DNA of 37,918 bases from Candidatus Moranbacteria bacterium RIFCSPLOWO2_12_FULL_48_12. Lineage in GTDB: Bacteria > Patescibacteriota > Minisyncoccia > Moranbacterales > UBA1568. The stretch is from contig MFSB01000006.1 of assembly GCA_001784735.1 (NCBI GenBank), forward strand, positions 1-37,918. The letters run 5' to 3'. The notes under the pieces are model-generated. The model was not told the origin of the DNA and ran no database searches. It worked only from the letters and a program-made list of their open reading frames with translations. Position 1 is the first letter of the stretch. Each line of letters opens with the position of its first letter. This document shows, piece by piece, positions 1-37,918 of this stretch. The position numbers were made by a program, and so were the translations under genes.

Positions 1-2333
1 TCGCTCTGGAGAGTTGCCGCATCATCGCCGTATTTCTTCTTCTCTTCCTCTGTCCCTTCCGCGTTCTCCGCTTTGCTCAGAAGGACTTTTTTCTTGCCGT
101 CCACCATGCCCACAACGCCGTTTTCCTCAAACAAATGCATGAGCCTGGCCGCCCGCGGATACCCGATACTGAACGCGGTCTGGAGAGAGGTCGTAGAAGC
201 CTTCCCGGTGGCCAAGATAAGCTCTTTGGCCGCTTCATAGAGGTCATCTTCTTTGGCTCCTCCATCCAGAAGATCGAGCTCTTCGATGAGACTGCCCTGA
301 CCCACGTCTCCAAAATCATCCCCGATTTCCTCTTCACCTAAATCCTCCTTCTGCTTGCGGAGAAACGCCGTCACGCGCTTCACCTCGTCCTCGGAAACAA
401 ACGCCCCCTGGACGCGCCTCAGTTCCGTGCCTTCGGATGGCGAGTAGAGCATATCTCCATTGCCGAGCAACTTTTCCGCTCCGCCGGCGGCCAGGATCGT
501 CCGCGAATCGATCTGTGATTTCAATTGGAAAGCGATGCGGGTCGGGATATTGGATTTGATGAGTCCGGTAATGACCGTCACCTCGGGACGCTGGGTGGCG
601 AGCAGAAGATGGATGCCGATAGCGCGCGACTTGGCCGCCAAGCGGTTGATGAGCACTTCGACTTCCTTGCCGTGCATCGACATCAGATCCGCCATTTCAT
701 CGATGACGATGACAAGATACGGAAGGCTCTCGAACGGTTCTTTGGTGACTTTCCCGCTTTCCGCATTCACGACCGTCTTCTGCTCGCCGAGAAGCGCTCG
801 CTCACGATAAGCTACGATGTCCCGGGCGTGGGCCTCTTCCAAAACCTTATACCGGTGTTCCATTTCTCCGACCGCCCAGCGCAGCGTGTTGACGACCTTC
901 TTCATTTCCACAATCACATCCGTTTTCAGATGCGGGATTCCCTTGAAGATCGTCAGCTCCACACGCTTGGGATCAACCAGAATGAATTTTAGATCTTCAG
1001 GAGAATTCTGATACAAGAGAGAAACGATGAGCGTACTGATACACACGCTTTTGCCGGATCCGGTCCGCCCGGCGATAAGAACGTGCGGCATCTTGCGCAA
1101 ATCAGCCAACACGTTTTTCCCGGAAACATCCTGCCCCAGTATGAGAGTCAAGTCGGATTTGCGATCCCGGAATTCCCGGCTCTCAAGAATGGCTTTGAGA
1201 CGGACGGTGGCTACGGATTTATTGGGCACTTCGATACCGATGAGGGATTGCCCCGGAATCGGCGCTTCGATCCGGATAGACTGAGCGGCCAGCGCCAGCG
1301 CCAGATCATTGGAGAGCGTCGTGATGCGCGAAAGCTTCACTCCGAAAGCCGGCCGGAACGTATACTGCGTCACGGTCGGTCCCACCCGCACTTCTCCCGG
1401 CTCAACCGCAATGCCGAAATATTTGAGCGTGCTCTGGATGATATGTTTGTTGCGCTCGGTATCCCCGCCCACCGCCTGACCCGTGGTAGATTCCATGAGA
1501 TCCACCGGCGGCAATTCCCAGCGCACCGAACGCCGCCTGGCTTTGCGCGGACGGATAAAGGCCGGCACCAAAACCGTATCATCCTCTCCTCCGGCTTCCT
1601 CCAGACTTTCCGGAGCTTCTCCGTCTTCTTGAAAAGCGATATTGCGGATATTATTGGCTTCCAAACTTGTGTTCTCCGCCAAAGATCCAGCTACTTCGGG
1701 AGGAACAACTTCGCTCTTGGCTTCTGGAGTCGAATCATTCATCGCCACTTCTCCTTCCGCCACTTCCTCTTGTGGTTTCCCTCGCCATTTCTCCTGCAAA
1801 CGTTCAAAAGAACGGATGAGCGAAACATTGAACGCGGCAATCACCCCCACGGTAAAGAGCGCGATAAGAATAATCGTGCCGGCCGCTTTACCGGTAAAAT
1901 TGCCCAGCACATACGCGAAACCGAAGCCGATGAAGCCGCCACCCTGTCCGGAGCGCGCCATCTTCAGTAATTCCTTCGTGCCCTCACCGCTATACAAATG
2001 AAATAATCCCAAGACCGCGAAAAAACCGAGAATCAGTCCGATGAACCGCACCGCATCCACCAGAGTGGTCGTCCGACGCTTGAGAAACAAGAGCCCCGCG
2101 ATGATAAAAAGAAACGGTAAAAGCCATTTCCCCCAGCCGAAGGTCAGCCCGAGCCCTGTGTTCAGCCACTCCCCCAGTACCCCCGCCGTATCAAAATACG
2201 CCAACAGGAAAAGCAGCGACAAAGCGAACAAAAAAACCGCCACAATGCTCCGCTTGGCATCGCTGTGCAGGATATCTTCAAAGGTAAACCCGTCGTCTTC
2301 CGGCTCTACCGGTTTCTTTTTCTTTCGTCCCAT
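1..2333 (-). CDS. ftsK: DNA translocase FtsK/SpoIIIE (3' end runs off the window)
   Basis: Absent from the ORF track because no stop lies in the window. Manual translation from ATG 2333 gives MGRKKKKPVEPEDDGF, N-terminal TM helices, Walker A HVLIAGRTGSGKS, ILVDPKRVEL, IVIDEMADLM, LATQRP, GAEKLLGNGDMLY and gamma-domain IGYPRAARLM. Confidence 0.96.
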   Translation of the reverse strand, partial: MGRKKKKPVEPEDDGFTFEDILHSDAKRSIVAVFLFALSLLFLLAYFDTAGVLGEWLNTGLGLTFGWGKWLLPFLFIIAGLLFLKRRTTTLVDAVRFIGLILGFFAVLGLFHLYSGEGTKELLKMARSGQGGGFIGFGFAYVLGNFTGKAAGTIILIALFTVGVIAAFNVSLIRSFERLQEKWRGKPQEEVAEGEVAMNDSTPEAKSEVVPPEVAGSLAENTSLEANNIRNIAFQEDGEAPESLEEAGGEDDTVLVPAFIRPRKARRRSVRWELPPVDLMESTTGQAVGGDTERNKHIIQSTLKYFGIAVEPGEVRVGPTVTQYTFRPAFGVKLSRITTLSNDLALALAAQSIRIEAPIPGQSLIGIEVPNKSVATVRLKAILESREFRDRKSDLTLILGQDVSGKNVLADLRKMPHVLIAGRTGSGKSVCISTLIVSLLYQNSPEDLKFILVDPKRVELTIFKGIPHLKTDVIVEMKKVVNTLRWAVGEMEHRYKVLEEAHARDIVAYRERALLGEQKTVVNAESGKVTKEPFESLPYLVIVIDEMADLMSMHGKEVEVLINRLAAKSRAIGIHLLLATQRPEVTVITGLIKSNIPTRIAFQLKSQIDSRTILAAGGAEKLLGNGDMLYSPSEGTELRRVQGAFVSEDEVKRVTAFLRKQKEDLGEEEIGDDFGDVGQGSLIEELDLLDGGAKEDDLYEAAKELILATGKASTTSLQTAFSIGYPRAARLMHLFEENGVVGMVDGKKKVLLSKAENAEGTEEEKKKYGDDAATLQS

Positions 2334-2441
2334 AGTGCAGTATGAATTTTTGTTCCAATAGCCAAAGTATAGCATAAAAAGAAGCCTTTCTTCAAAACAG
2401 AAAGACTCCCTTGACAACATTTTTTTAGGTTGTGCTCGGTA

Positions 2442-2840
2442 TCAATGAATTGTCGCCAATCGACGCTTATCCTTCTTCTCTGATGCCGATCGATTCTTTT
2501 TACCTCCAATTTCTCCATTTTCAAACTGCCGCAGCAACTCATTGACCCGTTCGAAATCGGCTTGCTCTTTTTTTAAAATTTCTACAGCACCTTCATTTTG
2601 CACGCTTACTTCAATGGTGCTCTGCATGCCTGCAGCCAACGAATGATGCGCTGCGGATTCAAGCGCTACGGATCCAGGTATCTCTAGCCCCATACCATGC
2701 AGACTGTGTGATTTAACCAACATGTTTAATCCCACATCGACGAGTTCCGGCGGTTTGTTACTGGGATGCTTGTGGCGCAGCGGTTTAGCGCCCTTGACTG
2801 CTTCGCTTTGATTTATAAGTTGTTCGTCGAATCTTTTCAT
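2442..2840 (-). CDS. hypothetical protein (132 aa)
   Basis: ATG ORF starting 2 nt after the stop of the upstream ORF; no recognisable motif. Confidence 0.6.
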   Translation of the reverse strand: MKRFDEQLINQSEAVKGAKPLRHKHPSNKPPELVDVGLNMLVKSHSLHGMGLEIPGSVALESAAHHSLAAGMQSTIEVSVQNEGAVEILKKEQADFERVNELLRQFENGEIGGKKNRSASEKKDKRRLATIH

Positions 2841-2842
2841 AT

Positions 2843-3232
2843 CTATCCCTGCGGACTCTGAATTTTCTTCAAAAGATCATCGGCGTGCTGTTTTTCCGTG
2901 TCTTTGACAACACTTTTGGCTTCTTCTTCAAGAGCTGAAACTTCAGTTTTAAAATCGCTTTCTGCCTGATCCACCTCGGTTATCATCGTATCAAATGCGG
3001 CCTTGTATTCTGGATCATTTTCATCGAGCTTCACGCCAGCCTCATCATAGAGCTTATCAATGTCTGCCTGCTTGCCATCAATCTGCGCCTGAAAGGCATC
3101 GGCGACAATATCCATCGTCTCAGCTGAGACCTCCGCTTCCGGTTCGCCGGGAACCAAAGCGATGATCGCTCCCTTGCTTGCCTCGTCGATATCGTACGCT
3201 CTGATTTTTTGGAGTAGATCGTTCTTTGTCAT
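2843..3232 (-). CDS. hypothetical acidic, helical protein (129 aa)
   Basis: ATG ORF with AT-rich leader and D/E/K/A-rich helical composition. Confidence 0.8.
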   Translation of the reverse strand: MTKNDLLQKIRAYDIDEASKGAIIALVPGEPEAEVSAETMDIVADAFQAQIDGKQADIDKLYDEAGVKLDENDPEYKAAFDTMITEVDQAESDFKTEVSALEEEAKSVVKDTEKQHADDLLKKIQSPQG

Positions 3233-3267
3233 AATTGTGCATTTGTTATTATAAAGGTAACATAAAA

Positions 3268-3960
3268 TTACATCGCCATTAACCTTACAAAAAATCCGCT
3301 CGAAGCTTTGAGCTGCGCCAGCTCTCTCTCTTTCATTCTTATCAGCTCGGCCCGCTCCTCAGCCATCTTTTGCCTTTCTTCCATTTTATTTCTCACTTGC
3401 ATAATTTTTTCCAACGCCCGTGCCTTAAGAGCATTCTTCTTTTCACTGAAAGTATTCTTTGCGCTATCCACGCGCATCTTAGCATTCATATAGGCACTCA
3501 TCCCGCGCTCCTGCAAATTCTGAACTTTTTCTCGTCCAGATTGATAGATTTCACTTGCACCAGCCCTGACACTTTCTCCTACCTGGAAACCTTTCTCAAC
3601 GACACTTTCACCGAAAGCACGAGACATGTCAGCTGCTCTGGTCACATGAGTCTCAACACCCTGCTTGACCGCTGTCCCGGCATCACGAATCATTTCCGGT
3701 GCGGCAAACGCCGTATTTAATGTTTTCTCCGCTCCTCCCTTGAGCGCTCCACCCCATGCTTTCATCGTCTCCAACGCACCACTAATCCGGCTTTTGAAAA
3801 AGCTCTTCACTGAGTCAACGCGAGCGCCCCCGATATCTTCGTACGATTTTGGTTGTTCAATAGATGCGTCATTGGCTGCCTCTATCGGCGGCGTCATTTC
3901 TTCTCGCGCTGAATCTGGTAACTCACGCTTCACTCCAAGATTTTTACGTTCTCCCAACAT
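3268..3960 (-). CDS. hypothetical amphipathic/coiled-coil protein (230 aa)
   Basis: Long ATG ORF, A/K/E-rich, with a C-terminal coiled-coil-like segment. Confidence 0.8.
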   Translation of the reverse strand: MLGERKNLGVKRELPDSAREEMTPPIEAANDASIEQPKSYEDIGGARVDSVKSFFKSRISGALETMKAWGGALKGGAEKTLNTAFAAPEMIRDAGTAVKQGVETHVTRAADMSRAFGESVVEKGFQVGESVRAGASEIYQSGREKVQNLQERGMSAYMNAKMRVDSAKNTFSEKKNALKARALEKIMQVRNKMEERQKMAEERAELIRMKERELAQLKASSGFFVRLMAM

Positions 3961-4036
3961 ACTCGTTTATCGCTAATTATTATGAATTTATTACTTCTAT
4001 TCTACTCTCATTCCTCTTTTTTACAAAGAAAAAAAG

Positions 4037-4124
4037 AAAAACGGGCGCTATACACCCGTTTTTTCTCTGCACTAAACCCATTATAGCACAAAAAACGCTC
4101 CCCCGCAAGAGGGAAGAGCGTTTT
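4037..4124 (-). terminator. two tandem terminator-like hairpins downstream of rpoC
   Basis: AAAAACGGGCG-ctata-CACCCGTTTTTT (4037-4064) and AAAACGCTC...GAGCGTTTT (4092-4124), each flanked by A and T tracts. Confidence 0.6.
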
Positions 4125-4145
4125 GAGAAGTAAGGCACATGTCCA

Positions 4146-4303
4146 CCCCAGTCACATATTTTGATAGGACTGCTATTTATTTGAGATGTGAGCCAGCCTC
4201 GACGCCCGCTTCGCCGAATCGAGGCGAGTCTAGGCGGGCCGAGAGGCGGCTACGCCTTAAAACTCACACAAAAGTTACGTTTTCCTTGAATATGTGACGG
4301 GGG
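4146..4303. mobile_element. inverted-repeat-bounded MITE/PATE-like element with nested GC-rich hairpin repeat (about 4191-4250)
   Basis: CCCCAGTCACATATT (4146-4160) pairs with AATATGTGACGGGGG (4289-4303), followed by TAAA; the interior contains CCCGCTTCGCCGAATCGAGGCGAGTCTAGGCGGG. Confidence 0.65.
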
Positions 4304-4307
4304 TAAA

Positions 4308-7300
4308 TTACCGAGCTCGCGGCTGGCCCGGTTCGCGGTAGCCGGTACCGGCCGGGATGAGGCGTCCGATGATGACGTTTTCCTTGAGCCCCCGCAGACG
4401 GTCCTCTTTGCCCTGCACGGCGGCATTGATGAGCACGCGCGCGGTCTCCATAAAGGAGGCGGCGGAGAGGAAAGATTCGGTGGAGAGCGCCACTTTGGTA
4501 ATCCCCAAGACCATCGATTCGCCGACGGCTTCGCTCCCCTTCTTGCCGATGGCAACTTCATTGGCTTCGAGAAATTGGTCTTTCTCGACGATGTCTCCGG
4601 GAAGAAGCACGGTATCGCCCGGATCAGTCACGCGCACCCGGGAAAGCATCTGACGGATAATCACTTCGATATGCTTGTCGTTGATGCCCTCGCCCTGCGC
4701 GGCATAGATTTCTTCGATTTCGCGGATGATGTAGCGATGCACCGCTTCCTGGCCCATCACCGTGAAGAGTTTGCGAAGATCGATATGCCCCTCAGAGAGG
4801 ATGGCGCCGACGGAAACGAGATCCCCTTCCTTGACACGAAGTCCCACGTTGGCCGGAGCCTGATATTCATAGAGTTTCTTGCCCTGATCCTCAACCGTGA
4901 TCTTGATGACTTTGGCATTGTCTTTGATGATCGTCTTCACCTGGCCGTCCGCTTCGGAAAGAATGGCTTCCGTCTTCGGCACGCGGGCTTCAAAAATCTC
5001 TTCTACCCGCGGCAGACCCTGGGTGATGTCCGAACCGGCCACACCCCCGACATGAAAGGTCCGCATGGTGAGCTGAGTGCCCGGCTCGCCGATGGCCTGA
5101 GCGGCCACTACGCCGACGGACGCTCCGAGTTCGACCAAGGCGTTTCGGCCGAGATCGATGCCGTAGCACATCCGACAAACGCCGCGCCGGGATTTGCACG
5201 TCACCAGGCTGCGGATCTTCACCTTGACGATATTCTTCCTCTCGATCGCTTTGGCCTGAGCCTTGGAAATGAGGATGCCTTTTTTCACGATCACCTCCTT
5301 GGTGTCCGGATCCTTGAGCGTCTCGACGGTCGTGCGGCCTTCCACACGCAAAGCATAGCTATGGCCGATAGCGTCGGAATCCTCGCGGTAGAGATAGACG
5401 CCTTCCGTATCCTCGCAATCTTCTTCGCGGACGATGATGTCCTGCGCCACATCGACAAGGCGGCGCGTCAAATAACCGGCAGTCGCGGTCCGAAGAGCGG
5501 TATCTGCCATCCCTTTGCGGGCGCCGTGCGTCGAAATGAAATATTCGAGAACATTGAAGCCTTCTTTGAAGGAGCTCTTGACCGGCAGTTCGATGGTTTC
5601 CCCCGTCGGTCCGGACATGAGCCCCTTCATACCGGTCATCTGCACGACGACGGATTCGGAACCGCGGGCTTTGGAAAAGATCATCGAATATACAGGACCT
5701 TCCTTGTCGAGCGAGGCGCGCACCGCGTCGGTGATCTTATTCTTGGTTTCGTTCCAGATTTCGATGACGCGATTGCGGCGCTCCTCGTTGGTGAGAAGCC
5801 CCATATTATATTGGTCTTTCACCTCTCTCACCTGGATTTCTGCGGCCGCCATATGCGCCGGCTTTTCCTTCGGCACGATGAGATCATCCATGCCCCAGCT
5901 GATACCGGAGCGGGAAACAGCCCGGAAAGCCAGATCTTTCAGGCGATCGGCAAACTGAGCCGCTTCATCCTGACCGAGCGTCTCGAGGATGCGGGACATG
6001 AGACCCTTCAGATCCTTCTTCACCATTTCTTCGTTCACGAAACGGAGGCTCTCCGGAAGAATGTCATTCAAAAGCACGCGGCCGACAGAAGTTTCGATCA
6101 ATTGGCCATTGTAGGAAAGCTTCACGGCGACATTCACATCCACGATACCGTTTTGATGGGCCAGGATGGCTTCATCTAGAGAGCCGAATATTTTTCCCTG
6201 GCCAAGGCCTTCTGGTTTGATATGCGTGAGATAATATATCCCGAGCACCATATCCAAAGTCGCCGACACGATCGGTTCGCCGGATGCCGGTTTCAAAAGA
6301 TTTTTGGAAGAGAGCATGATGGTCGCGCTCTCATGGCGGGCCTGATCGGTGAGCGGCACATGCACCGCCATCTGGTCGCCGTCGAAGTCGGCATTGAACG
6401 CGGAACAGACCATCGGATGGAGGCGGATGGCCTTGCCTTCGATAAGTACCGGTTGGAATGCCTGAATAGAGAGACGATGGAGTGTCGGCGCGCGGTTCAG
6501 GAGCACGTAATGGTGTTCGATGATTTCGTCGAGGATTTCATACGCTTCTTCCGCTTCGGCGTCCACCATCCGACCGGCGGTACGGACGTTATGAGCCAGC
6601 TCTTTCTCGATCAATTTGTTGATGATGAATGGTTTGAAAAGTTCCAGCGCCATCTTCTTCGGCAGACCGCACTGATGGAGTTTCAATTTCGGACCGACGA
6701 CGATGACGCTCCGTCCGGAGTAGTCCACGCGCTTCCCCAACAGGTTCTGGCGAAAACGCCCTTGCTTGCCTTTGAGAGCGTCAGCCAGCGAACGGAGCGC
6801 GCGGCGCTGACCGGTCGAAGCGGCGGTCGAGGCTTGGCCTCGACGAGCGCTGTTATCGAAGAGTGCGTCCACCGCTTCCTGCAGCATTCTTTTTTCATTG
6901 CGGGTAATGACTTCCGGAGCGCCGATAGCCATCAATTTTTTCAAACGGTTGTTGCGATTGATGATGCGGCGGTACAGATCATTCAAGTCAGACGTGGCAA
7001 AACGGCCGCCATCCAGCGCCACCATCGGACGAAGGTCCGGCGGGATGACCGGGATAGAAGTCGGAAGCATCCACTGGAAAGACAATTTCGCCGTCTCGAA
7101 ACCCTGGTACACCTTCAGACGCTGCAGAAGCTTCTTCTGATCGGTCGCTTCGCTATCTGCCAGTTCGGCTTTCAAGACCTTCAATTGCTTTTTGACATCG
7201 ATCTTTTCGAGAATCTTGCGCACCGCTTCAGCTCCGATGCCGGCCGTGAAAATCTGTCCGAAACGGCTGGAGAGGTTGAAGTACTCCACTTCGGAAAGAA

Positions 7301-7901
7301 TCTGGTACGCGCGGAGATTGCGGATTTCATCTTTGGTGGAACGGTACTGTTCTTTGAGTTCCTCGAGAGACTTCTCAAAAGCTTTCGTATCTTTAGCTCC
7401 CGCTTTCAATTCTTTCTGTTTGCTCTTGTATTCTTTCTCCAGCTGTTCCAGCGATTGGGCTTTCAGATCATCATTCACCTCCATGATGATATAGGAGGAA
7501 AAATAAATGACGCGTTCCAGATCCTGCGGAGAAATCCCTAGGACGAGGCCGATCTTGGATGGCACGCCGCGCAAAAACCAGATGTGCGACACCGGCGTGG
7601 CCAGCTTGATATGGCCCATCCGCTCCCGCCGTACGATGGAGCGGGTTACCTCGACGCCGCACTTGTCGCAGACGATGCCGTTGTAGCGGATGCGCTTGTA
7701 TTTGCCGCAGTAGCATTCCCAGTCCTTGGAAGGGCCGAAAATTTTCTCGCAGAACAAGCCATCCGGTTCGTAGCGCTGGGTACGGTAGTTGATGGTTTCC
7801 GGCTTGGTGATCTCGCCGTGCGACCACTCGAGAATCTGGTCCGGGCTGGCGAGCGTCAGGCGCACAGAATCAAAATCGCTCACTTTCGTAATATTTTCCA
7901 T
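4308..7901 (-). CDS. rpoC: DNA-directed RNA polymerase subunit beta'
   Basis: KPETINYRT, Zn-finger cysteines, GRFRQNLLGKRVDYSGRSVI, catalytic NADFDGD, GEPGTQLTMRTFH, GLKENVIIGRLIPAGTG. Confidence 0.99.
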   Translation of the reverse strand: MENITKVSDFDSVRLTLASPDQILEWSHGEITKPETINYRTQRYEPDGLFCEKIFGPSKDWECYCGKYKRIRYNGIVCDKCGVEVTRSIVRRERMGHIKLATPVSHIWFLRGVPSKIGLVLGISPQDLERVIYFSSYIIMEVNDDLKAQSLEQLEKEYKSKQKELKAGAKDTKAFEKSLEELKEQYRSTKDEIRNLRAYQILSEVEYFNLSSRFGQIFTAGIGAEAVRKILEKIDVKKQLKVLKAELADSEATDQKKLLQRLKVYQGFETAKLSFQWMLPTSIPVIPPDLRPMVALDGGRFATSDLNDLYRRIINRNNRLKKLMAIGAPEVITRNEKRMLQEAVDALFDNSARRGQASTAASTGQRRALRSLADALKGKQGRFRQNLLGKRVDYSGRSVIVVGPKLKLHQCGLPKKMALELFKPFIINKLIEKELAHNVRTAGRMVDAEAEEAYEILDEIIEHHYVLLNRAPTLHRLSIQAFQPVLIEGKAIRLHPMVCSAFNADFDGDQMAVHVPLTDQARHESATIMLSSKNLLKPASGEPIVSATLDMVLGIYYLTHIKPEGLGQGKIFGSLDEAILAHQNGIVDVNVAVKLSYNGQLIETSVGRVLLNDILPESLRFVNEEMVKKDLKGLMSRILETLGQDEAAQFADRLKDLAFRAVSRSGISWGMDDLIVPKEKPAHMAAAEIQVREVKDQYNMGLLTNEERRNRVIEIWNETKNKITDAVRASLDKEGPVYSMIFSKARGSESVVVQMTGMKGLMSGPTGETIELPVKSSFKEGFNVLEYFISTHGARKGMADTALRTATAGYLTRRLVDVAQDIIVREEDCEDTEGVYLYREDSDAIGHSYALRVEGRTTVETLKDPDTKEVIVKKGILISKAQAKAIERKNIVKVKIRSLVTCKSRRGVCRMCYGIDLGRNALVELGASVGVVAAQAIGEPGTQLTMRTFHVGGVAGSDITQGLPRVEEIFEARVPKTEAILSEADGQVKTIIKDNAKVIKITVEDQGKKLYEYQAPANVGLRVKEGDLVSVGAILSEGHIDLRKLFTVMGQEAVHRYIIREIEEIYAAQGEGINDKHIEVIIRQMLSRVRVTDPGDTVLLPGDIVEKDQFLEANEVAIGKKGSEAVGESMVLGITKVALSTESFLSAASFMETARVLINAAVQGKEDRLRGLKENVIIGRLIPAGTGYREPGQPRAR

Positions 7902-7939
7902 AAGTTTTGATGAAGTAAAAAATTTAAGAAAGTGAGGCG

Positions 7940-11407
<3,468 letters not shown>

Positions 11408-11806
11408 AAAAAGACACTCACGTGGACACTCCTTGCTTCAGGAGATCCGCCATCCGGCGGATGAAACAAGTAGGACAAATGAGATTATGGGATAAAACTA
11501 TTTGATTGTGGACAGGGCCGTCGTCCGCACCATCGCGCTGAAATGTTAGAACTGATCTCAAAAATAGCTTTTAGACGCTTGTTGAGAAATTTCGAGTAGA
11601 AAATCATGAAAAAATAAGAAGGAGTATCGAGATACTTCGACGAGTTTTGAATGATTTTATGCCAAAATTTACGACAAGCAAGTCAAAGATTATTTTTGAG
11701 ATAAGTTCAAGCTTCCTTCACTTAAGCAGCCATTCCAGCCCGCGTCTCGCCCTCCAGACCTGGCACCCACAGGCGATTCGAGACAAAAAAGTCTATATAC
11801 TTTTCA

Positions 11807-11882
11807 TCCTTCGACAAAAACTCAGTCATCGACTCCGAGCTCAGACTCGAGGAGGATGACCCTGAGCCCTGTCGAAGGGTCA
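11807..11882. repeat. REP-like CCTTCGACA...CTCAG / CTGAG...TGTCGAAGG repeat pair
   Basis: TCCTTCGACAAAAACTCAG near 11807 and the inverted TGACCCTGAGCCCTGTCGAAGGGTCA at 11857-11882. Confidence 0.55.
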
Positions 11883-11924
11883 AATAATACTCTTGACAGT
11901 AACAGGGTTCTTTTTCTTTGTCAA

Positions 11925-12051
11925 CCCCGCACTAACTTTTGTCGATCTCTTTTTTTTCATCTCCCTCCATCAAACGGTTTAAGCTTTATTTAAGCTATTC
12001 TAATCAATTGAAGTTTCACAAACAAAGTACTGGATAAAAGTTAGTGCGGGG
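11925..12051. mobile_element. 127-bp inverted-repeat-bounded MITE/PATE-like element
   Basis: Perfect 16-bp arms CCCCGCACTAACTTTT / AAAAGTTAGTGCGGGG, with TCAA on both sides. Confidence 0.75.
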
Positions 12052-12294
12052 TCAAATAAAAACCAAAAACTGGCTCCCGGGGGCCTTTAGACTAAAAATA
12101 TGTCATTTGTTTTTTTTCTGCTCCACAAAAATTTCAGTGGGAGCGAGCTTTCTTTCTCGCCACCCCAAAAGTATACCCCATGAAATAAATCTTGTAAAGC
12201 GCTCCCTTTTCTTCCTGCTCCCCTGCCCAAGGGGGACTCCCTCTCTTCGAGGGTGAAGGGTGAATCAGAGTTGGGTCAAGGTAATTAGACCATA

Positions 12295-12328
12295 TAGTAC
12301 TTTTCTTGCAATTGCAAGAAAAGTACTA
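12295..12328. repeat. perfect 34-bp palindrome
   Basis: TAGTACTTTTCTTGCAA|TTGCAAGAAAAGTACTA with no spacer. Confidence 0.85.
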
Positions 12329-12364
12329 CGATGCAGATAAGATATGGAAGAAGTTTTTTTGTAT

Positions 12365-12643
12365 TTATCTTTTTGTTTTGACAGCAAATGCATATACTTT
12401 CTTGACCGTTTCCGCAATGCGCATCGATGTATACCCCTCCGGCATTTCCGAATCCACCACGAAATCGCTCACATCAATCGGCTTCAAATCATTCTCTTTC
12501 AATAGTTCCTCCATCCCCTCGAACAGCCTCCGCCCCATATCCCGTCCTTCGAGCCACTCGCGAAATGCTTTTTCTTTTCCATCTTCCAAAAGAGAGAGCT
12601 TGCTTTTTTCTTTTCCAATTTTCAGATGGAATGTGTATGTCAT
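12365..12643 (-). CDS. short TsaB/YeaZ-like protein (N-terminal half only, 92 aa)
   Basis: LFEGMEELLKENDLKPIDVSDFVV..PEGYTSMRIA resembles the TsaB pattern L...I..LL....L...DID.IAV..GPGSFTGLRIG. ATG 12643 is preferred because the longer start lies in a heptamer repeat. Confidence 0.65.
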   Translation of the reverse strand: MTYTFHLKIGKEKSKLSLLEDGKEKAFREWLEGRDMGRRLFEGMEELLKENDLKPIDVSDFVVDSEMPEGYTSMRIAETVKKVYAFAVKTKR

Positions 12644-12656
12644 AAAAGTACGCTCA

Positions 12657-12780
12657 TCAAAACACAAACTAAGCACAAATTCCAAAACACAGATCCCAAA
12701 ACATTTTCACGCAATTTGTGTTTTGACTATTAAACTCTGTATTTTGCTTTTGTGTTTTGGCTCCTTGTGTTTTTTACTTC
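12657..12780. repeat. inverted pair of degenerate heptamer-period arrays
   Basis: AAACACAAACTAAGCACAAATTCCAAAACACAGATCCCAAAAC faces TGTATTTTGCTTTTGTGTTTTGGCTCCTTGTGTTTTTT. Confidence 0.55.
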
Positions 12781-12800
12781 AGTTTCTTCCAAAAGTTTCT

Positions 12801-14213
12801 CTATAAACCAGATTCTTTTCCAAACAAATCGACTCGACCTTTCTCGGAAACAATGGCGATATTATTCACTAACATCGTTCCGCTATCATCACGCACCCCC
12901 ATCGAGTTCAAGACAAAATAAAGCTTTCCCTGCCTACCCGCAAGATCTTCAATATTTATGTCTCGAGTGACCTTTTCGTTGTTTGCACTTTTAAACACAC
13001 GATACAGCATTGTATTGTCGAAAAATACAAGAATATAATCCTTATCATTTGGATTACCGGAAAATATATAGGAAAATCTTAATTTCTTGGCTTGAGCGGG
13101 AAAGGTTATATCATTCTTATTGTATAAAGCCGCACTCCGTATTCGAACCGAACCCACATAGCCACTCATCCCTTCAAAGGAATCAGAAAATTTCTGCACC
13201 GAGCTCAAAAAGAAAGGTTTCGCCATATTGAGCGTTGTAGTATGATTTACTTCTCGATTCAGCGGATCTCTGTCAAAAATAAACTCAAAAGAATTATTAA
13301 AACCGTCACCATCGGAATCACCGAACGGATTGACACATTCGCTACATGCGTAGAAATTTTCCTCCCAGCGCTTCCACAAGTAATCATACTTTCCTTCCTC
13401 CTGAGTCCGAATAATTACACTTTCTCGCGCTGCAAAGTCACCAAAAGATACCCCCTCGGCGACAGGCTTCATCCGAGAAAAATTATCTTGGCTTGATAAG
13501 TCTTGATCATCAAAAGTTATCGTCAAATCACGAGATTTTCCCTCTTCCCTCCACGTCAATACGACTTCATATATGTGATATGTGGCAAGATCAACCCTTA
13601 CTTCAGTTCTCGTCTCGGTTAGAGAGTTATTTTTGACAATCCCACCAATGAGTTCCAATGGGATGGGAGCCTCCGTCTCTAAAATAATAGTCCTTCTGCT
13701 TTGCTCCACTTTTTTAACGTTAACTCCTTGGCTTTCTTTCTCTATCCAAGAAAGAATAGCTACCGGGGTTAATTCTAGAAAAGGAGTTACGTTTCCCGTC
13801 CTTACCGCGTAGCTGTCTTGTATAGGAATGAAAGCGAGGTCATACTGATCGGCGACATACAATTCTCCGTTCATTCTTTTTCCTTCAATACAAGTTTGTG
13901 GAAATTTTTTCTCACTAAACACTGTTGAGCCAGGTATCCGGGGCTGAAAAAACAAACACCAAGACATATTGCCATCCTTTCCTTCTATGCTTTCAAAAAA
14001 AGGTTTTGAGTCAATTTTTATCTTTTTTTCGACAACATAATCACTTTTATAGACGTGATCCAATAATTGAAAAGTGACCTTATTACTTGGAAAATACTGA
14101 TTAAAAAAAGTTTTACCTTTGATGGTAAAACCAAAAAAATAACCTCCAAAAATTACTATTGCCACTGCAATAAAACAAATCAAAAATAAATTCTTATTGG
14201 GTATTTTATACAT
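12801..14213 (-). CDS. membrane-anchored hypothetical protein with a Ca-binding DxDxDG-type motif
   Basis: N-terminal TM helix; DSDGDGFNNSFE...DP motif; AT-rich relative to core genes. Confidence 0.8.
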   Translation of the reverse strand: MYKIPNKNLFLICFIAVAIVIFGGYFFGFTIKGKTFFNQYFPSNKVTFQLLDHVYKSDYVVEKKIKIDSKPFFESIEGKDGNMSWCLFFQPRIPGSTVFSEKKFPQTCIEGKRMNGELYVADQYDLAFIPIQDSYAVRTGNVTPFLELTPVAILSWIEKESQGVNVKKVEQSRRTIILETEAPIPLELIGGIVKNNSLTETRTEVRVDLATYHIYEVVLTWREEGKSRDLTITFDDQDLSSQDNFSRMKPVAEGVSFGDFAARESVIIRTQEEGKYDYLWKRWEENFYACSECVNPFGDSDGDGFNNSFEFIFDRDPLNREVNHTTTLNMAKPFFLSSVQKFSDSFEGMSGYVGSVRIRSAALYNKNDITFPAQAKKLRFSYIFSGNPNDKDYILVFFDNTMLYRVFKSANNEKVTRDINIEDLAGRQGKLYFVLNSMGVRDDSGTMLVNNIAIVSEKGRVDLFGKESGL

Positions 14214-14348
14214 CTCTATGGCTGTTCTATCTACATTATATCATAGTCAGTTCTAGCTTCACAATTTGAAATAAAAAAATGCTCTATATATAAAACCTCT
14301 CTTCAAATCAGCATACAACTGATCCAGCATGTTGTGTTCAGAAAAGAA

Positions 14349-15110
14349 CTATAGACTCAACTTCTTCCAATCGAAGTTCCAGGGGTCGGTCTTGCGGCCG
14401 GGGGCGATGTCTTGGTGACCAACCACGGATTTGATAGGATATTGTTTTTTGAGAGAGGCTATCAAATTATTTACCGCGGTATACTGGGCTTCGGTAAATC
14501 GCCCCGTTTCCGTGTTCATCATTTCAATACCGAGAGAAAAATTGTTGACGCTCTGCCGACCGTCCGGCATTTTGGAAACGCCGGCATGATAGGCGATGTT
14601 TTTATCTTCCACAAGACGATAAATCGTTCCTTTGCGGTCAATCAAAAAATGTGCGCTCACGCCATAATCCTCATATTCCTTGACGATACCGCTCACAGAA
14701 TATGGATCCGCGCCATTCAGATCATATGAGGAATGCAGTACGATCGTATCGATACTGCGTGGTTTTGATGGCACAGAAAACCCCGAACTCATCAGACGAT
14801 TTTCAATTCGGAACTCCCCTGTTTTTTGTTGATTGTTATTTGTTAGCTGTTCACTGTTATCTGTTCCCTGCTGATTGCTTGCCTCACTGGAGCTTTGTGT
14901 AAGCGGGTTATCGGCCGCCTTCTGTTCCACCAGATTTTTCACATCACGAGCAGCCTGCAGGGCAGATTGACCTTGTTCTAATTCTTCTATAATCGGTACT
15001 CTGGAAACATCATTGGTCACTGTCATCGGCGTTTTCGGCATACCAAAATAGAGGTACCCCGTTCCGAGTACCATAATAATAACGGTAGTAAGTAATCCAA
15101 TGAGTCCCAT
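14349..15110 (-). CDS. N-acetylmuramoyl-L-alanine amidase (Amidase_2, AmpD/AmiD-like), membrane anchored
   Basis: IVLHSS, VSAHFLIDRKGTIYRLV, AYHAGVS, NNFSLGIEM, VVGHQDIAPGRKTDP; N-terminal hydrophobic anchor. Confidence 0.92.
   Translation of the reverse strand: MGLIGLLTTVIIMVLGTGYLYFGMPKTPMTVTNDVSRVPIIEELEQGQSALQAARDVKNLVEQKAADNPLTQSSSEASNQQGTDNSEQLTNNNQQKTGEFRIENRLMSSGFSVPSKPRSIDTIVLHSSYDLNGADPYSVSGIVKEYEDYGVSAHFLIDRKGTIYRLVEDKNIAYHAGVSKMPDGRQSVNNFSLGIEMMNTETGRFTEAQYTAVNNLIASLKKQYPIKSVVGHQDIAPGRKTDPWNFDWKKLSL
14827..14882. repeat. 8 degenerate heptamers (TGTTNNN) inside the amidase linker
   Basis: tgttgat tgttatt tgttagc tgttcac tgttatc tgttccc tgctgat tgcttgc. Confidence 0.8.
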
Positions 15111-15133
15111 GGGCTCATTATACTCTATAAAGA

Positions 15134-15157
15134 AAAATCCGCCTCGAGGCGGATTTT
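15134..15157 (-). terminator. intrinsic terminator
   Basis: AAAATCCGCC-TCGA-GGCGGATTTT just downstream of the 84-aa gene. Confidence 0.65.
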
Positions 15158-15185
15158 ATTTCTTTAATTCCAAAGATCCTTCAGG

Positions 15186-15440
15186 TCACTTTTTCCCTTT
15201 TTTCCCGCCGCTCATAAGAAGCGTCAGAGCAGCACCCAAGGCGGCGCCGATGCCGGCGGCCACCATCGCGGCTTTTTCCGGATTTTTTTTGGCATAGCCC
15301 TCCACTGTCGCGTACGTACTGGCAAGCTGCTTCTTCACTTTAGCCACTTCCTTTTTAGCCAAAGCCTTGCTCTTATCCACCTGTGCCATCACCTTTCCCT
15401 TCAGCGCTTCTGCCATAGCCTCTACTTCGTTCTTTGCCAT
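15186..15440 (-). CDS. ElaB/YqjD (DUF883)-like tail-anchored protein
   Basis: Helical A/K-rich body ending in YAKKNPEKAAMVAAGIGAALGAALTLL plus a basic tail. Confidence 0.75.
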   Translation of the reverse strand: MAKNEVEAMAEALKGKVMAQVDKSKALAKKEVAKVKKQLASTYATVEGYAKKNPEKAAMVAAGIGAALGAALTLLMSGGKKGKK

Positions 15441-15469
15441 ATGTTTCTTCTTAGTTAATTACTTTTTTA

Positions 15470-15814
15470 TTAATACCTGGACGACCGGTCATCCCGATTG
15501 AAAACGTACAACACGAGAGAGATGAGAAGGATAAACGCTCCCATAAGCGTCTCGCCCACGCCAGGAAACCGATAAGCCGTACTCAAGAGCTGTGCCAATC
15601 CGACCAGGAGAAATATCAGCCCCAGAAAGGCGAACAAAAAAAGAAATACGCGCCGGGCGAGCTTTTGCGTGAATGCGTGCACCGCTTGGTGCACCCGATT
15701 CAGCGCTCCGTCGAACGATGATTGGATGCCCTTGAAGACGCTCTCCAAAAGAAGCCCCGTCCAGCCGGAGTCCATGTCATCCTTTTTTTTTCGAATTGTA
15801 TTTTTCTCTTCCAT
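15470..15814 (-). CDS. small two-TM membrane protein (YqjE/holin-like topology)
   Basis: Two hydrophobic helices; adjacent to the DUF883-like gene. Confidence 0.65.
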   Translation of the reverse strand: MEEKNTIRKKKDDMDSGWTGLLLESVFKGIQSSFDGALNRVHQAVHAFTQKLARRVFLFLFAFLGLIFLLVGLAQLLSTAYRFPGVGETLMGAFILLISLVLYVFNRDDRSSRY

Positions 15815-16035
15815 ACCCAGTGGTACAACTTCAAATAAATTAATAGGTTTTGTTTTTCTCTGTACGCCTTCTCAGACTTTTGAACCTTAACTATCAACAA
15901 CACCACAGAAGAACTTCTTTGAAGTTGTCCCACTGGGCATACGCTTTGATTTCCGTATTCATAGTATAGCACAAGCGGTTTTATACGCAAAAATTGTCAA
16001 CACTACATTCTTATGGTATGAAAAGAGTAAACAAT

Positions 16036-18015
16036 ATGAAAACAAAAATCATCTTTATCGGTGCCTCTGTTTTTTTATATGTATCTTTTCATATTCCCAT
16101 CGCTTCAGCTGAAACAAAAAAAATCATCATAAGCGAAATCCAGATTACCGGAGGTAGCGGTCACACCAACGATGAATTTGTCGAACTCTATAATACAGAA
16201 AATACCGATCAGACGCTCACTAATTGGGAACTACGAAAAAAGACCAAGGGTGACGATTCTGCCCGCGGCGCGCTTTTTCATAAATTTGAAGGAAACTTAA
16301 CAATATCCGCTGGCAAATATTTCTTGTGGACCAACAAAGACAGTAATGCTAATTTTATTGATCTCTTTGATATCCAAAGTAAAAATAAAACTTCCCCTAA
16401 CTTGACTGATGATAATAGTCTCGGCCTCTACGACAATACCAATGTTCTCATTGATGCCATCACGTGGGGATCGGGACATAAAGGCTCATTTTCACCAAGC
16501 TCCCTCTACCCTGACAATCCTCCGGGGGGCAAAAGTCTCACGCGCGATGTCACAACTCTCATCTTGTCTCTTTCTGACAAACCCTCTCCTACCAATAGTC
16601 GAGATGAAACATACGAGGATCCACCCCCACCCATATATGCTTCTCATATCCGCCTCAACGAGATTCTTCCCAATCCGTCGGAAAAAGGAGAGGCGAACGA
16701 GTTCATAGAACTTTACAACGATTCCGATGAAACTGTCTCGCTTACCGGATGGTCAATCAAGAAAGATCGCTCTGAAAGCGGAAAATACCTTATCAAAGCG
16801 GAAGATTTCCCGAAAGGAACAGATATCCCGGCGGGAGGATTTTTTCTCATTCCGCGGAAGATTTCCGGTTTCATAATGGCAAACTCGAATAAGACCATTT
16901 CACTCTATGATCCGAGCGAAAAAGAAGCAAGTGCCGTATCGTACGCGACGACAAAGGAGGATGTTTCGCTCAATTACACCGCGACCGGCTGGCGGGGCAG
17001 CACCCCCACTCCAGGCACCGCGAACGTACTCAACAATCTTCCGGAAACCAGAGAAAAAGTTCCCAAAAAAGGCTACCGCGGGGTGGCGGTTGATTTTGAT
17101 GCCCGAGGGAAAGATAGCGATCGCGATACGCTCAAATATACCTGGGATTTCGGCGATGGCCACAAAAGCTACAAAGAAAAAACCTCGCACGCGTATGAAG
17201 AAAACGGGACGTACACCGTGACACTCAAAACCAATGACGGCAAGGATGATACGGTAGAAACATTCACGATCAAAATAGAGTCCTACCCTCACCCGGAGGT
17301 GCGTATCACATCCCTCATGCCCAATCCGGCGGGAAACGACACGGACAATGAATGGGTCATGATAGAAAACAGGGAGAAGAAAACGGTCAATTTGAAAGGA
17401 TACGGCATCGCCACCGGGTGGAAAAAACTTTCCAATCACCCCATTCGCGAAGATTTTTTCATTGAGCCGAAATCGGAAGCCAAGCTCACTCGCCTCTTTT
17501 CCCTTTTCACGCTCCCCAACCAAAAAGGCAAGATCGAACTCCGCGCGCCCGATGGCAAGGTACTGCAGAAGATAAAATACAAGCTGGAAAAATCCATCGG
17601 TGAAAACATCGTCTATCAGAAGAAGAAAGGACAAAGATGGAAATTTGAAGAAAGCATCATAAAAAACATTCTTTCTTCCGATACGCCGGAAGAAACAGCC
17701 GCGACAGATGAAACCGCGCCACCCGAAAACAATAATGAGGAAACTCCGCCCCCCACGCCCACGGAAAATGTTCAAGAAGAAAAAGAACCGGAAATAATTC
17801 CGCCGCCGATTTCTCTCGAACCTCATCGGCCCAAGCCTCAGGAGCTCTTGGCGTACGGGACGCGCGTCCGCCTGCCGGATATCATCACCCTCGCACCTCC
17901 TGCCACGGAAAAAGAAGCCTCGCTTCCAGAAACAGACTCTATCCCCCTCTCCCTTGCTGAGAGGTTTGCCTCACACATCAATACTTCTCTCAACGGACTC
18001 CTCAACGATTTCTAG
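16036..18015 (+). CDS. secreted lamin-tail-domain (x3) and PKD-domain protein
   Basis: Signal peptide ending IASA; three LTD starts (IIISEI..NDEFVELYN, IRLNEILPNP..NEFIELYN, VRITSLMPNP..NEWVMIEN); PKD motif YTWDFGDG..HAY...GTYTVTL. ATG 16018 is an alternative start. Confidence 0.9.
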   Translation: MKTKIIFIGASVFLYVSFHIPIASAETKKIIISEIQITGGSGHTNDEFVELYNTENTDQTLTNWELRKKTKGDDSARGALFHKFEGNLTISAGKYFLWTNKDSNANFIDLFDIQSKNKTSPNLTDDNSLGLYDNTNVLIDAITWGSGHKGSFSPSSLYPDNPPGGKSLTRDVTTLILSLSDKPSPTNSRDETYEDPPPPIYASHIRLNEILPNPSEKGEANEFIELYNDSDETVSLTGWSIKKDRSESGKYLIKAEDFPKGTDIPAGGFFLIPRKISGFIMANSNKTISLYDPSEKEASAVSYATTKEDVSLNYTATGWRGSTPTPGTANVLNNLPETREKVPKKGYRGVAVDFDARGKDSDRDTLKYTWDFGDGHKSYKEKTSHAYEENGTYTVTLKTNDGKDDTVETFTIKIESYPHPEVRITSLMPNPAGNDTDNEWVMIENREKKTVNLKGYGIATGWKKLSNHPIREDFFIEPKSEAKLTRLFSLFTLPNQKGKIELRAPDGKVLQKIKYKLEKSIGENIVYQKKKGQRWKFEESIIKNILSSDTPEETAATDETAPPENNNEETPPPTPTENVQEEKEPEIIPPPISLEPHRPKPQELLAYGTRVRLPDIITLAPPATEKEASLPETDSIPLSLAERFASHINTSLNGLLNDF

Positions 18016-18019
18016 ATAG

Positions 18020-18388
18020 TCAAAAATCGTCTCGGGATAAGAAACTTCCGATCTTGCCCAGCATGTCTGCCATATCCCTGTAAGCAACGACAGTTTCAGA
18101 CACCGTTTTCAGCGACCGTGACGGTTTGATGCCTTCTTTATAGAGACAGAAAATCGGTATACGGAAACTGTCTGCCCACCCGAGCTCGATGCCCTCGCCC
18201 GTCGCCGGATAGGAGACTTCCGCAATCACCACATCTGATTTTCCGATTACTTCTTTCGTATTGATGAATTGATCGGCCTCATGAGGCAGGAATATCTCAT
18301 GCTGGGAATTGAGCCGAGAATTCCGCAAAGGCACATAGAGTTCATTTTTATAATCAAAGTTTTTTGAGTGGGCGATGTAAATTTTCAT
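18020..18388 (-). CDS. nucleoside 2-deoxyribosyltransferase / RCL-like protein
   Basis: MKIYIAHS...SDVVIAEVSYPATGEGIELGWA...IPIFCLY matches the NDT fold pattern with its catalytic Glu. Confidence 0.75.
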   Translation of the reverse strand: MKIYIAHSKNFDYKNELYVPLRNSRLNSQHEIFLPHEADQFINTKEVIGKSDVVIAEVSYPATGEGIELGWADSFRIPIFCLYKEGIKPSRSLKTVSETVVAYRDMADMLGKIGSFLSRDDF

Positions 18389-18557
18389 AGTGTCATCTTC
18401 TAATTTTTTGACCGAAAGACGAACCTACCAAAGGCAGCTAAAAAATCCAACTCCGTATACTGAGTCAGTATACCAATGCTGTTCGAGTTGGATCCATAGA
18501 GAAGTGTTTTGTTTAAAATTATGATAGAAATATCTAATTTAACACCATTACTCCTTA

Positions 18558-18878
18558 TTAATTGCTCCCTGCTTCACCTAAAAAAACTTTTAGTGTCTTA
18601 GTAATTTCACTTTTTAATCCTGCCATACCATCATATTCTATTTGATCCTTGTCTACCCCCCGAGCACCAGCAAGAGCTCCCAAAAAAAAGGCTTCTGCTT
18701 GAGCTGGAGACTTTCCTTCCATAAAATCAAAAGCTGCACTCACTAAATCCGGGAACATTTCGCCAAGCTTCTTTGCTAACACTGGATCCCTATTTTTTAA
18801 GAATTCCCCAAATTCCTTGCCAAGATTTTGAGCTGGACTTTCCAAGCCTTGAGAACCTGTCCCTCTTTCTCTTATCAT
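18558..18878 (-). CDS. hypothetical protein (106 aa)
   Basis: ATG ORF in AT-rich DNA with protein-like composition. Confidence 0.65.
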   Translation of the reverse strand: MIRERGTGSQGLESPAQNLGKEFGEFLKNRDPVLAKKLGEMFPDLVSAAFDFMEGKSPAQAEAFFLGALAGARGVDKDQIEYDGMAGLKSEITKTLKVFLGEAGSN

Positions 18879-18983
18879 AATTTTATATATTACTGGTAAA
18901 TATTACTAACTGTGTTTTGAGTATACCATAAAAATAACAGTACAAAAAAATAAGCTTCTCCGGAGCCTCATTTGTTAAGCCTG

Positions 18984-19054
18984 AGCGGGATACGAGAATC
19001 GAACTCGCGTCCCTAGCTTGGGAAGCTAGTGTACTACCATTGTACTAATCCCGC
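18984..19054 (-). tRNA. tRNA-Gly(CCC)
   Basis: GCGGGAT TA GTAC AATGGTA GTAC A CTAGC TTCCCAA GCTAG GGAC GCGAG TTCGATT CTCGT ATCCCGC T; CCA not encoded. Confidence 0.95.
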
Positions 19055-19066
19055 TTATTAATGTCT

Positions 19067-19164
19067 CTTGGGAAGTTTACCCGCCTTTGGCGGGCTAGTG
19101 TACCACCATTGCCTGCCCGCCCGAAGTCCCGATACATCGGGACAAAGGAGGGTACTAATCCCGC
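19067..19164 (-). pseudogene. relic 5' half of tRNA-Gly(CCC) with two hairpin insertions
   Basis: Removing 19076-19094 and 19112-19152 leaves a 38-nt copy of the neighbouring tRNA 5' part with one mismatch. Confidence 0.85.
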
Positions 19165-19246
19165 AACCTATACATATAAAAGCTTTTCAAAAAATAGTAT
19201 AGCATACTGCTGTTTTCTTCATAAAAACTCCGGCTACACAGACAAG

Positions 19247-19356
19247 CCCCAGTTACATATCAGGGAAAATTCTTAGTAATGACACGTAAAACCCAGGAGA
19301 CGACTACGTCTTCTGATATTTTTTAAGGGTAGCTGTTCCTAGGATATGTAACGGGG
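19247..19356. mobile_element. 110-bp inverted-repeat-bounded MITE/PATE-like element
   Basis: CCCC(A)GTTACATATC / GATATGTAACGGGG, followed by TAAA. Confidence 0.7.
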
Positions 19357-19435
19357 TAAACGTACATCAACCACCTTTTCAAACTGCTCTCCACCTGGTA
19401 CACTAGGAAAGTATTTAATTTTTTATCTCTTGTCC

Positions 19436-20845
19436 ATGCCTCCATTCTTTACGAAGATACGTATCGTACTCATCGTTCTTTTGATTCTCATTGTTACAGG
19501 AGGGTTTTATTTTTTTTCTTACGCCAAAACGCATAAAACAGAACTCGCTATAGGCTCTCTCAATCTTTTCCAGAAAGTCTCCCGGCTCCTTCCGCTCACT
19601 CCGGATACCAAAAAAGAAATCGAAGTAGTCAATACCCTCGTCGAGACTCTTACCAGAAAGGATGACCAGGTCCATGTTTTTCTGGTACTTTTGCAAAATA
19701 GCGATGAGCTCAGACCCGGCGGCGGATTCTTGGGCCAATATGCCCTCATCAAGGTAAAAAATGGCGAGGTCATATCGACCTTCGTGGAAGACGCCAACCT
19801 CCTGGATCAGCGTATCGTGGCCGATATCCCTACTCCTTATCCGTTTGTCCGCAAACTGCAGTTGAAAAAATGGAAATTCCGCGATTCGAATTTTTCTCCC
19901 GACTTCCCGACCAATGCCGAGAAGGCACAATATTTTTATCGTCTGGCTGGCGGTTATGAAAAATTCGACGGCGTCATCGCAGTCAATTCTCTCACCTTCA
20001 ACAACATCCTCGCCTTGACCGGACCGATCCAGATCCCCGGAGATTCCAATATCTACACTAGTGCCGACGGCGCATACAAGCTGGAAGATCGCGTCGAAAG
20101 AGTCTATCTCGGAGAAGATGTCCCAGCTGAGCTGAAACAGAATCGCAAGCTGATTATGAAAAGGATCGCCGCCGAGATTATGAGGCGCGTCGCCACCGTT
20201 TCCAACATCCCAAAACTGGCTGAATTTACCCAAAAAGAGCTCCGGAATAAAGATATTATGCTTTATTTCAAAGACCCCGCCTTGCAATCGCTCGTGGAAA
20301 GCGTCCACTGGGACGGGAGCGTTGCTGAGGATTGGATCAATGATTACGTGATGCTCGTTGATGCCAATATGGGGGCACTCAAGACAGACCATTATATCAG
20401 ACGCTCACTCGACTACACGGTTGATTTCACCGGTGAAAAACCGATAGCTACCATTGTTTATACCTACAGAAACACCGCCACTCACGGGGATTGGCGCACC
20501 AGCGACTACCACACCTATCTGCGCGCTTACGTGCCGAAAGGGTCGAAATTCCTCGAGCGAAAAATGATTAATGTCGTGACGACCAAAGAAGCCTTCAATA
20601 AGACGTATTTTGACGGATTCGTGGATGTGGAAATCGGGCAGAGCGATGTCAACACTACGCTCACCTATGAGCTCCCGGACACCATCACCCCTGAAAATTA
20701 TCGTCTCCTCATCCAGAAACAGTCCGGCGTGGGCACCCTCCCGGTTACCGTCCATCTCAAAACATTAGGCAAGGAATACATCCAGAACGCTGACCTTCTC
20801 AAGGATCTCAATTTTTCTATCCAAACGGTAGAAGGGAAGAAATAA
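19436..20845 (+). CDS. DUF4012-domain membrane-anchored protein
   Basis: N-terminal TM; LVLLQNSDELRPGGGFLG, FRDSNFSPDFPTNA, DGVIAVN, YLRAYVPKGS, YRLLIQKQSG. TTG 19430 is an alternative start. Confidence 0.88.
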   Translation: MPPFFTKIRIVLIVLLILIVTGGFYFFSYAKTHKTELAIGSLNLFQKVSRLLPLTPDTKKEIEVVNTLVETLTRKDDQVHVFLVLLQNSDELRPGGGFLGQYALIKVKNGEVISTFVEDANLLDQRIVADIPTPYPFVRKLQLKKWKFRDSNFSPDFPTNAEKAQYFYRLAGGYEKFDGVIAVNSLTFNNILALTGPIQIPGDSNIYTSADGAYKLEDRVERVYLGEDVPAELKQNRKLIMKRIAAEIMRRVATVSNIPKLAEFTQKELRNKDIMLYFKDPALQSLVESVHWDGSVAEDWINDYVMLVDANMGALKTDHYIRRSLDYTVDFTGEKPIATIVYTYRNTATHGDWRTSDYHTYLRAYVPKGSKFLERKMINVVTTKEAFNKTYFDGFVDVEIGQSDVNTTLTYELPDTITPENYRLLIQKQSGVGTLPVTVHLKTLGKEYIQNADLLKDLNFSIQTVEGKK

Positions 20846-20846
20846 A

Positions 20847-20945
20847 TCCAGCACCTTTACCACAGGATATTAAACCCTGCGGGGAAGGTTTGTATTTCCA
20901 TTCATCCCCGTGGCAAGACCACGGAGTATTCTGGAAGGTGCTGGA
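20847..20945. mobile_element. 99-bp inverted-repeat-bounded element upstream of thrS
   Basis: TAAA|TCCAGCACCTT ... AAGGTGCTGGA|TAAA; internal hairpin CCGTGG-caaga-CCACGG. Confidence 0.7.
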
Positions 20946-21002
20946 TAAATCATCTTGCGCCTTGTCATAATCGCCGATTAATTCTATCCTGTAATCATTA
21001 CT

Positions 21003-22238
21003 ATGCCAACACTTGATCCTTCAGAAGAAGTAAGCAATGACCACAAGCGCCTTGGCCGCGAGCTGGATCTTTTCGTGTTTTCCGATCTCGTGGGAAGCGG
21101 GCTGCCGCTCTGGACCCCCAAGGGGACGCTCCTCAGAAATCTCTTGGATGATTTCGTTTGGGAGCTTCGGAAAAAATATAACTACCAGCAGGTAGAAATC
21201 CCCCACATTACCAAAAAGGATTTGTATGAAATCAGCGGGCACTGGGATAAATTCAAAGATGATATTTTCAAAATCACTACTCGCGAAGGACATGAGCTCG
21301 CTATGAAGCCGATGAATTGCCCGCACCACACCCAGATCTATGCACGCAAACCGGTGAGTTACCGCGAATTGCCAGTACGTTATGCCAACACGACCATGTG
21401 CTACCGGGACGAGCAGACTGGGGAACTGAATGGGCTTTCACGAACGCGATCCATCACCCAAGACGATGCCCATGTTTTCTGCCGCGAACCGCAGGTCAAA
21501 GAAGAATTTCTGAAAATCTGGGATATTATCGAAACATTTTACAAGACATTCGGTTTTGCGTTGGAAATCCGCTTATCGTCTCATGATCCAGAACACCCGG
21601 AAAAATTCCTCGGCGACAAAGAAAAATGGAAACGCGCGGAAGACATCCTCCGCGACGTGACAAAAGAAAAGGGCACACAGACATTCGACGGAGTCGGCGA
21701 GGCGGCCTTCTACGGACCCAAACTCGATTTCATGGCCAAAGACAGCCTCGGCCGGGAATGGCAAGTGGCCACTATCCAGCTGGATATGAATATGCCGGAG
21801 CGCTTTGATCTCACCTGCATTAACGAAAAAGGAGAGAAGGAGCGCATTGTTATGATCCATGCCGCTATTATGGGGTCTATTGAAAGGTTCCTTTCAATTA
21901 TCATCGAGCATCTGAACGGGGCTTTCCCAGTTTGGCTGGCGCCAGTCCAGGTCATTGTCTTACCTATCGGAGAAAAACACCACGACTATGCCAGAGAAGT
22001 AACGGAACTGCTCAAAAAAAACGCTCTCCGCGCAGAACTCAACCAAGACAATGAGTCGCTCGGCAAACGCATCCGTAATGCCAAGGTGCAAAAAATCCCC
22101 TATCTCATGGTCATCGGAGACAAAGAGGTAGAAGCGAAGACTGTCTCATTAGAACACCGCAGCAAGGGCTCGCTCGGGGTGCAGACGATCGAACGGTGCA
22201 TCGAGATTCTCACAGCGGCCGTCTCTTCCAAAAAGTAA
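21003..22238 (+). CDS. thrS: threonine--tRNA ligase, short form (catalytic and anticodon-binding domains only)
   Basis: DHKRLGRELDLF begins at residue 13; KPMNCP, QDDAH, AAFYGPKLD, HAAIMGSIERF, FPVWLAPVQV. Confidence 0.96.
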   Translation: MPTLDPSEEVSNDHKRLGRELDLFVFSDLVGSGLPLWTPKGTLLRNLLDDFVWELRKKYNYQQVEIPHITKKDLYEISGHWDKFKDDIFKITTREGHELAMKPMNCPHHTQIYARKPVSYRELPVRYANTTMCYRDEQTGELNGLSRTRSITQDDAHVFCREPQVKEEFLKIWDIIETFYKTFGFALEIRLSSHDPEHPEKFLGDKEKWKRAEDILRDVTKEKGTQTFDGVGEAAFYGPKLDFMAKDSLGREWQVATIQLDMNMPERFDLTCINEKGEKERIVMIHAAIMGSIERFLSIIIEHLNGAFPVWLAPVQVIVLPIGEKHHDYAREVTELLKKNALRAELNQDNESLGKRIRNAKVQKIPYLMVIGDKEVEAKTVSLEHRSKGSLGVQTIERCIEILTAAVSSKK

Positions 22239-22241
22239 TTG

Positions 22242-22275
22242 AAAAAACCATCTCGCCGCGGCGAGATGGTTTTTT
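22242..22275. terminator. bidirectional intrinsic terminator
   Basis: AAAAAACCATCTCGCC-gc-GGCGAGATGGTTTTTT between convergent genes. Confidence 0.85.
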
Positions 22276-22292
22276 GTTGTTGCACTCTTTCC

Positions 22293-22598
22293 TTACTGAT
22301 TCGCCAGACTGCGGGAAAGCGCGAGCAACGCTTCAAAGTCATCATTTCCTGCTACCTTATTTTTCTTCTCATAACCGCAACTGCTGCAACGATGGATTAT
22401 CACATCGTTCTTTCCTCCATGTGAAAACACCACCGGCTCCATCATCCCGCCACACGAGGCTGCTCGATCCCCCGGAAACATATCCACATGCTTGCTCCAC
22501 AGACACTTCGGGCAATGGTTCGTATAGCCATCCCCACTGATCACACTCGCGCACCGTTCGCACCGGAAATCTTCTTTCTTTCTTTGAAAAGTTTTCAC
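22293..22598 (-). CDS. RNHCP-domain Zn-binding protein
   Basis: FRCERC..YTNHCPKCLWSKHVD..PGDRAASCGGMMEP..HRCSSCG; GTG start at 22598 is inferred. Confidence 0.88.
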   Translation of the reverse strand: MKTFQRKKEDFRCERCASVISGDGYTNHCPKCLWSKHVDMFPGDRAASCGGMMEPVVFSHGGKNDVIIHRCSSCGYEKKNKVAGNDDFEALLALSRSLANQ

Positions 22599-22662
22599 AA
22601 ACGCGTTCCTGTTACAAGATGGATTAATTATAACAAACGAAAGCCTTTTTTGACACAACTAG

Positions 22663-23925
22663 CTACCTCCGTTTTCCCAAGATGCTATTGATGGCATCCT
22701 CATCCTGACAGGAATATTTATTGCTGGCGGAATAAAAACGTTTTTTCGGCCCCTCGCAGCCGCCGTTGTCCCGGTAGAGCGTCGCCAGCATCGGCATAAG
22801 AAATCCCGTATTCCGCGAGGTGAAGTAGCCATGGAGACGCCGGAGCGTCGCCTCCCGCGTGTTCTTGTCCATTCGCGTGAAGACGCTCATATCATCTCCC
22901 AACTTGCCGCTCCAATCGAAATGCACGAATACATCATTCGCTTTGGCAGAGTAGTTTGGGTGCCAAAGGAGCGCCCAGCACCAGTCCCCCGGTTTCTGCC
23001 ACCAGCGCGAAAAACACGGTCCGTCTTCGATACTTCCGTCTTCTTGCAGTCCGACGCCGCCCTCGATATAGTCAAAGAGCCGCAGATATTTCTCGTCCAC
23101 AATGTCATTGGTCTGCGCCCCGATCAAGATTTTCATTCCCAAAAAATCGGCATATTCGCGCATACCGATAATCACCTCCGGCATGACGCTTTGCGAAAGG
23201 TCTCCCGCATCCTGATAAAATACCTGTCCGAAGAGAAAGCTCTGAATTCCCATGTCCATGGCTTGTTCCGCTATATACTGTACATATTTGCGATATTCCG
23301 CCCGTTCCAGAGACGGTTTGCAGGTATGTTCGCCCCAAAAATTCTTGCTCCCCGGACGGCACATGTCATCGAAATCAAAATCCCGCTCTTCGGCCGGGTA
23401 GTAATAATTGGCCGTCGTATCGATAGCTTCCGCGATGAACATCCCGTAAACGGTGTTGGGTTTGGTAACTTTCTTTTGGATTTTCCCCGCGAGCTTGAAA
23501 TCCGGCGGCCGGAGCCACGTCTCGAGCGCCCGATGGAGATAATAACACTGGGAGCGGTTGACAAGCGCGATGGAACTGTTGATATCACCGCCATAGCCCG
23601 AAAGAAAACCATCTGCCACGCAACCCTGTTTTTTCATCCGTTCTAGCGAGGGCGGTGGCGGCACAAGCATGACAGGAGAAACTCCTTCCGTTTTTCCTTC
23701 CTGCGAAGCGCCGCCTTCATCAAAGGCCGGCTGTTCATCCACCCAATCGGTGAGCGGAGGAACCGGCATTTCTTCCGGTGGCGCGATAGCCGCTTCTCTG
23801 TTTTTTTCGGAAAATGGCGCAAAGAAAAAAAGCCCGCCGACAACAAAAATCACGACAGGAATGGAAAAGAAAAGATGTTTTTTGCGAAGCAGCTTCGGCC
23901 GCTCCGCCGGATAGAGTGGTAACAT
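22663..23925 (-). CDS. membrane-anchored, Cys/aromatic-rich hypothetical protein
   Basis: N-terminal TM, Pro-rich linker and a globular domain of about 330 aa; ATG 23925 preferred over the 23943 start. Confidence 0.8.
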   Translation of the reverse strand: MLPLYPAERPKLLRKKHLFFSIPVVIFVVGGLFFFAPFSEKNREAAIAPPEEMPVPPLTDWVDEQPAFDEGGASQEGKTEGVSPVMLVPPPPSLERMKKQGCVADGFLSGYGGDINSSIALVNRSQCYYLHRALETWLRPPDFKLAGKIQKKVTKPNTVYGMFIAEAIDTTANYYYPAEERDFDFDDMCRPGSKNFWGEHTCKPSLERAEYRKYVQYIAEQAMDMGIQSFLFGQVFYQDAGDLSQSVMPEVIIGMREYADFLGMKILIGAQTNDIVDEKYLRLFDYIEGGVGLQEDGSIEDGPCFSRWWQKPGDWCWALLWHPNYSAKANDVFVHFDWSGKLGDDMSVFTRMDKNTREATLRRLHGYFTSRNTGFLMPMLATLYRDNGGCEGPKKRFYSASNKYSCQDEDAINSILGKRR

Positions 23926-23983
23926 AATATGTGCAAAGAGCACATACAGTATACACCTTTCTGGAGTAAACCTCGAGAGTAAG

Positions 23984-24082
23984 CCCCGTTAGATAACTTC
24001 CAGAGGTATTAGACATTGTTCTCGAATGAAAGATACGCTCCTCACAGACAGCTCGACGAAACCATAAGATTCTCTAACGGGG
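23984..24082. mobile_element. 99-bp inverted-repeat-bounded element
   Basis: TAAG|CCCCGTTAGA ... TCTAACGGGG|TAAA. Confidence 0.72.
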
Positions 24083-24176
24083 TAAACAAAAAACATCACG
24101 AAAGTTGTTTTATTTTTCGTATATGAGCAAAACAAAGCGTCTTAAGTTCTATGAGGTATACCAAGATGTAGCAAAC

Positions 24177-24824
24177 TTAAAGTTTTTTCAAATCCTCAAT
24201 ACTAATGTATTTGAAAGAATCAATAACTTTGTCAGCGCCACCTAACTCTTCGGCTGTGTGCGTAGTGGTAATCCCAATGACTTTCATCCCTGCTGCTTGT
24301 GCAGATTTAATACCTGAAAGCGAATCTTCAAAAGCCACACAATGTATAGGATTTATCAATAATTTCTTCGCAGTCAAAAGGTAAATCTCAGGATCCGGTT
24401 TGCCTTTGGATATCTCCTCAGCAGTCACTATTTTTTTGAAAAACTGACGGATATTCAAACCATCCAAAATAAAATCCGTATATGGTTTACGGGCGCTTGT
24501 TGCTACAGCAAAAGGAATATTGTGTGCTTTGAGTTCGTGGAAAAATTCAAGTAATCCTTCAGTCAGTGCTACTTTTGATTTGAATAGGAAAATTGCGATT
24601 CCCACTCTTTCTGCTGAATATTTTTCAAGCTCATCGGAAGATAATTGCCTATGAAAAAGGGAAGAAAAGATATCCGCTTCGGTTCTGCCAAAAACATTGT
24701 GTTTAAACTCATCTTCCGTCAAACGAAAACCATACTTCTGACACCATTGCCGCCATGCCTCTTGATGAATGCGTTCATCATCGATAATGACGCCATTCAT
24801 ATCGAAAACAATAGCTTGAAACAT
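24177..24824 (-). CDS. HAD-superfamily phosphatase (beta-PGM/CbbY-like, subfamily IA)
   Basis: AIVFDMNGVIID (second Asp of DxD replaced by Asn), AVATSA, KGKPDPEIYL, FEDSLSGIKSA. Confidence 0.9.
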   Translation of the reverse strand: MFQAIVFDMNGVIIDDERIHQEAWRQWCQKYGFRLTEDEFKHNVFGRTEADIFSSLFHRQLSSDELEKYSAERVGIAIFLFKSKVALTEGLLEFFHELKAHNIPFAVATSARKPYTDFILDGLNIRQFFKKIVTAEEISKGKPDPEIYLLTAKKLLINPIHCVAFEDSLSGIKSAQAAGMKVIGITTTHTAEELGGADKVIDSFKYISIEDLKKL

Positions 24825-24871
24825 ATAGGTATTGTAACTTTCTTACCTTTTTCTGTTTATTTCTATTACTT

Positions 24872-24921
24872 TGAGCGAGAGACCCTCCTCCGCTACGCTA
24901 CGGACGGGCAGGCGGGAATCG
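24872..24921 (-). pseudogene. relic tRNA-Gly 3' end with a 30-nt hairpin insertion
   Basis: CGATTCCCG[24883-24912]TCTCTCGCTCA on the minus strand. Confidence 0.75.
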
Positions 24922-24931
24922 CTATTACTTA

Positions 24932-25011
24932 GAGCGGGGATACAAGAATCTCCGCCTGCACCCCGCCAAGGCGGGAAGCATTGCGGGCAGGGAACCCGCG
25001 TATCTCGCTTG
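24932..25011 (-). pseudogene. relic tRNA-Gly 3' half with a 41-nt hairpin insertion in the T-loop
   Basis: CAAGCGAGATACGCGGGTTC[24951-24991]GATTCTTGTATCCCCGCTC on the minus strand. Confidence 0.78.
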
Positions 25012-25029
25012 TTCCAAAAACTGCAAAAT

Positions 25030-26190
25030 TTATAATGTAATCAGCGGGTGGGCGCTGGTGATTGTTTTCACTACGACGTTGTATTTCGCCGTGAAGGCCC
25101 GAGTAGCGACTCGTTTATCTTTCCATTTTATTTCATACGCGGAAATTTTTTCTCCCTCTTTGACGACCAGGTCAACTTCTGATCCGGTCCGCGACCGCCA
25201 AAAATAAAGACTTTTTTTCTGTCCAGCCAGCATATTTTGCTTGGCAAATTCCGCTACTACCCAATTTTCCCAAAGATGCCCAATATCCGACCGCAACGGA
25301 TTGGAGGAAAACTCATTCAAAATAGCATTGCGCACCCCCGTATCCCAAAAATATATCTTGTGGCTCTTGGAAATTTCTTTCCTCAGATTGGTGCTGAAGG
25401 CCGGTAAACGGAAAATAACAAAGGTCTGTTCCAACAAATCCAAATAGCGCTCCACAGTAGCTCTGGCCATTCTCAAGCTGGAAGCTAATTCATTGGTCGA
25501 TACTTCGGATCCGATTTGATGCGCCAGTAAAGCCAGAAGTTTCTTGATCAATTCTGGAGTTTTTATCAGCCCCATTTGCAAAACATCCTTGAAGAGATAG
25601 TCGGAAATGAGATTCAAAAGATATTGCTTTTTACCGCTTTCCAAAATCACCTCCGGATAACTTCCAAAAACAACGGCCTGCATCAAAAGCTCAGATATCT
25701 GATGGGAAAAATCCCTTTCTATTTGGTCGTCAGTATAAACATCGGCATACCACTCCTTGGAACGTACTATTTCCCCGAACTGCAATGGCGTAACGAATAA
25801 TTTTTCATTTCGCCCAGTCAAGCTTTCCGCCGACTGATTCAGCAAATCAAGGCTGGATGATCCTAAAAGAATAATTTTTGAAGACACATCTGAGTCATAC
25901 CACCCTTTTACGATTGAGCCTATCTGAGGCAAGCGCTGCGCTTCATCGATTATCAGATAATCCGGATTGCCAAAACTCTGCATCGCTTCTTTCGGAGACA
26001 ACGAGGCAGCAGAAATTATTTTTTGTTTATCGATATCTACGTCAAAATTCAAGAAAAGACTCTTTTTTGTCTTCAGCGCGTACTTCACCAGAGTGGTTTT
26101 TCCCACCTGTCTCGCTCCGATAATAATCATTATTTTTGGGGAGATAAGGTAACTCATGAACTTATTCTCCGCTTTTCTAGCTATATACAT
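25030..26190 (-). CDS. AAA_14-type ATPase with DUF4143 / C-terminal PD-(D/E)xK-like domain
   Basis: GARQVGKT, LIIDEAQ, LLGSS, ESLTGR, KIYFWDTGVRN, LWENWV, FWRSRTGSEVDLV..AYEIKW. Confidence 0.92.
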   Translation of the reverse strand: MYIARKAENKFMSYLISPKIMIIIGARQVGKTTLVKYALKTKKSLFLNFDVDIDKQKIISAASLSPKEAMQSFGNPDYLIIDEAQRLPQIGSIVKGWYDSDVSSKIILLGSSSLDLLNQSAESLTGRNEKLFVTPLQFGEIVRSKEWYADVYTDDQIERDFSHQISELLMQAVVFGSYPEVILESGKKQYLLNLISDYLFKDVLQMGLIKTPELIKKLLALLAHQIGSEVSTNELASSLRMARATVERYLDLLEQTFVIFRLPAFSTNLRKEISKSHKIYFWDTGVRNAILNEFSSNPLRSDIGHLWENWVVAEFAKQNMLAGQKKSLYFWRSRTGSEVDLVVKEGEKISAYEIKWKDKRVATRAFTAKYNVVVKTITSAHPLITL

Positions 26191-26260
26191 ACTTTAATCA
26201 TACAAATAACCGTACATTTTGTCAAGTGAACATTACAAAATGTAGTCTTCTTTAGTTAGA

Positions 26261-26297
26261 TGAGAGAGACGGGAATCGAACCCGCGTATCTAGCTTG
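26261..26297 (-). pseudogene. relic tRNA-Gly 3' half
   Basis: CAAGCTAGATACGCGGGTTCGATTCCCGTCTCTCTCA: anticodon 3' strand, intact T arm and an acceptor strand with a 2-nt deletion. Confidence 0.85.
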
Positions 26298-26523
26298 TCC
26301 CGAAAACTTCAAAATTTTAATTTTAGCCGTTTTTGTGACCCCGAGTCTTTGAGCGGGTAAACGGAATCGAACCGTCATCCACAGCTTGGAAGGCTGTTAT
26401 AATAACCATTATACGATACCCGCAATTGCCATCTTTTACCTCGTTCCCATTGTATACTACATAAATTTTGAAGCTCGGAATCCTCGGAAATCTAGTTTTG
26501 CTTTCGCTCAAAGATTTTCGGGA
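26298..26523. mobile_element. 226-bp inverted-repeat-bounded segment carrying tRNA-Gly(TCC)
   Basis: Left arm TCCCGAAAACTTCAAAATTT (26298-26317); right arm AAATTTTGAAG (26463-26473) plus TTTTCGGGA (26515-26523). The ends coincide with the two relic tRNA halves. Confidence 0.65.
26352..26423 (-). tRNA. tRNA-Gly(TCC)
   Basis: GCGGGTA TC GTAT AATGGTTA TTAT A ACAGC CTTCCAA GCTGT GGAT GACGG TTCGATT CCGTT TACCCGC T. Confidence 0.93.
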
Positions 26524-26699
26524 GAAGCTTGCCCGCACCGCATACGCGGAGCGTTTCGGGCGGGGCTGGCGTACTACCCGCCTCGACTCGCGACGCTCAT
26601 CGACGCGAGGCCGGCCATTGCCTGCCCGCCACACTGCGTAAGCTGTAGGTGGGTACTATTTACCCGTCCGTAACCAGAATGGTGGAGGAGGGCTCTCGC
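26524..26699 (-). pseudogene. relic tRNA-Gly 5' half with four hairpin insertions
   Basis: Removing 26528-26564, 26577-26614, 26621-26653 and 26659-26692 leaves GCGAGAGTAGTACAATGGTAGTACGCCAGCCTTC. Confidence 0.82.
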
Positions 26700-26714
26700 T
26701 TATTTTTCAGGTAT

Positions 26715-27449
26715 CTACTTCTGATCGACGCCCCGCAAACCGGTGAAAGGATCCTTGTAACGTTGTTCTTTCGGTACGCCGAGATCAATTAACATTTTTT
26801 CCATGGCTTCGACAAACGGGAGTGAACCGACGAGATAGTACAACTTTCCAGGAATATCGTCAATATATTTGGTAATCATCGGCACACAGATATACCCGCG
26901 TTCATCGTTTATCGGCTGACAGACCTCGTCTGATTGACTGAGTACCGTGATACAGCGAAAATGCGGCAGAGGCAGAGGCTTGATCTCTTCACAGAAAGCG
27001 GCATCTTTGAGAAAGCGATTGGAATACAAAAGGGTAAAATCACGGGTACTGCCTTCATGCGCCGCTTGCTTCAAAATACTTCTCACCGGGGTGATGCCGA
27101 TACCACCGACCAGAAACACCACCGGGCGCAGATCTCCTTTGGGTACGGTGAAAAATCCTACGGCTTTGGTAATGGTGATCGTATCGCCTGGCTGCATCTG
27201 CCAAAATGTCTGCTTGAAACCGCTCATTCCACGGCGCATAGCGAAATGCATTTCTGATTCGAAGGGAGAGGAAGCAATAGAGAAAGAGCGCACCGGCCCT
27301 TTGGGATCCGGAGCGACGAGTTTGGGTAGTGTCAAAGCCACATACTGGCCAGCCTGAAAAATATATCCCTCTGGTTTGTCAAAAATAAAAAGGCGGGTGC
27401 CATCGGCTACCTCGCGTGTTCCTTTGAGAGTGAGAGTGTATCCTTGCAT
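26715..27449 (-). CDS. FAD/NAD(P)-dependent oxidoreductase (ferredoxin-NADP reductase-like)
   Basis: FQAGQY, RSFSIASSP, GGIGITPVRS, LLYSNR. ATG 27449 is chosen because the longer start runs through a repeat. Confidence 0.9.
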   Translation of the reverse strand: MQGYTLTLKGTREVADGTRLFIFDKPEGYIFQAGQYVALTLPKLVAPDPKGPVRSFSIASSPFESEMHFAMRRGMSGFKQTFWQMQPGDTITITKAVGFFTVPKGDLRPVVFLVGGIGITPVRSILKQAAHEGSTRDFTLLYSNRFLKDAAFCEEIKPLPLPHFRCITVLSQSDEVCQPINDERGYICVPMITKYIDDIPGKLYYLVGSLPFVEAMEKMLIDLGVPKEQRYKDPFTGLRGVDQK

Positions 27450-27460
27450 ACTTTTTTTCT

Positions 27461-27538
27461 CCTCCTCCCCTGCGAAGGGGAGGGTAGGGAGGGGTGGTTT
27501 ACGATTCACAATTCATAATTCCTGATTCTTGATTCTAT
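27461..27538. repeat. REP-like purine-rich hairpin plus 5 ATTCNNN heptamers
   Basis: CCTCCCCT-gcga-AGGGGAGG-GTAGGGAGGGGT; attcaca attcata attcctg attcttg attctat (27504-27538). Confidence 0.65.
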
Positions 27539-27613
27539 TTTCTCCTTCCCTAGTGTACTTTTTTTCCTGTCTTTCAGTATAGCCAGAGAAAATCCGACTG
27601 TCAAAAAGTATCC

Positions 27614-28633
27614 CTACACGATATCACGGAGGATATTCTCGTACTCCCCCAGCTCGAGGAGCATCATGAGCACTTTGGCCAACTGGTCGCTATCGTGCCG
27701 GATAAAAGCCCGCGTATGAGCAATGGCATCGGCCTTATCCAAACGCACCCGCTCCGCACTCAAAAGATTGGTTTCCAATACACGATACTGGCGCTTCTTG
27801 CGAGCCGTTCTCTCAAAAGGCACGAGCTCGCCTTCCTGCTTATATTTTTTCATCAACCGCTGGCTCGGCTTGCCGATATTGTTGGTAACGAAATCGACCC
27901 TTCCTCTCCCTAGATATTTTTCCGTGGCATCAATGTAGTCATCGAGCGTAAACCCCTCTGTCTGACCTTTTTTATTTACCAGATTGCAGTTGTACACGAC
28001 TTTCGCGTGAGACTTTCGGATAGCCTCTGGGATACCATCCACCAAAAGATTCGGCACGATAGCGCAATAGTGACTTCCCGGACCGATCACAATCAGATCG
28101 GCAGCCAGAATTTTTTCAATCGCTCGCGGATTGGCTTTTGCCTTGGGGAAGAGATATATCTTGGCTACTCCCTGCTTGCTGATTTCAAAATTATGATTGA
28201 TTTCACTTTCTCCCTGAAGCAGAGTCTTACTCTTCAGTTGGAGAAAAAGCTTCGTATCCGCATTGGTCACGGGGATCACTTCGCCTTTGACATTCAAAAT
28301 TTGGGCGGCTTCAGCGACGCCAAGAGAAAAATTGCCAGTAATCTTTTCCAAGGCGGAAAGAAAAAGGTTGCCGAAACTATGGCCCGATAAGCCACCATTC
28401 TCAAATCGATAATTCATAAGCTTCCGAAGCATCTCTGAAGAATCTGACAGCGCCACCAGACACTGGCGCACATCGCCCGGCGGCAAAACTCCGAGTTCGT
28501 CACGCAGAACCCCCGTCGAGCCGCCGTCATCGGCCATAGAAACGATGGCCGACAGTTCGATCGGATACTTTTTCAGCCCGGACAAAAGCATGAAACTCCC
28601 CGTCCCCCCGCCGATAGTCACTACTTTTTTCAT
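27614..28633 (-). CDS. yvcK: gluconeogenesis factor YvcK/CofD-like (UPF0052)
   Basis: MKKVVTIGGGTG, MADDGGSTGVLRDELGVLPPGDVRQCL, GHSFGNL, ADLIVIGPGS, RHDSDQLA. Confidence 0.92.
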   Translation of the reverse strand: MKKVVTIGGGTGSFMLLSGLKKYPIELSAIVSMADDGGSTGVLRDELGVLPPGDVRQCLVALSDSSEMLRKLMNYRFENGGLSGHSFGNLFLSALEKITGNFSLGVAEAAQILNVKGEVIPVTNADTKLFLQLKSKTLLQGESEINHNFEISKQGVAKIYLFPKAKANPRAIEKILAADLIVIGPGSHYCAIVPNLLVDGIPEAIRKSHAKVVYNCNLVNKKGQTEGFTLDDYIDATEKYLGRGRVDFVTNNIGKPSQRLMKKYKQEGELVPFERTARKKRQYRVLETNLLSAERVRLDKADAIAHTRAFIRHDSDQLAKVLMMLLELGEYENILRDIV

Positions 28634-28635
28634 AA
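28603..28635. repeat. 33-bp direct repeat, copy 1 (yvcK start)
   Basis: TCCCCCCGCCGATAGTCACTACTTTTTTCATAA is identical to 31058-31090. Confidence 0.95.
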
Positions 28636-28750
28636 GATTCAAAATTATACGATATTGAAACCATAGCATGCTCAAAGTATTCTTTCAAGAAAAAAGCCTA
28701 GTCCGCAATGCGTCTAGGCTACCTGTCCATCCGGTCAGGCTCGGTATTTT

Positions 28751-30823
28751 TTACAGCGTCCGAGAAAACGCGAGCAGGTCTTCGAATGAATTGAAGCTCA
28801 CTTTCTGCCCCAGCTCCTCCTTGACAATAGACGCCACCTTTGCGAGAGCCCGCTCGAGGTGTGGAACTTCTTTTTCCGGCGGCAATACTTTCGCCATCTG
28901 CTCAAGCTCTTCCCACGAGTAACGCCCGCGATTTACCCACCACGGAATAGTAGATGTCACGCCATAGGCCCAGTGCCGGCGGCATGCCTCTTCCAGAACA
29001 GTCCGCATCGCATCCACCTTCTTGTTTGAGACGACACGATACCGGAAGTCCCGATTGAGGTGTAATGGTTTAGTGTCTGGAAGCACCTCTATCCACTGGC
29101 CGTTTTTTCCTTCTGTTTCATCCCGACTGAGGCGCGTAACCCGATACCGACCGGCTTTGATAGTGAGGATATCTCTCCCGTACTTCTCGAGAAAAGCGAT
29201 CCATTTGAGCCCCCAATGTAGCGGCTCGCCCGGAAGTCCGATGAGAAGAAAGACGTGTGTCTGAATACCGGCCTTCCTCAAATTGGACAGAATAATACCG
29301 TAATTCTCGGGCTTATTCCAGGTCTTTTCCGCTTGTGCCAAAGTCTCCGGTGCTAAAGATTCGAAACCGACCATAACATCGCCACAGCCCGCTTCGGCCA
29401 GTGCATCGCATACATCCTGTTTTACTAGGGTATTGTCTGCCGTCATATAGCAGTCCCATGTCGCGGAAAGGCCTCTCTCCTTGAGTCTTTTTCCTAATGC
29501 AATTTGGCGAGAAACCGGAAACATCGCACTGACAATCTCAAAACGAGACGCGCCTATGGCCAATATGTGCTCCGCCATTCGACGTGAGCTCATTTCACGT
29601 GGCTTACCGTGAAATGTAGCGCTTCCGGCCTCGATTGCACAAAAATCGCAGCGGTCTTTCGTGAGACAATTTGACGCCGGGTAAAGAGAGGGAACAAAAT
29701 CGGGCGACCACTGACGCACGCTACCGTCAAAAACCGGCGTTGGCAAGGTTTCGAATGGAATCGGCAAGGATACAGGATTAACGATTACTCTGTTGTCGCC
29801 ACTTCTCCACACTGTCCCCGGTGCGGATGATGGTGTCAAGGTTTCAGTTAAAACCTCCAGTGCACGGAAGCCTTCTCCCCAAACTATGGCATCACAGTAG
29901 TCGAACATCTCGGCGAATTGCGGAAGCAAATAGGCACCAAGCGGCCGCGCCCAAAAGTTGCCACCCATGACCACGAGTGTATTCGGCAACGTCTCTTTTA
30001 TCATCGCAGCGAGGATGCAACCTTGAACGAATTGCCTTTCGTCAGCGATGCTGATCCCATACAAATGAGGACGGACGTTTTTCGCAAATGGAACTTCCGC
30101 GTGAGCGAAGTACGAATACCATAGATGCTCTTTGCGATTTCTTATCGCATCGAGCATTTTCTCGATACTGCCGTCATAGTAATGCGACACGTATGTGACG
30201 TTATTGCGCTCCACGACGAATTTGTCTTGCGTTATGATACCGCTTGAAACGCGCTCGAATGTCATCCGTGCATCGTAAAGTGCCTTGATATCGCTTTTCG
30301 AGTCGCGGATAGTTGCCAGCGCCTTGTCGATAGTCTCTCCGCCGTGCTCGCGTAAAACGTATTTTAATCCGGCGATGTGCCCATAGTGCTGGGTCACTTG
30401 GTGACCACGCTCTTGGAGATACGCCGCGAGCATCGAGATGCCGGCAGGCAAATGCCATACCGACGATACCGGCGGATAGTTGAGTATCACTCGACGTTTA
30501 GGAGTTGCTATGAGAGTGACGAGCGCAAACTCGCTTTTCACAACGTCATCGTTGAAAGTGATCGTGATGACCGGTTTAGGCGTAGTCGGTACTGTCAGCC
30601 AGCCCATCTCACTCCGATAATTAACGGTAACAGGCTCAGAAACGGTCAGACTTTTGCCTTCGGGGATGGAAACCATCCGCCCGTCAGCAAAATGCACGTA
30701 CGTTACCTCATGGCGATTCGACGTGTCACGCTGGTGAACAGTCACCGCGTACGAAACATCAATGTGGAAGAGATGTAATGCACACAGAATTGCGAAAAAA
30801 CAGAGAAGCTTGTTCGGTTTCAT
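28751..30823 (-). CDS. B12-binding-domain radical SAM protein with an N-terminal signal-peptide-like extension
   Basis: VILNYPP..PAGISMLAAYLQERGH, VVMGG, DAIVWGEG (B12-binding pattern); CLTKDRCDFC; LAEAGC..VMVGFES; LIGLPGE; SD AGGAGG 4 nt before the ATG. Confidence 0.88.
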   Translation of the reverse strand: MKPNKLLCFFAILCALHLFHIDVSYAVTVHQRDTSNRHEVTYVHFADGRMVSIPEGKSLTVSEPVTVNYRSEMGWLTVPTTPKPVITITFNDDVVKSEFALVTLIATPKRRVILNYPPVSSVWHLPAGISMLAAYLQERGHQVTQHYGHIAGLKYVLREHGGETIDKALATIRDSKSDIKALYDARMTFERVSSGIITQDKFVVERNNVTYVSHYYDGSIEKMLDAIRNRKEHLWYSYFAHAEVPFAKNVRPHLYGISIADERQFVQGCILAAMIKETLPNTLVVMGGNFWARPLGAYLLPQFAEMFDYCDAIVWGEGFRALEVLTETLTPSSAPGTVWRSGDNRVIVNPVSLPIPFETLPTPVFDGSVRQWSPDFVPSLYPASNCLTKDRCDFCAIEAGSATFHGKPREMSSRRMAEHILAIGASRFEIVSAMFPVSRQIALGKRLKERGLSATWDCYMTADNTLVKQDVCDALAEAGCGDVMVGFESLAPETLAQAEKTWNKPENYGIILSNLRKAGIQTHVFLLIGLPGEPLHWGLKWIAFLEKYGRDILTIKAGRYRVTRLSRDETEGKNGQWIEVLPDTKPLHLNRDFRYRVVSNKKVDAMRTVLEEACRRHWAYGVTSTIPWWVNRGRYSWEELEQMAKVLPPEKEVPHLERALAKVASIVKEELGQKVSFNSFEDLLAFSRTL

Positions 30824-31057
30824 GAGTCCTCCTACAAGGGAAGTTGGTGAGTGATATTGTTAAAGAGCCTTATACAAGCCTAAACTTGTCTGTCGCTCTT
30901 TGGAAAAAATCCTGATACGACTTGCATTTATAACACAAGCCCGCTAAAAATACAATAGTTTACAAAAAAGCTGGCTTCAAGCCAGTCATATAACATTCAA
31001 AAGTTTCATAGGGTTAACCGTTTGCATCAACGGGGTGACAAATCAAACAAATGGTTT

Positions 31058-31090
31058 TCCCCCCGCCGATAGTCACTACTTTTTTCATAA
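31058..31090. repeat. 33-bp direct repeat, copy 2 (orphan first 10 codons of yvcK)
   Basis: Encodes MKKVVTIGGG; its ATG overlaps the NUDIX stop codon (ATGA). Confidence 0.95.
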
Positions 31091-31519
31091 AAATGATTTT
31101 TTTCTAAAGTACGCCCTGATTGCTTCTTCATAACCATTTACAAAGTCATAGTGTTCCATATCTGCCTCTATAATCCAGGCATATTCTGTATGTTCATGAC
31201 TCAAAGTGACCTCGCCGGAGATATAAGAACAATCAAACCCAGCCAGAAACACCCACTCCCCATTCGGAAACTGGCGTCTGAAAACGTGGAACACTTCTCC
31301 CACGATAATTTCTATCGAGCCGCATTCTTCTCTTACTTCCCGCAAAAGAACGTCTATAAGCGGGGTTCTCTCTTCACTTTCCGTAATTCTTCCGCCGGGG
31401 ATTTCCCATTTTTTCCCACTCGGATATTTTTCAGATGCGAACTCCCTCAAGATAAGCAACTTGCCATCCTTTGCAATAAAAGCCTTGAGACCAACAAAAA
31501 AGAGCTTGTTATCTTCCAT
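31085..31519 (-). CDS. NUDIX hydrolase
   Basis: WEIPGGRITESEERTPLIDVLLREVREECG Nudix box; LSHEHTEYAWI. ATG 31519 (or 31528) is preferred because the longer ORF runs through tRNA relics. Confidence 0.9.
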   Translation of the reverse strand: MEDNKLFFVGLKAFIAKDGKLLILREFASEKYPSGKKWEIPGGRITESEERTPLIDVLLREVREECGSIEIIVGEVFHVFRRQFPNGEWVFLAGFDCSYISGEVTLSHEHTEYAWIIEADMEHYDFVNGYEEAIRAYFRKKSFL

Positions 31520-31541
31520 AGCTTGCATGAGAGAATTATTC

Positions 31542-31588
31542 TGTCGGAGCACCCGGAATCCCCGCCTGCCGTCGGGCAGGGAACCGGA
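31542..31588 (-). pseudogene. relic tRNA-Pro-like 3' end with a 20-nt hairpin insertion in the T-loop
   Basis: TCCGGTTC[31561-31580]GATTCCGGGTGCTCCGACA on the minus strand. Confidence 0.72.
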
Positions 31589-31597
31589 ACTAAAATT

Positions 31598-31617
31598 TGG
31601 TCGGGGTGCTGGGAATC
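31598..31617 (-). pseudogene. duplicate of the tRNA-Pro(TGG) 3' end, with CCA
   Basis: GATTCCCAGCACCCCGACCA; 18 nt are identical to the intact gene's 3' end. Confidence 0.8.
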
Positions 31618-31715
31618 CCCTTCGGGCCTGGGCTATCCTGCGAGACAGGTTAGCCCTTCTCTTCCCAACGCAAGTGAAGCAGTTCACTTGCTTCACCCGC
31701 CTTCACTTCGTTTTG

Positions 31716-31786
31716 TCGGGGTGCTGGGAATCGAACCCAGTCAACATGCTCCCAAAGCATGCGTACTACCGGTATACGACACCCCG
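31716..31786 (-). tRNA. tRNA-Pro(TGG)
   Basis: CGGGGTG TC GTAT ACCGGTA GTAC G CATGC TTTGGGA GCATG TTGA CTGGG TTCGATT CCCAG CACCCCG A. Confidence 0.94.
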
Positions 31787-31809
31787 AAAATTTAATACGA
31801 AACTATGTG

Positions 31810-31876
31810 TTCCTAAACTTGCGTATTTACCCGCCATAGTTCTTACGGCGGCGGGCTGCCACTATACTACTCTCCG
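31810..31876 (-). pseudogene. degenerate tRNA-Pro-like 5' half with a 30-nt hairpin insertion
   Basis: CGGAGAGTAGTATAGTGGCAG[31826-31855]TACGCAAGTTTAGGAA on the minus strand. Confidence 0.65.
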
Positions 31877-31898
31877 GATTGAGATGCGACGGGGCAAG

Positions 31899-31968
31899 AA
31901 GCATGCGTACTATCCGCCTCGACTCGCTTCGCTTGCCGACGCGAGGCGGGCCGGTATACGACACCCCG
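31899..31968 (-). pseudogene. exact copy of the tRNA-Pro(TGG) 5' 32 nt with a 38-nt hairpin insertion in the D-loop
   Basis: Removing 31913-31950 gives a sequence identical to 31755-31786. Confidence 0.88.
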
Positions 31969-31970
31969 AT

Positions 31971-32003
31971 AGCTATAATCCCGCCGAGGCGGGATTATAG
32001 CTC
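31971..32003 (-). terminator. strong hairpin downstream of hup (terminator-like or repeat)
   Basis: AGCTATAATCCCGC-cgag-GCGGGATTATAGCT; there is no clear U tract on the minus strand. Confidence 0.45.
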
Positions 32004-32057
32004 TATCTTTTTTTCCGCCATCCGCCAACCGGCGGAGCGGGGTTGCAGATCCTCAAA

Positions 32058-32339
32058 CTATCTTACCGCTTCTTTCAAGGTCTTGCCAGCGGTGAACTTC
32101 GGAACCGTCATAGCCGGAATCATAATCTTGGCCTTTGTCTGAGGGTTGATCCCCTCGCGAGCGGCACGATTCGAAACTTTGAAGGTGCCAAAGCCAGTGA
32201 GAGTCACTTTGTTGCCCTTGCCGAGCTCCGCTGTGACACAATCGATGACGCATCCCAAAACTGCCTCTACATCTTTCTTGGCAAGCTCAGTTTTGTCAAC
32301 AACCATGTGAACGAGTGTATCTTTATTTACATTTTGCAT
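32058..32339 (-). CDS. hup: DNA-binding protein HU
   Basis: NKDTLV, VTLTGFGTFKV, RAAREGINPQT, VPKFTAGKTLKEAV; ATG 32339. Confidence 0.96.
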   Translation of the reverse strand: MQNVNKDTLVHMVVDKTELAKKDVEAVLGCVIDCVTAELGKGNKVTLTGFGTFKVSNRAAREGINPQTKAKIMIPAMTVPKFTAGKTLKEAVR

Positions 32340-32452
32340 ACTTTTCACCTGCCCTTCTAGTTTAGACCCGAGGCGCATTCGCCGCCGGAGCGCAGATTAC
32401 TTATCACCTGCCTCTATTCTAAGCCTTTTTTCTAAAGAGTGCAATCCCTAAG

Positions 32453-32553
32453 CCCCGTTAGAAGTCTGTCAAAACCAACCATGAAGACTCCTTATCTGAA
32501 TATCTTTAGTCGCCTGTTTTTAACCATACGCCCCAGTCAGACTTCTAACGGGG
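32453..32553. mobile_element. 101-bp inverted-repeat-bounded element
   Basis: TAAG|CCCCGTTAGAAGTCTG ... CAGACTTCTAACGGGG|TAAG; perfect 16-bp arms. Confidence 0.78.
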
Positions 32554-32597
32554 TAAGCCATTTTGCTCATCTACAAAATTGAGCACAGACGGACAAA

Positions 32598-34130
32598 TTA
32601 CCTTGCATACTCGATCGCCCTCGTCTCGCGGAACACGTTCACTTTGATCTCGCCCGGATATTTTAGCTCTTCTTCGATACGCTTGGCAATATCGCGCGCC
32701 AGCTTCATAGCGCTCAAGTCATCCGTTTTCTCCGGATTGACGAATATGCGCACTTCGCGTCCGGCCTGAATGGCATAGGATTTCTCCACCTCCGGAAAAG
32801 AGTTGATGAGCGCTTCCAATTCTTCCAAACGCTTGATATATTTCTCTGCGGTTTCTTTGCGCGCCCCCGGACGAGCGGCAGAAATAGCGTCCGCTCCGGT
32901 CACAATGAACGATTCAGTGGTTTGGTGCGGGTATTCATCATGATGGCATTTCATCGCATCGATGACGTTCTGCCCGATGCCGAACTTTTCCAAAATACGC
33001 ATCCCGATCTTCACGTGTGTGCCCTCGATCTCATGGTCTACCGCTTTGCCGATATCATGCAAGAGCCCAGCCTTCTTGGCACAGGCGACATCCGCTCCCA
33101 ATTCAGCGGCCAAAGCGCCCGCCAAATAGGAAACTTCCAAAGAATGGAGCAAAACGTTCTGTTTGTAGCTGTACCGGTAGCGCAGACGCCCCAGAATATA
33201 GAGCAGTTTCGGATGCAGTCCGGCAATCCCGGCATCATAGGCCGCCGCTTCGCCCGATTCCTTGATCTTCGTATCCAGCTCCTTCTTGGCCTCCTCCACC
33301 GCTTCTTCGATGCGCGCCGGATGGATGCGTCCATCGGCTACGAGTTTTTCCAGAGCGATGCGGGCGATTTCGCGCCGCACCGGATCGAAGCCGGAGATGA
33401 TCACCGTTTCCGGCGTATCGTCCACAATAAGCTCTACGCCGGTTTCCTTTTCCAGCGCCCGGATATTCCGGCCTTCCTTGCCGATAATCTTTCCTTTTAC
33501 TTCGTCGGAAGGAATAGTCACCGTGGTCGTCGTAAATTCAGAAACATGGGAACGGGCATATTTCTGGATGATCGTCGCCATAATGTTGAGCGAGCGCTTT
33601 TCCAATTCCTCGTGGCTTTCGTTCTCCAGCTTCGACATGCGTTTCACCAAAGCCTCCTGGCTTTCCTCCTCAACCAGAGCAAAAATTTTTGTTTGAGCCT
33701 CTTCTTTGGAAAGCTGCGACACTTTTTCCAAACGCGTCAGTTCTTCCTCCCGTAATTTTTCCGCTTCCTCGCGAATCGCTTTGATTTCCTCGGCTTTTTG
33801 AAGCAAACGGCGCTTTTCCGTGTCGATCTCCTGGATCCCTTTTTCCGTCTGCGCCTCACGCTTCTCAAGACGACCTTCCTGAATAAGAAATTTCGCCTCC
33901 CGCGCCTGCTCGTTTTTCTTGGCCTCTTCAAGGATATCGACGGCCTTGTTCTTGGCCTCGATCGTCATTTCTTTCGCCTTCATTTCGGCCTCTTCCACCA
34001 TTTTTGCCGCCTGGCCTTCGGCGGTAGACAGCTGCCTTTTGGCGAGATTCTGCCTAACCAGATACCCCAACACCGCGCCGGCTATCAAAAGCCCGGCGGA
34101 AAGAAAAAAATACATCAGACTGAATGTCAT
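32598..34130 (-). CDS. rny: ribonuclease Y
   Basis: N-terminal TM, coiled coil, KH motif ([16 protein letters not shown]), [13 protein letters not shown] motif (GLLHDIGKA), [10 protein letters not shown]; ATG 34130 is inferred. Confidence 0.97.
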
Positions 34131-34413
34131 ATATATGCGCTGCCCGGAGCCGATAACCCGAAGAGAGCGCCAGAACGCCGCCCATGGCAAAAAGGGCTGT
34201 TCTATTTTCAGATGCAAAATGTGTCAAAAAGTTCTGTAACATAATGCCTAAAACGCTTTTACACTCTTCCTAAACCTCGCTATCGAACTTAAGGCAGATA
34301 TCAACTATTTAATGCTGTATGTCCATCATAGTCGCAGAGGAGCCTTTTGTCAAAGGAAGAAGAATGTTATCATACGAAAAGAATCGAAAGTAAAAAACCT
34401 TACATATAAAAAA

Positions 34414-35979
34414 ATGTATAAACCGCTTGTCCTCATTGTTCTTGATGGCTGGGGCATCTCGAACAGCATCCAAGGCAATCCTATCCGGGAAGCCACCCTG
34501 CCGACTTTTGAAAAATTGAACCGTTTCTACCCAATGACGACGCTTCAGGCTTCGGGAATTTCGGTCGGCTTGCCATGGAACACCGCGGGGAATAGCGAAG
34601 TCGGCCATATGACGATGGGCGCCGGGCGCGTCATCTACCAGAATATGCCCCGCATCTCACTTTCTATCCAAGACGGCAGTTTTTTCAAAAATGAAGTGCT
34701 CCTCGATACCATCAATACAGTCAAAAAAAACAAAAGCAAGCTTCATCTGATGGGGCTTATCAGTTCCGGTTCGGTTCACTCGCACCGAGATCACTTGCTT
34801 GCGCTCCTGCGCCTCGTCAAAAATGAGGGGCTGAGCGAAGTCTATGTCCACGTCTTTACCGACGGCCGCGATTCGGCCCCGACCGCCGGAATACAGCAGG
34901 TCAAAGAGTTGACTCGCGAAATGCGCCTCGTCGGCATCGGAAAAATCGCCAGTCTTTCCGGCCGCAATTTCTCCATGGATCGCAACAATAACTGGGATCG
35001 CATCGAAAAAACCTACCGCATGCTAACCGAGGGATCGGAGAAAACAGCCACGGATCCTCTCATCGCTCTCGAACAATCTTATATCAAGAACATCACCGAC
35101 GAATACATCGAGCCAACCGTGATCACCGAAAAAGATAAGCCCATCGCGCTCATCAAAAACAAAGATGCGGTCATCTTTTTCAATTTCCGCGAAGATCGGG
35201 CGCGCGAATTGACTAAAGCCTTCACTGTGCCCGATTTCGACGGCTTCCAGCGGAAACTCCTCGACATCCACTTCACCACTTTCACGGAACATGAGCGCGG
35301 ATTGCCGGCCCACATCGCATTCCCGCCGGAGGACGTGGAACACTCTCTCGGCGAGACCCTGAGCCTCCGCAGCAAGAAACAGCTCCGCATCGCTGAAACG
35401 GAAAAATACGCCCACGTTACCTACTTTTTCAACGGCGGCAAGGAAAAAGCCTTCCCCGGAGAGGATCGTCTCCTCATCCCCTCCCCCACTGTTTCGCACT
35501 TCGATGAGATTCCGGAAATGAGTTCGCCGCAAATTACCGAAGCGCTCATCGCCGCAGTGGAAAAAAATGAATATGATTTCATCCTCGTCAACTATGCCAA
35601 CCCGGATATGGTGGGACACACCGGCAATGAAGAAGCCTCTATCAAAGCCGTCGAGGCCACCGACAAGAGCCTCTCGATCGTCGTCCCGGCTGTCCTCAAG
35701 GCCGGCGGGGCGATGATTATCACGGCTGACCATGGCAACGTCGAGGAATTGAAGAAGGCTTCTACCGGAGAAGCCGATACCGAACACTCTACCAACCCGA
35801 TCCCGCTCTGGTATATCACCCCCGAGAACCACCGTGAAAAAGCCGCGGAGCAGATGATGCGCGAACAGAACGAAGTCAATGGCCTGCTCTCTGATATCGC
35901 TCCCACCGTTCTCGATATTATGGGCATCGAAAAACCCGCTGAAATGAACGGCGCCAGCCTCCTCCCGACGCTGAAATAA
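34414..35979 (+). CDS. gpmI: 2,3-bisphosphoglycerate-independent phosphoglycerate mutase
   Basis: LIVLDGWG, GNSEVGH, FTDGRD, AETEKYAHVTYFFNGG, NPDMVGHTG, TADHGN. Confidence 0.97.
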   Translation: MYKPLVLIVLDGWGISNSIQGNPIREATLPTFEKLNRFYPMTTLQASGISVGLPWNTAGNSEVGHMTMGAGRVIYQNMPRISLSIQDGSFFKNEVLLDTINTVKKNKSKLHLMGLISSGSVHSHRDHLLALLRLVKNEGLSEVYVHVFTDGRDSAPTAGIQQVKELTREMRLVGIGKIASLSGRNFSMDRNNNWDRIEKTYRMLTEGSEKTATDPLIALEQSYIKNITDEYIEPTVITEKDKPIALIKNKDAVIFFNFREDRARELTKAFTVPDFDGFQRKLLDIHFTTFTEHERGLPAHIAFPPEDVEHSLGETLSLRSKKQLRIAETEKYAHVTYFFNGGKEKAFPGEDRLLIPSPTVSHFDEIPEMSSPQITEALIAAVEKNEYDFILVNYANPDMVGHTGNEEASIKAVEATDKSLSIVVPAVLKAGGAMIITADHGNVEELKKASTGEADTEHSTNPIPLWYITPENHREKAAEQMMREQNEVNGLLSDIAPTVLDIMGIEKPAEMNGASLLPTLK

Positions 35980-36025
35980 CAGACAGTCAACAAACAACAG
36001 AAACGAAAAGCAAATTCTTAAATTT

Positions 36026-36056
36026 AAAAAACGAGCCAATTTCAGGCTCGTTTTTT
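36026..36056. terminator. bidirectional intrinsic terminator flanked by heptamer arrays
   Basis: AAAAAACGAGCC-aatttca-GGCTCGTTTTTT between convergent gpmI and clpP. Confidence 0.82.
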
Positions 36057-36101
36057 GCTGACTATGAGTTGCTTGCTTGTTAATTGTTAGTTGCTGACTG
36101 C

Positions 36102-36686
36102 CTACTCAATCACCTTGTCGACGATGCCATACTTCAAGGCTTCTTCCGCGCTCATGAAATAATCGCGTTCGGTATCCTGTTCGATCTTCTGGAGCTTCTG
36201 TCCGGTGTGCTTGGCGAGGATCTTGTTCAGACGGTCGCGGGTCTTGAGGATATGGCGAGCATGGATATCGACGTCGGTGGCCTGGCCTTGGGCGCCGCCC
36301 AATACCTGGTGGATCAGCACCTCGCTGTTGGGAAGAGCCATCCGCTTGCCTTTTTTCCCGGCAGCAAGCAAGAGCGCCGCAGCCGAAGCCGCCATGCCGA
36401 TACAGATGGTCTGCACTTCCGGCTTCACATACTGCATCGTGTCATAGATAGCCAGCGCCGATGTGACGGATCCGCCGGGAGAATTGATATACATCTTGAT
36501 ATCCTCTTTGGTGTTCTGCGATTCGAGAAACAAAAGCTGGGCAATCACCGCGTTGGCGACACCGTCATCGATCGGCGCACCGATGAAGATGATGCGATCC
36601 TTCAGCAAACGCGAGTAGATATCATAAGCGCGCTCGCCGAAACTCGTCTTCTCCACCACCATGGGAATGAGATATTGGCTTTTCAT
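36102..36686 (-). CDS. clpP: ATP-dependent Clp protease proteolytic subunit
   Basis: [32 protein letters not shown] (Ser), IHQ (His); ATG 36686. Confidence 0.97.
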
Positions 36687-36972
36687 AATGCAAAATGTAA
36701 ATATCAAAGAATGAATACTCCTCGCGGCAAGCCGCGAGGTATCTTTGACAAATTTGTCTTTGATACTCGCCGCAAGCGGCGGGGAATTAGACCCTAATTG
36801 AGATTAAAATGACAATGTAAAATACAAAATTATTTTTTGCCACTTAGGACCATGGTACTTGAGACAGTAATACTAGCAACCTTAATCAATTCTTTCAAGG
36901 GTATCCCTACTATCTTAACATTTTTGAATTTTGATTTGTCATTTTCCATTTTGATTTTTGCACTTTGATTTT
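36687..36972. repeat. inverted heptamer-period arrays with nested GC-rich hairpins
   Basis: AATGCAAAATGTAAATATCAAA..AATGACAATGTAAAATACAAAAT opposite ATTTTTGAATTTTGATTTGTCATTTTCCATTTTGATTTTTGCACTTTGA; hairpins CCTCGCGGC-aa-GCCGCGAGG and CGCCGC-aa-GCGGCG. Confidence 0.65.
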
Positions 36973-37918
36973 TTAGAGTTTCTCCAAAAACTCGAAGGTT
37001 TTTCCGTTCCGCAATTGGCCGCGGGCGGCGCTATAAAGACGCTCCATATCGATATTTTTCTCGATATCTTTGGTGTTCTTGTAGTGTTGAAGCGTCTTGT
37101 TCATTTCTGCCTCAACATCCTTGGCATCGATTTCAATTCCTTCTTCATACGCGAGCGCGTCGAGAAGGATATGTGCGGCCAGACGATTTTTGGCCTGCGC
37201 TAGCCAGTCCTTTTTCAGTTCATCTTCCGTTTTTTTCATACGAGCGAGATAATCAGAAAAATTGAGCCCCATCGACTGGATCTGCAATTCAAATTCGCGC
37301 ACCATCCGATTTGATTCTTCCTTTACGAGAATCTCCGGATACTCGACTTCCGCATGTTCCACCAGCGCATCGAGGATCCGGGTGCGGTGTTCTGCTTTAT
37401 GCTTAGCTTTCTGTTCCTCTAGCATCCCAGATCTCAGGTTTTCTTTCAGCTTTTCCAATGATTCAAATTTTCCCAGCCTTTGAGCGAACGCATCATCGAT
37501 TACTGGGATTTCGCGCTCCTGTACCACTCCCACTTTCACCTGAAAGGTCGCTGGTTTTCCTGCTAGATGCTTGGCATGATATTCCGCCGGAAAAGTCAGT
37601 TCGAAGGTTTTTTCCTCGCCCTCCTTCATCCCCACCAATTGTTCTTCGAAACCGGGGATGAAGACGCCCTTGCCCAATACGAGCGGATGCTTTTCGCTCT
37701 TGCCGTTTTCTATGAGTACGCCATTCTGCAAGACGGAAAAGTTCACCAATACGTTGTCGTCGAGGCACGCTTCGCGATTCACCGTCACCAGCTTCGCACG
37801 CATATCGGCCAGTCTTTTCAATTCTGCATCGACTTCTTTTTCTTCAATGGTGGCCAGTTGCTTGGCAAAAGCTTTGTTCGCTTTTTTTACCGCGTCTCGC
37901 CAAGACCCGAGCACTGGC
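36973..37918 (-). CDS. tig: trigger factor (5' end outside the window)
   Basis: FKBP domain FIPGFEEQLVGMK..FPAEYHAKHLAGKPATF; IDDAFA; located upstream of clpP. Confidence 0.96.
   Translation of the reverse strand, partial: PVLGSWRDAVKKANKAFAKQLATIEEKEVDAELKRLADMRAKLVTVNREACLDDNVLVNFSVLQNGVLIENGKSEKHPLVLGKGVFIPGFEEQLVGMKEGEEKTFELTFPAEYHAKHLAGKPATFQVKVGVVQEREIPVIDDAFAQRLGKFESLEKLKENLRSGMLEEQKAKHKAEHRTRILDALVEHAEVEYPEILVKEESNRMVREFELQIQSMGLNFSDYLARMKKTEDELKKDWLAQAKNRLAAHILLDALAYEEGIEIDAKDVEAEMNKTLQHYKNTKDIEKNIDMERLYSAARGQLRNGKTFEFLEKL

What the first reader, a model, noticed from the sequence alone, without database searches (positions are those of the whole stretch)
19076..31950. Family of 19-41 nt hairpin insertions that repeatedly hit the same tRNA positions without target duplication
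Seen: eleven insertions can be excised cleanly from tRNA relics (19076-19094, 19112-19152, 24883-24912, 24951-24991, 26528-26564, 26577-26614, 26621-26653, 26659-26692, 31561-31580, 31826-31855, 31913-31950). Nine read YYTR-CCCG...GG(G) on one strand, starting TTTA, CCTG or CTTG; two are CCGCCTCGACTCGC...GCGAGGC type. Equivalent sites are used twice by different sequences: CCATTG^TACTA, GTACTA^CC and T-loop GAATC^GAACC. Four sit within a single 34-nt relic, and the intact tRNAs have none. Known: tetranucleotide plus hairpin without target duplication is characteristic of HUH-mobilised REP and IS200/IS605 DNA. Inference: an ultra-short insertion system with tRNA-like (possibly folded single-stranded) target preference, whose enzyme is encoded elsewhere.
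Basis: partly seen in the sequence, partly recalled or inferred. Interest (0 to 1): 0.82.

Follow-up and report, generated by a model that had tools for sequence, protein, structure and literature searches.

The report
Tiny hairpin repeats crowding tRNA-gene remnants
A small groundwater bacterium carries a family of 15-45-base hairpin-forming DNA repeats that have slotted, base-exact, into left-over pieces of replaced tRNA genes far more often than anywhere else, showing how selfish DNA reshapes tRNA loci in these tiny genomes.

Summary
All 11 inserts excise to the base, and the rejoined flanks align without gaps to intact tRNAs. There is no target duplication. None of the 44 intact tRNAs carries an insert.

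The inserts belong to a genus-wide, REP-like family: a 4-nt tag (CCTG, TTTA or CTTG) followed by CCCGNC...GGNGGG. The tagged pattern gives 345 hits against 18 control hits in 50 genomes.

The family is not tRNA-specific. This genome has 94 loci, and 46 lie in my crude ORF calls, read through in frame. It is, however, six times denser beside tRNA genes. Other hairpins show no such excess. Three relatives show the same bias. Sub-families keep to fixed tRNA positions.

The "relics" are halves of tRNA genes split by incoming replacement alleles. Elsewhere in this genome three such alleles travel with small GIY-YIG nuclease genes.

The HUH link is not supported. RAYT-like genes exist but carry other hairpins, and 37 of 50 genomes show no Y1 match. 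The enzyme is unknown. I rate this a new variant of a known kind.

The parts
18983..19054 (-). Intact tRNA-Gly(CCC), no insert
   Evidence: ARAGORN; Rfam tRNA 69.5 bits
19067..19164 (-). Copy of positions 1-39 of tRNA-Gly(CCC), 12 nt upstream of the intact gene, carrying two inserts
   Evidence: Read; alignments. The same arrangement occurs in 11 of 22 species examined.
19076..19094 (+). Insert 1: 19 nt, TTTA tag plus a 6-bp stem, at the anticodon stem/loop junction (30/31 or 31/32)
   Evidence: 24/25 across the junction. Fold -7.3 kcal/mol, z -3.85. An orthologous hairpin sits at this site in all 11 relic-bearing species.
19112..19152 (+). Insert 2: 41 nt, CCTG tag, at D-stem/D-loop 13/14
   Evidence: 27/28 across the junction. 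The site is empty in G019, G006, G042, G021, G060 and G058/G061. It is filled by other family members in G005, G016 and G020.
19236..19362 (.). About 127-nt element with 14-bp terminal inverted repeats and TTTA/CTTG at its edges. It is a larger relative or neighbour of the hairpins.
   Evidence: Read; fold; similar segments on 9 other contigs; no Rfam family
24872..24922 (-). 3'-end fragment of a tRNA-Gly allele (T-loop to acceptor end) carrying insert 3
   Evidence: 19/19 to an intact tRNA-Gly(UCC) of a relative
24883..24912 (-). Insert 3: 30 nt, CCTG tag, in the T-stem 3' strand (64/65)
   Evidence: The fold is weak, z -0.29.
24932..25011 (-). 3' half of another tRNA-Gly allele carrying insert 4
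   Evidence: Read: 22/24
24951..24991 (-). Insert 4: 41 nt, CCTG tag, T-loop 56/57. A 14-nt CCCGCC hairpin is nested in its loop.
26261..26297 (-). 3' part (36 to the end) of the old, split tRNA-Gly(UCC) gene, without inserts
26298..26523 (-). 226-nt cassette with 9-bp terminal inverted repeats. It carries the intact tRNA-Gly(UCC) (26351-26423) and sits inside the anticodon of the old gene.
   Evidence: The terminal motif stands at 26298(+) and 26523(-). The cassette is single-copy in this genome.
26524..26699 (-). 5' part (1-35) of the old tRNA-Gly(UCC) gene carrying four inserts
   Evidence: Three of the four rejoined junctions are identical to the intact allele of relative G012.
26528..26564 (+). 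Insert 5: 37 nt, CTTG tag, anticodon stem/loop junction
   Evidence: 20/20
26577..26614 (+). Insert 6: 38 nt, CCGCCTCGACTCGC type, D-loop GG^TA (19/20)
   Evidence: 27/27. The same type sits at the same tRNA position at 31913, at C8 37829 and in G060.
26621..26653 (+). Insert 7: 33 nt, CCTG tag, D-stem/loop 13/14
   Evidence: 28/28
26659..26692 (+). Insert 8: 34 nt, TTTA tag, between acceptor stem and position 8
   Evidence: 23/23
31543..31590 (-). 3' part of a tRNA-Pro allele carrying insert 9
   Evidence: 29/30 to the intact tRNA-Pro(UGG) of G014
31561..31580 (-). Insert 9: 20 nt, CCTGCC...GGCAGG+CGGG type, T-loop 56/57
   Evidence: An identical 20-mer sits at the same T-loop site of a tRNA-Arg fragment, C24 4487-4506.
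31598..31617 (-). 3' end fragment (55-72) of tRNA-Pro(UGG), no insert
   Evidence: 18/18
31715..31786 (-). Intact tRNA-Pro(UGG), no insert
31818..31876 (-). 5' part of a second tRNA allele carrying insert 10
   Evidence: 22/26, the weakest of the 11
31826..31855 (+). Insert 10: 30 nt, TTTA tag, D-loop/D-stem 22/23
31899..31968 (-). Copy of positions 1-33 of tRNA-Pro(UGG) carrying insert 11
   Evidence: 30/30 to the intact gene
31913..31950 (+). Insert 11: 38 nt, CCGCCTCGACTCGC type, D-loop GG^TA (19/20)

Best explanation
The inserts are copies of a genus-wide family of very short, tagged, GC-rich stem-loop repeats. They are REP-like "nano-MITEs" of 15-45 nt: a 4-nt tag, then CCCGNC...GGNGGG. 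They enter DNA base-exactly and without target duplication.

Shown:
- Each sub-family lands at its own short sequence context.
- Those contexts coincide with the conserved loop and stem-junction motifs of tRNA genes: D-loop GG^TA, T-loop TTC^GA, the D-stem/loop junction and the anticodon stem/loop junction.

Inferred: copies survive only where they do no harm. That means displaced tRNA-gene halves, some intergenic DNA, and permissive linkers of large proteins when their length is a multiple of three.

The displaced halves come from a second process, tRNA-gene replacement. An incoming allele inserts into or beside the resident gene and splits it. In this window the incoming allele is a 226-nt cassette lying in the anticodon. 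At three other loci of this genome it travels with a small GIY-YIG nuclease gene. The result is 5' halves upstream and 3' halves downstream of the new gene.

Inferred mechanism: insertion goes through a single-stranded stem-loop intermediate handled by a nuclease or transposase acting in trans. The enzyme is not identified. The RAYT-like Y1 genes are unlikely candidates. The small GIY-YIG genes are an open candidate.
For: Exact excision:
- 11 of 11 junctions align gap-free to intact tRNAs, with ambiguity of at most 2 nt.

Family status:
- The CCCGNC...GGNGGG pattern gives 127 hits against 33 in the reversed sequence.
- The tagged pattern gives 28 hits against 1 control hit here, and 345 against 18 across 50 genomes, with matches in 42 of 50.

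Filled and empty alleles at orthologous relic sites in 11 species:
- The 13/14 site is filled in 4 and empty in 7.
- The 19/20 site is filled in 1.
- The 24/25 site is filled in 4.
- One species has a second hairpin nested in the loop of the first.

tRNA bias:
- 17 of 94 loci lie in 12.7 kb of non-coding DNA within 300 nt of tRNA genes. 31 lie in the other 139.8 kb of non-coding DNA.
- Control hairpins split 18 against 192, which is the same density in both compartments.
- The bias is replicated in G020, G023 and G005.

Site and sub-family pairing:
- The CCGCCTCGACTCGC type is flanked TA^C in 5 of 5 placed copies. These are 4 tRNA D-loops and 1 non-tRNA site.
- The CCTGCC type follows GAATC or GGTTC in 7 of 8 copies.

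Selection in genes:
- 9 of 9 tagged copies in Pfam-identified genes have lengths that are multiples of 3 (18-39 nt). In relics only 3 of 11 do.

Replacement process:
- The old tRNA-Gly(UCC) is complete but split by the cassette.
- GIY-YIG ORFs sit with an intact tRNA between or beside fragments of the same tRNA at C47, C18 and C8.
- Small GIY-YIG ORFs lie within 150 nt of a tRNA in G023 (4 of 6) and G020 (2 of 2), but in G005 0 of 4.
Against: - No enzyme is tied to the family, and no autonomous element with these ends was found.
- No empty allele was seen within the population in four other runs. Those runs are held as contigs, which drop rare variants, so recent mobility is not shown.
- The gene map behind the density figures is crude: greedy ORFs of at least 80 aa, with some spurious calls.
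- About a quarter of the untagged pattern hits are expected by chance (33 against 127).
- Sites within tRNAs are homologous. Repeated use of "the same site" could therefore come from recombination between tRNA-derived repeats instead of from targeting.
- The hairpin at 30/31 is present in all 11 relic-bearing species. It may have been inherited once, so it counts as one event, not eleven.
- In LeuRS the surrounding segment differs from relatives as a whole, so that copy is not a clean insertion.
Confidence: 0.6

Rival explanations
1. An HUH (Y1/RAYT or IS200/IS605-like) enzyme encoded elsewhere mobilises the hairpins as single strands. It recognises folded, tRNA-like single-stranded DNA as its target.
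For: - A tag plus an imperfect hairpin, and insertion without target duplication, fit what is known of HUH substrates. That is established knowledge of IS608 and REP/RAYT, supported by passages of PMC3733652.
- Two RAYT-like genes exist in this genome.
- Genomes with a Y1 match carry more tagged hairpins: mean 11.3 against 5.4, Mann-Whitney p 0.012, not corrected for kinship.
- Inserts sit mostly at helix-loop junctions of the cloverleaf. One hairpin is nested in the loop of another.
Against: - Each of the RAYT-like genes inspected, 2 here and 4 in relatives, is flanked by its own different hairpin and never by a CCCG-type one.
- 37 of 50 genomes show no Y1 match. These include G005 (34 hairpins, 87% complete) and G020 (24 hairpins, 92% complete).
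- The matches to the RAYT model are far below its cut-off: 29.9 and 23.3 bits against 80.
- Non-tRNA copies of two sub-families share the same short flanks as the tRNA copies. This argues for sequence recognition over fold recognition.
Confidence: 0.15
2. The hairpins do not transpose on their own. They spread among tRNA-derived repeats by recombination, gene conversion or template switching, using the conserved tRNA loop sequences as short homology. Alternatively they are carried and left behind by the GIY-YIG/tRNA replacement cassettes as ends or repair scars.
For: - Identical 20-mers sit at the same T-loop site of a tRNA-Pro fragment and a tRNA-Arg fragment.
- Several replacement junctions lie inside a truncated hairpin: G058/G061 at 30/31 and C23 43215 at the T-loop.
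- The CCGCCTCGACTCGC type lies within 130 nt of a GIY-YIG ORF in 4 of 9 hits in relatives. It also lies near GIY-YIG ORFs at C8 and C37 here.
- Hairpin counts track GIY-YIG counts across 50 genomes: Spearman 0.56, p 2e-5, not corrected for kinship.
- 5 of 10 small GIY-YIG ORFs are flanked by 16-26-bp inverted repeats. One of these begins TTTACCCCG, much like the tagged hairpins.
Against: - Copies inside unrelated protein genes and intergenic DNA have no tRNA homology to recombine through.
- Different family members occupy the same orthologous site in different species.
- The window's three loci have no GIY-YIG gene.
- tRNA genes, GIY-YIG ORFs and hairpins all co-localise, so pairwise proximity may be indirect.
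Confidence: 0.17
3. The interrupted copies are functional. The hairpins are removed or tolerated at the RNA level, as small tRNA introns or expansion hairpins. Alternatively the half-copy acts as a structured 5' leader of the tRNA precursor.
For: - Some positions (37/38, 56/57, 30/31) are also intron positions in archaeal tRNAs. This is recalled, not tested.
- The tRNA-Gly(CCC) half-copy lies between a conserved TACAATGG promoter-like box and the intact tRNA. It would therefore be transcribed as a leader. It persists in 11 of 22 species.
- One orthologous hairpin shows a change on both sides of the stem, from C-G to T-A, in G006.
Against: - Removing all candidate hairpins in all combinations produced no new complete tRNA. 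This held for this genome (2,781 constructs) and for 565 kb of relatives' loci (2,034 constructs).
- Every hairpin-bearing copy is truncated or split.
- An intact paralogue always stands beside it.
Confidence: 0.05

Closest known systems
REP elements and REPtrons (REP plus RAYT) of Proteobacteria and others
   Same: These are short imperfect palindromes carrying a conserved tetranucleotide tag at one end, present as many dispersed copies. Some copies lie inside ORFs, notably in replication and repair genes and in tRNA synthetases. Some families lack a dedicated transposase (passages of PMC3733652). The hosts here match that pattern: LigA, GyrB, DnaX, RecG, ValRS, GluRS, a class II synthetase, TrmD and LeuRS.
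   Different: The tags here are CCTG, TTTA or CTTG, not GTAG or CGTC. Units are as short as 15-19 nt and occur singly. No cognate RAYT flanks them. A third of the tagged copies lie in tRNA-gene fragments, at positions specific to each sub-family. I found no description of that in four literature searches.
IS200/IS605 single-strand transposition (IS608, ISDra2)
   Same: Insertion leaves no target duplication and occurs next to a short specific sequence. The ends form hairpins. This is established knowledge, recalled.
   Different: No transposase gene lies inside the unit. There is one hairpin instead of two distinct ends. TnpB is absent. Y1 genes are missing from most genomes that hold the repeats.
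Rickettsia palindromic elements (RPE)
   Same: These are palindromic repeats inserted in frame into protein genes that stay open. They are mentioned in PMC3733652.
   Different: RPEs are several times longer (recalled). No tRNA-remnant bias is known for them.
Mobile GC-rich palindromes of fungal mitochondria (yeast GC clusters, Allomyces double-hairpin elements)
   Same: These are very short GC-rich hairpins scattered in a more AT-rich compact genome. They are found in intergenic DNA, in variable parts of genes and next to mobile endonuclease ORFs.
   Different: They occur in organelles, not in a bacterium. Their ends and targets differ.
Free-standing GIY-YIG homing endonuclease SegB in the phage T4 tRNA gene cluster
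   Same: A GIY-YIG nuclease gene sits among tRNA genes and drives preferential inheritance of its tRNA region (abstract of PMC2330249). This is the nearest known parallel to the GIY-YIG plus tRNA modules that leave the remnants here.
   Different: The ORFs here are chromosomal and of only 88-117 codons (open frames), so they probably lack a separate DNA-binding domain. Cleavage has not been tested. They leave half-genes of the displaced allele.

Membership tests
REP / REPtron (RAYT-mobilised) | Short imperfect palindrome in many dispersed copies | tested here: met
   94 loci here against about 25 expected. 345 against 18 in the genus. Folds.
REP / REPtron (RAYT-mobilised) | Conserved GTAG or CGTC tetranucleotide at one end | tested here: not met
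   A tag is present, but it is CCTG, TTTA or CTTG.
REP / REPtron (RAYT-mobilised) | A RAYT gene flanked by the same REPs | tested here: not met
   Six RAYT-like loci were inspected. All are flanked by other hairpins. Y1 matches occur in 13 of 50 genomes.
IS200/IS605 | Y1 transposase (with or without TnpB) encoded inside the element | tested here: not met
   Units are 15-45 nt. No long element with these ends was found. There is no TnpB match.
IS200/IS605 | Insertion without target duplication, 3' of a fixed tetra- or pentanucleotide | tested here: inconclusive
   There is no duplication. Flanks are conserved only within sub-families and only weakly.
Classical MITE | Terminal inverted repeats plus a target-site duplication | tested here: not met
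   Terminal 6-bp inverted repeats are present. No duplication is present.
tRNA intron (archaeal-type or group I) | Removal restores a complete, foldable tRNA gene | tested here: not met
   No new complete tRNA appeared after in-silico excision.
Intrinsic terminator | GC hairpin followed by a T run, placed at gene ends | tested here: not met
   None of the 11 is followed by a T run. Copies lie inside ORFs. A few untagged CAGT-flanked CCCGCC hairpins followed by T runs elsewhere probably are terminators.
Free-standing homing endonuclease cassette (origin of the remnants) | Nuclease gene next to the gene it helps replace, with remains of the displaced allele beside it | tested here: met
   Seen at C47, C18 and C8, in G023 at 4 of 6 and in G020 at 2 of 2. 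It is not met in the window itself, which has no GIY-YIG gene on C6.
Free-standing homing endonuclease cassette (origin of the remnants) | Site-specific cleavage of the allele that lacks the cassette | not testable with these tools
   This needs an enzyme assay.

The most novel reading that the evidence does not exclude
In this reading, tRNA loci of this candidate-phyla-radiation genus are the arena of a linked selfish system. Small GIY-YIG nuclease genes travel with replacement tRNA alleles and split the resident gene. The tagged nano-hairpins are their non-autonomous partners. They are either collapsed ends of GIY-YIG units mobilised in trans by these structure-specific nucleases, or elements that home to the loops of cloverleaf-forming single-stranded tRNA DNA. 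By riddling the displaced halves they stop those halves from recombining with, or mis-pairing with, the new gene. This would be a new nuclease class for REP-like repeats and a new driver of tRNA gene turnover.
Probability: 0.2. Interest if true: 0.85.

Novelty: new variant of a known kind. Interest (0 to 1): 0.62.

Why it matters
REP-like repeats are widespread, yet how they move and choose sites is still poorly understood, and some families have no known enzyme. This genus offers many base-exact insertions with known empty sites, because intact tRNAs serve as the reference. The units are extremely short, and each sub-family has its own site rule. That makes target rules and candidate enzymes directly testable.

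The work also shows that tRNA genes in these 1-Mb genomes turn over by allele replacement that leaves half-genes behind. At three loci of this genome the replacement sits next to a small GIY-YIG nuclease gene. This matters for tRNA annotation in reduced genomes. It also bears on how selfish DNA persists in genomes with very little spare sequence.

Tried and rejected
Ideas tested and dropped:
- Assembly artefact. Rejected, because contigs of four other runs match with 0 differences over two of the three loci and relatives share the arrangement.
- Introns of live tRNAs. Rejected by in-silico excision.
- A general "neutral DNA sink". Rejected, because other hairpin families are not enriched beside tRNAs.
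- An autonomous parent element with CCCG ends. None was found in this genome.
- The 226-nt cassette as a repeated family. It is single-copy here.
- LeuRS as a clean empty-site example in a gene. It failed, because the whole segment differs from relatives.
- The roughly 127-nt element as a known RNA. No Rfam family fits and the fold z-score is only -1.51.

Gaps and blanks:
- No RNA holder was listed among the public runs, so nothing can be said on expression.
- No empty alleles or insert-sized omissions were seen in the four laid runs. Those are contigs, which drop rare variants.
- Part of the tRNA-Pro locus (31753-31855) had no long contig.
- RT (1 match, contig C41) and tyrosine integrase (1 match, contig C23) lie far from the window and were not followed.
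- Literature searches found no description of REP-like repeats in tRNA remnants or of GIY-YIG/tRNA modules in this phylum.
- For PMC3733652 I saw passages only. For PMC2330249 I saw the abstract only. The supplements of PMC3733652 (lists of REP-tagged ORFs) were not seen.
- I did not build a covariance model; pattern counts with reversed-sequence controls were used instead.

Full report
Setting. The window is contig C6 of a 990,630-base, 55-contig assembly. The assembly is 94.8% complete. Its LeuRS is closest (60-66%) to named Moranbacteria and Paceibacteria genomes, which places it in Patescibacteria, the candidate phyla radiation. ARAGORN finds 44 tRNAs in the genome and three in the window, all on the minus strand.

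The observation. Each of the three tRNAs is accompanied by partial copies of tRNA genes interrupted by GC-rich segments. All 11 junctions align without a gap. Ten reach at least 95% identity and one reaches 22 of 26. Boundaries are ambiguous by at most 2 nt, and there is no flanking duplication. Three junctions of the four-insert fragment match the intact tRNA-Gly(UCC) of relative G012 at 20/20, 27/27 and 28/28. Nine of 11 fold with the 4-nt tag single-stranded and the two ends paired, although z-scores against shuffles are modest. Contigs from four other public runs reproduce two of the three loci without a single difference.

A genome-wide and genus-wide family. The pattern CCCGNC...GGNGGG (14-46 nt) occurs 127 times, against 33 in the reversed sequence. 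These merge into 94 loci. With the tag (YYTR) it occurs 28 times here against 1 in the control. Across the 50 species genomes of the genus it occurs 345 times against 18, in 42 of 50 genomes. Recognisable sub-families recur:
- a 19-nt minimal form;
- a 20-21-nt CCTGCC...GGCAGG form;
- 30-nt and 37-41-nt forms;
- the CCGCCTCGACTCGC form.

Where the copies lie. I used a crude gene map of greedy ORFs of at least 80 aa, dropping those that overlap tRNAs.
- 46 loci fall in coding DNA (0.055 per kb).
- 31 fall in other non-coding DNA (0.22 per kb).
- 17 fall in non-coding DNA within 300 nt of an intact tRNA (1.33 per kb).
- None falls in an intact tRNA.

Of 30 tagged copies, an automatic junction search places 4 in tRNA-derived sequence. 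Adding the window copies verified, and two read by eye (C13 9646, C49 1161), gives 11 of 30. As a control I took perfect hairpins of other sequence (stem of at least 8). These split 18 near tRNAs against 192 elsewhere in non-coding DNA, which is the same density in both. DNA next to tRNA genes is therefore not a general sink for repeats.

The bias recurs in relatives. Tagged hairpins within 300 nt of a tRNA number 14 of 24 in G020, 4 of 16 in G023, and 5 of the 22 listed for G005. By area, fewer than one would be expected in each.

Copies in genes. Nine tagged copies, and a few untagged ones, lie inside open frames identified by Pfam: TrmD, LigA, ValRS, GyrB, DnaX, RecG, an ABC-F-type ATPase, a class II aminoacyl-tRNA synthetase, an epimerase and GluRS. 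LeuRS was identified by orthology. All 11 stretches printed are read through without a stop, as peptides that begin Pro-Ala, Pro-Ser or Ala-Arg-Pro and end at or near an Ala-Gly or Gly-Gly pair. The nine tagged copies in Pfam-identified genes are 18, 21, 21, 21, 30, 33, 36, 36 and 39 nt long, all multiples of three. Only 3 of the 11 relic copies are. This is what purifying selection on true insertions predicts. The same host classes, replication and repair enzymes and tRNA synthetases, were reported for REPs inside genes (passages of PMC3733652). The LeuRS case is not a clean insertion, because the whole local segment differs from relatives.

Site rules. Within tRNA-derived DNA, inserts cluster at four places:
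- the D-stem/loop junction (12/13-13/14);
- the D-loop after GG (19/20);
- the anticodon stem/loop junction (30/31-31/32);
- the T-loop (56/57).

Single cases occur at 7/8, 22/23, 37/38, 60/61 and 64/65-65/66. Sub-families keep to their own sites. The CCGCCTCGACTCGC type sits at D-loop GG^TA in tRNA-Gly, tRNA-Pro and tRNA-Gln fragments here and in G060. Its one placed non-tRNA copy (C28) has the same TA^C flank, so 5 of 5 agree. The CCTGCC type sits at T-loop TTC^GA in five fragments and after GAATC in three protein genes. This favours short sequence targets that happen to be the universally conserved tRNA loop motifs. A role for folded single strands is not excluded. One hairpin in G042 carries a second one in its loop, and insert 4 has a 14-nt member nested in its loop.

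Filled and empty alleles. I compared the tRNA-Gly(CCC) locus in 22 species. Eleven have a copy of positions 1-39 lying between a conserved TACAATGG box and the intact gene. Eleven do not. All 11 copies carry a 15-nt hairpin plus tag at 30/31. In G058/G061 it is truncated, and in G060 it carries a CCTG tag. Other sites vary:
- 12/13-13/14 is filled in this genome, G005, G016 and G020, by different members of 16-41 nt. It is empty in the other seven.
- 19/20 is filled only in G060.
- 24/25 is filled in G021, G016 and G058/G061.

The half-copies differ between species and resemble alleles that are intact in other species. The shared 30/31 hairpin may be one inherited event. The variable sites are independent gains or losses with the same exact boundaries.

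What the "relics" are. Read on the minus strand, the old tRNA-Gly(UCC) gene is complete but split.
- Positions 1-35 (26699-26524) carry four hairpins.
- A 226-nt cassette with 9-bp terminal inverted repeats lies in the anticodon. It carries its own TACAATGG box and the intact gene.
- Positions 36 to the end (26297-26261) follow, without inserts.

A second, similar 3' junction at 24992-25040 brackets an AAA_14/DUF4143 ATPase gene. At the tRNA-Pro locus, two 5' fragments lie upstream and two 3' fragments lie downstream of the intact gene.

Elsewhere in the genome, three of about ten small GIY-YIG ORFs sit with an intact tRNA between or beside fragments of the same tRNA:
- C47: 5' fragment, GIY-YIG, tRNA-Gln(UUG), remaining part.
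- C18: tRNA-Ser(CGA), GIY-YIG, then the old copy with two hairpins in its T-loop.
- C8: GIY-YIG, tRNA-Gln(CUG), then a 5'-truncated old copy with inserts at 19/20 and 37/38.

In relatives, small GIY-YIG ORFs lie within 150 nt of a tRNA in 4 of 6 cases (G023) and 2 of 2 (G020), but in 0 of 4 in G005, where only 23 tRNAs were found. The nearest known parallel is phage T4 SegB, a GIY-YIG homing endonuclease located in a tRNA gene cluster (abstract of PMC2330249). Removing hairpins never restores a complete tRNA. The interrupted copies are therefore true remnants.

The enzyme question. Two Y1 genes are present. Their best family is the REP-associated tyrosine transposase, but far below its cut-off. 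Each of them, and each of four homologues in relatives, is flanked by its own hairpin of unrelated sequence, which also occurs in frame inside the gene. None is flanked by a CCCG-type hairpin. Y1 matches occur in 13 of 50 genomes.

Hairpin counts are higher in Y1-positive genomes (mean 11.3 against 5.4, p 0.012). They also track GIY-YIG counts (Spearman 0.56, p 2e-5). Neither figure is corrected for kinship, and both may only reflect the total load of mobile DNA. G005 (34 copies) and G020 (24 copies) have no Y1 match.

Several points make GIY-YIG a candidate worth testing, but no more than that:
- 5 of 10 small ORFs are flanked by 16-26-bp inverted repeats, against a shuffled maximum of 11-15.
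- One such repeat begins TTTACCCCG.
- The CCGCCTCGACTCGC type lies within 130 nt of a GIY-YIG ORF in 4 of 9 hits in relatives.

No TnpB was found. One RT and one integrase lie elsewhere in the genome. No long element with CCCG ends was found.

Verdict. It is wrong or unproven on exclusivity, on the HUH enzyme and on the nature of the remnants. The best filing is a new variant of REP-like tagged palindromes: ultra-short, orphan, and living mainly in tRNA-gene debris created by allele-replacement cassettes. No paper describing this was found in the library searched.

Noticed in passing
G000 contigs C47:10985-11500, C18:1840-2310, C8:37463-37955: Small GIY-YIG ORFs (88-117 codons) sit next to an intact tRNA, with fragments of the same tRNA beside or around the pair. 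They look like free-standing endonuclease/tRNA replacement modules. The same adjacency occurs in G023 (4 of 6) and G020 (2 of 2).
   Followed up: partly
window 26298-26523: A 226-nt cassette with 9-bp terminal inverted repeats and its own TACAATGG box carries the intact tRNA-Gly(UCC). It lies inside the anticodon of an older, otherwise complete tRNA-Gly(UCC) gene. It is single-copy in this genome.
   Followed up: partly
window 24992-25040 and 26262-26330, flanking 25030-26190: An AAA_14/DUF4143 ATPase gene is bracketed by direct repeats. Each repeat consists of a tRNA-Gly 3' half plus the adjacent cassette end, like the att sites of an inserted island. No integrase is present.
   Followed up: no
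G000 C8:25779-26483 and C36:3121-4053; relatives L072, L075, L076: Each RAYT-like Y1 gene is flanked by a private hairpin of about 20 nt. At most loci the same hairpin also occurs once or twice in frame inside the gene; in the two genes of this genome it sits at homologous positions (peptides such as FGSKASK and NSGRTAVN).
   Followed up: partly
window 19236-19362; also C1 14663, C42 13339, C37 28961, C23 38010, C19, C24, C29, C18, C47: An element of about 115-127 nt has 14-15-bp terminal inverted repeats beginning CCCCGT and a conserved core. Several copies lie right beside tRNA genes or inside the D-loop of tRNA-Val fragments. No Rfam family matches it.
   Followed up: partly
G000 C31:4678-4989 and 6932-7226: Two GIY-YIG ORFs lie in sequence that I read as 23S rRNA (by eye; no rRNA search was run), each enclosed by a 21-22-bp inverted repeat, like ORF-bearing intervening sequences.
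   Followed up: no
G000 C34:14323-14606: tRNA-Tyr(GUA) is found only when introns are allowed. It has a 200-nt intron after position 37, possibly group I.
   Followed up: no
G000 C29:3148-6132: The GyrB gene carries an intein (Intein_splicing domain, residues 326-748) as well as an in-frame hairpin repeat.
   Followed up: no
G000 C5:14050-14140, C37:3890-4000, C48:4400-4450, C46:2780-2840, C43:24000-24100: Hairpins inside genes are often embedded in short tandem heptamers (GATTCMT, GGAAATT types). The 11-mers ATTCATAATTC, ATTCATGATTC and ATTCCTGATTC occur 34-44 times in the genome.
   Followed up: no
whole genome G000: The genome is unusually rich in perfect palindromes of many unrelated families. 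Stems of at least 10 bp with 3-8-nt loops number 127, against 4 in a shuffled genome. Some are 34-42 nt long and recur 10-27 times.
   Followed up: partly

What the first reader, a model, noticed from the sequence alone, without database searches (positions are those of the whole stretch)
26261..26699. A tRNA gene inside a tRNA gene: intact tRNA-Gly(TCC) in an inverted-repeat segment splitting an older tRNA-Gly(TCC) at its anticodon
Seen: the 5' relic with its four hairpins removed (…GCCAGCCTTC) joins the 3' relic (CAAGCTAG…) with no gap or overlap. This gives GCGAGAG TA GTAC AATGGTA GTAC G CCAGC CTTCCAA GCTAG ATAC GCGGG TTCGATT CCCGT CTCTC[GC]T, a nearly complete tRNA-Gly(TCC); the missing GC is present in the 24872 relic. 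The intervening 226 bp (26298-26523) begins TCCCGAAAACTTCAAAATTT and ends with its complement, split by 41 nt. It carries an intact tRNA-Gly of the same anticodon but clearly different sequence. Inference: a tiny mobile unit that targets a tRNA anticodon and complements the damage with a whole isoacceptor gene, which amounts to tRNA gene replacement. An alternative is sequential disruption followed by rescue. I do not know a described element with this layout.
Basis: partly seen in the sequence, partly recalled or inferred. Interest (0 to 1): 0.86.

Follow-up and report, generated by a model that had tools for sequence, protein, structure and literature searches.

The report
Live tRNA gene inside dead one
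In a tiny groundwater bacterium the working glycine tRNA gene sits inside the broken, repeat-riddled remains of an older glycine tRNA gene, one snapshot of a repeated gene-replacement process at tRNA genes that I could not find described.

Summary
On the minus strand, five short pieces (26699-26524) plus 26297-26264 match the intact GCGAGAG-type tRNA-Gly(UCC) of a congener at 67 of 68 positions. ARAGORN calls the in-script join tRNA-Gly(tcc). A 226-nt segment carrying an intact GCGGGTA-type tRNA-Gly(UCC) lies exactly between anticodon positions 34 and 35. Independent contigs from other studies bridge every junction without a difference.

Congeners (Candidatus Moranbacteria, CPR) carry either type intact at the same syntenic site. 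Two carry the reverse nesting, and G004 is a three-layer doll, A[B[A]B]A. In this genome 15 of 44 tRNA loci have cognate relics.

Best reading: recurrent replacement of tRNA genes by insertion into the anticodon region. The displaced copy is then colonised by dispersed GC-rich palindromes and by a candidate defence gene (PDC-S01). Small GIY-YIG endonuclease genes abut tRNA genes across the genus and lie between relic and live tRNA-Gly(UCC) in three congeners. That suggests, but does not prove, a homing-endonuclease drive. No such gene is present in this window.

The parts
26693..26699 (-). Relic A (GCGAGAG-type tRNA-Gly(UCC)), positions 1-7, the acceptor 5' strand. It lies directly after the oxidoreductase gene, as the intact gene does in relatives.
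26659..26692 (-). GC-rich insert 1 (34 nt), after tRNA position 7. It is largely complementary to insert 6. A related insert sits at the same place in the G023 relic.
   Evidence: (query 1-61, 82% in G023)
26654..26658 (-). Relic A, positions 8-12
26621..26653 (-). GC-rich insert 2 (33 nt) at the D stem/loop. Its end, GGCGGGCAGG, is complementary to the start of insert 5.
   Evidence: (I14)
26617..26620 (-). Relic A, positions 13-16
26579..26616 (-). GC-rich insert 3 (38 nt) in the D loop. Related copies occur at window 31905-31952 and in several relatives.
26565..26578 (-). Relic A, positions 17-30
26528..26564 (-). GC-rich insert 4 (37 nt) at the anticodon stem/loop border. It is the only insert that folds better than its shuffles (z -2.3). 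A 35-nt identical copy occurs in G019.
26524..26527 (-). Relic A, positions 31-34 (CTTC). The break lies after anticodon position 34.
26298..26523 (-). Inserted 226-nt segment. Arms are 26523-26515 plus 26473-26463, and 26317-26298. It holds 100 nt of upstream sequence with a TACAAT box shared with G057, the live tRNA, and a 53-nt trailer.
26351..26423 (-). Intact GCGGGTA-type tRNA-Gly(UCC). It is the only tRNA-Gly(UCC) found in the assembly.
26261..26297 (-). Relic A 3' half, copy 1. It has no inserts. Its acceptor end is mutated (CTCTCTC A instead of CTCTCGC T).
25030..26190 (-). ORF of 386 aa, AAA_14 plus DUF4143. It matches PADLOC defence candidate PDC-S01. A promoter-like site lies at 26225-26197. 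The ORF is flanked by the two copies of arm plus 3' half.
25012..25031 (-). Second copy of the 3' arm (17 of 20 identical)
   Evidence: (D2)
24873..25011 (-). Relic A 3' half, copy 2. tRNA blocks are 25011-24993, 24921-24914 and 24883-24873. Insert 5 (24992-24922, T loop, 71 nt) and insert 6 (24913-24884, 30 nt) interrupt it. The acceptor end CTCTCGC T is correct.

Best explanation
This is the tRNA-Gly(UCC) locus of a Candidatus Moranbacteria (CPR) genome, caught after a gene replacement by insertion.

Proposed sequence of events:
1. The resident GCGAGAG-type gene (A) was broken between anticodon positions 34 and 35.
2. A 226-nt piece of DNA was fixed in the break. It carries a complete GCGGGTA-type tRNA-Gly(UCC) gene (B) with its own upstream region. 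The cell needs one working tRNA for GGA codons.
3. The displaced halves of A became pseudogene pieces.
4. Six GC-rich palindromic repeats then colonised those pieces, at the acceptor/D junction, the D arm (twice), the anticodon stem/loop border, the T loop, and the T-stem/acceptor junction.
5. A candidate defence gene (PDC-S01: AAA ATPase plus PD-(D/E)XK domain) came in with a duplication of the junction plus 3' half.

The locus is one instance of a recurrent process. tRNA genes of this lineage are repeatedly overwritten by a new copy placed inside or beside the old one.

The break is most likely made by a nuclease specific for tRNA genes. The candidates are the small GIY-YIG endonucleases that abut tRNA genes across the genus, working like phage T4 SegB. 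The endonuclease gene would since have been lost from this locus.

What is shown: the relic, the nesting, the synteny, the reciprocal nestings in relatives, the repeat nature of the inserts, and the GIY-YIG/tRNA association.

What is inferred: the order of events (new copy first, decay after), cutting by a nuclease, and loss of the endonuclease gene here.

My odds: pseudogene-plus-replacement about 0.9; new copy before decay about 0.7; a homing-type nuclease as the driver about 0.4.
For: (1) The relic is real. 67 of 68 positions are identical to the intact gene of G023, far above shuffles. ARAGORN calls both in-script joins tRNA-Gly(tcc).

(2) Synteny. CofD, oxidoreductase, tRNA-Gly(UCC) and orf426 are in the same order in relatives. 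I read 8 loci with an intact A-type gene; by the printed flanks and tblastn, 7 of them (L013-L019) follow the oxidoreductase gene, and L020 gave no oxidoreductase hit. 29 of the 37 loci with an intact gene hold B.

(3) Reverse and multiple nesting. In G004 and G020 a B relic holds an intact A. G004 is A[B[A]B]A, with every half in order. In G023 an A relic surrounds an intact A. The break points cluster: window CTTC|CAAGC, G004 outer CTTCCAAG|, G004 and G020 CTTCCAAGC|, and the window tRNA-Gly(CCC) relic CTTCCCAAG|.

(4) Turnover. On a tree of the linked oxidoreductase, types A and B need at least 5 changes. Only 2 of these are forced by well-supported branches. The window's B is 71 of 73 identical to the B of G008 and G024, whose oxidoreductases are 59% and 53% identical to the window's. 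The nearest oxidoreductase (71%, locus L029) goes with a B of only 63 of 73.

(5) The pattern is genome-wide. 15 of 44 tRNA loci have a cognate relic scoring more than 6 above the best of 30 shuffles. The other two tRNAs of this window are among them.

(6) GIY-YIG ORFs (PF01541, E 1e-13 to 1e-19) abut tRNA-Gln(CTG), tRNA-Ser(CGA) and tRNA-Gln(TTG) in this genome. All 3 are relic loci, against 12 of the other 41. Such ORFs lie between relic and live tRNA-Gly(UCC) in G006, G017 and G021, and on a Saccharibacteria contig. Of 32 GIY-YIG ORFs in 30 sampled loci of the genus, 9 end within -20 to +4 nt of the start of a same-strand tRNA. The Tyr, Tyr, Arg, His and Glu columns are invariant.

(7) The inserts are dispersed repeats. 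Relatives of inserts 3, 4 and 5 occur elsewhere in this genome and in congeners. The same 20-mer sits in the T loop of the tRNA-Pro(TGG) relic and of the tRNA-Arg(TCT) relic. Another 20-mer is found in 50 of 401 genomes sampled across the phylum, with 0 hits for the reversed control.

(8) Precedent. SegB recognises the T-psi-C stem-loop motif of tRNA genes and drives inheritance and amplification of tRNA gene segments (abstracts of PMC2330249 and PMC13096335; section 10 of the latter).
Against: - No GIY-YIG ORF or remnant is detectable at this locus or anywhere in the window. The best profile hit has E 0.63. Only 3 of 44 tRNA loci of the genome have one within 600 nt. So 13 of the 16 relic loci, counting this one, would need loss of the endonuclease gene.
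- No cleavage has been shown. These 80-90 aa proteins have no recognisable DNA-binding domain, unlike SegB.
- The tRNA-derived pieces of the relic carry almost no private substitutions although they hold six insertions. An A-relic-around-B layout with the same B subtype exists in G004 (97% over 36 nt), whose neighbouring gene is only 63% identical. If that layout is shared by descent, a neutral pseudogene should have decayed far more. This points to recent transfer, gene conversion, or selection on the relic, none of which I could separate.
- The position-specific and mutually complementary inserts look more orderly than random decay.
- The two 3' halves and the inverted-repeat arms have no worked-out origin.
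- The tree is a FastTree of one linked 249-column protein with many open forks, and 8 of 38 loci were dropped (too short, or no intact gene).
Confidence: 0.55

Rival explanations
1. The 226-nt segment is a miniature transposon defined by its inverted-repeat arms. It targets tRNA anticodons and carries a spare tRNA as cargo.
For: The insertion is clean, with no gap or overlap, exactly at anticodon position 34/35. A 20-nt arm has an inverted partner. A second copy of the arm is joined to a second 3' half (D2).
Against: The arm has only the two local copies in the genome at up to 3 mismatches. No hit to the non-tRNA parts of the segment appeared in 50 genomes of the genus at E<=1e-6. Among 61 relatives at E<=0.001, a few tRNA hits run 5-46 nt into the upstream part (G057, G041, G022). 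There is no target-site duplication. The 5' arm is interrupted by 41 nt. Its inner half belongs to an upstream region shared with G057. The nested units in G004 and G020 have no arms.
Confidence: 0.1
2. These are scars of integrase-type integrative elements that use the tRNA gene as attB. The repeated 3' halves would be attL and attR of a small island that now holds only the PDC-S01 gene.
For: Direct repeats of arm plus 3' half (40 nt at 90%, 48 nt at 85%) flank the PDC-S01 gene. Partial tRNA copies at island ends are a well-known result of integration (PMC9897764, passages read). Three further PDC-S01 paralogs have flanking repeats: 53 and 101 nt at 91% and 93% for two of them, and an 18-nt match at E 0.002 for the third.
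Against: The whole 0.99-Mb assembly has one tyrosine-recombinase match, on another contig, yet at least 16 tRNA loci carry relics. The repeat includes 20 nt of non-tRNA arm. Integration of this kind gives a restored gene plus one displaced part. It does not put a complete different tRNA gene inside the anticodon of the old one, and it does not give three concentric layers as in G004.
Confidence: 0.12
3. Disruption first, rescue second. GC-rich palindromes destroyed the resident gene, and a foreign tRNA-Gly(UCC) was selected afterwards.
For: The palindromes are dispersed repeats that sit in tRNA loops of many relics. The inner gene is nearest to alleles of more distant species.
Against: tRNA-Gly(UCC) is single-copy in the assembly and is needed for GGA codons. 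A cell with the sole copy disrupted should not persist long enough to be rescued. No ARAGORN-detected live tRNA carries such an insert, although ARAGORN would miss one that did. 3' half copy 1 has no inserts at all.
Confidence: 0.1
4. The interrupted gene is functional. It would be either an intron-containing or split tRNA, or a structured RNA/DNA scaffold built from a tRNA. For example, its paired flanks could form a processing stem around the live tRNA, or it could act as a decoy or immune copy against a nuclease that cuts tRNA genes.
For: Insert types are position-specific across relics of different tRNAs and genomes. Insert 1 is complementary to insert 6, and the end of insert 2 to the start of insert 5. 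The tRNA-derived pieces are almost unchanged. CPR rRNA genes are known to carry many insertions (PMC10714607, passage citing Tsurumaki 2022).
Against: There is no tRNA splicing endonuclease domain in the genome. Every relic examined has an intact cognate gene beside or inside it. Copy 1 of the 3' half has a damaged acceptor end. A 1.2-kb protein gene lies between the 5' half and the intact-ended 3' half. There is no Rfam family hit. Only 1 of 6 inserts folds better than its shuffles.
Confidence: 0.08
5. Assembly artefact: a chimeric join of two tRNA-Gly loci in a metagenome bin.
For: The genome is a 55-contig metagenome assembly with short runs of N.
Against: Contigs assembled independently from runs of three other studies cover 24800-26760 with 0 differences and bridge every junction.
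Confidence: 0.01

Closest known systems
Phage T4 SegB, a free-standing GIY-YIG homing endonuclease in a tRNA gene cluster (PMC2330249, abstract; PMC13096335, abstract and section 10)
   Same: A GIY-YIG nuclease gene lies among or beside tRNA genes. [quoted passage not shown] The tRNA region is preferentially inherited, and segments containing a whole tRNA gene are amplified.
   Different: SegB is a phage protein with a DNA-binding part. Here the ORFs are 80-90 aa, sit in cellular CPR genomes, and often end inside the first bases of the tRNA. Partial or nested tRNA relics remain. No GIY-YIG gene is present at the window's locus, and no activity has been shown.
Mobile endonuclease ORFs that carry a replacement part of the target gene, such as the Allomyces mitochondrial atp6 element (recalled from memory, paper not read here)
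   Same: The incoming DNA brings a working copy of what it interrupts. The displaced resident part remains as a pseudogene beside it.
   Different: That case concerns a protein gene and a partial copy fused in frame. Here a whole tRNA gene lies inside the anticodon of the old one, repeatedly and reciprocally.
Partial tRNA genes left by integrative elements at att sites (PMC9897764, passages read; Williams 2002 cited there)
   Same: Duplicated tRNA parts flank inserted DNA. The two copies of arm plus 3' half around the PDC-S01 gene look like this.
   Different: There is no integrase at the locus and only one in the genome. The relic encloses a complete, different isoacceptor allele. The relics are riddled with GC-rich inserts.
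Archaeal disrupted tRNA genes: multiple or transposing introns and split tRNAs (PMC10714607, passage citing Fujishima 2009 and 2010)
   Same: Several short GC-rich insertions sit at non-canonical positions of a tRNA gene. Complementary GC-rich flanks are present. tRNA-Gly(UCC) is among the affected genes.
   Different: Those genes are the only copies and are spliced by the BHB endonuclease. This is a bacterium without that enzyme, and it has an intact copy.
Small GC-rich palindromic mobile repeats: REP elements with RAYT transposases, yeast mitochondrial GC clusters, Allomyces double-hairpin elements, Rickettsia palindromic elements (all recalled from memory)
   Same: Short, dispersed, GC-rich, imperfectly palindromic repeats in a less GC-rich genome, some inserted into RNA genes. 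Two Y1_Tnp (RAYT-like) genes exist in this genome.
   Different: Here the inserts take the same positions in the loops of displaced tRNA copies. No link to the Y1 transposase genes was shown, and their own flanking palindromes are of another kind.
Insertions with homing endonuclease genes in CPR rRNA genes (Tsurumaki 2022, as cited in a passage of PMC10714607)
   Same: Same phylum, stable-RNA genes as targets, and endonuclease ORFs. In this genome two GIY-YIG ORFs are followed by sequence I judged 23S-rRNA-like by eye.
   Different: Those are introns or insertions removed from the rRNA. Here the interrupted tRNA copy is replaced, not repaired.

Membership tests
Free-standing GIY-YIG homing endonuclease cassette (SegB-like) | A GIY-YIG endonuclease gene within or beside the inserted DNA | tested here: not met
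   Nothing in the window: the best profile hit has E 0.63, and tblastn hits are all E >= 0.045 and scattered. The feature is met at the same locus in G006, G017 and G021, and at 3 other tRNA loci of this genome.
Free-standing GIY-YIG homing endonuclease cassette (SegB-like) | Site-specific cleavage of the allele that lacks the cassette | not testable with these tools
   Needs purified protein and tRNA gene substrates. Only the conserved catalytic columns were seen.
Free-standing GIY-YIG homing endonuclease cassette (SegB-like) | Presence/absence polymorphism at one site among relatives, with patchy phylogenetic distribution | tested here: met
   The GIY-YIG motif scan of 42 fetched loci (L002-L024, L027-L045) found the ORF beside tRNA-Gly(UCC) in 4 of the 37 loci that hold an intact gene (L031, L036, L040, L041). 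The tRNA types need at least 5 changes on the tree, 2 of them forced. A 71% identical ORF occurs on a Saccharibacteria contig.
TIR-bounded miniature transposon (MITE) | Terminal inverted repeats | tested here: inconclusive
   A 20-nt 3' arm is present, but the 5' arm is split into 9 + 11 nt by 41 nt. Part of it is shared upstream sequence of tRNA-Gly(UCC) in G057.
TIR-bounded miniature transposon (MITE) | Target-site duplication | tested here: not met
   The two relic halves join with no gap and no overlap.
TIR-bounded miniature transposon (MITE) | Several copies in the genome or in relatives | tested here: not met
   Only the two local arm copies at up to 3 mismatches. No hit to the non-tRNA parts of the segment in 50 genomes of the genus at E<=1e-6.
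Integrase-mediated island in a tRNA gene | Direct repeats of a tRNA part flanking the inserted DNA | tested here: met
   Arm plus 3' half is repeated around the PDC-S01 gene: 48 nt at 85% and 40 nt at 90%.
Integrase-mediated island in a tRNA gene | A tyrosine or serine recombinase gene in the island | tested here: not met
   For tyrosine recombinases, the only PF00589 match in the genome is on contig C23. Pfam on the neighbouring ORFs shows none. Serine recombinases were not searched genome-wide.
Archaeal-type intron-containing or split tRNA | A tRNA splicing endonuclease in the genome | tested here: not met
   PF01974 gave 0 matches in the own genome (94.8% complete). The controls rang in 4 archaea.
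Archaeal-type intron-containing or split tRNA | The interrupted gene is the only source of that tRNA | tested here: not met
   An intact tRNA-Gly(UCC) lies inside it.
Archaeal-type intron-containing or split tRNA | Bulge-helix-bulge motifs at the exon/intron borders | not tested
   No BHB search was run.
Group I intron in a tRNA anticodon loop | A match to the group I intron covariance model | tested here: not met
   No Intron_gpI hit at E<=10 in 24600-26900. As a positive control in the same genome, the tRNA-Tyr(GTA) insert matches with 38.7 bits, E 9e-8.
PADLOC PDC-S01 (candidate single-gene defence system) | A full-length match to the PDC-S01 profile, with AAA_14 and DUF4143 domains | tested here: met
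   PDLC04789, E 8e-118, residues 1-378. PF13173 and PF13635 match. DUF4143 is listed as PD-(D/E)XK in PMC3424549 (table row seen). Defence activity was not tested.

The most novel reading that the evidence does not exclude
Patescibacteria may have a site-directed process that places whole tRNA genes into the anticodon-loop region of the resident isoacceptor gene, giving concentric 'Russian-doll' loci such as A[B[A]B]A in G004. A set of position-specific GC-rich palindromes is then installed in the D, anticodon and T loops of the displaced copy. Under this reading the palindrome-studded relic is not mere debris. It would be kept, or moved together with the live gene, as an immune or decoy copy against nucleases that cut tRNA genes, or as paired flanks that help process the enclosed tRNA. 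That would explain why its tRNA-derived pieces stay almost unchanged while the neighbouring genes have diverged to about 63% protein identity.
Probability: 0.22. Interest if true: 0.88.

Novelty: new variant of a known kind. Interest (0 to 1): 0.68.

Why it matters
tRNA genes are usually treated as the most stable landmarks of a bacterial genome. Here, in a roughly 1-Mb CPR genome, a third of them carry the remains of earlier copies. One locus switches back and forth between two alleles by nesting a new gene in the anticodon of the old one.

If a nuclease that targets tRNA genes drives this, it extends the SegB principle (a homing endonuclease spreading tRNA genes) from phages to cellular genomes. 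It would also show a new way for a selfish element to hit an essential gene without killing the host: bring or make a spare copy.

There are practical consequences too. Such relics confuse tRNA annotation, they mark insertion hot spots where defence genes land, and the GC-rich palindromes shared across the phylum are a ready handle for studying DNA mobility in organisms that cannot yet be cultured alone.

Tried and rejected
- Known RNA families. Rfam at gathering threshold over the whole window gave only the three tRNAs. At E<=10 over 24600-26900 it gave nothing but the live tRNA and chance-level hits. A known structured RNA or a group I intron is therefore rejected for this locus.
- Introns. 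ARAGORN with introns allowed added tRNA-Tyr with a 200-nt insert, which matches the group I intron model at 38.7 bits, below Rfam's gathering score of 50 (E 9e-8). It also added a tRNA-Gln call, which I judged a false positive by eye because it lies in what reads as protein-coding sequence.
- Splicing endonuclease: none in the genome.
- GIY-YIG remnants in the window: none. The only faint similarity is a 12-aa stretch at 31651-31616, E 0.6-1.8.
- The idea that the phylum-wide 20-mer sits at the tips of existing hairpins. By eye it looked so. The count did not bear it out: 2 of 32 occurrences have 5 or more contiguous complementary flank pairs, against 2.9% at random positions. I dropped that claim.
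- Folding. Only 1 of 6 inserts beats its shuffles.
- Copies of the inserts in the own genome, by blastn-short. Inserts 1 and 2 have none, and inserts 3-6 have few and short ones. This is a loose family, not a high-copy MITE.
- Expression. No RNA holder is listed among the runs, so nothing can be said about expression.
- Cover. X15 and X17 left 26648-26713 and 26582-26647 without cover. X13 record 4 covers both.
- Papers. Six searches found no description of nested tRNA genes, or of GIY-YIG/tRNA relic loci, in CPR bacteria. This covers only the held open-access library.
- Not used: structure prediction, complex prediction, the protein atlas and the large protein searches. None would have changed the reading.
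Full report
WHAT IS THERE. I read the locus on the minus strand. The layout is as follows.
- 26699-26524: the 5' half of a tRNA-Gly(UCC) gene that begins GCGAGAG (type A). It is cut into five pieces by four GC-rich inserts of 34, 33, 38 and 37 nt.
- 26523-26298: a 226-nt segment holding an intact tRNA-Gly(UCC) that begins GCGGGTA (type B, 26423-26351; ARAGORN; Rfam 62.9 bits).
- 26297-26261: the 3' half of type A, uninterrupted.
- 26190-25030: a 386-aa ORF.
- 25031-25012: a second copy of the segment's 3' arm.
- 25011-24873: a second 3' half of type A, with two more inserts of 71 and 30 nt.

CHECK OF THE OBSERVATION. I aligned the intact type-A tRNA of congener G023 to the window with a local alignment that allows long free insertions. 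200 shuffled queries gave 23.2 +/- 3.9 (max 37). 200 random genome stretches of the same length gave a max of 32. The second 3' half aligns at 37 of 38 positions (score 57; shuffle max 23). Joins made inside a script from these coordinates are called tRNA-Gly(tcc) by ARAGORN with either 3' half.

The arms are as described: a 20-nt 3' arm, and a 5' arm of 9 + 11 nt split by 41 nt. The word 'hairpins' is generous. All six inserts are GC-rich, but only one folds better than its dinucleotide shuffles (z -2.3; the others -0.4 to -1.0). Insert 1 pairs largely with insert 6, and the end of insert 2 with the start of insert 5.

The assembly is sound. Logan contigs from runs of other studies cover 24800-26760 without a single difference and bridge every junction. 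20 runs from 14 studies of groundwater and soil metagenomes hold the stretch.

THE ORGANISM. The genome is 0.99 Mb in 55 contigs, 48% G+C and 94.8% complete, with 44 tRNA genes plus a tRNA-Tyr that carries a group I intron. Public titles of three congeners' contigs read Candidatus Moranbacteria / Moraniibacteriota. This is a CPR (Patescibacteria) bacterium.

RELATIVES.
- Gene order. CofD, oxidoreductase, tRNA-Gly(UCC), orf426 is shared. The window has two extra genes between the tRNA and orf426: the 386-aa ORF and a HAD hydrolase.
- Types. Of 38 loci fetched, 37 have an intact tRNA-Gly(UCC): 8 of type A and 29 of type B. In the 50 genomes of the genus, 9 match the A-type 3' half. By BLAST, no genome searched showed both types intact.
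- Reverse nesting. In G004 and G020 a type-B gene carries GC-rich inserts in its anticodon and T loops and is broken after CTTCCAAGC. It holds an intact type-A gene preceded by 8 nt.
- Three layers. In G004 this sits inside a further type-A relic, so the locus reads A[B[A]B]A with all halves in order.
- Same-type nesting. In G023 a type-A relic surrounds an intact type-A gene.
- Flank relics. Relics scoring 38 or more lie in the flanks of 10 of the 37 loci.
- Tree. On a FastTree tree of the linked oxidoreductase (31 rows; 8 of 38 loci dropped as too short or lacking the gene), A and B need at least 5 changes. Two of these are forced by well-supported branches.
- The window's B allele. It is 71 of 73 identical to the B of G008 and G024, whose oxidoreductases are only 59% and 53% identical to the window's. 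The closest oxidoreductase (71%) accompanies a B of 63 of 73. The B relic of G004 is 97% identical to the window's live B over 36 nt.

THE PHENOMENON IS GENOME-WIDE. I scanned the 450-nt flanks of all 44 tRNA genes with the same alignment. 15 loci have a cognate relic scoring more than 6 above the best of 30 shuffles. The relics carry GC-rich inserts of 20-160 nt, mostly in the D loop, at the anticodon loop, and in the T loop between TTC and GATTCC. Both other tRNAs of this window are affected.
- tRNA-Gly(CCC) has a 5' relic at 19164-19067 with inserts in the D loop and anticodon loop. Its break is after CTTCCCAAG, 12 nt before the live gene.
- tRNA-Pro(TGG) has a 5' relic at 31968-31895 and two 3' relics at 31617-31600 and 31590-31543.
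- The 20-nt T-loop insert of that Pro relic is identical to the one in the tRNA-Arg(TCT) relic on another contig.

THE INSERTS ARE DISPERSED REPEATS. Relatives of inserts 3, 4 and 5 occur elsewhere in this genome and in congeners, one of them 35 of 35 identical in G019. The octamers CGGGCAGG and CCTGCCCG are about threefold over-represented (34 each, against 10 and 13 expected). 10 of the 68 occurrences lie within 600 nt of a live tRNA.

A 20-mer sits in the anticodon loop of the relics of G006, G017, G021 and a Saccharibacteria contig. It occurs, with at most one mismatch, in 50 of 401 genomes sampled across the phylum; the reversed control gave 0. Most of those copies are not near tRNAs. My impression that it sits at the tips of pre-existing hairpins did not survive a count.

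ENDONUCLEASE GENES.
- In G006, G017 and G021 an 80-84 aa ORF lies between a 5' relic (positions 1 to about 50-54, with the 20-mer in its anticodon loop) and the live tRNA-Gly(UCC). It is a GIY-YIG domain (PF01541, E 1e-13 to 1e-14).
- A Saccharibacteria contig has the same layout around a third tRNA-Gly(UCC) type. Its ORF is 71% identical over residues 1-51, and only that part matched.
- In the own genome, GIY-YIG ORFs end 1-9 nt from tRNA-Gln(CTG), tRNA-Ser(CGA) and tRNA-Gln(TTG). All three are relic loci, against 12 of the other 41.
- Two more are followed by sequence that I judged 23S-rRNA-like by eye.
- 48 of 50 genomes of the genus have such ORFs. Of 32 ORFs in 30 sampled loci, 9 end within -20 to +4 nt of the start of a same-strand tRNA, and 12 have a tRNA within 300 nt.
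- The two Tyr, Arg, His and Glu columns are invariant in eight aligned sequences.
- In the window itself no GIY-YIG trace was found.

THE OTHER GENE. The 386-aa ORF has AAA_14 and DUF4143 domains and matches PADLOC's defence candidate PDC-S01 (E 8e-118). DUF4143 is listed among the PD-(D/E)XK nucleases (PMC3424549, table row). The ORF has a near-consensus promoter-like site (11 of 12). The genome holds 7 paralogs. Three (this one, C36 and C22) are flanked by direct repeats of 40-101 nt at 90-93%, and C27 by an 18-nt match. This gene therefore also arrived with a duplication of its target.

HOW IT MOST LIKELY WORKS. The resident gene was broken in its anticodon loop. That loop is the one stretch identical in all alleles (CTTCCAAGC). 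A DNA piece with a whole tRNA-Gly(UCC) gene was fixed in the break. The new gene carries the same site again, so the process can repeat. That predicts nested rather than tandem copies, as seen in G004.

The inner gene brought at least 46 nt of upstream sequence. This aligns with the upstream of tRNA-Gly(UCC) in G057, a genome of another family, and includes a TACAAT box. The displaced copy, now free to decay, collects GC-rich palindromes and cargo.

The agent that makes the break is not shown. The tight GIY-YIG/tRNA association, together with the SegB precedent, makes a homing-type nuclease the best candidate. [quoted passage not shown] An integrase route is weak: the genome has one tyrosine recombinase, on another contig. 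Two RAYT-like Y1 transposase genes exist and might move the palindromes, but no link was shown.

WHAT DOES NOT FIT.
- The relic's tRNA pieces are almost unchanged, although the same A-around-B layout occurs in G004, a species whose neighbouring gene is only 63% identical.
- The insert types are position-specific and partly complementary to one another.
- The arms and the doubled 3' half lack a worked-out origin.
Recent transfer of whole cassettes, gene conversion, or selection on the relic could each explain the conservation. I could not separate them. This is why I give the functional or immune-copy reading real, if minor, odds.

NOVELTY. The parts are known kinds:
- free-standing homing endonucleases at tRNA genes (SegB);
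- mobile ORFs that bring a replacement for what they interrupt (Allomyces atp6, recalled);
- partial tRNA genes at integration sites (PMC9897764);
- small GC-rich palindromic repeats;
- insertions in CPR rRNA genes.
The combination appeared in none of six literature searches. It consists of whole tRNA genes nested reciprocally in the anticodon of the previous copy, position-specific palindromes in the displaced copy, and spread over a third of the tRNA loci of a cellular genome. Those searches cover only the held open-access library, and supplements were closed. I rate it a new variant of a known kind, interest 0.68.

Noticed in passing
window 19067-19164 (-): A 5' relic of tRNA-Gly(CCC) lies directly upstream of the live gene (19054-18983). 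It has GC-rich inserts in the D loop (19151-19111) and the anticodon loop (19093-19076). The break is after CTTCCCAAG. The 12-nt leader AGACATTAATAA resembles the leader GGACATTGAAAATT at the A/B junction of G004.
   Followed up: partly
window 31895-31968, 31600-31617 and 31543-31590 (-): Layered relics surround tRNA-Pro(TGG) (31786-31715). There is a 5' relic with a 37-nt D-loop insert related to insert 3, and two 3' relics. One 3' relic is of a different acceptor type and has a 20-nt T-loop insert identical to the one in the tRNA-Arg(TCT) relic on contig C24.
   Followed up: partly
G000:C34:14323-14606: The only tRNA-Tyr(GTA) gene carries a 200-nt insert in its anticodon loop. The insert matches the Rfam group I intron model at 38.7 bits (E 9e-8), below the gathering score of 50.
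   Followed up: partly
G000:C31:4692-5060 and 6951-7226 (-): Two GIY-YIG ORFs are followed by sequence that looks like 23S rRNA, so they appear to sit in insertions of the 23S rRNA gene. I judged this by eye only and ran no rRNA model.
   Followed up: no
loci L084, L089, L090, L095, L099 (genus relatives): In 5 of 32 GIY-YIG ORFs the reading frame runs 9 nt into the following tRNA, so the stop codon falls on tRNA positions 8-10. In the own tRNA-Asn those three bases read TAG.
   Followed up: partly
G000:C8:8173-8192, G000:C33:6918-6937 and loci L050-L079: A 20-nt GC-rich palindrome (8-bp stem with one G-T pair, 4-nt loop) occurs in 50 of 401 genomes sampled across the phylum (47 of 319 genera), often letter for letter, in varied contexts. 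I do not know what keeps it so constant.
   Followed up: partly
G000:C36:3121-4053 and G000:C8:25779-26483: Two Y1_Tnp (IS200/RAYT-like) ORFs. The C8 copy is flanked on both sides by a palindrome built on TTGGAAGC..GCTTCCAA, which resembles the tRNA-Gly(UCC) anticodon loop region. This may be coincidence.
   Followed up: no
G000:C36:12508-13599, C22:550-1563 and C37:1673-2764: Other PDC-S01 (AAA_14 plus DUF4143) paralogs are flanked by direct repeats of 101 and 53 nt at 93% and 91%. The C37 copy lies between two truncated N-terminal GIY-YIG fragments. These genes seem to insert with long target duplications.
   Followed up: partly
loci L012, L013 and L035, downstream of tRNA-Gly(UCC): A conserved element of about 100 nt lies between an inverted copy of the T arm/acceptor 3' strand and a direct 3' relic, just after the terminator of the live tRNA. 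In L035 it is duplicated. L006, L009 and L034 have looser versions.
   Followed up: no
window 24177-24824 (-): A HAD-family hydrolase gene lies between the tRNA locus and orf426. In none of the 8 relatives' loci that held an orf426 match did a HAD match appear between it and the tRNA. This is another insertion at this hot spot.
   Followed up: no
window 31616-31651 (-): A 12-aa stretch resembling the GIY-YIG 'NLxRRxxxHxxG' region lies between tRNA-Pro and its 3' relic (tblastn E 0.6-1.8). This is not significant and may be nothing.
   Followed up: no
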